Assembly: GCA_009103225.1 (NCBI GenBank)
Contig: RHPI01003599.1
Coordinates: 422,473 to 486,472 of the forward strand
From: Chlorokybus atmophyticus
Lineage: Eukaryota; Plantae; Mesostigma and Chlorokybus algae
Direction of reading: 5' to 3'
DNA length: 64,000 bases
Positions 1-64,000 of the stretch are shown here, piece after piece. Under the pieces are notes generated by a model. The model had not been told where the DNA came from. It made no database searches and saw only the letters and a program-made list of their open reading frames with translations. The translations under genes were made by a program, and so were the position numbers. How positions within the stretch are numbered: the first letter of the stretch is position 1; each line of letters opens with the position of its first letter.

Positions 1-336
1 TATATAGGGGGGGGCTTTGTTTGTAAGGGGGGGTTGTATTCGCACAAGTACGGTACACGCGTGCGCATGCCATGCATAATGCACATGCACACACACTCTC
101 ACACAAACGCGAATGCTCGTAATGCATGTGGTAAGCTTCAAGAGGCTCGCACGCGCGCATAAGCGCACTATGGCGCACTGTGACACAAATGCGCATTCAT
201 GCACGCGGTCCCTTGCGCGTCCCTGCTCGCGCCCCCCCCCCCCCCCTCNCTCGTATTTGCTATATGTAACGTCCTGTAGATTCGCTGCAAATTTGCAAGG
301 CTTGCATTTTCAATAGCATTCAATATAACTCGGCTC

Positions 337-361
337 AGCTAACATCCAATGGATGTTAGCT
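337..361. repeat. Perfect palindrome, 12-bp arms, 1-nt loop
   Basis: AGCTAACATCCA-A-TGGATGTTAGCT read directly. Confidence 0.9.
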
Positions 362-1199
362 AACTCAGATTATGTGTAAGTTGATTTTATTACACACATC
401 CCCAGACTCCTTCAATAACTGCATGCTGTGCCAAATGAAGGCGGCCGTCGTAATTGCATATGTAGTACTTGCAACAAACATGACAACGGATGTCACATCC
501 CACTCGGGGTGGAATATGCTAACGAAAGCATATACAATGAATTATAGCGTGCAAACAACATGCTATACTAAGGAGCCGCTCTCTACCATAGCATCCATTG
601 CCAATTCAGTCAATAAAGTATTCACATTGTATTGCACGTGAATATTTACATCAAAACTTATATAGTAACAATGTCAGCTTTAGAGACAGAACAATCATCG
701 ACTTGGCCAAATGTGCTATCATCACCAATCATCATGATGACGGTTGTCGTGAGAGTTGGTGTGATTGAAATGACGGATTCTCGAGCGAATTCATGCATGC
801 GCAATGATATGTATATGTAAAATATCATCAATCTTTGCACGCATTAAATACATACAAGTCGGAATCTGAGAATGATAACTTCGATGATAACATTAAGCAT
901 AAGAGGTTGCCATTGCGCATGGTTGTAATTTTGTATACATAATCGGCACAATAAATAAAATGTAGGCGTTGTGTGATGTGACGTTGAATTGGCTAAATGT
1001 AAGAGAGAGGTAAACTGTATTCATCCATGATCAGTGCTTGTGGTCATGCATTCACGATGATGATATATGATGAGACCAATCGCGGACAGCGTTCTCATTT
1101 GTTATTAATATCTTTTTATTACAGCAAACTTATAATTGTTGAAATGCAATTGCATGTAGTTAGCATCTGCATGTAATTGCTGGATGTGTGCAATATAAT

Positions 1200-3500
1200 T
1201 GCACTGTACATCAGGTTTGCGTAAACAATACAGCATGACTATGAGCCCCTTGTTGCTGGCCCCATGCCGTTGTCAATATTGACCTTGTCAGATTATGCAA
1301 CTATTGGTATACTACTCATGTCACACAAATCTCAATGCTTGCAAGATGTTTTGATTGCTAGCAAAAAATCTCAAATCAGTACATGGCAGCATACGTTCAT
1401 GCATGACTATGACTTGCGCATGATAGATGACCAGTGAAGGCCCTTGTGTCGTGCTGACCCTGCACACACATCTTCACCTAGTTTGCAATTGTCACAACGA
1501 TTCACATACCACCTCCTACTGCCCCTTCTTCTGCCACCCTTTACAGGCAACATGCAGAACTGGAAGTACAAACACATACCTTGATGTTGTGCATATGCGA
1601 TGCGGCATTGATTCATGGAGCCGGCGCGGGTGTTTGCGACATACACCATAATGCATCCGTCAATGCTGCTATGCACCTTCCCATTACCAGCCTTATGTTG
1701 TGCTGCAATTCTGTCATCCTGTAGACATTGTCGGACACAATCGACTCCACCTCAACCAAAGGCCACATGGTTCCGCAATACCGCAATAGACTTGCGACAG
1801 CTGCGTTGTCATTAAGCAAACCGGAGAAGTCACAGTTGTCGCACTGTGTCACACTTCATAAGATCCAGATCACCCAACAAACTTATTGCAAACAGTAAGC
1901 TTGCTTTCGGCAATAGCAATGAGGTCTTGCAACCAGCCGCGACAACCAGCGCAACTCTTGGGCACACAGCAATGACCAGTACGCACTAACGAATGACTTT
2001 ATTTGTGGCAACATGCTACAAGATGCTACAATGAAAATTGATTACAATGGGAATTGCTTGTAACATAACTCACCGACAGGCCGATCATGGACAGCTCAAG
2101 ATCTGACACTGTGTGAATACTGTGGCACAATTCCAGCCTCATGGACTCCAATGATTCGTCCCGCATTGTTGAGGAGGTGAGCACCATGACAAAATGTGCA
2201 AACAAGGCAGCAACTAACGACAAAGGTACACGAGTATGCTCACCTTTGTCTTTAAGCTGTGCTTGGTCCCCAGCAGCAACGCCTCCCTCTGTTGCAGCTC
2301 CTGGCGTCGCAGCAAAATGTTCTGTCGTTGCAGTGCTGCACCTTCTTGTCGCAGCTGCCTCTTCCCATTGCAGCGCTACCAGCTGCGACAAGATGTGATG
2401 ATGCTCTCCATCGGCATCATTCGCAGACACGCCCTGGAGCTGCCTAATGGAGCTTCGCCAAGTTAACACTGCTGCACTGCCTTCTCCACTGCCGCCATGG
2501 TGTCAACAAAGTACACCGCGCATGGCATCCTCACAAGCAACACCATCATGGTATGGCTTACTACCCCAGCAAATGACGAGTTGACAGGTAGTTGGAAGAC
2601 CATAGGTATGAGTATGCGCCCATGCAAGCAAACATTTCCATCAATGAATCACCTACGAAACTGGCCAGCAACCTGCTCAGGAACCCACGCTATGCTACTC
2701 TGTTTGAGCCACACCCACCCTTAAGTCGTGTGTAACCTCGGTCGAGCTCAATGCATACAAACTGTTGCACCGTCAAAGCCACCTGGGCGTGCAATGCAGA
2801 AACGGTCAACAAAGAGCACCCTACACGGTATACAAGGCAGAGAAGCACCCATCACTGATTGCCAACATGCATTTGCATACATGCACCGCATCCGCCTGTG
2901 CATGTATGCAAACACAAGTGTATCTTCCTGTGCACAGCCGCACAACTTGCCACAGGCATAGGGCATGAGAGAGGCCGGGGAGGCAGACAGATCAACATGA
3001 TGCAGTAGTACAAGAGCATGCATGTGGCTTGCATGCACACCCAGAGCAGCAGCTGGCTGAAGTTGAAGGCAGTGGCACTCACTGGCGACAGAGCTTACTA
3101 CACACTTTATAGGCATGCCATAAAGAGAGAACCACACCTCCTCCTTGTTTGCGCACTTGTGTTTGAAAGCGAAACGCTTGCCTTCCGAGCTGGTAAAGAA
3201 CCTTTAGATGTATAGAAACCCTGGCTCCATACAGGAGCAGACGCCTGCAAGCAATAGCAGCGAAGCGGGTGATCTCACCAGTCAAAAAGGGGCAAAGGAA
3301 GCAAACCCAACCCATCGCAAGACCTCATGACGAATGCCCGACGACCCCCTGCTGTTGCCGAGCACGCTACGTGCAAGAATGACATACCGTTGTTATGGAG
3401 CTGCAATAAGCCTTGCGTTTCACAAAAGTTCCCAAGTTGTGGTTGCGCCAATGTCCTTGTGCATGCCGGTGTAACAGAAGGAATCTATCGGTACTGCAAC
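1200..3500 (-). mobile_element. Highly degenerate, possibly KDZ (Kyakuja-like) transposase relic
   Basis: Fragments across frames, in the order expected for KDZ cores: GCIMVYV/GVCRKH..HES (about 1650-1590), GPSLVIYH (about 1450-1425, YD-like), YTN.SC, then GQQQ. Cys-rich fragments lie upstream (2750-3300). Many stops and frameshifts; motif recognition is from memory only. Confidence 0.3.
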
Positions 3501-4213
3501 CAGGGGCATGAAAGCGCGCATGCACGCGTGGTTCACGTCTCAATATGCGGAACAGTGTGCGTGTTGGGGTGGGGATGGGATGCATGGGGCGGTGCTGGGG
3601 TGGGTGCATGTGGGCACGGGTTGAGAATACTCTCTCTCTTTCTCTCTGGAGCCGGAACTGCACAGGCTGAGCTGTGCTCGCTGCGGTTGCTAGGCTAATC
3701 TGGTAGACTGGCACCAGTACCAGTAATTACAGCGACCATGACGACAAAGATTCGTTCGACCAACCAGCCGTCCATCGCCTCAACCATGTCTGTCATCCAC
3801 TGAGGAATTGCCTGGGCTGCCACAACGTCTCCTCGTCCGTCAACCCACTCGCACGCCACCCGCTGAGTCATCCATCTCAGTATACAACCCGCCAAGACGT
3901 GCAAGTTGCGGTGCAACCAACACCCTCCTCCTCCTCCTCGGTTGTTGTCTTTCTTCCAACCTTTCCCTAACCACCTTTTGCATGCACGGTAGCGGAGCTG
4001 GCGGCGGGGGAGGGAGAGGGGCAGGGGAAGAGGGAGGCTGTCGCGCACGCCGTTTGGGCTACATCCCCCAGGCGTAGATCAAGGCAGGCAGGATGGATGG
4101 GTGGGTGCTCACGTCGGGTGTGCATCAAGCAAAAGTCTATCGTCTTTACCACATGCCCGAGAGCAGTGCCAGTACCACAGAAGTTGATGTGTGTGTGTGT
4201 GTGGTGGTGGTGG

Positions 4214-4870
4214 NNNNNNNNNNNNNNNNNNNNNNNNNNNNNNNNNNNNNNNNNNNNNNNNNNNNNNNNNNNNNNNNNNNNNNNNNNNNNNNNNNNNNNN
4301 NNNNNNNNNNNNNNNNNNNNNNNNNNNNNNNNNNNNNNNNNNNNNNNNNNNNNNNNNNNNNNNNNNNNNNNNNNNNNNNNNNNNNNNNNNNNNNNNNNNN
4401 NNNNNNNNNNNNNNNNNNNNNNNNNNNNNNNNNNNNNNNNNNNNNNNNNNNNNNNNNNNNNNNNNNNNNNNNNNNNNNNNNNNNNNNNNNNNNNNNNNNN
4501 NNNNNNNNNNNNNNNNNNNNNNNNNNNNNNNNNNNNNNNNNNNNNNNNNNNNNNNNNNNNNNNNNNNNNNNNNNNNNNNNNNNNNNNNNNNNNNNNNNNN
4601 NNNNNNNNNNNNNNNNNNNNNNNNNNNNNNNNNNNNNNNNNNNNNNNNNNNNNNNNNNNNNNNNNNNNNNNNNNNNNNNNNNNNNNNNNNNNNNNNNNNN
4701 NNNNNNNNNNNNNNNNNNNNNNNNNNNNNNNNNNNNNNNNNNNNNNNNNNNNNNNNNNNNNNNNNNNNNNNNNNNNNNNNNNNNNNNNNNNNNNNNNNNN
4801 NNNNNNNNNNNNNNNNNNNNNNNNNNNNNNNNNNNNNNNNNNNNNNNNNNNNNNNNNNNNNNNNNNNNNN
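4214..4870. other. Assembly gap (N run) after a (GT)/(GGT) microsatellite
   Basis: Continuous Ns. Confidence 0.99.
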
Positions 4871-5035
4871 CATGTGTGCACCGTGCTGATGCACATAGTG
4901 TCTAGGCTGACACATAGCGTTCAAGCCATGATTTGATAAGTATCTCAAGCTCATGGTAGTTAGCTAACTGCAAGCTGTGGTTTACAAAACTTGTACAGGC
5001 TGCATATAGCATTCATGCCACGGGTAATCTTAAGC

Positions 5036-5093
5036 AGCACGCCACAGCTGGCAATAAGCTGATTGATCAGCTTATTGCCAGCTGTGGCGTGCT
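5036..5093. repeat. Perfect palindrome, 28-bp arms, 2-nt loop
   Basis: AGCACGCCACAGCTGGCAATAAGCTGAT-TG-ATCAGCTTATTGCCAGCTGTGGCGTGCT. Confidence 0.95.
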
Positions 5094-6959
5094 CCTTACT
5101 GCAGTGCTTCCGGTTGACCCGCATTGCATTGGTTGGTCACATCTGACTATTGCTATCTTTGCCAGCCGTAGTTTGACACACAGCATGCAGTTCTGGTTGT
5201 TTCCACAACATGAGTTCATTCTGCTTGAACTTCTTGTCTGCCAATGACTTGTCTGCTAGCATTGAATTCTGCGCATTGTCACATGTTGCGAGATGCAAGC
5301 TCGGTTGCCAACATCAACCTGACCTACATACCGCATGGTATGCCTGCTGTGCGGTTGAGTTGACAGGACCATGGGCCTGTTACTGGCTTCCTTCCCTTCC
5401 CTTGATACCTACCCAACATCGCTGCACGTGCACATGCGCGTGCAAGTTGGCACTAACCACTTGTGGCAAGAGTATTTTTGGTGACATGCATCTAAGCTCT
5501 AGAGCTCAGCATCTCATTGCATGCTGAAGACCGCTGCTGCCTGTTAGGCTTCACTGTTCATTGCATGGTGGTCAAGTGGTGCAACATGAGCAGAGTGTTG
5601 TCAAGTGCTGAGTGTACAACCTTACTACACTTGAGACTTGCTACACCAGCATTACCTGGTGTAGCAAGTGTATGTGTATTGCAAGCGTACATGCTTTGGC
5701 AAGCTTGGTTTCATAAGTATAGTGATTTGACTGTTGTCATGTTCCACAAGGAAGCATAGTCTGGTCGTAAAAATTGTCATGCATGTACAAGCCAACACTT
5801 GGCATCATGCCAATCCCTATTCTCCATGACTTGACAACCAGAGTGACCAACAGACAAGATTTTGCTGCGCAGCTTGGACGTGGAATTCCTTAGGCTGCAT
5901 CCGTTTATGATTTTGCATGGCGTCGCAGTGTGGGCGGTGGACCTCCTCGGCTGGGGCTTTAATGCCATGGATGCGACAACGGGAGTTAGGGACTGGGGCC
6001 CTGTGGCAAAGCACGAGCTGCTGTGTGAGGTGTGTACTTGTCGAGACCAATGCAGTTGTTGTTATTGTTGTTGTCGTCGTCGTCATCTGCATGTGCTCTC
6101 TTCGCATGCAACTGTCCTCAACAGTTGTGCCATGCATAAAGTACAAGTAGCCCACCAACTACTTGTACTTTGCTTTGCGAATGGACTTGCTTTCACGCGC
6201 TCTCAACATTGACATAACTTTGTGTGCTTGCGTGCGACAACCGTTTTAGAGATCAACCATTGGCAAGCCTGCGGTGCTAGCTGGGGCTAGTTTGGGAGAC
6301 GCTGCTGCCATTGAGTTCACCGTCAACCACCCATGTGGTAAGTCATGTCTCGCTTTGCTTATGAGGGTTGCCATGGTGGTCATCCTGTTTGGACTTCTGT
6401 CCGCAAGCCACGCAGGCAGGTCACAAACTGATGCTTATGGATGCCCAGGGCTTTAGTGATGGCGTTGGCAATAACAGAAAAGCCTGCCAAGCCCTGTGAC
6501 AACAGCAGGATTGTGCACAAGACACCAGCACTGATTGTTTACTGCTTGACAGATTGACATGCACTATCCAGTTTTGCGTGCAGATCGATGTGTTGCAAAG
6601 CTGGCCGTTGAGGCCTTGGCAAACAGGTTGGCTGATTATAATCAGATGTTGGCTACCACCGATGCCAATCAGGTACACTTTAGCAGTCCTTTCATCTACG
6701 CAGTTGCGCTGATGTGCTCATCTCGCGCCTGTAGGCTGGGAGGTTGCACACGCATCTGCCAGGATGGCGTGCCAACATTGAGTTCATGCGCAGCAGAGGC
6801 TACAGGGTCACATGCTCTTCAAACCATGGTATGCAGCAATCTCAAAAGTGTTTGCTCTCTGCAAGTTTGACATGCTGGTTAATCCTGTCAACTTAGCGTA
6901 ACAATGCAGCCTACCAGTTTCCGCTATGTGCATTGGGACATTGTGTGTGTGTTGCACGG

Positions 6960-7560
6960 TAGGTGACGCATGGTGGACTGGTACTGCTTGTGGCGTGAGA
7001 ACGATGGTATACTCAAGCCGGAATATGCTCCAATGAGTCTGCTCAGCAAACTGCAATGCTTTTGTCACTTCAGTCATGTTATGCGCTGCAGCATTTAAGC
7101 ACTGTCATGCAACTAAAATCTCAACACACCCATGATTAGGACGTGATGCAAATAGTGTAGTGCATGCTCATCTGAAGTCTTTGTCTGCGCAGCTGTTGGT
7201 GCACATTCTTCCAGTTTCAAGGTTGTGATATTGCGCAAATGCGGGCATGTCACTCCCTCACCTGACACAACCGGTGGTAGCCGTAAATGAGATACCCAGT
7301 TTTGCTCGACGGCAGTAAACATTTGCATGTGCTTGCAGTGCGAGTCATGCTGCTTTGCAGATGCAGGACATGTAACAAAAGTATTAGTAAGCATTCATTG
7401 GTTTTGTGGGCGAGACTCTTTGAGCTTGTCAGAAACTGCCGTAGTGACACCGCTTTGAGCCTATGCTAGATGCTACTAACCAAGTAAACTCGCTGTTGGC
7501 ACTCCAGTCGTCAACAAGATTCTGTGCTGGTCGCAGCAGCATTGCTTGCAGGTGAGTGTA
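6960..7560 (-). mobile_element. Degenerate KDZ (Kyakuja-type) transposase catalytic core, pseudogenised
   Basis: Minus strand gives TCKQ..HRILLTTGVPTA (from 7553), GV..YG.F..KES, YLIYGYHRL, then LH..NHGC and, 26 codons later in the same frame, QFAEQTHWSIFRL. Order and spacing match the KDZ pattern TCxK/LTxG/HG..YGF/ES/YDxAC/HxxNH..C/EQ. In-frame stops are present. Confidence 0.5.
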
Positions 7561-8167
7561 GCTCTGCGTGGTTCTGACCTGCACTCCACAACTGTCACTT
7601 GGGTGTGCACCTTGTCCGACACATGCATCTTGAAAACTTGAGAGATGTTTGACCAGGTAATTGCGCGAACTTCTGAGCATAGTTTAGGGCTGACTAGAAT
7701 GCAACAGTGTGTTGCTTGCCATCATGTTTCGCAACGACACACTAACTTATCTACCACATTGAAAATATAAGACAAAATAGAGGAGCCCACAATACAAGCA
7801 AACATGACACAATGCTATACAAGGGACAAGGAAACAAAAACCTACCAGACAACACATATGTAGCATACTGTCTTTGTAAACAAACCCTCACCACCTAAGC
7901 TCAACTCAGCTATGCTATGCTAGGCGCTGCACATGTGCGATGAGTTTATACGCAATTGCCAGACATGCCCGCCAAATAGGACAGCGGTAGACCAGTGGCA
8001 GGCTATATATATACCTGCAGGGGAAGCGCATCGCGGCACGACCAATCAACACAACCCCAAGCTCGGAACTTCCGTATTGATGACCTATAATGTAAAGGAG
8101 ATAAGCATCATGATATCCACAAAATGTTGAGGAGACATCAAATAACCAAGATGCCCAAGGTGCTCAC

Positions 8168-8461
8168 CTTTTCGAAGCTTGCCCCGCGCTGCTTCGCTTT
8201 TAATCGTAGCAGCTCTAATTCGAGCAGCACTACCTTCTCAGCTTGCAGTGCTGCCTCTGTTTCTCTCAAAGCGACCTCTGATTCTCTCAGCGTCTCTAGC
8301 TGCGATAACGTGAAACTTCTGTCAGGATGAAGGGCAGGCTCGCTCTCAAGCTGCCTCTTCAGCTTCTCAATTGTACTCATATATGCCTCCAGTTCCTTGT
8401 CCACCGCCTCCATGTTGGAGACAATGTCGGCGATGGCAGCCTGAATGGTAGAGGCCGCCAT
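8168..8461 (-). CDS. First exon of an unknown coiled-coil protein (98 codons, MAASTIQAAIADIV...RGASFEK)
   Basis: ATG at 8461, open frame with strong E/K/L/R heptad character, ends at an AAG|GTGAGC donor; downstream exons not identified. Confidence 0.55.
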
Positions 8462-8921
8462 CCAGCCTGCGCGTGTGAAGCAGCAGCAGCAATAAGCACT
8501 CGGAACGCCTGCATGCTCTGTACGATAACGCAAACTATAGTGCACAGCATCATCGCATGCAACCAGCATCGGGCTTTCTACCCCATGAAACGCTGGTAGG
8601 TGAAAGGTGAGTGGAAGGCGTGGGGATGAGCAAGCGCGCGCATATAAGCATAGACCTCTCATTGCCAATCAAAACCGAAAGAATTGGCCAGCAACTTGCT
8701 CAAAGACCATACTCCGCGTTCAGTCGCACATACCTTCCAGGCGTGTAAACACAGAAACCAAACAAAACTCCGACACTCCTCGCACGCCGGTCGGTGAGGC
8801 TGGCACGAGGAGAAGGGAGCGCTAAGCTTAGTTTGCTAGCATGTGGACTATTGGTTTTGCCGGAACTACTATTTCAGACGCCAATCGCCTCCACTCTGGC
8901 TAAGTGTGTCGCACTCGGTGA

Positions 8922-8990
8922 CTCGCACAGTATGAGTCATACTGTGCGAGGACAGCCGAGTGTCATACTGTATGACACTCGGCTGTCCTC
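8922..8990. repeat. Two overlapping perfect palindromes (14-1-14 at 8922-8950; 21-1-21 at 8948-8990)
   Basis: CTCGCACAGTATGA-G-TCATACTGTGCGAG and GAGGACAGCCGAGTGTCATAC-T-GTATGACACTCGGCTGTCCTC. Confidence 0.95.
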
Positions 8991-9258
8991 AGACACGGTT
9001 GGTTACGGCCGGCAGAAACGGCTGCCGGAAGAGTGCAGTGATCAGTGCCGGACTTTGTCGCAGAGCAACTTGCCTGCAGCCACTTTAAATGGCTGCGTGC
9101 GAACAATGCAGGCAAGATTGCGTTTTCATCTAAGACCGGCGGCGTTTTAGGCCGCCCGCAGCGAATAAGTTGGTCCTTTTAGGGTTCCTCGCCCACCACC
9201 GCCGCCGCCCCCTGCAGCCGCCGCGGCGTCGTCGCCGTCGCGGTTGCCGTCGTCAACC

Positions 9259-10435
<1,177 letters not shown>

Positions 10436-11231
10436 ATAGGACTAATTGGGATTGCAAATTCTACGTATCAATCATCACTCTTGCGAATGGCTGTCTGGAA
10501 TGCATGCTCGGTGCGGTTATATTGCGCATTCTTGCTTGTTTGTTCTGCGTGCGTCAACTGCAACTTAGTTGCAACAATTATTCAGTTTTTGCTGTCTGGT
10601 CTATGTGGGCTTGTTTCATATTGCTGCAATTAGTGCAACCATGCAAGGAGGGAGTTACCTGAGCTGTCAGTGGGTTCACTGGTGCAGTTGTCTATGTATT
10701 TCCAATATTCGTTATGCTGCGTCCAGCCCAAGTATGAGGTATCATTGCTTGGAATGTTTGCTCGAGTCAACAAAATCAGATCATTCTTAGTCCACCAGGT
10801 CATTCTTGTAGCAGCTATTGAGTGGAGACCACCTTATTTATCTGCGCTCTCTTGTTTCAGTTTAAGCATCGCATGTGTTGCTTAGCGCGGCAAGGCTACC
10901 TACCGGAACCCAGTGGCAGTTTGATACAAGATTGATAGTAACAGGCTTCAAGTGTTGTGGCAGCACTGCAGTGGCCAATTGTTGTCAGACGGACTTGCCC
11001 ATGACTGGAGGCTAACGGGTCTGCGATCATAGCGTAACATGTTTTTGCTGTCATGTACGAGCAGTGTACATGTGTGTTTGCAACCCATGAACATCATCGT
11101 GACCACAACACGGGTTGCCAACATTGCAAAATCAATGCCCGCATGCGCAGCTCTGGGTGCACCACAACTCTTACCCGCTGCTTGGCATATAAAAAGGCTG
11201 CTTCGCAGCAGGCCACACAGAGAAGCTATTA

Positions 11232-12602
11232 TCACCTGGTTGGCACAATGTCATCTATCTTTAAGATCATACGAACTGTTTCTGTTGCCAACGTGATTGC
11301 ACTCGTGGTGACAAGGAGAGGTTGCACCACGTTCTCTTCAAGAATGTTGGTGATGGCGCCCTTGCGCACGTTGATGCCAGTGTTCACCTCGCCCTTTGCG
11401 TGCAAGTTGCGCAGCTCTGTGACAATGGCGATGGGGTTGAGGCCCGCGTTCTCTGCGAGCGTGTACGGGATGACCTCCATGGCGTCTGCAAAAGCGCGCA
11501 CGCAATATGACTCCATGCCGGTCAGTGTCTTTGCCCACTGTCCGAGCTGCCTCGAAAGCTCAATCTCGGGCGCACCCCCTCCGGCAATCAGGAAACGCTT
11601 CTGTACAAGACATCTCACGACGCAGAGTGCTGCACAACAAAGATGACATACGATGTTGGTGAGTTGCTTGAAAAAAAACTGGCGAGCTTTACATCAGCGT
11701 GACACACGCGCGACCATGCACACAGAGACACACCACCTTGAGCAGCCAGCTTACCGTCGTGTAGACTGCGCTCTGCCTCGCTGAGCACAAGGTTGTTGCT
11801 GCCTCGGAGCAGCACTGTAGCTGTCCTTCCCATATCATGGATACCCGTGATCTTCACAACCTTACCCCGCCCCATGTCCACCTCCTCAACCATATCAGCA
11901 GTACCCAGCTTCTCTGGCTTGAAGTGGTCAATATTTGATATCGGCAAGCAGTGCAGTGTCTTGCTGATGAACTCAATCTCATCCCGCTCAATATCCTGCA
12001 GCACATGCATGTCATGTAGCAGCGAGTGCTGAGAGTTTCATTGCGCTCACTGCATGTGCAGCGTATAAGTGTTGATTACCTTCACAACCATAATCTTGGC
12101 CTTGGCCAAGTAGTGCAACGATAGGTCTGTCACAGCGTCGCGCAGAATGCTCTTTTGGATTAGCAAAACGTTGCAACCCGCAGCTTTGATTTTCTTCACG
12201 AGGTTCAATATATAGTTGCGCTCCTCCTTGAGTATCCTGTCCATCTGCATGAGGCATAGACATAAGCTATCACCGGGGAAAAGCAAGAAAGCATGCTGCA
12301 TAACCTGGCTTTGCATGCATGTTACCACGCAGTGCTAAGGGAGTGGTGACATCCACTATGCTAAATATATATNNNNNNNNNNNNNNNNNNNNNNNNNNNN
12401 NNNNNNNNNNNNNNNNNNNNNNNNNNNNNNNNNNNNNNNNNNNNNNNNNNNNNNNNNNNNNNNNNNNNNNNNNNNNNNNNNNNNNNNNNNNNNNNNNNNN
12501 NNNNNNNNNNNNNNNNNNNNNNNNNNNNNNNNNNNNNNNNNNNNNNNNNNNNNNNNNNNNNNNNNNNNNNNNNNNNNNNNNNNNNNNNNNNNNNNNNNNN
12601 NN

Positions 12603-12637
<35 letters not shown>

Positions 12638-14295
12638 CACCAACACACTCACGCATGCAGACAATCACTTGCACATATCCAACGACTATCAACCATCAGC
12701 AACTCTCACCGCAGCATAGTCTTGGACGATAACCGAGTTTTCTATGTCTGTTTTCGGAGGCGACAGCTGGAACTGTATCAACCCAATCCTTGCGTTGGCT
12801 ATTGAGGTGGGCCCGCCGGCGGACTTGGCCGACTTCTGATCAAACACCAGACCATCGACCAGCTCCGAGTCATCAACAGTGCCGCCCAGCTTTTGCACAA
12901 TGCGAATGTCGCGCAAGTCCACCGATCCCGGTCGGTCCGGGTCAATCACGCGAAGCACGCAGTCAACGGCCATGGGCGCCAGTAGAGAGGAGTACTGACT
13001 CACAACCTGCTCAACACAAGCGTTGCAATTATGTGCAACAGCACAACATAGCAACATCCATGCATTGCAATCAGAAGCAACACCAGCAACACGGTAACAT
13101 CCACATTCACATGCATAGCAACATGGCAACATGTTGCTTTGCTTGTGGTGCTGTTTTATCCGGAGCCAACAGATGCACTGCAACTTGAGCACAGAAACAA
13201 GACAAAGCGCCGAATCATGTGTGCACGTGCATGCAACAATGCAACGGAACCTGTTACTGGTCACAACAGCAGAAGCACACTGACCTTGCTTGCAAGTGAA
13301 GTGGTAGCGCTTTTCAAAAGCGACTCCCTGTCTGTGAGTTCAATCGGAATGGCCATCCCTTGGTACACCTTCAACCAACATAATCACAAAATGAGGGTTC
13401 CTTGCGTGGCACTGCAGCACACACAACACTACACACTGCTTGGGTTTGAGAGCGACCACCTTGCAAACACACCCGACATCAGCGCACCTCAACAGCCTTG
13501 TTGGCAGCCCTGAAGAGCGCCTCTGATATGATAGTGGGGTGGATGCCCTTCTCCAGGAGCTCCATGCACTTGGCCAGCAGCGCGCCCGCCAGGACAACCA
13601 CCGAAGTGGTGCCGTCCCCCGCCACAATGTCCTGCGACTTGGCCAACTCCACCAGCATCTTTGCTGCGGGTTGCGTGACCGACATCTGCGATGGAAACAC
13701 ACGCATTGTAGCAACAACGACTGCAACAAGCTACTTGATCCGATTGCAATGGTAATTCTGAGAACAAACATGCACATGTAATCCAATGCTTACATGCACA
13801 GTGCACAAGCAGCAATGCAGTAACTAAAGATTGCAAGTGGTTGCCAATGTGAAATTGCGTTTTCTGTTGACAAGCTCTTCAATATTTAACTTTGCTTGCT
13901 GGACATTTCTAAAGCACGAAAGAACGTGCCATAAGCATGCAGACCTTGATACATCCTCATGGGTGGCTGATGTAGCCTTGCATTGCATGCAGGTGTGAGT
14001 GAGGTGTACAATGCATGGGTGTGCACTTGTGAGGAAGCACGCGACGGATCTGTGAAGCGCTGACCTTATTGAGGATGGTGGCGCCATCATTGGTAATGAT
14101 GACCTCGCCGTCCGCCGCCTTGAGCATCTTGTCCATGCCCTTGGGGCCCAGGCTGGTCCGGACAGCGTCCGCAACGGCCTTGGCGGCCATCATGTTGGTG
14201 ACCCTGACGTCATCCTTGCGCTTGTTCTCGCTGTACGTCTCGCCCTTCCTGCCACCACTGCCCCCTCCCCCAGGAACCACCCCTGCATCCCCCAT
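11232..14295 (-). CDS. CCT4: T-complex protein 1 subunit delta (CCT4), multi-exon
   Basis: [95 protein letters not shown]; TGA at 11232. Confidence 0.97.
12365..12633. repeat. (AT)n microsatellite containing an N gap (12373-12602), in a CCT4 intron
   Basis: AT repeats on both sides of the N run. Confidence 0.95.
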
Positions 14296-14373
14296 TGCCA
14301 CAACGACACCCACACCCACACCGCCGCCGCCGCCGCCGGAAAGAAATGTAAGACAAAATTGCGAGAAACACTT

Positions 14374-14382
14374 TTAGGGTTT
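14374..14382 (-). promoter_or_regulatory. Telo-box (AAACCCTAA) upstream of the CCT4 start codon
   Basis: Exact AAACCCTAA on the minus strand about 80 nt upstream of the ATG. Confidence 0.55.
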
Positions 14383-14567
14383 TGTTTGACGGTTACAAAC
14401 TGCAGTCAAACAACTCAGTTCCTTGTGCAGCTAAATTGCATGCGGTTTGACTGGTGTCAAACTGAGAAGGCCACGTAGCTGGCGTTGTGGGCGGCGGCGG
14501 CGGGAGGACGAGGTGGAGGTGAAGGAGGAGGAGTTGCATGGGCTCACAGGCCAGTAGACCATCCGTA

Positions 14568-15401
14568 ATGGCGGCTGCTCAGAAGGCTAAGAGCGCGGTG
14601 GCGGAGAACCCCGTGGTGGTGTTCAGGTAGGTCTGGGGCCAAGGTGTCGGCCAGCACATGCCTGACCGTCTTGTCGTCATCGTTGGCATGTCGTTGACAT
14701 TGACCCTTCTGAACTAAGTCCTCCTTGTATTCTCTCCGCAGCAAGAGTTACTGCCCATACTGCATAAGGTACTTACCATGCTGCTGAGCTTGACAGCAGT
14801 GGTGTTGTGCATGTTGCTGCTTGAAACCTATGAATTTTCCTCAAACAGCTTGAAGAATCTAATGGCCAAGCTTGGAGTCAAGGCGAAGGTGTTTGAGCTG
14901 GACCAGCAGTCAGACGGCAGCGACGTTCAGGCTGCCCTTCAGGAGTGGACTGGCCAGCGGACGGTTAGTACATGCACTTTGTATACAGTGTCACAGCTAA
15001 ATTAGAAAAGATGTCCTTGTCACTCCTTGATTTGACTTTGGTTTTTACTGCAGCGTGTGTGCACAATTAATCTGTCTTGCTCTTCAGGTTCCCAACGTGT
15101 TTATAGGTGGCAAGCATGTCGGAGGCAATGACGGTGAGTGGTACTATGATGCCATGCAAGATGATCAGTCAGTTTCTTGCCTATACTAGGCAAGCCATTG
15201 CCTAGTATGCAATGCAGGTTTCAGTTGAGTCAATGTGTGATAGTATTATTAGTTGCGTGTGAGTGAGCATTTATTCTGTTTTCTGTTCTGCTCTAATCGA
15301 ATGGTTGGTTTCTCTTCACAGTTTGTCCTGCTGCAGATACCGTGGCGCTACACAGCGCGAACAAGCTGGTGCCAATGTTGAAGGCTGCGGGCGCATTGTG
15401 A
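14568..15401 (+). CDS. Class I dithiol glutaredoxin (CPYC), 5 exons
   Basis: MAAAQKAKSAVAENPVVVFS|KSYCPYC..|LKNLMAKLGVKAKVFELDQQSDGSDVQAALQEWTGQRT|VPNVFIGGKHVGGND|DTVALHSANKLVPMLKAAGAL*; GT-AG introns. Confidence 0.95.
15176..15208. repeat. Overlapping inverted repeats (8-3-8 and 11-4-11) in a glutaredoxin intron
   Basis: CTTGCCTA-TAC-TAGGCAAG overlapping ATACTAGGCAA-GCCA-TTGCCTAGTAT. Confidence 0.8.
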
Positions 15402-16746
15402 GGGGGCATGTCTCGCTTCTCAGTGTGGTTTTGTGCATAGTAGATCAGGGTTGGGTCATTCTTTTCCTGCAATAAGGTGGGCACGTTGTGGAGGTCCTTG
15501 AGCAGGTTTTCTTATGACACTTGTTGAACTTAAATCCTATCAGCACAGGTGTTGCATACAGGATTCAACATATGGATTTAGTCACTCATGCGACACTAGC
15601 AGCATCGTCAAGTGGGGGAAGGTTACAGAGTTACCTGCCGGGTTGCTCACGTTGATGATGCCGCCGCTACTGCTGCACATGCGTGCGATGTGAACATGTT
15701 GGTGTTGTTGGCGATCTAGAACACTGGAGAAATGCACATATAGCCAAGTGATGGTACACAACAGCAGCAACAGGGTGCAAAACTGCCCACACACATTTAT
15801 ACTATTTGCTTATGCGCCCATGCCAACACACAACCCTTTACCCCACACCTCCACCGCTGATGCTGACAGTCACTACAACATGAGTGCGCATGCGCGCCAG
15901 ATTGCTAGCGCTGATCAAAGCAGCATGCAGTGAGCAGAGCGGGGCAGTGAGCGGGACTGCCATACGGATGGACCCTCAGCCCAAGCTGGATAGGACAGAG
16001 CGAAGGGGCGGGGCAGAGAGTGGACGGCAGGGAGGAGAAGGAGAGAAGGAATGACAGGAAGAGCAGAGGCGGAGGGAGTGGGACGCTGTGGGTGCTGCTG
16101 CTTTTTAATTGCACCCGCTGACTGCTGAGTTGGAGACGTTAAACCTCACCATAAATCGCAGGTGATTACACATGGAATTGTCTACCCAGTACACATGCAT
16201 GCATGCCGGTTGATCTAACTGGTTGGGTTAGTAGTGAAGGCAGGTAGGTAGCAAGTAGGTTGACCGCTGGTGGTGAATGGAAGTGCTTGGTGGTGTGGTG
16301 AGATGTCTTGCATTGCATGTGTCACACTCCCATGCATGCCACAACTTCCGCATTGCATATTGTAGCTACGTACAGCTGCCTACGCAACACACACAGCAGC
16401 ATACCCCTTTTATACATGCGCACACACACAAAGACCAACCGCAGTGAATCGGACCAGAGCACTGGCCTTTGTTATTTTACAAGCATGAACTTATTCCCAT
16501 GACAGCGAAAGTCGCTCAACTGTCATGTCCATGTCTTCCCCAACTACTGCTGAGTCAGGTCTTTGTCAACTGACTCAGTGTCCTCAGTCAACGCTAGTAT
16601 CCACGTTACACCATCTTGATGACCAAAACTGATAGCTACCAACGCCGGGGCACTGACTATCAACCGGGCACCCTTGATACAACCCTACAAAAAAACAGAA
16701 ACAACAATGTGTCGCTGTGTTGCTCACTCTCTCCGAGTGCTGTGTG

Positions 16747-18435
16747 TCACTGCGCGTATATGGCCACCAGCTTGCGCCACACATGTATGTCCTCAACGCG
16801 TATGAGCTGCCCGCGCACGTGGGCATTTCTCTTGTTTACCAGGTTGAGGATTATGCGTGCAAACAATCTGCTCGGCAGCGCGTTTTCCGGCTTCAGCGCA
16901 TCGTACAACTCATCCGTCTCGACACGCATACCTAAACACAGCTTTGCATTAAGTGTGCGCGCTGCCGCAATATATTTCAACAATGTAACACGCACACACA
17001 CTCGCACACACTCACATGCGCACACACATAGACACACGCGCGCGCACACGGTCACTCACCGATCAACAAGTTGTTCACGCGCATTTTGTGTTCGGACGCT
17101 TCATTCATTGCAGTGTATGCGAGCGCCTTCACAGTCGCGGCTGCCACACCTGCATTGAACATACAAACCCACTCAGCAACCTCACCATGGAGAACCAGTT
17201 ACTGACAGCCAATCAAAGAGATGTACAAGCAGGCATTATCTTGGATTGCCACACATATGCACAGACTTCCATAGCACAGGCCAGAGGCAGGCACACACGC
17301 AACGAACCACATACTACCGCCTATGTCACACATACTTACCGGTGGCTCCTGTGTTGGGGTTCTCTGCGGCGCATCCTGTGAGAAACGTCCACGTGGTGTG
17401 GTCGCGGTCGAGCATGTGGGCCGCGAGGGCGCGCCAGACGAGGAAGTGCGGGTCTACGTTGCACACCATGACGTTGCGCCACTGCTCAGGCGTCATCTCG
17501 TGCATCGGCGGCAAGCTGTGGTACGGACCCATCGCACCCACCACGTGGTCAATGTGACCAAACCGCGCAAGCGCCTCCTCCAAAACCTGCGCAAAATGAG
17601 GGTGTTTCCTTACAACTTCAACTGAACACATGTCTGTGCAGAAGCAAACAGTCGCAACTTGAAGAGAATGCACACACGTATGACGCATTCATAGGTTGCT
17701 GTGCATGCGCGCATGTGCCTCGCGCGGGGGTAAGTGCACGAATGAATGTGTGGATGCGTTCAGCGCAGGTGTCTAATACAACATCCTGGCGCAGGAGGTA
17801 TATGTCACACAAAGCGGAGTTATGCTGAACGCAGGCAGATCCGACATGAGCAGGCGCAATTCAAGTCGGAAGACACAGCACCCACACGCGCGCAAACGTG
17901 TACACGTGCACACGCACACGCACACGCACTGACTGCACTGCGCCACTCCCCCTCCCTCACCTGTCTGGACCCCTCTTCCGTCCTGACGTCCGCCTTCACC
18001 GCGCACAGCCTACCGCTCCTGGCGAGTGCCGGGCCGACCATGACCCCGAGCCGCTCCATCCCCGCGTCGGTGGCGCAGGGGGCCACCACCGCCACGCCGT
18101 GCTCAAGGAAGGCGCGGACCACGCCGTTGCCGATGTTGCCGGTGGGGTTGACGACCACGGCGACCTGGAGGAGGGGATTGTTGTGGTGGTACAACATGGC
18201 ATTTGCTATCGAAGCATGCACGTGTGGCTCCAAGAAGTGTGACATACACGCTCACGCACAGGCACGGGCACACGCACAACATGACATTATGGCTCACCGT
18301 TTCCTCATCTGGCAATGCCATAGGTGCAGATGCTCAGGCTGGCCCCGTTGCTGTGGCAATGCCGGAGGGAGAGCCCTGGCTGGCCTGCCTGGCCTGACGT
18401 GGCCTTGGCTGCTAGCTCGGTCCAGCCGCCAGCAT
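16747..18435 (-). CDS. Atypical short-chain dehydrogenase/reductase (Rossmann fold), possible N-terminal transit peptide
   Basis: VAVVVNPTGNIGNGVVRAFL, ADVRTEEG, FGHIDHVVGAMG, WRNVMVCNV, FLTGCAA, KMRVNNLLIG; no YxxxK; 5' exon structure less certain. Confidence 0.8.
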
Positions 18436-19458
18436 GTCTCCAGCAAAGGGGAGGAGGGGAAGCAACAGGGGCAGGCAGGCAGTTACTTCTCAGCTGACGC
18501 AAGCTTCTCCCCACCTTACCTCCTCACCCCGCCGCCCCACCTCCTCAACCACGCCGCCTACCCCTTCGCCGCCACGCATCGATTTGCCTTAATTTGATTT
18601 TGTCGTTTTTGTCCCCCCACCCAAACTGCGCTCGTTTCTTGTTCCGACGTGTCGCTGACGTGTGAGCGAATTTCTCACACTGAGAAAGGCAAGCAGCCAA
18701 AAAGGGGACCTTTGATGGAAGTTGAAAAGGTAGTTATGCCCCGGCGGTTATGCTACGCACCGCTTCAGTGGCTGCGGAAGTTACCGGCGAGCGGTTCCTT
18801 GCTTGGAAGCTATCGCGGGCGTGGACAGTCCACCCGGCCGGTCAGCGACTGGAGAATCGATAGAACCGTCGCGCTGGGCACAGTGTGCAGCACACTGGAC
18901 GCCGGTGCGAGTCACGGTGCGAATCACGACGGCGTCGTCTACCGGTCACCAATCGGTTAATGTGGCAAGAAGATTGCCCCTTTCCTTGCCACGAGCTGAA
19001 CTTCCGAAATCGCTGACGGCAAGCTACTCGTCAGCACGTGCGCAACGTCGACCACTGACACACACAAGATCTCACACCCGACTTTACCGTGTCACGCGGC
19101 TGACATGGTCAGCCACTGACACTGTCAGCCGCATAGGTTACGCCGACGTACGATTCTGAGGCTAATCGTCGACGCAGCCACGCGGAGCTGCGCAACCCGT
19201 ACAGTATGTGCCGTCGTCAGGTGCTTAGTATTTGGCCAAGGCTGCGCAGCACCGCGTACCGTACCAGTAAGCAGCATCGTCCAGCGTGCATGGACATGAA
19301 ACGCATGCTATAGGCAGCGTATGGAGTGTTCATGGCAAATCCACCGAACATTGTTAATGGATTAGTGGCTGTATGCGTACATAAGGTTGGCAATCGTATG
19401 CGTATAGCAGAGCGCACATGCCAAAGGCGCTGCTGACTGCATGCACGTGAGGGATGTG

Positions 19459-21172
19459 ATGATGGCGGCGGCAGGGGCCGGGTTGGCGGTGGTGACGGGG
19501 GCCAACAGGGGCATCGGGTTGCAGCTCTGCAAGGACCTTGCCGCGGCGGGCAAGGGCGTCGTGCTTGCTGGCCGGGACGCGGTGGGCGTCGACGATGCTG
19601 CACAGAGCATCAGGTAGGTGTGAGCGCCTGAGCCGTACAGCATCCATCCAGCTGTTAGTCTTGGCGTCACTAGCCAAAGCATACATGCATGAGTTTCTAC
19701 GCGCAGTTTGTTTACACCAGTTTCCCATCATCTTGTGTCATGTGTCACATCCGTAGTGCAGCTCACATGCATGGCTGTTTTGCAGCTTTGAACAATGTGC
19801 GTGCCACTGTCTATGGTTGGTTTGTTTTGAGCAGCGACTGATTAGGGTTTGATCATGGCTAGGTTGGCGCATCCAAAGGTGCATGTGGACGCACTTTCGC
19901 TAGATTTGGGGGATCGCAGCAGCATCGCCAATGCAGTTGCTGAGATAGCCAGGAAGTACGATCAGAAGGTGAGTGACGCAGTGAGTGAGTAAAGCTCTCC
20001 ATTTTCAATGCATGCAGATGCATACGAATTTGTGTCGTACAATGTCCCATGTAACAGGTTGGCGAGTGTGCATAAACGTTTCCTTGAATTGATACACAAG
20101 CATAGGTGCATGCGCTCATGTATGCATGTGTGCGCGCGTGCGCGTTTGCACAATCTACTTGCTGCGTTGCCTTGATGATGTGATCAAGGTGTCGTCAATC
20201 TGCCGTCTATTGGCATCAACGACACCACGCACCAGGTGACGCTGCTGGTGAACAACGGCGGCGTGTACGAGGACGGTTGGACAGAGGACACTTTCAAGCA
20301 CGTCGTGGGCATCAACTACGCTGGCACCAATGTGCTCACGCTCGCGCTGGTGCCACACCTTGCAAATGGCGCACGCATCATCAACGTCTCCTCCGGCTAC
20401 GCTCAGGTAGGACTTGGCACGCACTTTCTCTCTTGCTGTCTTTTGCAGGATAACGCTCTCATTGCTTGCCACTCATGCTTCTGATACGGTTGACTGCCTG
20501 AATGATGCCTGCCTGAATGTTGAACGAACAAACCCAAGTTAGGCCTCTAAGCTTGCAGCATTTCAACTTGAGCTGTGGTGCTTGCCGATTGTAATGCAGC
20601 GCAGCTTCTTGTCGCCTGAGTATAGGAGGTTGATTGAGAGCGCTCAGAATTTGGACGACTTGGATGCGATCAAGTACATTGCCACAGACCAGCACATGGA
20701 CGCTATCAACCCTCAGCGCGCCGTCGTGCAGGGCCCATCAGTCCCGTGTTACAAGGTGGGTTTGCAGCTTGCATGCACTTGAGGACTTGCGTAGTCTTGT
20801 GAAGTAGTAGCGTTATGGGTTTGAGAGCATGTCTCAATGTGTCATGCAATGCAGGTGTCCAAAGCAATGCTTAATAGGGCAACGGAGCTGCTAGCACACG
20901 ACAAAAGGTTGACCGAACGCGGGATTACCATCAATGCTTGTAACCCAGGTAAGCTAGGAAGCGATTGTTGGTTGCAATAGATTGAATCCTTGATATATCT
21001 GATCAAATCAAGACTTGCCACCTGCAAAGGTTGGACGCGTACACGGTTGGGTGGGGAGCGCGCTGTGCGCAGCGTTGAAGAGGCATCCGCATCACTCATG
21101 TGGTTGTGCACATTGTCGGGTGATGTGCCCACCGGGCAATATCTGTTTGATGGGCACAGTCAACCACTGTAA
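19459..21172 (+). CDS. Classical SDR, carbonyl reductase (CBR1/SDR1-like) type
   Basis: AVVTGANRGIG, LLVNNGG, INYAGT, RIINVSSG, catalytic YK|VSK across an intron, INACNPGWTRTRLGG; TAA 21170-21172. Confidence 0.92.
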
Positions 21173-21782
21173 TGCAATGAGCACTGCAGGGCGACTGATA
21201 GCCAAGAACTGCATCCTATAATATATGTATGTACAAACAGTATGGTGGTTGCAAGTACGCAGAAGGTCTTGACAACAGAGTATGAGAACAGGACTCTAGC
21301 TGCACTTGTTTTTGTCTCCGTCCAGTGCTGGTTACAAAGGAGTACTATCACTGTGTGTTGATTGCTTAAATTGTAGTGAGCCATACATGACTTATACCTT
21401 ATACATGCATAGCTCGCATGCCATAACATGCGGTTGTGCACAAATGCCTTCCATGTTATCGATGCATTTGTTATTATGCCGTTTTGTGCGCGTGTGTTAA
21501 CACAAGCCTTACTAACCATCTGCAAACACTTGATACGTTGTAAGGGTACTTCCATAGCACGCCTTTGTTGTTGTTGTTGTATAAGTTAATATACTGTTAC
21601 ACACCCCGCCTTCCGCCTTTATAGACATGTGTGTCATTGTTACCTACACCAGACTTTGGTGGCATTGTGGCGTGGTAACAGTGGGAGCTAGGTGGGAACA
21701 GATACGTGCAATAGCGCATGATGTGCAACGTGCTTGTCTTGGCCATTAATTGATTGTTGCTTTCAAGTTGTATTTGTCCATG

Positions 21783-22393
<611 letters not shown>

Positions 22394-22560
22394 GACGCAC
22401 GCACGCACGCATGCACGCACGCGCGCGCCAACTTCAAGCACATGGAGGGAGTTAAGCTGAAAAACGTGAACATCCTTGCATGTATGTGTCTAGATGGGTT
22501 CAAGGGGCGATGGTTAGCTAGCTGATGTGACAACTATAACGTGGTGGTGGTTGTGGTGTG

Positions 22561-22611
22561 AACCTTGTGAGTGCTTTGTGCTATGCCATAGCACAAAGCA
22601 CTCACAAGGTT
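22561..22611. repeat. Perfect palindrome, 25-bp arms, 1-nt loop
   Basis: AACCTTGTGAGTGCTTTGTGCTATG-C-CATAGCACAAAGCACTCACAAGGTT. Confidence 0.95.
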
Positions 22612-23968
22612 GCCATGCACGACACATGCGGCCTGGCAAAGTGCTGCATCGCATTTCCTTGTACACGCTTAGCAAATGCACTTACGCACCGTGCGTCGTG
22701 ACGAGCGCACGCATTTACCCATGCTACGCAGGTGCACACAAGTGGCACGTAAGTGTCCAGTTTCAGCATACGCTCGCACACACACATATAACAGCCTCGC
22801 GCTTATCCGGTACACGCACGCACACACACGCTAAGCACACACATGCACACACGCGCAGGCATACACCCACGCTCAGCACATACACACGCATGCGTGCATG
22901 CACGCTCTCACACATTTTTAGCACACGCACGCATGCATATGAACCCATACGCCCATTTCCATAACATCATATGCCGGTAGCCGTGTTTTTGATTTGTTTG
23001 GCGGCGCCACTCCTTTGACATCAGCATGTTGCGCGACAAGAATGTGATACAACGTCGTGTGGGTGCTTACATGATGCAATTCATCTTACAGCTTTATAAT
23101 GCTGACCGAGCATGACCATGTATGTTGCATGCAAAAACCAACCTCAAGGGTGTCGTCGTTGCCTCCACCGCAGGCTATTTTATTTTGCCTCTCGCTCTCT
23201 TGATCGCCGTTAAACTTCTAGCGGTTGACGGGCTACAATAATACCATTGTGACGGTCCCTCTGTGAAGATTGCCGCAACGAGTGCACAAATTTGATGATA
23301 TTTGTTTAGGTCATGGATTGTGGTATGTCATCGCGGACATGCGCATGCCCGCGCGTACACAAGCACATATGCATAGCATGGCAAGCGGAGCAGGCACAAC
23401 AAGCAGAATAAGTTAATACTACACCTGGGGCCATTTACTATTGCACGCATAGCAGCGTTGCGCACACATTGCACGCACGCATACTCATAGTTAGGTGAGA
23501 GCAGGATAGGCTAAGCTACGGCTATACCCCCTAGCGTAATAGGTCTTCCTATGTGTGTGTGTTTATTGCCGCTAAATAGATAGGGCGCATTGATCACCGC
23601 ACCTCATGTATGTGTGTTGTAGCAATGAGCTACACGCATGCGCACGCACGTGGGCTTGCTTGCACATATGCATGCCAACGCAAACATAACATTGAAAGGC
23701 TCACGCATACTACCTCATTTATGACAAGCAATGCATCGCCATTCCATGTGCGACATGAAGTTTGTTGCGACTTCTCCACATCTTTCCTTCAACTGGAACT
23801 TCCTGTCACAGCGCTTCCAACTTCTCTTCCTGGAAGACAAGCATGCGCAGGGGCCGCTCGAGTTTTCCACAACACTTCCGGAAGCTTCACAAAACAACCA
23901 AAACAAACCGGAAAACGGTAACCGTCAGAAAGCAGAGTTGAGAAAGCGTCTTGCAGGCAGTGCACAGC

Positions 23969-26900
23969 ATGGCGGCGGCGGCGGCGGTGGAGGACGTGGC
24001 GGAGTCCTTGGGCGCTGTGGCGCTGGACGACAAGGTCGATCAGGAGCAGGGAGATGGCACCGCCGAGGCGGCGACGGACTCGGACTCCGCCTCGGGGTTC
24101 ATCAACCTGTCGGCCGGGCAGGAGCCCACTAGACTGGAGAGCCTGTGCATGCATTGCGGGGAAAATGTAGGCGTTTGCGTCTTGTGATGATTCAATCTCA
24201 GAGTATTCATGCATCTCAGAGCATTCAAAGTACTTGTTAACGTCAAAGCGTACTCGGGGATGTGTATGGACAGTCCGCTGCGCTATACAACGGGCAGCCT
24301 GCAAGTGGGCCATTACTTGTCCGTGTGTAACATCACACTCGAGTGATTTGCTAACAAAACGACATGGCGTACACAAACGACATAACACAAACTGGTCAGA
24401 TTGAACCAATAGTTCACACCGGTTGAACTAGCGGGTATCACACGGTTTCTCTGTGGTGTTGCATTTGCCAAGTTGTTTAAATCCCATTCGGATGTGTACT
24501 TGCTCAGCAGTTGGAGTGTAAGTTTCTGAGCATGCAGTGTAGTGCTGTTATTTTCACAGCTGACTGGAACCAGAGCAGAGTCAGTATGTGTCTCTTGCCA
24601 GTTTCTTCTACACAATGCATGGCATGCTCTATCTTGAAGTAAACCCACTCCCAGTCCGTTAAACCTACTTGTTCGGCACATCCGCTCGGACGAGCTGGTT
24701 ACAGCGCTCCTGTGTTGGGTTATTTGGCCAAATACACAACCACAACCACAACCACAGTTATGCTGGCGGTTTTTCCACTAGCAGCAGTCGCAATTGACTA
24801 AGCGCTTGCGCCACACAGGGCACCACGACCCTCTTTTTGACGCGCATCCCGCACTTCAGAGAGGTACATATACTATCACTACTGTGATCTGTTCGCCTTA
24901 TGTGTATGTCTTGTTAGATGCTACAGTATGTCCTCGCCAACTCGGGAGTTGCACGGCACTGATATGCGTCGTATGGTGGCCCGCAGGTGGTGATCATGTC
25001 ATTCGAATGCCCGCACTGCAACGAGCGGTGAGTTGATTGCTTCAATTTGCTCAGTTTGCAGCGTACGTACTGAGAGGAAGAGAGTGTGAGGTTATGAGAA
25101 GAAGATGTTGGAGGAGGGGGTGAAGCCAGTGTGACGCTAAAGCCCGTATATGTACGCTTGTTCCAGAAATAATGAGATCCAGTATGGTGGCACAGTCCAA
25201 GACAAAGGCTGCCGGTACGAACTACATGTAGCGGAGGGCGACATGCAGGTCAGGTTTCACTACCAAGAAAGTGCGCGCACACACGTACACGCTGGTCGCG
25301 TGTGCATGTGCGTGTGTTGAACATCGCAGTTGCTCATACAGGATGTTGTGCATGCCACAGGCTATGAACAGGCAAGTTGTCAAGTCGGACACCGCTACGA
25401 TCCGGGTCCCAGAACTAGACTTTGAGATACCTTCCACGTCACAGCGCGGCCTGTTAAATACAGTGAGTATGGCGCACGTATGTGCAATGTTCAAAGTCAA
25501 AATTGTTGGCACTAATCTCACAGTGCTGATGTGTTTACAGGTTGAGGGCTTCTTGGCTAAAGCAGCAGAGGACTTGCGCGCATTGCAAGAGGAAAGAAGG
25601 GTATGATCAGCTCTCTATTCTATCAGCTATGATGGTGTAAAGAGCAAGCGCGTGTGTTGCAACCTCACAAGGTGTTTGCTTGGTGATTAGAAAGTAGACA
25701 TTGAGATGGCGGAGAAGCTGGACACCTTTCTGGAGCGCCTCGATCAATGCGTGAGCGCATCCACACCATTTACGCTCGTAATAGACGACCCCGCTGGCAA
25801 CAGCTTTGTTGAGAACCCGTAAGTCCACAACACTGTATGCACTCTCTCCTGCAAGCCTGTGCTCTTACTTGGTACTTTATCTTGCACAGGCTCACTCCCG
25901 CTGCAGACCCGAGTTTGACAATCCACACGTACACGCGCACGCCCGAGCAGAACGAGCTGATAGGGCTAGCTGCTCCGGATAGTGCGGATGCATCTGCGGG
26001 TGGTGGTGATACGCCTGGAACGCTTCCGCACGGGTCCGTGGGCGCCACGGGAGCTCACTCCGCTATCGCCCGCACGCACACCAAAGAGGCCGCGGCGGCA
26101 CTGAGCAAGTACTCTGCACCTGAAGAGGTGAGGGTGGGTGGGTGGGATGTGGCTACCCGTTGTAGTGTTGAGATTGCGCGAGTCCACACATGTGTACAAG
26201 GCTGCACATGTGCGCGAGCTTGTGCGTACACAAACCAACAAAATCAATCCAACATGCACCTATGTGCAAGCGAATTTGCACACGCACATAAACACACACA
26301 TGCACACCCATGTGCACACACCCTCGCACATGCGTACACGAACACAGGCACCCCACGCATGCACCCAATATTTTGCTCACGGCATGCGTGTGCATGTCGA
26401 GATTCCAGTCATGGTTGATTGGGTATGATGGTGTTTCAGGTGATGGTGTTTCCGGGCACGTGTTACCTGTGCGGTCAGCCCTCAGAGACCCGTATGTACG
26501 CCACGCGGATACCGTACTTCAAGGAGGTGATCGTGATGGCGAATGCGTGCGACAGCTGCGGTTACCACGACAACGAGATCAAGTCCGGCAGCGCGATCGA
26601 GCCCAAGGGGCGGCGCCATATTCTCAATGTCACCAACGAGCAGGACCTACGAAGAGACGTCATCAAGTCCGACTCTGCAGGCGTGCGCATACCGGAGATC
26701 GAGCTCGAGCTCGCGTCAGGCACGTTAGGCGGACGCGTGACGACAGTGGAAGGACTCATTGAAGCCATACGAGATGGTACACACTCGTAGCTATGTGACA
26801 CGCACATGCGTGCACGCGCATGCACACATGCACGCACATGCAATGGACACTGGTGTCATGAGACTAGTTGATGGGTTGATGATTAATTATCACTAATTTC

Positions 26901-27177
26901 TTCCCTGTTTGCAGCGCTAAGCAAGTTGAACACTTTCCACCTTGGTGACAGCGCCGTTGGTTTGCAAAAGGGCAAGTTTGTGGCCTTTGACGTGGAGCTG
27001 GAGAAGCTTGTCAAGTTGGAACGGCCGTGGACGCTTATCCTCGAGGACGCGCTGTCCAACTCGTTCATCGCACCCGCCTTTGAAGATGTCTTGCAAGACA
27101 CCGCGCTGTCGGTGGAAGAGTACGAGCGCTCGCAGGAGGAGAATGAGGAGTTTGGGCTCAATGACATGGCATGTTGA
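23969..27177 (+). CDS. ZPR1: Zinc finger protein ZPR1 (two ZPR1 zinc-finger/A-B repeats); C-terminus may extend to the exon at 27684
   Basis: [107 protein letters not shown]. Confidence 0.97.
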
Positions 27178-27683
27178 GGAGGGTAGGCGGGGCGAGAAGT
27201 GGGGTTGCGGGTCGTAGAGGTTGGGAAGTTGATTGCAGTGTAGGGAGTGCGTGCTGGTGTACGAGTACAGAAACTGCCATGCTTGGCTTTCAGTCCATGG
27301 CTGACGAGATTCAATGCATTGGTGACGTGTCTCTAAGGCAATGACTGTCCAGTTCATACTGGTTGGTTGTGACATATGTGTCGCATTACATTACATTACA
27401 AGGGTTGCATGAACATTTGCAAGATATGCTGAACAGGTGGCTGATGTCCGCGATGAGCCTGCTCCTTTTCGGACAAGTTTGTGGGAATCCCACGACGGAG
27501 AGCGCCACACCCTGCCAGTGACATTGCCAGATTGGCATAACATGGTGTAGTCAGTTCGCAATGCATTCGTTTTGTGAGATTGTCTACGTATAGAGCACAT
27601 TGCTTGCAAGACCTACACACTTTGATGACAGGGATGTGCGCAGAAGGCTATGAGTTGTTAGTCTTGCTGTCGATGTTGTGCAG

Positions 27684-27782
27684 GTGGGCTACGAGACAGC
27701 AAGGGCTGGTGTACGGGGTGACCTACAAGCACTTCTATCACCTCATCAAGCGGAGGATGGACGTCACCACAGCGACTGACAG
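27684..27782 (+). other. Exon-like 99-nt segment with canonical splice sites (possible ZPR1 terminal exon or orphan exon)
   Basis: TTGTGCAG| acceptor and AG|GTGAGT donor. Frame 0 gives VGYETARAG...HHSD*; the phase-2 frame is open and rich in G/C third positions (WATRQQGLVYGVTYKHFYHLIKRRMD). Confidence 0.45.
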
Positions 27783-29063
27783 GTGAGTCCAGGTAAGATG
27801 CAGAGGTGAGTACATGCGGGGAGCAGGTTACCTGCCCGCATGCAAGTCACTGTCGGTGCTGTGCATGCTGTGGCTTGTGCTGTGTTGCTTGTGATGCTTG
27901 AGTTGTGTTGATGGTCTTGATTCTGGTGCTGGCGTTGCTGATCAGTCACTGGCATGGCACATGACTAACGGTCTCATACATTGCTAAGGCACTAACGCGC
28001 TAACAACGCCTGCAGTCGATCTGTGTTGTGACAGGATAGGGGCCGGAGCAGCATGTGTGGCGGCGGGGGCCCCAGTCAGTTGTCGTGTGCTGTGTCGTGG
28101 TCGTCGTCGTCAGCGTCTGTGAAGCCCGTGAAGCCCGGCCTGACCACCATGCCGCTGCTGCGCAGGTGGTGACCCCTTCCCGTTGCCCCGTCCTGCCATG
28201 TGCTGCCCCGTCCTATCCGCTGTGCAGTTGCTTAGCAGTTGTGTTGGTTGCTGCGTTCTAGTTGGTTTCAGAGCTGCTCTGGGCCCCCGTTAATTTGCTT
28301 GCTTTGTGCTTGCAATGCTGGTATGTGCATGCGTGTGACTGCTTGTGTAGCTTGTTAAGCATGAAATAGCATTTCTGTGCTTTACAATGCAGGTCGACAG
28401 TGTGTCCATGCATGCCTCCTGACCCGTATACACAAGCTCACAATGTATCAGCTGAGACCAACTGCAGTGCAGTAGAAAGCATTGCACACCGCACTAGCAA
28501 CGCAAGCATCACCTATGCTGATTATCAATGGCTCACTGCGGTAGAGGAGGAGATGATATGTGGCGATAGCCATTGCATCATCCACACCCCTAGGGTATAA
28601 GTTGATAGAGCCGTGTGTTGCGTCCAACAGAAACTAAGAGAGGAGGAGATCTGTGCATTAGCCATTGCGTCATCCACAGCCCTAGGGTAAGATAGAGCCA
28701 TGTGCTGCATCCAACAGAAGTTAAGCCAACAGGGAGCCAAACTGCATGCACATGAGACTACCAGCGAGCAATCCTATCCTGGTAGAAAAAGTCTGCTTAC
28801 ATGTGTGAGTGCGACAGCATGCACACTATATTATACACTACTGAGCCAGTGCTATACCATAGTGTTATCACTTGGCTAGCTGGAAGGCCGTGGCACAGGC
28901 TCGCTCAAGGCCAAGCCTGCAACATATCAAGGCTCGTCCAGTGTGACATGACAATTCAACGCCCTGTGCCTTTATTGAAGGTGGTTGCGCACCAGCAGTC
29001 ATCAATGATTTGCACATCCAATTCATACTACAAATAAAGAATGCTACGTGTATTACAAAACTC

Positions 29064-30411
29064 CTACTGCTGCTTGATATCTGTCTTTGTTGATTGCAAG
29101 CGCTTCAACGTCCGATATCCTTTGTCTGAGCCAAAAAGCCTGTGACACAAGCCTGGTCACCAACACAGCCCAGTAGCACTGTTCAATACATATATAAAGG
29201 TAACCCTCTTACCAGTCCATGTATACAAACGTCGAGGAGTAGTTGCCAGACTTGGTGTATAACAAACGATGGTGGTAATCATGGAAGTCAGCACCGCCAT
29301 ACAAAGGCAAAAACCTGTAACAGAGACAGCCCATAAGTCACTCCACACACGCAACTCGCACACAGCAATTGAACACATCATGACAAACATACCTTGAAGG
29401 TGACCAAGGGAAGTCGTATCCGCAATGCGCCTCCACCGTTTCTATCAACCTCAAGGCCATCCAAGTCCACATAACCAACAAGTGCGGCCCCACCAGCGCA
29501 GGACCCATCACCGTTGCGAGCCCCAAGAAGAGTATCTCCACCGGATGCGCGTAGAGAGCGGTGACTCCAAACGGAGTGGCCCACTCGTGATGAACGCTGT
29601 GAACGTGCTTGTACAACCACTTGGTGTGAAGGAGACGGTGGCCCCAATAAAACACGAAGTCCTCAATGACAAAGAATGCAAGAATCTGCCATAGCAAGCG
29701 CAAGTTGGTTGTCACCAGTACAAATGTACAACAACTACTCTTGCATTCGTAGCTACTTAGCGCAACCACTAGCGAGCGCACATAAAGCCTTTCCAACATC
29801 GCAGTGCATGCCATCACATCACATCACATCACACACGCGAGCACATGCAATGCAATACAAGACTGTAGATGGTTCAACTCGCAGCTCTAAACCTCACAAC
29901 AAAAAACAAGTAGAGACTACGCACACCAAAGAGAGGTAGTTGTGGCGGTGTTGGTGACAGCATGCATGCAAGTGTGGTAGCCACTCGCCTGAAGCATGGC
30001 TAGTCGTAGTGAAGGTAGCGGTAGTTTCGCCGTGATCCCCATGGCCGAGTACACGGGGTATGACACTGCCATGAGCGGCAAATTCACTGCTACATGGTAA
30101 AAGAACAATCTAACCACACATTTCCACTGCTGCGCCGTGGTGGTCCCCCTCGTCTGGATCTTGTACCTCCTGAGCCAAGGGAGGTCGACCCAGTCAAGGG
30201 CGAGGTAAGGGAGGCCAGAGGCGAAGAAGACGAGCTCGTGGATGAGGAAGGAACCGAGGACGAGAAGCTGCCACTCGGACCAGGGGGAAGTGGCTCGCAA
30301 CCACAAGTGCTCCAGTGACGTGGACGGCTCGTAGGAGGACACGCCGGCTATGGAGGGGGATGTCGCCGTCTCGCCGCCTACCCACGACGGCGCCGTAGCG
30401 TTGGCGTCCAT
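29064..30411 (-). CDS. SMO2: Sterol 4-alpha-methyl oxidase 2-like (fatty acid hydroxylase superfamily), 4 exons
   Basis: His boxes FYWGHRLLH, HSVHHE, FHDYHH; FLPLYGGADFHDYHHRLLYTKSGNYSSTFVYMDWLFGSDKGYR matches the plant SMO2 C-terminus; TAG at 29064. Confidence 0.93.
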
Positions 30412-30882
30412 CGCTCCCCGCCGCCGCCGCCCACGACGACGACCACTACAGCAGCAACCACTGCACAGACAGCTGCCAGTTAGACGCGGGATTTTGCTTC
30501 CAAACAGCCACAAACTTCGTCAAGCATGACGTTTGCCACTTCATCAGTTTCGACCCGGTTTGGCTTTTCTAGACCGGGGCGGAACCGGGTCGTCATCTGG
30601 GCTTTGTGCCACATAGGATTCCAAGCGGCAGGCTTGGGGTGGAAACATGTGCTTCAGCTTGGCCGTACTCTGGTCGGTGCCATGAATACCAAGCGCCGGC
30701 GACGTCCAGCACTGGATGCTTGGCGAGAATTGCTAGCTCGGGAACCAGCATGAAGGATGGGACGGAGCATTCGGCCTGGCCTGGCCTTTTTGCTGGTTAA
30801 GAGCCAGGCCAGGCGTGGGGTTGGAAGATTGAAGAATAGGCAGCCACTCAATGAGTATATTGGAGTAACTTGCTGTTGAGGC

Positions 30883-33800
30883 ATGGGTGGAGTCCGTGAG
30901 CTGCAGCCTCCTCCTCCTCCTGCTGCTGGCAGCGCGCCTCCTGCTGCTGCGCCAGCAGGGCTGAAACAGCGCAAGCAAAGCCAGAGCCACATAGTGGTGA
31001 TGGGCAGCGACATGGCGCAGGCGGCCGTGGCAACGGACCTCGGTGCTGCTAAGGAGCACCGGCACAAGCACCTGAAGAGGTTGGTGCGGGCGGCGGGGCT
31101 CATAAAAGGGGTAAGCAGCAATGCACCTCTCGCATGCACAGCACAGCACAGCACAGCATTGCTTGCTACACTGGATGCTGCATGCATTGAATGGAGTTTT
31201 GGGGTCTTTCAGTGGAGCAGTGCAGCGCAGAGGCGTGCTCAACAGCGCAGAGAGATTCTTGAAAAGCCAGCGGTAAGCATGATGGCAAGCACGTTTCTTT
31301 CACGGTCGTAACATTGCGCAAGCATAATGCCCTGCAATCATTTGCTAGCCCGTGTGCTTGCTATAGCGTGCATGCTTCCAGAACGGAAGCAAGGAAGTGT
31401 CGGCAGTTGATGGTTGCTAGTTACAAGCTTGCTGCATGCACCACTGGCTGGTTGAGTTGTTTGGAGTTGTTGTTAGGAACAACGCACGTCGTCGGACATT
31501 GCCGTGCTCGAGGAGTTTGTTATGCGGGTGCGGTTCTTGGAAGGTCTCTCGTCAGAAGCGAGGCTGGACATCTGCCGCTATGCCGTCTTCGAACGGCACC
31601 AGCCTGGAGCTGTCCTCTTCCGGCAGGGCGATTCAGGAGAGTCCTTCTACATAATTGTGTCCGGCGAGGTGAGTCGGGTGGTGGTGTCTAGCATGCACCT
31701 TGCTCAGTGAATGGTGGCGAGAGCTTCTGCTACGCTGCTTACAGCTAGGCTGTGCAAACAGTCAAGCAGCTTAGTAGCCACTTGCAGTCGGGTTTACACA
31801 GCCGTGCAAACAGTACATTCCCAGCTCAGCTGCAGCTTGAAGGCCGTCTGCACAACTCAGCTATAAGCAGCTTACAGCTGGGTGCAGTAGTCAAGCAGCT
31901 TAGCAGCCATTTCCAGTCGGGATTGCACAGCTGTAAGCTGTGCAAAACTTTGCACAGCTTACAGTCCAACTGCAGCTTGAAGGCCACTTGCAGTCGGGTG
32001 TACAAGTCTCTGCTGTTCCCTAGAGACAGACATCTCTCTATGCACAGCTGGGCTGCTCCTAAGGAAACGGTTGAGCAGCGCTCGCAATGACAGGTGGAGA
32101 TTGCACTGGAGCCAGACGGATGGGATGGCAGTACCATTGAAGCGCAGACAGCACAGGACAGCAAACAGGAGTCAACGAGAGGCAAGATGAGGTAGAGGTT
32201 CTTCATGTCATGTAGTTTGCCTGCAAGGTGAATGCATAAAACAGGATGTGCGCTACACAGCCTTGCTGGGTGCTTTGGTTAAACTGTTGCATGCTCGTAG
32301 GCAACCCCAATTGGCCGCCAAACGCGTAGTATCCCTTGAAGCAGGCCAATCCTTTGGTGAGCTTGCATTGCAAGCAAGCCACTCGCGGCGCGCTGGTACA
32401 TGCACCGTACGAGGCAAGCGCCATGCACAACTTGCACATATGACTTGACTTGTCAACTGACTGAAGAAAATTCTGGGCAGGTCCACATGGGTGTGAGCTT
32501 CTTGTTGTGGGGCGTGCGACTTTTGACCGCGTGCTAAAGCATCATATGACACAGGCATGTTGCCATTGTTTTGGTGTAGCCGGTGCACACACTGAGTATT
32601 GCATCACCCTGTGTGCAATTGCAGGAAGTCACAACCCGTATGAAGTTCTTGCGCAGCTTGCCGTGCTTTCAAGACCTGCTGCCCATGACGCTTCACAACC
32701 TTGCACAAGTACGCACCTGCAGCACGTGGTGGTATGATTGTCATAACAACTATGTGTAAAATGACTCCCACCGCAAGGTCATGACCACGCGCACGTACCC
32801 AAGCGGCACAGTGCTTCTGCGGCAAGGCGACGACTCCGACGACATGTTCTTCCTCCATCAAGGGGAATGCAGGGTGCTCAGGCGGGTGAAGTTTGTTGGA
32901 ATGCCTGCTCAACAGGTGTAGAATGTTTACATGTAGAAATGTTCAATGGTCATTGCTCCGGCTCCTCCCTGTGTAACAGTGCCTGCACTGTGTTAGGTAG
33001 GCGATTTGCACTTAGAGACGGGACCAACGGGTCTGCTCTTCTACTCAGCATCGGTAACACCTCGTGTAGTGCCACTGGCATCCCCGCGCTTGCTGCAACT
33101 AGCCTCTCCAAGAACAGCCCCAGCCCTGGCAACTGTAAATACAACTGTACATACAAGTTCCAGTACTGAAGTCTCCTCTACGCACATGCCATCTCTGCCG
33201 CAAACGCCCATCATCAACCGACCATTCAGCAGTCCTGGAAAGCCGCTGGTGCCGACAGAGCTGCCAAGACTGGACCTCCCTCCTTGTCAACCGTGCGCGC
33301 AGATGCATGCTCAACAAACCGCGCGCGTCGTGCTTGAGGTTGGTAACCTCATTGCGCCCGCTGTGTTGGGTGAGATGGGTGTCGTACAAAGAAAGGCCAG
33401 AAGCGCGTCGGTCATCGCAACTACCCAAGTGGAGGTCAGCTGGTTGGGAGTGTGCGTTGGATAGATTTGCCGGCATGTGGCGCTTGTGATGTCAGATTGT
33501 CACACTGTCTAGTGTTGCAGGTGTTTGTGCTGACAAAGTGGGACTTCATGAGCAAGATTACGACAGAAGGCTTGGCTGCCATGCAAACTCTAAGCAACAG
33601 CTACAGCGTAAGTGCAATGGCATTAGTGCAAGTTCTTCTTGTTGCATAAGTGTGGGTTGTTTTGAGCATGTTACCTGTACAACCGGTGGGCATTTGCAAC
33701 TGCCAGACACGCTCAAGCTTTCTCTGTATCCTTGTTTGCTTCAGTCAGATGAGGAGTTGTTCAAGGAGTTCTCCCATAACGTAGCCTGGGCGAGAATGAG

Positions 33801-33909
33801 GCACCAGCTGGTTGGGGACATTTTGCGGAGACTGCCGAAGCACAGACACCAGGACAAGCGCATATCCCCGCACGCGTTTCGCGAAGTTGGCCTTGCAATG
33901 TTACGATGA
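30883..33909 (+). CDS. Protein with two cyclic-nucleotide-binding domains, no catalytic domain seen
   Basis: VLFRQGDSGESFYIIVSGE..SFGELALQASHSRRA (domain 1); VLLRQGDDSDDMFFLHQGECRV..VLGEMGVVQRKARSASVIATTQVE (domain 2); multiple GT-AG exons; ends of the gene approximate. Confidence 0.85.
31923..31964. repeat. Overlapping palindromes (10-3-10 and 16-2-16) in a CAGCT-rich repetitive intron
   Basis: TTGCACAGCT-GTA-AGCTGTGCAA and CTGTAAGCTGTGCAAA-AC-TTTGCACAGCTTACAG. Confidence 0.9.
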
Positions 33910-33999
33910 CAGAAACAGCTACGCAACAGTAGGTTGGAAGCTATGCAACATTGATTTACAGTTACCGCCTATGATTACACTATGGTGCTATGATATGTG

Positions 34000-36413
34000 T
34001 CAACTTGTAGCTTTCCATATCCTGCATGTGTTGTCTTTAGATCCCGTGATCACTGTGTCCGCCTCATAGTTGAATGCGCACGAAAAGATCTCATCAGTGT
34101 GTCCCTCCAACACCTGAAGCATCAGCATCCAACGTGTCAGTGCTTGCCACGTACATGCGATCACTCTCATGGCATCCCCTCACTCCTCATTGCAAGTCAC
34201 ATCCGTGTGTATCAGCATTGCTGTTCTTTAGCAAGTACACACCTGCAAGCATCGTCCTGTACTGGCGTTCCACAGTCTGGCTGTCCGGTCCGCCGAAGCA
34301 GTCAGAATGCGTGAGCCCTGAATAGAGAGTAAGTTGATTGGTTTCAGGTGCACAGATATGTTGCCATCAGGTATGCGCCGGACAGGCACACAGAGACATG
34401 CACAACTGAGAGTGGGTGACTGTACCTGCATGGAGAAGGTAGCTTTGCTGATCTCTCCACCATGCCCGACAAGCACCACCTCCGCCTCTGCACCCCCTCT
34501 CCCCGCCGCCCATACACGTGCTGTCCCGTCCGCACTCGCGCTCACCACCCTCGTACCTGGTATAGCAATCGCTCCACTTCAACCAACAATCACCCACATG
34601 TCATCCCACATATTGTCTCATCCCTCTCACCCTACATACCTGCGGCATCCCACGCCACGTCCAACACCTCGTCCTCGTGACCCCACCACGTCTCCACGCA
34701 GCGCCCGCTGCCGGCATCCCACAACCGAGCACTCCGGTCTATCGACGCCGTCGCCGCAAGCGAACCCGAGTACGAGAGCGATGCCGTGGACACCTCAGCC
34801 GCATGCCCCGCCAAAGACTACACATGGAGGTGAGTACATGTTGTTGTGTATGTGGTTTGTATGAAATATATTCAGACTTACCTGTGTGCATCTTCCTGTT
34901 CTCACGTCCCATATTCGCGCCGTCCCATCGAAGCTGCCGGTGATGACTCGGTTCCCGTCCGTAGCGAACGCCACGGAAACTATCTCAGCCGCGTGTCCAG
35001 CTAGTGTTGCCACCTCTATCCCGGTGCTTACGTCCCACAGACGCGCCGTCGCATCCATCGACCCTGCAAATGGCATTGTCTCATGCATGAGAGAAGGCAC
35101 TCTTGTGTGTGCCTGTGCGTGTGCGTGTCCGTGTGTGTGTGCGATTGCGCGACTGTGCATGCGCGTGTGCGAGTGTGTGTATGCGTGTGTGCGTATGTGC
35201 GTTAAGCAGTAATATCCAGCTGTCTGCATACCAGTGGCGAGGATGTTGCCGCCGACGGGTGCCCAAGCGATGCATACGAGTTCGGCCGAGTGTCCTCGCA
35301 GTGCGCATAGGGACGGTTGTTGCTGTGGTGACGATAATGATGTCGCATCTTTACCTGCCCCTCCTCCTCCTTCATTGCCACTTCCCTCGCCAACACTCCA
35401 CACGCGCGCGGTACGGTCGAACGATCCCGTCGCGACCAGGTCACCGTACGGGTTGTTGAACGCCACGCAGTATACCACGTTGCGGTGGCCCTCGAGACAA
35501 GCCAGCTCCTTGCCATCTGTGAATATGTTGGCAGTTTGTAAGTGATCACAAACCACTCTTATGAACTCATCCTTGTGCATGAGTATAACGTGTACCTGAG
35601 GTATTCCACACGCGTGCGGTGCGGTCGTACGAGCCGGTGACAAAGCGCTCCCCGGCCTTATCGAATGCGCAGTTCGTCAGCGGTAGTGCATGTGCCCTGC
35701 AATTGCACAGTCATTTGCCGTACGTTCAGCTCATAATGCCTGTCAACCAGCAAAGTAACTGTTGTGTCCACCTTGCAAAGCAGCCCATGATTGTTTGACG
35801 AGATTGCAATCGCTTGGGTTCTGTTTCAGACCCCAAGTGCACATTGTCTGCCTCATTGGTTGTGACGGAAACATGCAACCATATACAGCCTGCACAAGTC
35901 TCAGCTCCTACTTCCGGCTGATGCATCAGCAGAAAGCAGGAAGACAGTCTAGATCCACATCAAGCCTTTGCAGCTGGCCATCAGATCTCTCACCTTAGCA
36001 CCCTCGACAGCGCGTATTCCCCCGGCGGCCCCTTCCTGGCCCTCCCCAGCAGCCTCCCCACCAGCGTCGTCACGGCGGCCCTCCTCGACGGCGGCAGCAG
36101 CACCGGATCGCTCCTCAGAACCTGATGGTGATGATCAAGTTGATGATAATGTTGTTCTCTTTGTTGGTGATGATGTGTGTATCTCACGTACCTGGTCGAC
36201 GACCTCGTCGACGTCGTCGTTGGGGTGCAGGCCCAGGAGGTCGATGGTGCGCTGGCGCAGGCGGCCGCCCTGCTCGTACTCGACCACCACGCCCGGAGGG
36301 TAGTAACGAGCCAGGAGACGCTTAAGCTTCGGTGGCGCTGAACCCGCAGATCCAACGCCGACGCTGCCAGCAACCATACCGCCACCGCCACCGCCGCCGC
36401 CGCCGCCCGCCAT
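34000..36413 (-). CDS. DAW1: Dynein assembly factor with WD repeats 1 (ODA16/WDR69)
   Basis: [109 protein letters not shown]; start at 36413 or 36377. Confidence 0.95.
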
Positions 36414-36668
36414 CGCCGCCTCTGTCCCCAGGTAACGGCGCCACGTGGCGTCACCACGGCGAGGGGTTTGTTGATGGCTGCTGCTTGAGTGTCACGTGAC
36501 GATGTGATCACACAGAAGTGAGAGTGAGTGAGCCGTTGGTGATCGAAACGGGTTTGCTGAGCCTTTTTGAGGTCGGATCAGTGAGCCAGTCTGTGAGCTG
36601 AGCGGCGACATTGGCGGCAGCATCAGCGGCGGCGTTGTTGGCGGTGGCGGAGGTGGGGGTGTTCGAAA

Positions 36669-39633
36669 ATGGCCGTTGCTGCGATGCAGCAGCTGCCTTG
36701 TCTAGGTTGCTGCTCCAGCAGGTGGGCACTGAGTGGCAGTTGAAGCTTGGCAGTTTATCATGATGTTTGGATGATGCAAAGGCATGTGGATTGCATGCCC
36801 AGCAGGGGTGGCACAAACAATCACCTGCATGCTTACAAGAGACTGTGACATGTTTGTCATAATGCCTAGATTTGCTTGTCGATACCGTACCGCATTGCCA
36901 TGAGAGACTAATTGTACCAACTCGAGCCAGTAGCCTCGTACATATGCGCACTTCCAACTACCAACAGCGCAGTACTATGCTCTGCTGCAAAGAGCAACAC
37001 AGCTGTCACTTCTGCTGATGTTAGCATCGTACTGGAGCATATGTACATAACTGACTTGGTGCGTAGCCAGACGGTCACCACAGTCGTCTACACGCGCCAT
37101 CATCGCCAGCTCCCCGCCCACCCCAAAGCCAACAACAACAGCATACCCTCCAACAAGCGTCATCATCAGCACAGCAACTACTTCCAGGCGGCGCCTAATA
37201 CTAGTGCGGTCATCACCCACCACCACCCCCGCCACCACAACAACAACAATAGCAACGGCGACAACGACAACGACAAGTGCGCCGTCAACAAGTGCCCACG
37301 ATGATGGCATTGGGCCGAGTGGGTCGCTACTGTATCAGGAAGTCGACTTTGACTGGGACAACAGCGGTGGTAAATATGTGTATGATGAGGATCTGTGGAG
37401 GGTTGGGGCGCCGCTGCACGGATATCCAAAACAGGTTGGTGTGTGTTGGTTGACCAAGTGGTTGTGTGAGTGTGTGTGACAAATGCAATCGTGCGTTCAG
37501 GTTGAGGGCCCCTCAGTCTGGTACGGCTCGCAGCTCGAAGCACAAAGAGACCGTTGGGTGTTTGCGATAGAGCCTGAAGACATTCGAGAGCTCGATGCCG
37601 CCCTCGCCACGTTCCATGTGGGTATTTGCATTGTGTGCGCGGCCTTCCCACAGCAGTCATGTCCAGGGTACCAGGCGGCAGTATGAAGTCTCCTCTAGTC
37701 AGCAAACAGACATTGTCAGGCATGCATGATCGTGTGCGTGCACGCGTGTGTGTTCTTGTCTAAATGTTTGTTGGTTGGATTGTTTGCTGACGTCCATGTA
37801 TGTGTATCAACAAAGCCTTGGTACGCTTGAGCAGGCTTCCTCCCGACCGCTTATTGCCCTTGCACAACCGCGAGGACGCGAGCTGTTTCCGTTGTACAAC
37901 CTCAGGACAAAGCTGCGTCGCATTCACAATGCGACACTCCTTGGCGGAATTGGTACACAACTCAATGCTCACCCACTCGCATGACAACACGACACCTTTT
38001 AACAACATGCTGTCTCTGTGCAGGCCTTGCGCTGCTTCGCGGGCTGCCAGTTGATCGCTACAGTCGTGAAGACTTGGCGGCAGTGTACTTGGGGATTGGT
38101 TCTCACATGGGAGTCCCCATGTCACAGGTGCGTGTACGTTGTACATGTTGTTGCGTTGTAACATTGTTCCTCACATATGCATGTCCTCGATGTGCTCATG
38201 TCGTCGGCAACGCAGAATGCAAAGGGCCACCTGTTGGGTCACGTAAGGGACCTCGGGCACGATCCCTTGGACCCCAACACGCGCATATACGCCACGCGCG
38301 AGCGGCAATGGTTCCACACCGACTCTTGCGACATTGGTACAGACGCACGCATGCACATGCGGGCATGTGCGCGCGCTTGTGTGTATGCGCCCCGTCACAC
38401 ACACACTCACACGCGCCCACATAGACGCATACGCCATCACATGCAGATGCACGTGCACAAATGCATGTGCGCATTCACACACACACATGCAGTACCTCAC
38501 CAAACATTGACGCTCTTATGCAGTTGGCCTCCTCTGCCTCCACCCCTCCCACCACGGCGGCGAGTCCAGCGTCTCCTCTTCCCACACCATCTACAACTCC
38601 CTCCTCCATCTCGCCCCTCACCTCGCCGCCACACTTGTAAAGGGCCTCTTTTTTGACCGCAAGGGCGAAATCCCACACGGGAAGCAACCGTTCTATGAGG
38701 CTTCGGTCTTCATCCAACACCAGGGGAGAGTGTACGTGAGGTTTGATAGGAATTTCGTCGTGAGGGCGCATACGAGAGGGGCGCCGCGACTCACACAGGA
38801 GCAAAGGCGTGCTATAGATGCCGTGGAACAGCTGGCGAGACGACATGCGATCAGCATGTCGCTGCAACCAGGAGATATACAGGTGATACACTTTGCTTTG
38901 TATGATAGACCTATCATCACGAAGCACCACCACACCACACAACATGGTCCGCCTTGTCGCATTTCAGTCTAGCGCACTGCATCGTCAGGCAGCTACATGC
39001 TGCACCAACTCACTTTGACTATCATCCCCACGCACTAGCTCAGCGCTCAGTACTGTACTACAGAAGCGGCTCATGCCCGTACCGTGACAGCTTTTGAGTA
39101 AGTGAGCGAGTGAGTGAAGCTCTTACCTTGTGTCTGTTTGCTTGCGTGTCATCAGTTTCTCCACTCCCACCACACCCTCCACGCCCGCGAGTCCTTCCTC
39201 GACTCCCCCTCCCATCCCCCACGCCACCTGCTGCGCCTGTGGCTGTCGCTCTCTGGACAAAACTGCCCAAACGCGTGGGGGTTGCCGAAGGAGATGGAGG
39301 AGCACTTCGGGCCGGCTGTTGAGGGAGGGGCGAGGTGAGGGAGGGTGTTGGTGATGATGGTGGTGGGGGTGGGGGTGACGGTGGCTTTGCTGTTGGTGTT
39401 GATGCTGGTGGTGTTGTCATTGTTGGCGTTGTTTGTAGGTGTTGCTGTGCTTACGGTCATCGTGTGATAATAGTCGTTGTCGTTGGGGTTGGGGTTGGGG
39501 TTGGGGTTGGGGTTGGGATTGGGGTCATTGAGAGTGTTACAGTCGGTCTGACTGAGAATAACCTGTTCCTTCTTGCAGGGCGGGGATCCGGGTGCCTGGG
39601 CAGGAGCTGAAGGTGCCGCTCGAACCCGAATAG
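36669..39633 (+). CDS. TauD/TfdA-family Fe(II)/2-oxoglutarate dioxygenase with a Thr-rich N-terminal extension
   Basis: GPSVWYG, LLRGLPVDRYS, NAKGHLLGHVRDLG, TRIYAT..WFHTDSCDIVGLLCL (HxD), GGESSVSS, FDRKGEIP, LQPGDIQ|FLHSHHTLHARESF (distal His), RHLLRLWL; start exon inferred. Confidence 0.9.
39483..39524 (+). repeat. (TTGGGG)n run in the last TauD intron, G-quadruplex-prone
   Basis: Five perfect TTGGGG units, one TTGGGA, one TTGGGG. Confidence 0.9.
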
Positions 39634-40674
39634 ATAGTAGTAGCACTTGAAGCAGCATTTGAAGCATTCTGCAGCCTCACTCTGCAAACAGCTGCTGCTG
39701 TTGCGTGCACACCTCGCCAAACGATTGCGAGTGCATCATCAGAGTGTCGGGAAAGCACATGCAGCATCCAGGATTACACGGATGATCCAATCAGGCTGGC
39801 CCCAAGCCGAGCACACGTGAGATGTCCCGCAGCTTGCGTGTGCTTTGCTAGTTAGCAGGGTCACAACAGCCCAGTAACTCTCCATCACTCATGATGGTGA
39901 TGATGATGCCCGAGAATGTAAGCATGCGTGCAGTAAGCCCAACACATGTAAACATTATGGATGTGAGAGAGTATGCGCATGAGAGACGGTGTGCAACATT
40001 GGTGGACTCGAAATGTGGCACTTGTAGTTGCAGCGTGCATGCGCGTGTGCTGAAGCGCCAGCAGTCCGACCAGCAAACGGCCCGTGTTCGCAAAGCGTGG
40101 CCCCGCTGCAGGTGCGCTGCTCAATTGATTGCTGTGAGGCGCGTGGGCTGAAGTTGAGCTGTTTGTTGCTGTTTTGCTTATACAGTTCTTAGGTGCACAT
40201 CTCCCGGAGCCATCTCTCCAAGTCATTACCAGTTGTTGTGCAAGTTTACTTACCTACGATTCAATGTTGGCGATATGCTGCACCAGTGGACGTTGTGCGT
40301 ATGACTCTCGCATACTGTGCCTGTGTTTAGATAAACGAGGAAACATTTATGACATGCGTGCATCGCACATGCAGCTGTTGCACCAGCCGTCTCATCAATG
40401 ATCAGAAGCTCGCCTTCGTGTTGGCAAGACAATTGTTGTCAAGACTGACAAGACAACGGTTGCTTTTATGCAATACACAATAATTACTTCATGGCCAACA
40501 AAGCGCCTACCTGCTTGCATGGAGTTTGCTTCCCCTTTTAGATGCACTGTTGCGTGCACACCACAACAGAAGGTTTTCCGCACTTGTGTGGCATACACAG
40601 TTGAACAGCTTGCATACAACAACCACAACAACAACCAATCCTATACGCGTGCGTGCACGAGTGCGACTTGATGC

Positions 40675-43550
40675 CTACCAAAAAAAAAAACCTTGTGCTC
40701 GCGACACATCCTCCGCCACTCTATCCACGCTTAGCGGTTGCACGAGCGTGAACGTCGCGTCGCCGTACCGCCCGCCGTACTGCGCGGACGTGGTGAGGTG
40801 AGTCATCTTGCCGTACACGTCGAAGATGAGGTGCGGCCTCTCGCGACGAGTCAACGATAGTTGTGAGCCATCCGTTAGATCAACCACGCCGCCGTATGCG
40901 TCACCGCCGCCCTTGCCGTAAACCCACTTGATGCCGTCCCTGGATAGAGGCATGTTTGTCATAAGGCAACATGCGTGTGTGCGTGTCCACTTGTTGCTTG
41001 CCTGCTGTACGCGTGGCCGCCGCACACGATGCATCCGTCCATGTGATGAAAGATTGCATGGAAGTTGCCATCGATGTCGAGGTAGACGTACGGGTCTGCG
41101 CATACGACTCAACATTGTAAGACGCGTTGCGTGCATGCAGAGCGTGCAGACTCAGATACGCAACGACACAGTTGCAAGCACATGCACGCACGCCGTGCGT
41201 GTGCATACACAAGTGCCCACGCATTTCAACTCATGCATACTCACACGGATGCACAGATGCGTGTGTATGTGTGCGCGCGCGCACACACAAACACACCCGT
41301 GCAGTGCATTCCAGGTCCATTCGAAGATGCACATGCTTGCGCGCGAGCTTGTGCACACACGCACACGCGCGCACGCATGCGGGCAACCATGCGCACTCGC
41401 AGGCGCACGCTTACTCGCACAACCATGTGCACATGCGCACGAAACCCCACCTTCCGTGCCTATGCCCGCGATGTGTGGAAACAGGTCCCCCCCCTCCTGT
41501 CTGTACGTCCCCGGCTCCCTCCAGTCCCCCGCCCTCGCGACGTGGACACGCGACCCCCGCTCGTCCCAGCTTCGCCACAGACCCACCAGCGAACCGTTGC
41601 GCAGGATCACGGGGGCGAAGTTGGTGTCGACTTGCTGGTGGAGGACCTGGGGAGGAGGAGGGAGTGTGTGGGTGGGGTATGAGAGATACTGCTACTACTA
41701 CTACTGCTGCTTGCCTGTACGGGTGTGGACCAGGGGCCGGTGGGTTTTAGGGACCATGACATGTAGGTGGGGTCGTTGTTGTTGCTGGGGGGGAGGGGGT
41801 GGCTCTTGCGTGGTGGGGCGTCGCAGTCGTGTGGTCCTGCGTGCAAGTGAGTGTGAGCCACAGTACGAACAATGTGTGCGCACGAGTGCCTATGTGCGAG
41901 TGCGCGCTTGCGCTCGCGCGCGTGTGTGCGCAACTGTGAGCACGTGCATGCGTGTGTGCGAGTGGGTGTGCGTGCGCGCATGTGCCATGTCATGCGATCT
42001 GCAAGCACAAGCGGTACCCGTGGACCCGTCCTGGCACTGGCACAGCACCCGTCCGCTCGGCATCTTCGCCGTGAAGTACATGACATACTCTCCTGTCGGC
42101 GCGCGCACCACGTCCGGCTCATGCGCAAACACCGGCCACACCTTTCACAAAGACCACATATTCACCCACCCACCCACGCACCCACCCACATACCCACATA
42201 CCTCTTGTTGGCGTGTGTACGGTCCCGAGGGGTCCCGCGAGGACGCGCGCACGATGCGGGAGTTGAGCTCCCACGCGTTGATGCCGCAGTGGCAAGCCAT
42301 CTCCGCCGCCCACATGTGGTACTCGCCGTTGTCGGCGCGCACCACCGCGCCGCCCCAGGAGGAGACATTGCGACCGGCCTCGACCCAACGGTAACCTGGT
42401 GAGGAGGAGGATGCGAATGTCAGTTAAGAGCATTGAGCGTGCGTGTGCGTGTGTGTGTCGCCGTGTGCATGCGCAGGAGCACACCAGTAGATATGTGCAT
42501 GCATGCGCACATGAACAGCTGCGCGATTCCTTTGTGCACGCTTGCGTGCCCCTGCGTGTGCGTGTGTGCGCGAGTGTACATGCGTGCGCGTGCGCGCGTG
42601 CATGTCCGTGCAAGCGTGCGCACGCGTGCGCACACGAGAGCGTGAGCATGCGCGTGCGTGGGCGTGCGTATGAGTAGTATATGTGACTAGTGTCTGCATC
42701 CTACCCAGTTGTTGTTTGTCGACCGGCAGTAGGTCCAATGCTCCGCAGTCTCCTCCCTTCCATCCCCGGTCGCACGCGCACGCCCCGTTCCGACACTTGC
42801 CGTTCAGCGAGCAGTCCTCGTCGCTCGCGCATGACTCCACGGCCGCAGCGTTGGATGAGGATGATGATGGGAACACCAAGCTGCGGACAAGGTGGTGAAT
42901 ACGAGCGTGCATGTGGTGTTACACACATGCGAACCAAGCAGCATAACCTAACATATCCACGCGAGCACGCACGTGCGTGCTCTTGTCATTTGTTCTATCC
43001 AAACCAAGTGTTGCAGTCAGTGTAGTGTGTGTTGACCTGTTTAGTTTTTTTTCTTGATGCTCCCTTATTACAATGCAACACCAACTACTTTCTAGAACTC
43101 GCAAGGCCACCTCAGATCATTTAGCACAGGCCTTGACACAACGCACTTTGAATCGTGTGTCTGAATTTCCCAGAATGCGCTTGGGATCGCTGTTGGTAGT
43201 TTAGCTGGCAGTTTGGCAAACTCAACAACCTGACCTGCCTTGACTTGCGAAAGAAAGAACACTTGAAACCAACATTGTTCTGTGACGCAAGCATGCACTG
43301 TGAGGCAGGTTGCACTGATTGCTCTTCGGTTTCAAGTGAGCACTGCTGTTCAGCATGCAATTTGATTGACTTAGTTTAGCAAGCATTCACTGCCAAAGTC
43401 AACAAGCACACTCTGCATGTGTGTAACCGCACGCCCATACCTGCCTCCGTCTTGCAGCACCGTCCCTCGCAACGCCGCCGAGGCCGCCGCCTCGGACACC
43501 ACCAGCGCCCACAACAGCAACCATGACGGTGCCAACGACCTGCGCTCCAT
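40675..43550 (-). CDS. Secreted protein: signal peptide, EGF-like domain and GH43/arabinanase-like five-bladed beta-propeller
   Basis: MERRSLAPSWLLLWALVVSEAAASA; CASDEDCSLNGKCRNGACACDRGWKGGDC; SSWGGAV, FAHEPDV, NFAPVIL, EDPYVYLD, GGHAYSRDG, RRERPHL; 3' end uncertain. Confidence 0.82.
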
Positions 43551-43795
43551 CGTCCCCCGCCTGGCCTGGCCTGGCCTGGCCTGGCCTGGTCGAGCCTGTG
43601 GCCTGATCAGGCCACCAGTGGCAAATTTTCATGCAAATGCGCTGACTTTCCGCGGCGGCGGAGGAGGATCAGGCGGCTGCGGCGGCGGCGGCGGAGGAGG
43701 AGGAGGAGGAGGTGGTGGTGGTGGTGGAGGACAAAGAGGGGTGGTGTTCAAAGAGTAGTAGAGTAGTGGGTTCAGTCAGCCAGCAGCGTTTCAGC

Positions 43796-45758
<1,963 letters not shown>

Positions 45759-46245
45759 CAGAGACATGTTGTTGGCGTAGACATTAGGCATGTGCATCGC
45801 ATGATGCAGGTATGTTGTTTCTGTACAGTTATTGGGCGGTTGTATCTGCCAAGCGACAAGTACTGGCATTGGTTTGTGTGCTGGACACATAACGTTGTAA
45901 CAGATTGTTGCAAGTTTTGGCGTACACTCTGGATGCTGATGAAGTTGAGACATTGTCGCTGTGTTGTTCGCAATCAAGCCATTTGCAACTTACAGCATTT
46001 GTTGAAGCGAACGATGCATTTCGGCAGTTAACGTATCGGGTGCCTGGAAAGTTGGGCAAGCTGCGATACATGCATATATACAATGGTTGGCAACGCTGAA
46101 TGCCACATAATCAACTAATTTGATGTGGAAGAACAACCGCAAGTCAACTTGTTGCGGTCCCACTGCCATTGCTTGCTAAAGGTGCACTACTCAGGTTGTC
46201 ACTAGCTGAAAATGGCTTGTAGCAGAGGTAGATCAGGGAGGATTA

Positions 46246-47167
46246 CTACAACTTCAGCGCTGCCAGATTTCGCCGACACGATGGAATGCGCTGAGAAGCA
46301 CAACACTCTATTGCAGGGGAGCACATGTGTTTGAACAAAATCTGCAATCGATACGGTTCTGAGTATGACGGCTTGCTTACAAGTACAAAGCCGTTATAAG
46401 GCATGCGTGTCTCTGAAGACCACAGAGTGCCCTCGTGCAGTAGCGCGTGCTCATCAAATGTCACCCTAAACAGAAAGCAACCAGGCCATTGCTGTCCAGA
46501 CTGCAGAGTAGGAGTAAAGTGCCAAAACCCATATGCCAGTTGTTTGGGAGGCAGAAAATACGATCCGAACCAAAGGCTGGCATGAACTTGCGCGTCAACA
46601 CGTCTCAAAATGCCATCGCTCCTGTGCAATTGAAACAGCCCAGGGATGGTCTTGTGCATGAATGTCCGCAGCTTGTCCTCAGCCGCTTCCAAGGCAAAGC
46701 TGCTACGGCGAGTGGGCGGTGTGTGTGTCGATATGACAAGGCCCCCATTGTGCGTTTCCATGGACCTGTGAGGCTTCTTCTCCGACGCAGAGCCGGAACA
46801 AGAAGGTATCTGTCGCCATCATGCAATATGCAAAAGAACACGCAGCTTTCGTGGCTCTGTGTCTGATCCGGATCCGAAAGTACTGAAAGAGGTTGTAACA
46901 GCTGCGCACGTGCTCCATCAGCCCTGGGAATTCCGGTCCAGTGCTCCTTGTGGTGTGCAGCTTCAACTGCGAGAGTGGTCTGTTTCCATTCTTGTTGACG
47001 CAGCGCATGCACGCCAGGTCCCTCGTGCAGAGCTTACTGAGGATGAGCTGCAGAAGGTCAAAGTTCTCCAGCACCTGAGCTTGGCTCGAGTGTGCTAGAT
47101 TTGGGTTGAAGTGGACATTGGCAGCAGCGAATTGAGCAGCCCTCCTGGCTGCACTCCTGGTCTGCAT
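46246..47167 (-). pseudogene. F-box family paralog A, frameshifted
   Basis: MQTRSAARR..QVLENFDLLQLILSKLCTRDLACMRCVN; homology to paralog C is split over three frames (ESCVFFCILHDGDRYLLVP; PPTRRSSFALEAAEDK..LFQLHRSDG). Confidence 0.8.
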
Positions 47168-47363
47168 TGTTCCTCTCTGCAAAACGGAGTCCTTGCTTCA
47201 TGACATGCACTTGAAGCCTGATTGAAGCGATACGCCCAAAGTCAGGCGTATGGCTTCAGTCAGGCTTCATTGGTGAAGGGCCATCATATGGAGCTGCTGC
47301 GTTGGCAGTAAATATGAATCGCATTGCCTTCTCACCACTGGCCAAAGAGCAGCACAGTGTTCC

Positions 47364-47391
47364 AGCTATCGTGCCAGCTGGCACGATAGCT
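47364..47391. repeat. Perfect 28-bp palindrome (no loop) inside an imperfect 58-bp one (47349-47406)
   Basis: AGCTATCGTGCCAG|CTGGCACGATAGCT. Confidence 0.92.
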
Positions 47392-48391
47392 TCAACACTG
47401 TACTGCATGCAGCTGAGGACTTCGCAGCAACGCGCAACATTTCTAGGAATCATCGTCGTTCACAACTGGCAACTCAGTCACAGTGCTGCTTGCAAGACAT
47501 GTTTGCTTCTTTGATAGCGCTTGACCGTACTGCCATCAAGCACGGTTTGTGAAACCGCTGCTAGGCAACTGTGGCTTGACAGCTGCAGCTATCATACACA
47601 CTCATCACAACCCTGAAGCACTACATCAAGGACTTACAACCGGCTTCAAGCACACTGTCAACACATAGCAGTCTACCAACCTTCGCCAGCAGTCGAAGCT
47701 CCGCAGTCCCATCTGCAGTGGTGATGACAGCACCGCTGCCTCTGCCCTTACCACGCTTGCTGGCAGGCCCGCTCCACGCACACTGGCAGCCTTGGCTTCA
47801 CATGCTCCCGTTCACCGCAGCATGCTAGGCATCATCATTACCAACGCCACCGCACCGCCTTGCGCATGCCCTACCACCGCCTCGTTGCCGAGGCAGCCAA
47901 AGCAACGTTCCAACCCCTGCTGCAGCCCCAGCTTGGGTCCCCGCCACCGCCGCCGGCAGCGCTGCCGGTGCTAGCTCAGCACAGCACTCCAGAGCAAAGC
48001 TGTGTGAAGCTGCTGTGCTTGCGACATACAACACACAGCTTGCTGCCACCATGCATGCGCAACTTCAGAACGCTTGCGCAACTTCAGAACGCTTGCGCAT
48101 GCATGGTTCAGAAGTCGGGGAGTCACAATCGTTTCTTACTTATGACTTATGACTTGCAAAGCTTGCATGTGCAGCAAACAATGCTTGTCCTGAAGGGAAT
48201 CTTTTCGTGCCAACCCACACTTGATATGTACACTGACTGTCGCGTACGTGTGGAAATCTGAACAGCATATGGTTTGCATGTGCAACCTCCCTAGTATTGC
48301 CAGCACGTGCAAGCTGAAGAACGTCCGAGACAAAAGGCTTGCGACTCCGTATGGTTTGCTGCATGTGCAAGTGGTTGCAAGTGCATGTGCA

Positions 48392-48458
48392 TGTGCAAGC
48401 ACTCTGAAGCTTGCCATGCATGTGACACATGCATGGCAAGCTTCAGAGTGCTTGCACA
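48392..48458. repeat. Perfect palindrome, 33-bp arms, 1-nt loop
   Basis: TGTGCAAGCACTCTGAAGCTTGCCATGCATGTG-A-CACATGCATGGCAAGCTTCAGAGTGCTTGCACA. Confidence 0.95.
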
Positions 48459-49314
48459 AGCATGGCAATTGCATGGCGGCAACAAGCTGTGTGTGGCAAA
48501 AGTTGCACAGCACAGCACAGCAGCTTAGCGCATAGCACCATCACGGCATGCTTTGCTCTGGAGTGCTGTGCTGGGGCGGTGGCGCCGGCGACGGCGGCGG
48601 CGGCCGCGGGGCCAGCTGGGCGCAAGCGACAGAAATGTTGTTGATTTCCTTGGAGGAGGAGGCGGTGGGAGATGAGGTGGCGATCGTGATGACCTTGCGT
48701 GCTGCTGTGACGGGAGCATGCGCCCAGGCTATCAGTGCGTGTGCGAGCGGGACGACAACTAGCGTGGTAGGGCAACGTCAGTCGTGCTGTCATCGCTACC
48801 TTGGCTAGGGCCGTTGAGCCTCAAAGCTGGCCAATGTTGGTAGACTGCTATTCAACAGTTGTTGTCGGAGCCTCCGTCAGTCTCTGGGACAATCAGCCTG
48901 AAGCTGTTTCTTCAAGTGCTTGCTGTCGTCCTTTAGATTTGCCAAGATTGAGGAGGGCATTACGGGCAAGTGCTCATCAGCTAAAGGTAAATGTGTCTTG
49001 CACTTTACAACTGTGACTGAGCTGCCAGAACAATAGGCTACTACGAAGTCTTTGTTTGCATGCTATCAATAATTGCATGACATTACAGTGCAGCACAGTG
49101 TGCCAGCTGGCACCACGATGGCTGGCACACTGGCACTAGTCGCTCTGAAGCTAGTGCTTGCAAAGCAACGGCGAGTAAGCTCTACTACCAGTGTAGCAGC
49201 TTCATCAAGTTGCACTCCATCAGTCAAACAATCACTTGAATGCAGTCACACCTGGCATGGGAAATAATCGCTTGTCGGTAAATAATAAAGACTCTATGTC
49301 ATGCAGTGAGGGAA

Positions 49315-50269
49315 ATGCAGACCAGGAGTGCAGCCAGGAGGGCTGCTCAATTCACTGCTTCCAATGCCCATCTGATACCAAGTCTAGCCAATTCTTGCCA
49401 AGCTCAGGTGATGGAGAACTCAGACCTTCTGCAGCTCATTCTCAGTAAGCTCAGCCCGAGGGACCTGGAGTGCATGCGCTGCGTTGCGTCAACCAAGAAT
49501 GAACCGAGCCGCCCTCATAGTTGAAGCTGCACACAACATACAGCGCTGGCCTGAGTTCCCAGGGCTCAAGGAGCACATGCGCCGCTGCTATAGCTATTTG
49601 CAGTATCTTGCGAGACTGCCACAACGCCAAGGTTTGGGCTGGAATCCGGACTCGGAAAGCTGCCTGTTCTTCTGCGTGTTGCATGATGGCGACGATTATC
49701 TTATGGTCCCGGCCGTGAAAGAGGCTGCGCGTCGTCAGAAACCTGCACGCAGGCCCGTTCCCGGTACAATAGGTTATGTTGGGGTAGGACTTGTCATAGG
49801 GACACGCACACCGCCCACTCGCCGCAGCGACTTCACCTTGGAACCAGCTTGGGACAAGTTGCAGGCATTCATGCAGAAGACCATCCCGGCCCTACTCCAG
49901 TTGCACAGAAGCGATGGCAGTCTGAGACGCGTTGACGCGCAAGTTTGGGCCACACTTTCGTATAAACTCAGCTTTGTGGAGCCGAACAACTTGGCGTGGC
50001 GTTCTTGACACTTTTCTCCTACTCCGCGGTCTGGACAGCAACGTCTTGGTCGCTTTTATATGATGGTGAAGTTCACTAGAGCACGCGCAGCTGCAGGAGG
50101 GCCACTTGGGGCCTTCAAGTACACGTATGCCCTGTCACGGCTATGCCCTGGTGAGCAAGCCGTCAACTTCAGAAGTGCATTGAGTGCAGAGCTAGGGATT
50201 GAACACATGTGGTCCCTGAGATTTGCTGTTGCATTTGACATCGGCCAAAAGCTGCAGCATCATTTCTGA
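49315..50269 (+). pseudogene. F-box family paralog B, frameshifted
   Basis: MQTRSAARR..QVMENSDLLQLILSKLSPRDLECMRCV, then a TGCGT duplication shifts the frame; WPEFPGLKEHMRRCY, ESCLFFCVLHDGD, LLQLHRSDGSLRRVDAQV continue in another frame. Confidence 0.8.
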
Positions 50270-50521
50270 AGCTGTAGTGATCCTCCGTTGCCCTCTGCTG
50301 CAAGCCAATGTCATCTATTGACAACCAGTAGTACATCATCGGCACTCGTTGACAAGGGTGCTGTAACAGTTGAAGCTGCCATTGTTCTCCATCTCCATTT
50401 CAGTTGGTCGTTCAGCAATCAGCATTTCCAATGACTACATCGCGGCTTGCGCATACTGCCTAGCACCTGATGCGTTGATTGCCATTGTTACCTAGTGCGC
50501 CACTTGCAGTTACTAACTACA

Positions 50522-50546
50522 ATGTAGTACCATCATGGTACTACAT
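50522..50546. repeat. Perfect palindrome, 12-bp arms, 1-nt loop
   Basis: ATGTAGTACCAT-C-ATGGTACTACAT. Confidence 0.9.
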
Positions 50547-52807
50547 ATGATACTACAGCACTCTATGTGGAATAGTGTTGGTGGCACAAGGGAACTGCAC
50601 AGGACTAACTTAACTAGTCATTAACCACGGTACGACATGATGTTGTACCAGCACCTCGCCGCAAGTGGTTGGTGGTCTTGATAAATCAAGTAACGAGCTT
50701 ATACCATACGTAGTGTCGGCTAATATCAACAGGCCTACTACTAGTTGCTAGTATTTACAGTGCGCCCATCTGTAGCGAGCTGTGACAATCACACGACAGT
50801 CACATACTCCTCACACATTCCGCCAACTGGCACTTCCACGCAACACATTGTGCTTTGCATGAGCGTGATGCATCTTGCATCTTTTATACACTCCCACGCG
50901 TCACACCGTGCTATGTAACTAAGCACACCACAGACACGCACAGTCTGCTCGGTCGTCACCGCTGTCGCCAGCCCTCCGATAGTCCAAGTACCTCCAGTAG
51001 TACTACTAGTAGCCACATTAGTAGTGGTAGCAGCAGCAACAGCAACAGCCTGTTGTCTGCTGCTGAGCAGGAGAGCTAGTACTAACAAGAGGAGCAATAG
51101 TAGCAACTGCAGAGCTAACAACGATGTGTCGTACACAGTCAACCAGGGTCGTTTGCAACGTTGAGCCCGAGCAACAACGGTAGTAGCAACTGTACTGGTG
51201 GTACCGGTGGTGGTGGTGGTGGTGGTGGTAGTCGGTGGGCCCAAGTAAACGGCCACTAAAAGTCGCAAGCAAAAGTGATCTTGAGGCTTTGCACTCCAAC
51301 AGTTGCCGCTGCTTGCCTGGCAGTCTGATATGCATGCTTACACAGCAAGGATGCACCACAATGGTAGCCTGCGTTGCTTGATACACTTGCTGGCTTCACA
51401 CGCACTTCGAGTGTCCGAGAGTACTAGTGTCCGTCAACAACAAAAGCATTCCAACAGCAAAGTCAGTCTAACAACCTGTACTTGTAGTGGCTCAGCTTCC
51501 AACCAAAGGTCACAGCCAGTCAGGGTGATAGCACACCACTGGCCCTACCGCAATAGTGGCACGCTGTACATATACTAGTGCTAATGCTAGTTTTGTCACC
51601 AAACTCTGGATTTGAGCACAGCCCTGTTCGTGGTATCATCTATAGAACACGCAGCCGAGTTGATGTCCGGCCTAAGGCAATTCTGCAGCACATTGAGCGT
51701 TTGGGCGATGAGCTCTACAATGGTGAGATGTGGGCAAGCGTGCTAAATGCATGTACGCTGCCACGTGGGCAAGTGCAAGCTTGAGAGCGTTTGCGCTTGC
51801 ACATGTACATGCAGCAAGCTAGCAGGCGCTTGCACACGCATGCTTTGTTATCTCATGCACGGTGACAAGTACATGATGGCAACAAGTTGCTAGCTGTGTT
51901 GTATCCTATAAGTTGGCAATCGCAGGACCGCACAGCACAGCAGCTGAGCATGCTTGCTCTGGAGTGCTGTGCTGAGCTGCTGGTGGTGGTGGCGGCGGCG
52001 GCGCGGCGAGCTGGGCTGCAGCCTCAAACGGTTGGAATGGCTTTGGCTGCTGGAGACGGTGGGGTGGGGTTTGCGCAAGGCTGTGCTGCGGCGATCGTGA
52101 TGAACTTGCCTTCTGCGGTGACGGAAGCATGCGGCGCCCAGGCTACCAGTGCGTGTGTGAAGCGGGCTGACAACTAGCAAGGTAGGGGCGGAGGCACCGG
52201 TGCTATCATCACCACTTGGGTGGGGACTGCTGTCCAAGGTTGGTAGACTGCTGTTGTCAAAAGACACTGTGCTTGAGGCCGCTTCCTAACCTTGTCGTTG
52301 TCGTCCTTCAGCTTTGTCGGTGTTGAGTATGGCAGCTGCGGCTGGCAAGCAAAATTAGCCTAGCAGTGGTTTGTGCTTGATGGCAATGCGGTCAAGCGTT
52401 AGTCGTCCTTGTAGTCGACAATGTCTTGCGGCTTTGCGAATTGCGACTGACGCCTAGCAATCATCATTGTCCTACATGGCCAACAAGAGTTTGTGTTGAC
52501 AAACTAGCATTGGGTTGGCGTTGTACGACATTCTCGTTTGCATGCAGTACAGTGTACCAGCTGGCACCACAACAGCTGGCGCACTGTACTGGCATCCGGG
52601 TTAGCCGTTAGCTAGTGGGGACAAAGCAACGGGGAATAAGGTCTACTGCCAAGTAGCAGCTTCAGTAAATGGTGCGGCTCCGTCAATGAAGCAGTACGCC
52701 AAACTTCCGTCAAGCATAGGGCTTCGGTCAGGCTTCAACTGCATGTCATTGTAAGGACTCTGCGTTATGGTTCATTGTAAAGACTCTGTGCTATGCAGAG
52801 AGGCACA

Positions 52808-53607
52808 ATGCAGACCTGAAGTGCAGACAGGAAGACTGCTCAGAGTGCGGCTGCCAACATCCACCTGAATCACCACATCTAGCAGACTCAAGCCAGGCAC
52901 AGGTGTTGGAGGACTCGGACCTTCTACAGCTCATCCTCAGCAAGCTCTCCCCAAGGGAGCTGGCGCGCATGCGCTGCGTCAACAGCGAATGGAACCGGAC
53001 CGCTCTCGCAGTTGAAGCTGAGCATTACAAGGAGCACTGGCCTGAGTTCCCAGGGCTGAAGGAGCACGTGCGCAGCTGTAACAACCTTTTTCACAACCTG
53101 CCACAACCGACACAGAGCCGCGAAAGCTGCCTGTTCTTCTGCGTGTTGCATAATGGCGACAGATACCTTCTGGTCCCGGCTGTGCGGCATAACAAGCCTG
53201 CACGCAGGCTCATTGTGACAGACGATGGGGCAGGCCTTATTATTAACATGCACAAACCGCCCACTCGCCGCAGCGGCTTCGCCTTGAAAGCGGCTGAGGA
53301 CCAATTTCGGTCCTTCATGGTGAAGACCGTCCCCGGGCTATTCCAACTGCACAAAAGCGATGGCAGTCTGGGACGCGTTGACGCGCAAGTGTATGCCAAT
53401 CCTTGCTTCACACATGTGGGACTTGGAGTGTGGCACTTCTTTCCAAATTTGCGGTCTGGACAGCAACGGCATGGTTGCCTTATGTTTGCGGTGGGGTTGA
53501 CTGAGCATGCGCCGCTGCAGCAGGGCACTCTGACACAATCAGGTACAACCGTTCCCCTTGCTGGTTATGTAGTTGTGAGCGAGCCGTCAACTTTGCAAGC
53601 GTCATAA
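52808..53607 (+). pseudogene. F-box family paralog C: N-terminus disrupted, remaining 234 codons open
   Basis: ATG CAG ACC TGA (stop at codon 4) plus a frameshift before QVLEDSDLLQLILSKLSPRELARMRCVNSEW; open from 52903 to 53607. Confidence 0.75.
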
Positions 53608-53974
53608 GTGCAGATTATGGATCAAAACCCATGCGCTTCCATGTGACTGTTGCACCTATGCATGTTCATTGCCGTTTCGCATTGTATGTACATATCAACT
53701 CAGCACACCACATGCATGCGTTCACATATAACACCACCGGGCTACATGTTAGCCTAGCTACTCACTAAGCACGACACTAATTACCACTTACCTGTTAGAC
53801 ATCATGCAGCGCATGCATGGCAATTCATAGTCTTTACCTGCACGCATGTGCAGGTAGTTAGTGTACAAAAGATGGAGTGCTGATAAGACGGCATGCAAGG
53901 GGTCATAAGCATGAGACATGCATGTAGTCATGCACACGCCGCAAGCAAACAGTCAGCAGCAGTCACAGTGCTAT

Positions 53975-54215
53975 TTCACCACCGGGCTAGGTACTTCTAA
54001 CGCACTCCACTACCACTACTTGGCTACCCCGTTAGTCATGCATGCATGCATGTATGTTCCATTATCACCTGTGGTACGGCTGTGGTAGCGGTCAGCCTTG
54101 CAGCTTCCACGACAGCAGTAGTCTCAACAAACTCCCCCCTCTCTCCCCCTTGCCGCCGCCAGCTCACTTAACGCACTGCCATCACTTAGCAGCCGCTTAG
54201 TCGTTAGGGTTTCAC
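53975..54215 (+). repeat. Diverged copy of the telo-box unit downstream of paralog C
   Basis: Shares CACCACCGGG, CTACCCCGTTAG.CATGCA and GTCGTTAGGGTTT (54200-54212) with the reverse complement of the two copies below. Confidence 0.65.
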
Positions 54216-54699
54216 ATGCATACGTCAGCATGACATCACACTAGCCAGGCAGGCTATCGCTGTGTATGTAGTAATCCTCTTTACCCCTACCTTTGCATAC
54301 AAGCCCTTCTCAGCTGGTCGCAACCAGAGTAACCATTGGTAGTAATTGGCAATGGTGCTGCAATGGTTTGGGTTGCAGCATTGTTCTTCCACTTCAAATG
54401 GTTGGTTAGCACTTAGCCTTGCCAACTATGTACTTGGCCGGCAGCTCGCCCAGAGTACCAGTCATAGATATGTTGGATACCATACTGGCCAGTTAATGAG
54501 TCAACTTGTTGACTGGTAGCTGCGTGGTGCAACCTGCGTGGTCAAAGTTTGACCAAGCGCTATAAGCGGAATAGGGTAGCCTAAGTGGACTGCACAGGAC
54601 ACTGTGCAGCATCTGGACAAGCACCACACCCAAAGTGGTTGGCGCTGTCTTGTTGAACGCAGACAAAGATTAAAAACAGAGACAGGGACAGGGAGCGCG

Positions 54700-55018
54700 G
54701 CATGCATGCTGCGCGCCAATGGGCGCAAACCCTAACGACGCAACCACAGCAGGGTGGATGGCGTAGTTGTGGGTGCAGGAGGAGGGGGAGTCCGTTGGCT
54801 GCTGCCTCGGCAAAGACTGGGCCGCTAAACCAACGGTCGTTGTGCAGGTGAACACATGTGCATGTGCATGCTTGCATGGCTAACGGGGTAGTAAGTTTAG
54901 TGTAGTGTGTTACGTAGTGAATGAACCCGGTGGTCAACCTTACAATGGTGTTGTTGGTATGCATTATGTCACTCTGCATGCTGCTGACGGTGCATGCCAC
55001 TATGCATGTGCATTTTCG
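54700..55018 (-). repeat. Telo-box/Y-patch unit, copy 2
   Basis: Near-identical to 55447-55791; AAACCCTAA at 54727-54735. Confidence 0.9.
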
Positions 55019-55446
55019 TTACGCATTGTTTGTTTGCATACTACGCCCTGGCAGTCCTTCAGGCCGTCCTGAGCCACAGGCAAGCTGGGTCAGCCCACGC
55101 TTGTTGCAGGTGTGCGCAGAGCTACCCTATGCTGCGGCATGGGGAGGTTCCCTGAGTCCCTTAGGTAAGGTTGGTTGGTAATTGATGGTGACTGTTGGGT
55201 GGTGCGAATCATTGTCTATGATAGGGTGCTTGACCGGGGGCACCATGCATGCATAGATATCAGTATAGCATAGCTAGGCAGCACCCCGTTGGCCATGTAG
55301 TGCTCGGCCGGCAGCCACAATCTCGCGCTCACACCGTGCAAGGAGCATCCGAGCAGGACTACTACGGCGAGTGCAGTACATGGGGAGCAGCGAGGTCTGC
55401 ACGTGTCACCACGGTAGAGTACATAGGGAGCGCGACGTGCTGTGCG

Positions 55447-55791
55447 CATGCATGCTGCGCGCCAATGGGCGCAAACCCTAACGACGCAACCACAGCAGGG
55501 TGGATGGCGTAGTTGTGGGTGGAGGCGGTGATGTGGGCGGAGGAGGGGGAGTCGGTTGGCTTTGCTGCTGCTGCTGCTGCCTCGGCAAAGACTGGGCCGC
55601 AAACCAATGGCCGTTGTGCGAGTGAAGGCATGTGCGTGTGCATGCTTGCATGGCTAACGGGGTAATAGGGTTAGTTTAGTGTGTAAGGTAGTGAATGAAC
55701 CAAGTGGTCAACCTTACAATGGTGTTGTTGGTATGCATTATGTCACTCTGCATGCTGCTGACGGTGCATGCCACTATGCATGTGCATTTCC
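55447..55791 (-). repeat. Telo-box/Y-patch unit, copy 3
   Basis: Direct repeat of 54700-55018; AAACCCTAA at 55473-55481. Confidence 0.9.
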
Positions 55792-56058
55792 GAATCGCAT
55801 TGTCTGTACACACCTCAGCAATGTTGCAAACTACCTGGGCAGCGCCATGCTAGCAGTATTTACAAGGGGGCAGGAGGGGGTGTGATGACATACAGCTATG
55901 GCAATAACAAGTCTCCACCATGTTCACAATAATCCCTGTCCAGACAGCTCGNCCGAATCGCATTGTCTGTACACACCTCAGCAATGTTGCAAACTACCTG
56001 GGCAGCGCCATGCTAGCAGTATTTACAAGGGGGCAGGAGGGGGTGTGATGACATACAG

Positions 56059-56784
56059 CTATGGCAATAACAAGTCTCCACCATGTTCACAATAATCCCT
56101 GTCCAGACAGCTCGCATCAGTGTAGTTGAGCGCGGCCGAAAGCACTCCTAGCTGCAGTATCATGTCTGTATCGATGGTCGCCATACACGTCGCCACGCTG
56201 TGCGGCCAAGTGACAGTCCATGTGACCAAGCCATGAGCGTGGCCGGCCTCCCGCCTTAAGTCAGGCACAGTGCGTATCCCACGAGTGCGGGCCAACCTGC
56301 CATCCCATCTGGTCAACAAAAACAGTTCAAATGTGGTGCTGTCAGCCACGGCACAGCTGGCATCGACAACTGCGTGGCCGCAGCCTCCGGGCGGCTCGTG
56401 CAAGGTGAGACAGTACCCGCCGGATTTGATCTGTTTACAAAGGGCGGGGTTGAGCGCGGGACACCACATGTTAGGTACAAGGAGGAGGTTGCTGCCATTG
56501 CGCACGATGCAAAAGAGGAGGTGGCTGACGGGGCTGTTGGACTCGTTAGCGAGCTTCCCAAACAACTTGTAGCAGCCGTGCACGTAGTCCATCATGCCTT
56601 TGTAAGAAGGCCAATGACTCAAGTAGTGTGTTCGCTCCACCTCCAATGCGGTCTTGTTCCACACCTTGCTCACGCACCGTGCCACAGCGAGGTCGTGTGG
56701 GGACAACTTGTTGAAGATGAGATGAAGCAAGTCGCCGTCCAAGACTTGCGCACGGATGCTGGCCGTAGCGCTCCTCGTCCGCAT
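56059..56784 (-). CDS. F-box protein with an unrecognised C-terminal domain (paralog D, apparently intact, about 241 aa)
   Basis: TCTCAG acceptor, then ATG; MRTRSATASIRAQVLDGDLLHLIFNKLSPHDLAVARCVSKVWNKT (F-box consensus), HWPSYKGMMDYVHGCY, LLFCIVRNGSNLLLVP, FELFLLTRWDG; no stops; extreme C-terminus lies in an artefactual duplication. Confidence 0.78.
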   Translation of the reverse strand: MRTRSATASIRAQVLDGDLLHLIFNKLSPHDLAVARCVSKVWNKTALEVERTHYLSHWPSYKGMMDYVHGCYKLFGKLANESNSPVSHLLFCIVRNGSNLLLVPNMWCPALNPALCKQIKSGGYCLTLHEPPGGCGHAVVDASCAVADSTTFELFLLTRWDGRLARTRGIRTVPDLRREAGHAHGLVTWTVTWPHSVATCMATIDTDMILQLGVLSAALNYTDASCLDRDYCEHGGDLLLP

Positions 56785-57784
56785 TGCATGCACCTGAGAC
56801 AGCAAACACGATGCTAAGAGTTGCATGAACACGCACATGTGCGTGATCAGGCAACGTTCAACAATGGAAACTTGCGCATGCGCATGTGCATGTGCGCATG
56901 TCGCGTGTGGGGTTTACGACATCAGGTCACACATATAATGTGTCAGTATTGCAGCACACAGAGTAGGTTGCAACTCGCGCATCTGAGGCAGCTAGAATGC
57001 TGATGCGAACTGAGCGCTAGAAGATCTGTACAACAATGCACGCCCATTCAGCAGGTGCATCAATGTGCACAGTGGCGCAAGACATATGCTGAAATGCTGT
57101 GCTGCGCAGTACTACAACTATACGCACCTGAAACTCACAGTCCCATAATTCAGTTGGAGGTGTAGTTACTGAACTGTGAGCAAGAACTCCAAGTGACGCT
57201 GAACTGGAGGGTTTATTTCAGACGTCACACGCATGCACACGCACGCACGCGCCGCAATGAGTGTGTGCAACTATTACATAAGCGCACTTGAACGCTCCAA
57301 CGCGCACACGCACGTGTTCGTGCACGCAAAGGCGCGTTCACACTAGAGTCAGCAACGAATGCACTATTTGCCGTCAACTTCCGCGCCTGGCATAAACGCA
57401 ATTGCACAGGCATTCATTTCGATTGTGCATTGATGTGATAGCAGGCCACAACACCAACCACCATTGCAAAAGTGCGGATTGCGCAGCACTCATAAACCAC
57501 CATAACGGTGATGGTGTAATTCAATCATCAACAACACCATTGCAACTATACTTAGTCCGTGGATGCTTGTTCACACACGACACGAAGTTTACTCACGCAC
57601 CGTCACAGGGCTCGTTTAGCAGTAGTAGCTGCGCCTGCTTGCGGCCAGCACCAATAAGCAAGAAACCGATTGACGCCTTGACGACCTCAATGCCTTGGCC
57701 GCCTGCTGCTAAGCTTAGCCATCGCCTCTGCTGCCCGGCCTGGTCAGGCTGGCAGACCAACAGCAGTTACCTCGTTTACCAGCC

Positions 57785-58165
57785 TCAGCTGGACCAGACC
57801 TCTCCTCCTCCTCCTTCTCCTTCTCCTGGTCCACCACAACCACCGCCTCGCAGTCCGACAACGCCAACGCCAGTGCCAGCGGTCTGCAGCAGCATTGTGT
57901 TTCTGCGGGACGGCGGCGGCGGCGTCAGGCCGTGGTCGTGGGAGGACGCTACGGTGGTGTGGCAAGTGGCCGAGCCCGCCTGCTTGTGCTTCTGATCCTC
58001 CTCCTCCTCCTCCTCCTCCTGGGCACTGGCCAGCTCGTCATGGCCGTTGTGGCTGCCGTCCGTTGTGTAAGCAACGTATGCTGTGCGAGGCCGACCACCG
58101 CAAAAGACTGTCATAGGAGAGTTGCATTCTGCTCCAAGGTACCTGCTGTTGTATGGGTTAAGCAC
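57785..58165 (-). CDS. Upstream ORF/exon of unit D (126 aa, unknown), paralogous to 63378-63660
   Basis: VFCGGRPRTAYVAYTTDGSH versus VFTASGGWPRTVAYTHDGGH; acidic and Gly-rich tail. Confidence 0.4.
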   Translation of the reverse strand: MLNPYNSRYLGAECNSPMTVFCGGRPRTAYVAYTTDGSHNGHDELASAQEEEEEEEDQKHKQAGSATCHTTVASSHDHGLTPPPPSRRNTMLLQTAGTGVGVVGLRGGGCGGPGEGEGGGGEVWSS

Positions 58166-58757
58166 ATCTGCAGCACGCAGTGTAGGTGATGGTGATTAAT
58201 TGGAATGAACTGCGCATGGTTGGTTGTTCATAGCAAGGCTTTCCCCTGTTGGCCGATTGGCATGCATCAGGGGACCACGCCCTGGCAGGCAAGTGTACCT
58301 TGCATGCTTGACGAATGCCGTGCGCACCCCAGCATGGGCTGGCAACCCTTGGCAACCTTGCCAACCTGCGATGCATTGCTCAAGAGCATGACTTTTGTTG
58401 GCCTCTCATAAACAGACAGGCACAGATAAGTGAGCTAGAAGACCATAGTTTACGTTGGGCGAGCCTGCAAGGTTTGGTAAGATGACGTCCCTTGGACTAT
58501 AGGTCAATGTTGACTTCATCGCGCGTGCGTGCATGACTGTGGTTAGTTGCTTTGCTAAGCATACAAAAACCTATGTGGCCTATTAAGGCGATTGCATGTA
58601 CAACAACCGAACACCACTACAATTGTACGGTGGTGTCACACTGCGCCAATCCCTGCCGACTATGCATCACACAGGCACGCCTCATGTAACTGCAATTACG
58701 GCCACACGCACATGTGCTACAAAAGTTGCTACCACAGAGACACCAACTTAAAAGCCC

Positions 58758-59541
58758 TTACGTGGCCTGACTTACAAGCTTAAACCCGTCAGAGGGTGCG
58801 TCTATGATTAAAGGCTCCAACCTAGCCCCCCGTATTATCCCTTCATTGAAAACCACTCCCAACTCAAAGAGAACTGACCCTTGCTGACCAAACTGCATTA
58901 TCGGAATGAAACGCCATTGCACAATGTCCCTCAGTTTTGGTGTGCCAATGATCGAATCCACAAACCCTTGTGCGCGGGTACAAAGCAGATTGCGGTCGCT
59001 TCTTCGCAGCTGGAACAGCTCTAGCATTGTCCGCTACGCCGTGACCAATTGAACATCGTCCCGTGTTATGTTATGTCCGAGTAAATATTGCTGCCGTTAG
59101 AAGGCATGGGATACGCCTTGAAGCCAAGGAATGTCCCATCTATAAAAAAGCTTTGCCGCACTGTAATCAGGTCATGTACTGACTCGGACACAACGGACGC
59201 ATTCGCTTTGCACATGGGTGGGAACAGAAGGTAGTTGTTCGCTGCATGCAAAAGCCTTTTGCGTGCTCTGAGAAAGGACAGCTTTCCTGGCCCAGCACTA
59301 GTCTCTAAATATACTCGAACACGCTGTAACAGCTGTACACGTACTCCATATCAGTTCCGGGTACCCAGGCCAGTGCTCCTTGTAGTTGTGCAGCCTCAAG
59401 AGCAGTCCGCATCAACTTCTTGGCGCAGCACACACATGCCAGGTCCCTCAGGGAGAGCTTATTCAGGATAAGATGCGCAAGGTCTGCATCCTGCAAGACC
59501 TGACCTCGAATAGCCCTCAAGGCTGCACTTCTTGTCTACAT
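58758..59541 (-). pseudogene. F-box family paralog E, nonsense and frameshifted
   Basis: ATG TAG ACA AGA AGT GCA GCC (M*TRSAA), QVLQDADLAHLILNKLSLRDLA, HWPGYP, LFQLRRSDRNL in shifting frames. Confidence 0.75.
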
Positions 59542-59632
59542 TAAAGCTGCCACCTGAGGTGCATAGTTTCCAAGTTTCCTTTTCAATGATATCTTTGCGA
59601 GACTGCTACACAATCATAAAGAAACTGAAAGC

Positions 59633-61141
59633 AATCGCGAGTACGGTTTCCCGTATCGGCCGACAAAATATTGGCAACGGCCGTGCACCTGAGAATACTT
59701 AGCTGCACGGCCGTGGCTCAGTCCACCTGTAATCTCGATACAGGGACCTGATGTAATGGCCGTCACCATCAATCGACGGCCGTTTTATAAAGGGACTGAC
59801 TTAGACTGACAGGTACCTGTTAAATACTCATCAGTCAAGCAAAGGGGACTTGACCTAACTAACCGGTACCTAACAGTTAGGACTGTCCCTCAAAGGTGCC
59901 TAACTATCAGGTACCTTTGGGGTACCTGATGGTACTTTCAAGATACCTGACGTTAATGTCCCCAGTACCTACCGGTACCGTTTAGTCATGAGCAGGTGCT
60001 GCATGCATGTGATTGACGTCAACTGTGAAAGAGAGAGAGACGGCGAGTCACGAGCTTGACTGATCCACAAAATAGAAATAGCAATAAATCACATTACAAC
60101 ATGTTGCTACGCTACAATGTAAACTACATTAAGCTACTACTATTACTACTACTACCCCCATACTCTACCCTTATACTTAGCAGCCGCTTCGCCGCTCCTC
60201 CTCCTCCGCCGCCGCCTCGGCGCTTCTAATCCGCTTGGCCTGGGCGGCAAGGGCGTAAACACAACGGCATCATACACCATGACACATATTAACAAACTCA
60301 CCTACCATACCATTGCCGCCGCCGCCGCCTTAGACTGGCTTAGCCTAGCCTGGCCTGCAAGAAGGGCGGTTGGGTTGCGCTGTTGCACTTAACATGACAT
60401 TGTGCATACAACTCAACTACTCTATGTACACACATATTGATAAACTCACCAACTGCCGCTGCCGTCGTCGCCGCCGCCACACAACTGTCCTCGAACATGA
60501 AGCCGTTCAGCGCTGCTGCGTTTCAAACGCCCACCGGCATCAAGTTTAATGGTATGATCCTACCATCAAAATAGTACGACGGCTTAATTGTACAATCAAA
60601 AGATGAAAACCGTAGATGATACTTTGATGAAATTGTTGTACCATCGCAATGGTACCATTGTTTCATTAAGTGTGCCGAGTATAACTAACCGGACTGATAG
60701 ATACTCGCCGCCATTGCTCGTCACTCTTAGGAGACTTAGTTGGAATTGAGTGAACTTGCTTGCCAATGTAGATTAGTCGCCGCCGCGGCTTATGTACGGC
60801 CGAAGGGCCGGCCGCGGGTCAACTCTGACTCATTAGTATCGACCGTCGCCATTAGGGGCTTGAACATACATTGGAACGCCATAACAGGTAGGTCGCCGTT
60901 ACGGAAGCTGTATGACCGACGGTCGGCCGTCAAAATAGATTGCTGTCATGTCATCACCGGTAGGCAACAGTCCACTGTACTGTACGATAGGCGGTTGGCA
61001 ATTAAGTAGGGTCCATAACATGCACCGGTAGTTCATTCAGTCCCTTTATGGTCCAAGTTGTTACGTCCGCTAGGGTCAGATATGGTCAGTCACCTGACCA
61101 TCCCTCAATCTCTTATTAGTCATCGTGTAAAATTTGTGACG
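59633..61141. mobile_element. About 1.5-kb non-coding DNA-transposon-like element, copy 1
   Basis: Colinear with 61873-63377; subterminal arrays of ACGGCCGT and GGTACC; inverted ATAAAGGGACT/AGTCCCTTTAT; degenerate terminal inverted repeat; no ORF. Confidence 0.65.
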
Positions 61142-61872
61142 AAGCAGCTATGGCTCATTCACACAATGCTCACTTACTTGTGACACACGCTCGTCAACAG
61201 AATGTCAAGCAGTTTTGGTGCTGGGTTGGCACAGGCGCCTCCTGGTTGCCGCCAGCCAGCGCAACTAAGGCAGCACTCATCGCTTTGCAAGCTCGCCATC
61301 ACGTCTCAGCTGATGCAGTAAACACAAAGGCTGCTGGCAGGCTTGCCAGTTGCAACCATGGACGGGACCATTTTAAAATCTCGCCCACCCTATTTACCTC
61401 CCCCTTTGCATTCATTCCGCCCTACTACAAACCACATAGCATGCCTGACTCAAGGCAACCGCCTTTTCCTACAACTCATTAACATCATTCCCTTAAATAA
61501 AGCTAGCTGGGCGGTGAATGCCTAATCATACACGACAAGACAAGTTCCCACGCATTGTCACGAGAGTTGGGTATTGGCAGCATTGAAGCAAACATGTCTG
61601 CCTGCTGCGGATAGCACAAAATAGGCGGCAAGAAACCAATCAACGCCTTAAGCGACGCCCTTGCCGCTTACTACTGCTAGCCATCCCCTCATCTGCTGCG
61701 TGGCCAGGTCTGGCTAGATAAGCAGCAACCTGCTTGCAGTGCAAGGCTGCAGAAGCAAGGCTGTCGTCTGTAAGGAATGATTAGCCTTCGCCTTCTCCTT
61801 CTCCTTTACCACCACCGCCGCCGTTGTCAACGCCGCCGCCTAGTCAAACATTGCCAATGGCAGCCAGGACAA

Positions 61873-63377
61873 TGTCGCAAAATGTTACCCCTGACGGCCG
61901 ATTAAATATCTGCAACGGTTGTAGGATACTCAGTCAGACTGTCGCTGTTCAGTGTGCCGGCGATCTCGATACAGAAGCCTAACGGCCGTTATCATCAGTC
62001 GACGACCGTCTGCATAAAGGGACTAACTGACTGGTACCTATAAATATACCCATAAGTCAAGAAAAAGGGACTTAACCTACCTGACAAGTAACTAATCGGT
62101 ACCTAATAGTAAGGTACCGGCGACTGTAAAATAACTCATTGTAACTGACAGGTACCTTTTGGTACCTGCCGTTATTGAAGGGTACCTGAATAAGTACATG
62201 TTGGGTACCGTTTAATCATGATTAGATACCTCACGTGAGTGATGTCAACAATGATAAACTAATCATAAAATAATATATTGCATGTGTTGCAATTCATACT
62301 AGTACCATGCTACAACATGAACTACTGTGAGCGCCTACTACTGCTGCTGCTACTACTACTACTACCCCAATCGAAGGCCTTATACTAAGCCGCCGCTCCT
62401 GTACTCCACCTCCGCCGCCGCTCCTTGTCCACCGCCGCTCCTGCAAGCACAAGTCAATCACACCAGCGCCATCAACAGCAACATACACACCTATGCTCAC
62501 AGTGTGACAACTTACATAAACATTTTGTTGCTTGCCATATACCACCGCCGCCACCTGGCCTGGCCTAGCCTAGCCTAGCCTGGCCTGGCCTAGCCGCCCA
62601 ATGATCAGAAGGGCGGTTAGGCTGCATGCGCTGTTGCGCACAACACAACGTTATAGCACCAAGCAAATTTGCTACTGTTAGCCGTTACCGCCGCCGCCGC
62701 TGCACAACTCAACTGTTCAACTTGCTTGAAGTCGTTGAGCGTTTGAACCTTGAGCAACCCAAGTGATTCATACGCGTTGTCACAATGGCACCATCGTACC
62801 ATGAAAATGGTACCATGGTGCTATTGTAGTAAGGGATTTTCGTACCATTTGTGGTACGATAGTTGCATGCACCATTGTTCCGCATTGCTTGCCGGCAATA
62901 AAAGACGGGCGGTCAATTAATTGTCATAGTCGGTAGGTTGCCGCCGCACTAATAAACGATCGGTGGTTTGCCGTCACTTATCGACAAGCGGGCAAGTCAC
63001 GGAATACGGGCTGACAGTGACTGACCATAGTAGGCAAGCCGCACATATGGTCAGATGGTTATGATACGACCGACGGCCGACCGTCTCAAAAAATGACCAA
63101 AAGGTGACTGTTTGCTATGCTATATAGGTCGCTATCGAGCAAAATAGACGGCCGGCGATCGGCCGTCACTTGAAGATGCGGTGACGTCACGTTCTACTCA
63201 TCGTAGGCAGGCTCTATTCGCGTGTAGCTATCGGCCGGCCGCTGGCCGTGATTAAATGTTGCTGAGTAGCAGCGGCCGTTCTATAAGTCCCTTCATGGAC
63301 CATTCCGTTAGGTCAGGCAGGGTTAGGTACCCGTCAATCCCTCGGTCCCTAGACAGTCACTGTGTAAAATTGCGATG
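61873..63377. mobile_element. About 1.5-kb non-coding DNA-transposon-like element, copy 2, interrupting the upstream exon of unit E
   Basis: Flanks 61800-61870 and 63378-63410 correspond to sequence that is contiguous at about 57810-57920; ends TGTCGCAAAATGTTAC...GTGTAAAATTGCGATG; same length as copy 1. Confidence 0.7.
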
Positions 63378-63660
63378 AAGCTGTGTGTTGCGGCGGGGCG
63401 GCGGGGTTGCTACCGTTGTAGTTGCGGGAGGAGGCTGCGGCGTTGCGGGAGTTCTCTAAGCTCCACCTGCTTGTGCTTAATTCATCCTGCTTCTCGTGCT
63501 GATAGGCGCCGGCCGGATGATCATCGTCGATGTGGCCGCCATCATGTGTGTAAGCAACTGTGCGAGGCCAACCACCGCTAGCGGTAAAGACTTTGTTTGC
63601 ATTGATGTGTGGATTGCTGATGTTGTAGGCTTGCATGTAGGTCTTAGCCCCGTAGCTCAC
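63378..63660 (-). pseudogene. Upstream ORF/exon of unit E, truncated by the 1.5-kb insertion
   Basis: GGWPRTVAYTHDGGH motif shared with 57785-58165; homology resumes at 61870-61500. Confidence 0.45.
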
Positions 63661-64000
63661 TGTGTAGGTAAGTTTTCACCTAATGCTACACGCTTGCATG
63701 TTAATGTGATAGAGGGTTGATGTTCTCCATAACAACTTGCTCATCTTGGCGCATGCTTCGGTGAGGCCGTTGTTGCATTTGCTCATGCATTAAGCACCCG
63801 CAATAGTGCACACGATACTCACAAACCCAAGCACAACCGGCAGCAGGTAAAGTTATAGCAGTTAAGCACTTCAGCTAGTGAAGTAACAGGATGCTACGAG
63901 ATATTATGCACACGATCTGTAACAGTCAAGGCCAAATTCTGTGATTTTCATGGCCGTTTTAGGCCTTATTTGTAAGGTACATGTTTTTAATGACTTGTGG

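Follow-up and report, generated by a model that had tools for sequence, protein, structure and literature searches.

Nine perfect palindromes with arms of 12–33 nt and loops of 0–2 nt were found in a 64,000-nt stretch of scaffold Chrsp75 of Chlorokybus atmophyticus (hereafter, the window). We infer that these palindromes are nuclear DNA of the alga and that they were made singly by short-range template switching, a reading that we regard as fairly probable in its entirety; for its first part, that the palindromes are real DNA, our confidence is high. A known mutational mechanism would in this case be seen at an unusually high local density, namely, approximately one palindrome per 7 kb. An inverted-repeat scan of the whole window returned, coordinate for coordinate, the nine near-loopless palindromes that a sequence-only reading had reported. 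They are listed below without strand assignment.

337–361: arm 12, loop 1; sharp ends; 88 nt to the right of a single N at 249
5036–5093: arm 28, loop 2; 5΄ end of a + strand gene
8922–8950: arm 14, loop 1; end of the 5΄ UTR of a – strand gene
8948–8990: arm 21, loop 1; between divergent transcription starts
22561–22611: arm 25, loop 1; 172 nt past the (CT)303 run
31931–31964: arm 16, loop 2; copy 2 of a local tandem duplication
47364–47391: arm 14, loop 0; F-box unit A
48392–48458: arm 33, loop 1; upstream of F-box unit B
50522–50546: arm 12, loop 1; further ACTACA copies on the flanks (zig-zag)

The window also contained weaker sites and overlapping chains, again listed without strand; an (AT)16 run abutting the gap at 12373–12602 was left out as simple sequence.

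5636–5669: perfect inverted repeat, arm 14, loop 6; exon 1, probably 5΄ UTR, of a + strand gene
6138–6171: perfect inverted repeat, arm 13, loop 8; intron
15183: arm 11, loop 4 (window scan)
31923: arm 10, loop 3 (window scan)
41268 and 42963: arm 10, loop 0 at each (window scan)
15176–15208: chain X-X΄-X, arm 8 with loop 3 overlapping arm 11 with loop 4 (window scan)
31923–31964: two overlapping palindromes, arm 10 with loop 3 and arm 16 with loop 2 (window scan)

The scan thus bore out the previously reported overlapping chains at 8922/8948, 15176/15183 and 31923/31931; at the first of these, the 8948 palindrome overlaps its neighbor by 3 nt and a 10-mer is common to both. Inspection of the flanks showed that arm ends were sharp at every one of the nine sites except 47364, and imperfect relatives of the palindromes were present at 13108, 47212, 47349 and 62782. 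None of the nine lay inside a recognized coding exon.

We compared these counts with those obtained from 100 dinucleotide-preserving shuffles in 2-kb blocks. For arms of at least 12 nt and loops of up to 3 nt, nine palindromes were observed compared with 0.03 in the shuffled sequences, and for arms of at least 10 nt, 12 were observed compared with 0.36; the density is therefore far above chance for this composition. Loci from Haematococcus, Batrachochytrium and Drosophila, used as a small control of 68 kb in total, had no palindromes with arms of at least 12 nt. The excess was highest at a loop of 1 nt and fell to the background level past loops of approximately 64 nt, and short arms (7–9 nt) were likewise in excess at loops of 0–4 nt. 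This smooth decay with loop size, together with the imperfect members, is as an ageing mutational spectrum would be expected to appear. A 1-nt centre was found in six of the nine long-arm palindromes, whereas the bias was gone for arms of 7–9 nt; in this small sample the preference is suggestive, and it has no explanation under simple microhomology-guided switching.

The palindromes do not belong to a repeat family. A MITE or foldback element was rejected, as in the sequence-only reading: the longest words shared between sites were 8–10 nt, flanking direct repeats were 0–2 nt with no target-site duplication (TSD), and self-BLAST of the window gave no cross matches among the palindromes. A Helitron 3΄ end was also rejected, since neither strand showed a CTRR-T motif within 22 nt of any of the nine palindromes. 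A transposon excision footprint with a TSD was rejected as well. The arms have no common family sequence, which supports the earlier proposal of a recurrent process that generates palindromes from unrelated local sequence. [quoted passage not shown]

At three of the nine sites (47364, 48392 and 31931), the palindrome is the derived state between collinear paralogous flanks, and the inserted or replaced pieces could be identified; the pre-event states were taken from paralogs within the window, not from orthologs. Fold-back or template-switch synthesis, the mechanism named previously, fits all three comparisons. The earlier account had described 47364 and 48392 as young insertions absent from the paralogs, and this description needed revision. 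At 47364, the core lies within an inverted repeat at 47349–47406 whose 29-nt arm carries 3 mismatches, and the homologous place in units B and C holds only GTGCCAG|CTGGCAC (arm 7). Unit A has approximately 11 extra nucleotides, the reverse complement of the left side, that lengthen the arm from 7 to 14; the event is thus an extension of a palindrome common to all three units. At 48392 the insertion claim did not hold, as unit C has an imperfect inverted repeat of approximately the same length at the homologous place.

51730–51960, + strand: unit C homologue of the 48392 site, an imperfect ancestral-like repeat (alignment of units)

By a hand count on the printed alignment, similarity to unit C is approximately 82% for the right arm in unit B and approximately 60% for the left, and the two arms are 100% complementary over 33 nt. 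On this alignment, the left arm in unit B was overwritten, such that an imperfect repeat was made perfect. At 31931, copy 1 of the tandem duplication (31725–31865) holds just TTACACAGCC-GTGCAAAC; in copy 2, approximately 7–8 nt are added and approximately 16–20 nt are swapped for the reverse complement of neighboring sequence. A single switch would explain the clustered differences at 48392 and 31931 better than independent mutations.

Under short-range template switching, a growing strand would, during replication or repair synthesis, quit its template where a small self-complementary motif was already present, copy 10–35 nt from a strand of opposite sense (either the other parental strand or itself) and then go back to the original template. 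Two outcomes would be possible: a previously imperfect inverted repeat becomes perfect, or a short inverted segment is inserted into the original sequence or takes the place of part of it. X-X΄-X chains would represent repeated switch events. The palindromes would persist mainly in promoters and intergenic DNA, presumably because selection acts against hairpins in mature mRNA.

The geometry of the centres could also be accounted for if the palindromes were scars of hairpin-capped double-strand breaks, left by hAT- or Mutator-type excision or by fold-back-primed ends, in which opening far from the hairpin tip gives long P-nucleotide-like palindromic additions followed by end joining. The centres are loopless or 1 nt, and 1 nt in most cases; the 1-nt centres would fit a hairpin closed covalently with an offset of 1 nt, of the kind that is described for hAT transposases. 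However, no duplicated target-site remnants lie beside any palindrome, and arms of 21–33 nt far exceed the usual footprints. Moreover, sequence at 48392 and 31931 was replaced, not just added, and replacement is not expected when a hairpin is opened and its ends are then joined. We therefore consider such scars quite improbable.

We also considered the possibility that fold-back chimeric reads, GapCloser fills or local reassembly by Pilon wrote the palindromes into the assembly. Short reads alone went into the draft assembly of strain CCAC 0220 (Wang et al. 2019), for which SOAPdenovo2 (k = 85), GapCloser and Pilon were used; GapCloser, though neither SOAPdenovo contigs nor Pilon, was also used for the published Mesostigma assembly. 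One artefact of the GapCloser type is proven in the window and serves as a gauge of assembly quality.

55790–56114: assembly artefact, two identical 162-nt copies around a single N (no strand assigned)

A 309-nt poly-G and the perfect (CT)303 in the window also look suspicious. Two of the nine sites (337 and 5036) are no more than 170 nt away from an N, the latter starting 166 nt to the right of the gap at 4214–4870. However, no N gap touches a palindrome, and the two large gaps could be discontinuous without affecting any of the nine.

Independent sequence was available as Logan contigs from RNA-like runs and one low-depth DNA-like run. None of these contigs bridged a near-loopless palindrome, and they halted at 5036–5093 and 8937–8990 without crossing either, which favors an artefact. 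In run X1, one contig stops at 5037 and the next starts at 5081, with 5038–5080 uncovered and no loose ends; in run X2, a spliced – strand mRNA contig (record 9) stops at 8936, the centre of the 8922 palindrome; and no Logan contig covers 8948–8990. Against an artefact, the Logan contigs that stop at or inside palindromes show no divergent continuation into other sequence. The de Bruijn graph was rejected by reasoning as the cause of these breaks: where the centre is not self-complementary and the arms are shorter than 31 nt, no 31-mer is its own mirror, and k = 31 graphs need not branch. Two weaker repeats were bridged, 5636 by record 2 of X1 (5081–6027) and record 12 of X3 (5610–5925) with no difference at the repeat, and 6138 by record 13 of X3 (6064–6216) with 0 differences.

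The form of the palindromes also argues against an artefact. The arms of a fold-back chimera run to the end of the fragment or contig, whereas here they run for 12–33 nt, end sharply and give way again to collinear sequence; at the three sites with paralog-collinear flanks, the spacing is near ancestral. Arms of 12–16 nt are much shorter than the overlaps on which any assembler relies, and an artefact would not spare recognized coding exons, as these sites do. Since the assembly used k = 85, 85-mers spanning palindromes of up to 67 nt and both flanks should have occurred repeatedly in the reads, and it is unlikely that a short-read assembler with this k invented the paralog-collinear pattern. 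Among 15 titles returned by a literature search, none suggested that GapCloser creates palindromes. An assembly or library origin is accordingly unlikely in our assessment; if reads nevertheless bear it out, a reference assembly in wide use contains a systematic artefact.

It has been proposed that template switching creates new hairpins in DNA and RNA, miRNA genes among them, in a single step; the process has been studied mostly in bacteria and primates. Quasi-palindrome correction and short template-switch mutations were reportedly described by Ripley in 1982 and by Dutra and Lovett in 2006. The classic quasi-palindrome and four-point template-switch patterns are set out by Löytynoja and Goldman (2017; PMC5453318), and later work addressed the birth of hairpins and miRNAs by this route (PMC10710096). 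The sites in the window resemble such mutations in the adjacent reverse-complement copy, the perfected imperfect repeats, the clusters attributable to one event, the collinear flanks and the hairpin products. They differ in their density and in centres of mostly 0–2 nt, and their ancestral states come from paralogs, whereas those of template-switch studies come from sister species or resequencing. Fold-back priming (inverted duplication) at the ends of double-strand breaks and ODIRA, in which synthesis passes from the leading to the lagging strand at a fork (PMC10622511, PMC10766183), likewise change strands at a short inverted repeat and form a head-to-head junction. However, they yield inverted duplications of kilobase to chromosome scale, whereas the palindromes in the window measure 25–67 bp and the original template is resumed. 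Palindromes from library preparation or whole-genome amplification (PMC3946424, PMC6218980) also join inverted sequence with little or no spacer; however, they are found where a read or fragment ends and continue as far as the fragment does, whereas those described here are short, internal and collinear on both sides. Foldback elements, MITEs and Helitron 3΄ hairpins are similar as short hairpin-forming inverted repeats in non-coding DNA, but the present sites lack a common sequence, a TSD and a CTRR end. No report of nuclear palindromes in Chlorokybus was found in the literature.

More tentatively, short strand switching might be frequent, or its products retained, throughout the genome as a property of the Chlorokybus lineage, which would imply around ten thousand perfect, near-loopless palindromes, mainly in promoters and spacers, if the 9 palindromes per 63 kb are extrapolated to 74 Mb; we consider this possible but doubtful. 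If it were true, the 1-nt centre preference would point to a particular enzyme geometry, and the alga would be a natural system for the origin of palindromes and hairpin-RNA genes. If reads confirm the palindromes in the window, the process is seen in an early-branching relative of land plants, and densely enough for many events to be polarized. It would then be possible to measure where these events lie, the geometry of their centres and what becomes of them (small RNAs, promoter effects, instability).

Finally, the gene context raises the possibility that the palindromes are selected functional elements, either palindromes that bind proteins in bidirectional promoters or hairpin-RNA genes whose perfection is maintained by selection. 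Several sites (5036, 8922/8948, 47364 and 48392) are located at 5΄ ends or in the space separating divergent genes, and the F-box units A, B and C have a conserved stem-loop upstream. The predicted RNA hairpins are strong, ranging from –13.5 to –61.7 kcal/mol (–54.1 kcal/mol for 5036). However, the palindrome sequences are mutually unrelated, the matching sites in the paralogs are imperfect, no binding site needs to be perfect over as much as 33 nt, and no RNA contig among the Logan contigs lies over the near-loopless hairpins. Selection for such functions is consequently very improbable as the origin of the set. Exact look-ups with the F-box ORFs B and C and the Chlat1 protein P0001 gave no match, the F-box A ORF had no relatives in a word search, and a metagenome scan with the 31-nt flank of 8990 gave no match. 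The – strand gene at the 8922 site encodes a 110-aa protein (Chlat1/8132) which, searched through exon 2 alone, was found solely as the eukprot Chlat1 entry, without contigs. The divergent starts that flank the 8948 palindrome lie at about 8880–8936 and about 9205.

We scanned the window directly and found nine perfect palindromes, at 337 (arm 12, loop 1), 5036 (28, 2), 8922 (14, 1), 8948 (21, 1), 22561 (25, 1), 31931 (16, 2), 47364 (14, 0), 48392 (33, 1) and 50522 (12, 1), with the arms and loops that a sequence-only reading had described and, as it had also claimed, all outside recognised coding exons (9/9). Weaker perfect repeats were found at 5636, 6138, 15183, 31923, 41268 and 42963, and imperfect members of the set at 13108, 47212, 47349 and 62782. 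The predicted excess over composition-matched sequence was borne out by 100 dinucleotide-preserving shuffles in 2-kb blocks: for arms of at least 12 nt and loops of at most 3 nt, nine sites were observed compared with a mean of 0.03, and for arms of at least 10 nt, 12 compared with 0.36. Perfect repeats with arms of at least 11 nt numbered 1, 6 and 2 at loops of 0, 1 and 2 nt, respectively, and at larger loops, per loop size, approximately 0.5 (3–8), 0.38 (9–16), 0.19 (17–32), 0.09 (33–64) and 0.03 (>64), the chance level per loop size being approximately 0.015 by our uniform-base estimate. Short arms (7–9 nt) were three- to seven-fold enriched at loops 0–4. For a limited comparison with other eukaryotes, we scanned 68 kb surrounding DAW1-like genes from Haematococcus, Batrachochytrium and Drosophila simulans; no site there had an arm of at least 12 nt and one had an arm of at least 10 nt, compared with 9 and 13 in the window. 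The arms have no common family sequence, the longest word shared between different sites being 8–10 nt.

Template switching is established as a mechanism and has been argued to be a source of hairpins and new miRNAs (PMC5453318, PMC10710096); in the literature, we found no account of palindromes being enriched in Chlorokybus nuclear DNA. The palindromes in the window, as read in a short-read assembly, are probably a dense new instance of this known mutation type.

Only short reads went into the published assembly (SOAPdenovo2, k = 85, followed by GapCloser 1.12 and Pilon; PMC7027972), and the window (G+C 52.7%) contains the following Ns:

4214–4870, large N gap
12373–12602, large N gap
249, single N
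44428, single N
55952, single N

The N runs are neither touched nor spanned by any palindrome, and continuity across the two large gaps is immaterial to all nine sites. The distance to the nearest N on the left is 166 nt for 5036 (first gap) and 88 nt for 337 (the N at 249, itself preceded by a poly-C run). An artefact of assembly or fold-back has to be considered, since the assembly has clear flaws: the N at 55952 stands between two 162-nt copies that are 100% identical (55790–56114), a 309-nt poly-G encloses the N at 44428 (44409–44717), and an uninterrupted perfect (CT)303 of 606 nt occupies 21784–22389, although a genuine microsatellite of such length would not usually look like this when assembled from short reads. 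The duplicate is an undetected contig overlap from scaffolding or gap closing and no biological tandem repeat, and the poly-G probably arose as an artefact of sequencing or gap filling, or by collapse of a homopolymer. By inference, three points argue against such an origin of the palindromes. Arms of known fold-back artefacts extend to the fragment end; here, the sequence outside the arms is non-complementary at the nine sites with the exception of 47364. Arms of 12–16 nt would be shorter than the overlap that, to our knowledge, any assembler step could use. Finally, k = 85 would imply that each 85-mer over a palindrome of up to 67 nt and both flanks was repeatedly present in the reads. In addition, three sites lie in register between paralog-collinear flanks, and recognised coding exons are free of all nine. 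We consider it quite probable that Chlorokybus DNA truly carries the palindromes.

Logan contigs from four runs, mostly RNA-like, were compared over positions 4871–10870 only: X1 and X4 (RNA-like, 2021), X2 (RNA-like, 2013) and X3, a DNA-like run of low depth whose label names another organism. The run contigs indicate these genes:

first exon approximately 5081–6027, + strand, gene
exons 7785–8082, 8166–8465 and 8733–8936, − strand, gene
start near 9205, + strand, highly expressed gene

No contig of the four runs bridged 5036–5093, where record 1 of X1 stops at 5037 and record 2 starts at 5081, with an empty depth table between them. Likewise, none covered 8937–8990: record 9 of X2 terminates at 8936, the centre of palindrome 8922–8950, an X4 contig terminates at 8880, and an X1 end near 8875 was inferred from the depth table. 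None of these ends carried a loose tail of different sequence, and no alternative sequence at palindromes was present in the X1–X4 contigs. Two short-loop perfect repeats were bridged without difference, 5636–5669 by X1 and X3 and 6138–6171 by X3. This contig pattern would be expected from real hairpins, or from transcription starts at the palindromes.

Several further observations concern the same region. The small three-exon gene at 7785–8936 (−) encodes a 110-aa protein (Chlat1/8132); exon 8168–8461 (−) is 100% identical to jgi/Chlat1/8132/Chrsp75S07577, for which no Pfam domain is recorded and a word search gave no further relative. Together with the WD40 match to Chlat1/8139 described below, this identity places the window on Chlorokybus atmophyticus scaffold Chrsp75. 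At position 8004, 6 nt present in the assembly and X2 are absent from X1 and X4, and X2 is thus closer than X1 to the sequenced strain. A second contig at 5963–6988 in X1 and X2 (depth 152.8 and 14.9), with 8 clustered differences at 5963–5985 and non-GT..AG joints (6029>6421, 6473>6737 and 6818>6988, with 30 nt of other sequence intervening in the last), is probably the transcript of a paralogous gene, partly placed here. At 5344–9710, X3 (2018, labelled organism B) has 2–4x contigs, several identical to the window including introns, which suggests Chlorokybus DNA in that sample via contamination, co-culture or a labelling problem.

Three paralogous F-box units, A (−), B (+) and C (+), belong to an F-box-like ORF cluster at 46246–59541 and have blocks of approximately 74–84% similarity in coding and upstream regions. 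The palindromes at 47364 (in A) and 48392 (upstream of B) had been read as lacking in the paralogs, which is only partly correct. At 47364, where both flanks are alignable, the 14-nt arm is confined to A, but B and C have the core GTGCCAG/CTGGCAC (arm 7) within a longer imperfect repeat; in A, this core is lengthened on the right by approximately 11 nt, which repeat the left-hand AGCTATCG in reverse complement. The 48392 palindrome is perfect in B; the corresponding inverted repeat in C is of almost equal length and imperfect. Counted by us on the printed alignment, identity to C is approximately 82% for the right arm of B, the general B–C level, and only approximately 60% for the left arm, which is yet 100% complementary to the right arm; the left arm would therefore have been overwritten in one step. 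The motif forming this palindrome, GCAAGC-N8-GCTTGC, is inverted in B and tandem in A, where a related 19-nt unit is repeated 2.3 times with 100% identity (48056–48099). Palindrome 31931 is located in the second copy of a local tandem duplication. The first copy reads TTACACAGCC-GTGCAAAC followed by unrelated sequence; in the second, approximately 7–8 nt are added and approximately 16–20 nt are exchanged for a reverse-complement copy of the sequence before them, and the added piece also matches, in reverse complement, a motif lying 47 nt upstream.

Short-range template switching fits the palindromes best. These three sites match the quasi-palindrome-to-palindrome and four-point template-switch patterns of PMC5453318, and pre-existing mini-palindromes with 7–9 nt arms, themselves enriched, may have served as switch points. 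Chains of overlapping palindromes were recovered at 8922/8948, 15176 and 31923, as previously noted, and we add 50522 as X-X'-X (segment, reverse complement, segment); such chains could arise if the return point was upstream of the leaving point, or by repeated events. A 1-nt centre was found in 6/9 long-arm palindromes, a preference that, with nine events, is only suggestive. It is unexpected from intramolecular snap-back, because this needs a loop of at least 3 nt, and would be compatible with a switch to the other parental strand or with the opening of a hairpin-capped end. Scars of hairpin-capped breaks or transposon excision are a weaker explanation, because target-site remnants are absent and two sites are replacements, not additions; neither direct repeats longer than 2 nt nor CTRR-T ends were found at any of the nine sites. 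Selection maintaining the palindromes for a function is weaker still, because the palindromes are unrelated in sequence and imperfect at the paralogous sites.

Several palindromes are close to gene starts: 5036 is at a gene start, 8922/8948 are between divergent starts, and 47364 and 48392 are in the spacer of the divergently oriented units A and B. This promoter-side location could reflect preferential formation there or mere tolerance. Units A and B appear disrupted, their ORFs being split or short, and the ORF of A has no relatives by word search. A Pfam F-box match was found for one ORF:

56062–56838, − strand, F-box ORF

A TCP-1/cpn60 chaperonin exon (12692–13264, −) directly adjoins the right side of the gap 12373–12602, and the gene thus probably continues into it. 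The WD40 ORF at 34798–35643 (−) has its best match in jgi/Chlat1/8139/Chrsp75S00607, whose other relatives carry the name dynein assembly factor DAW1; judged by this similarity, 34.8–35.6 kb is a DAW1-like WD40 gene (Chlat1/8139).
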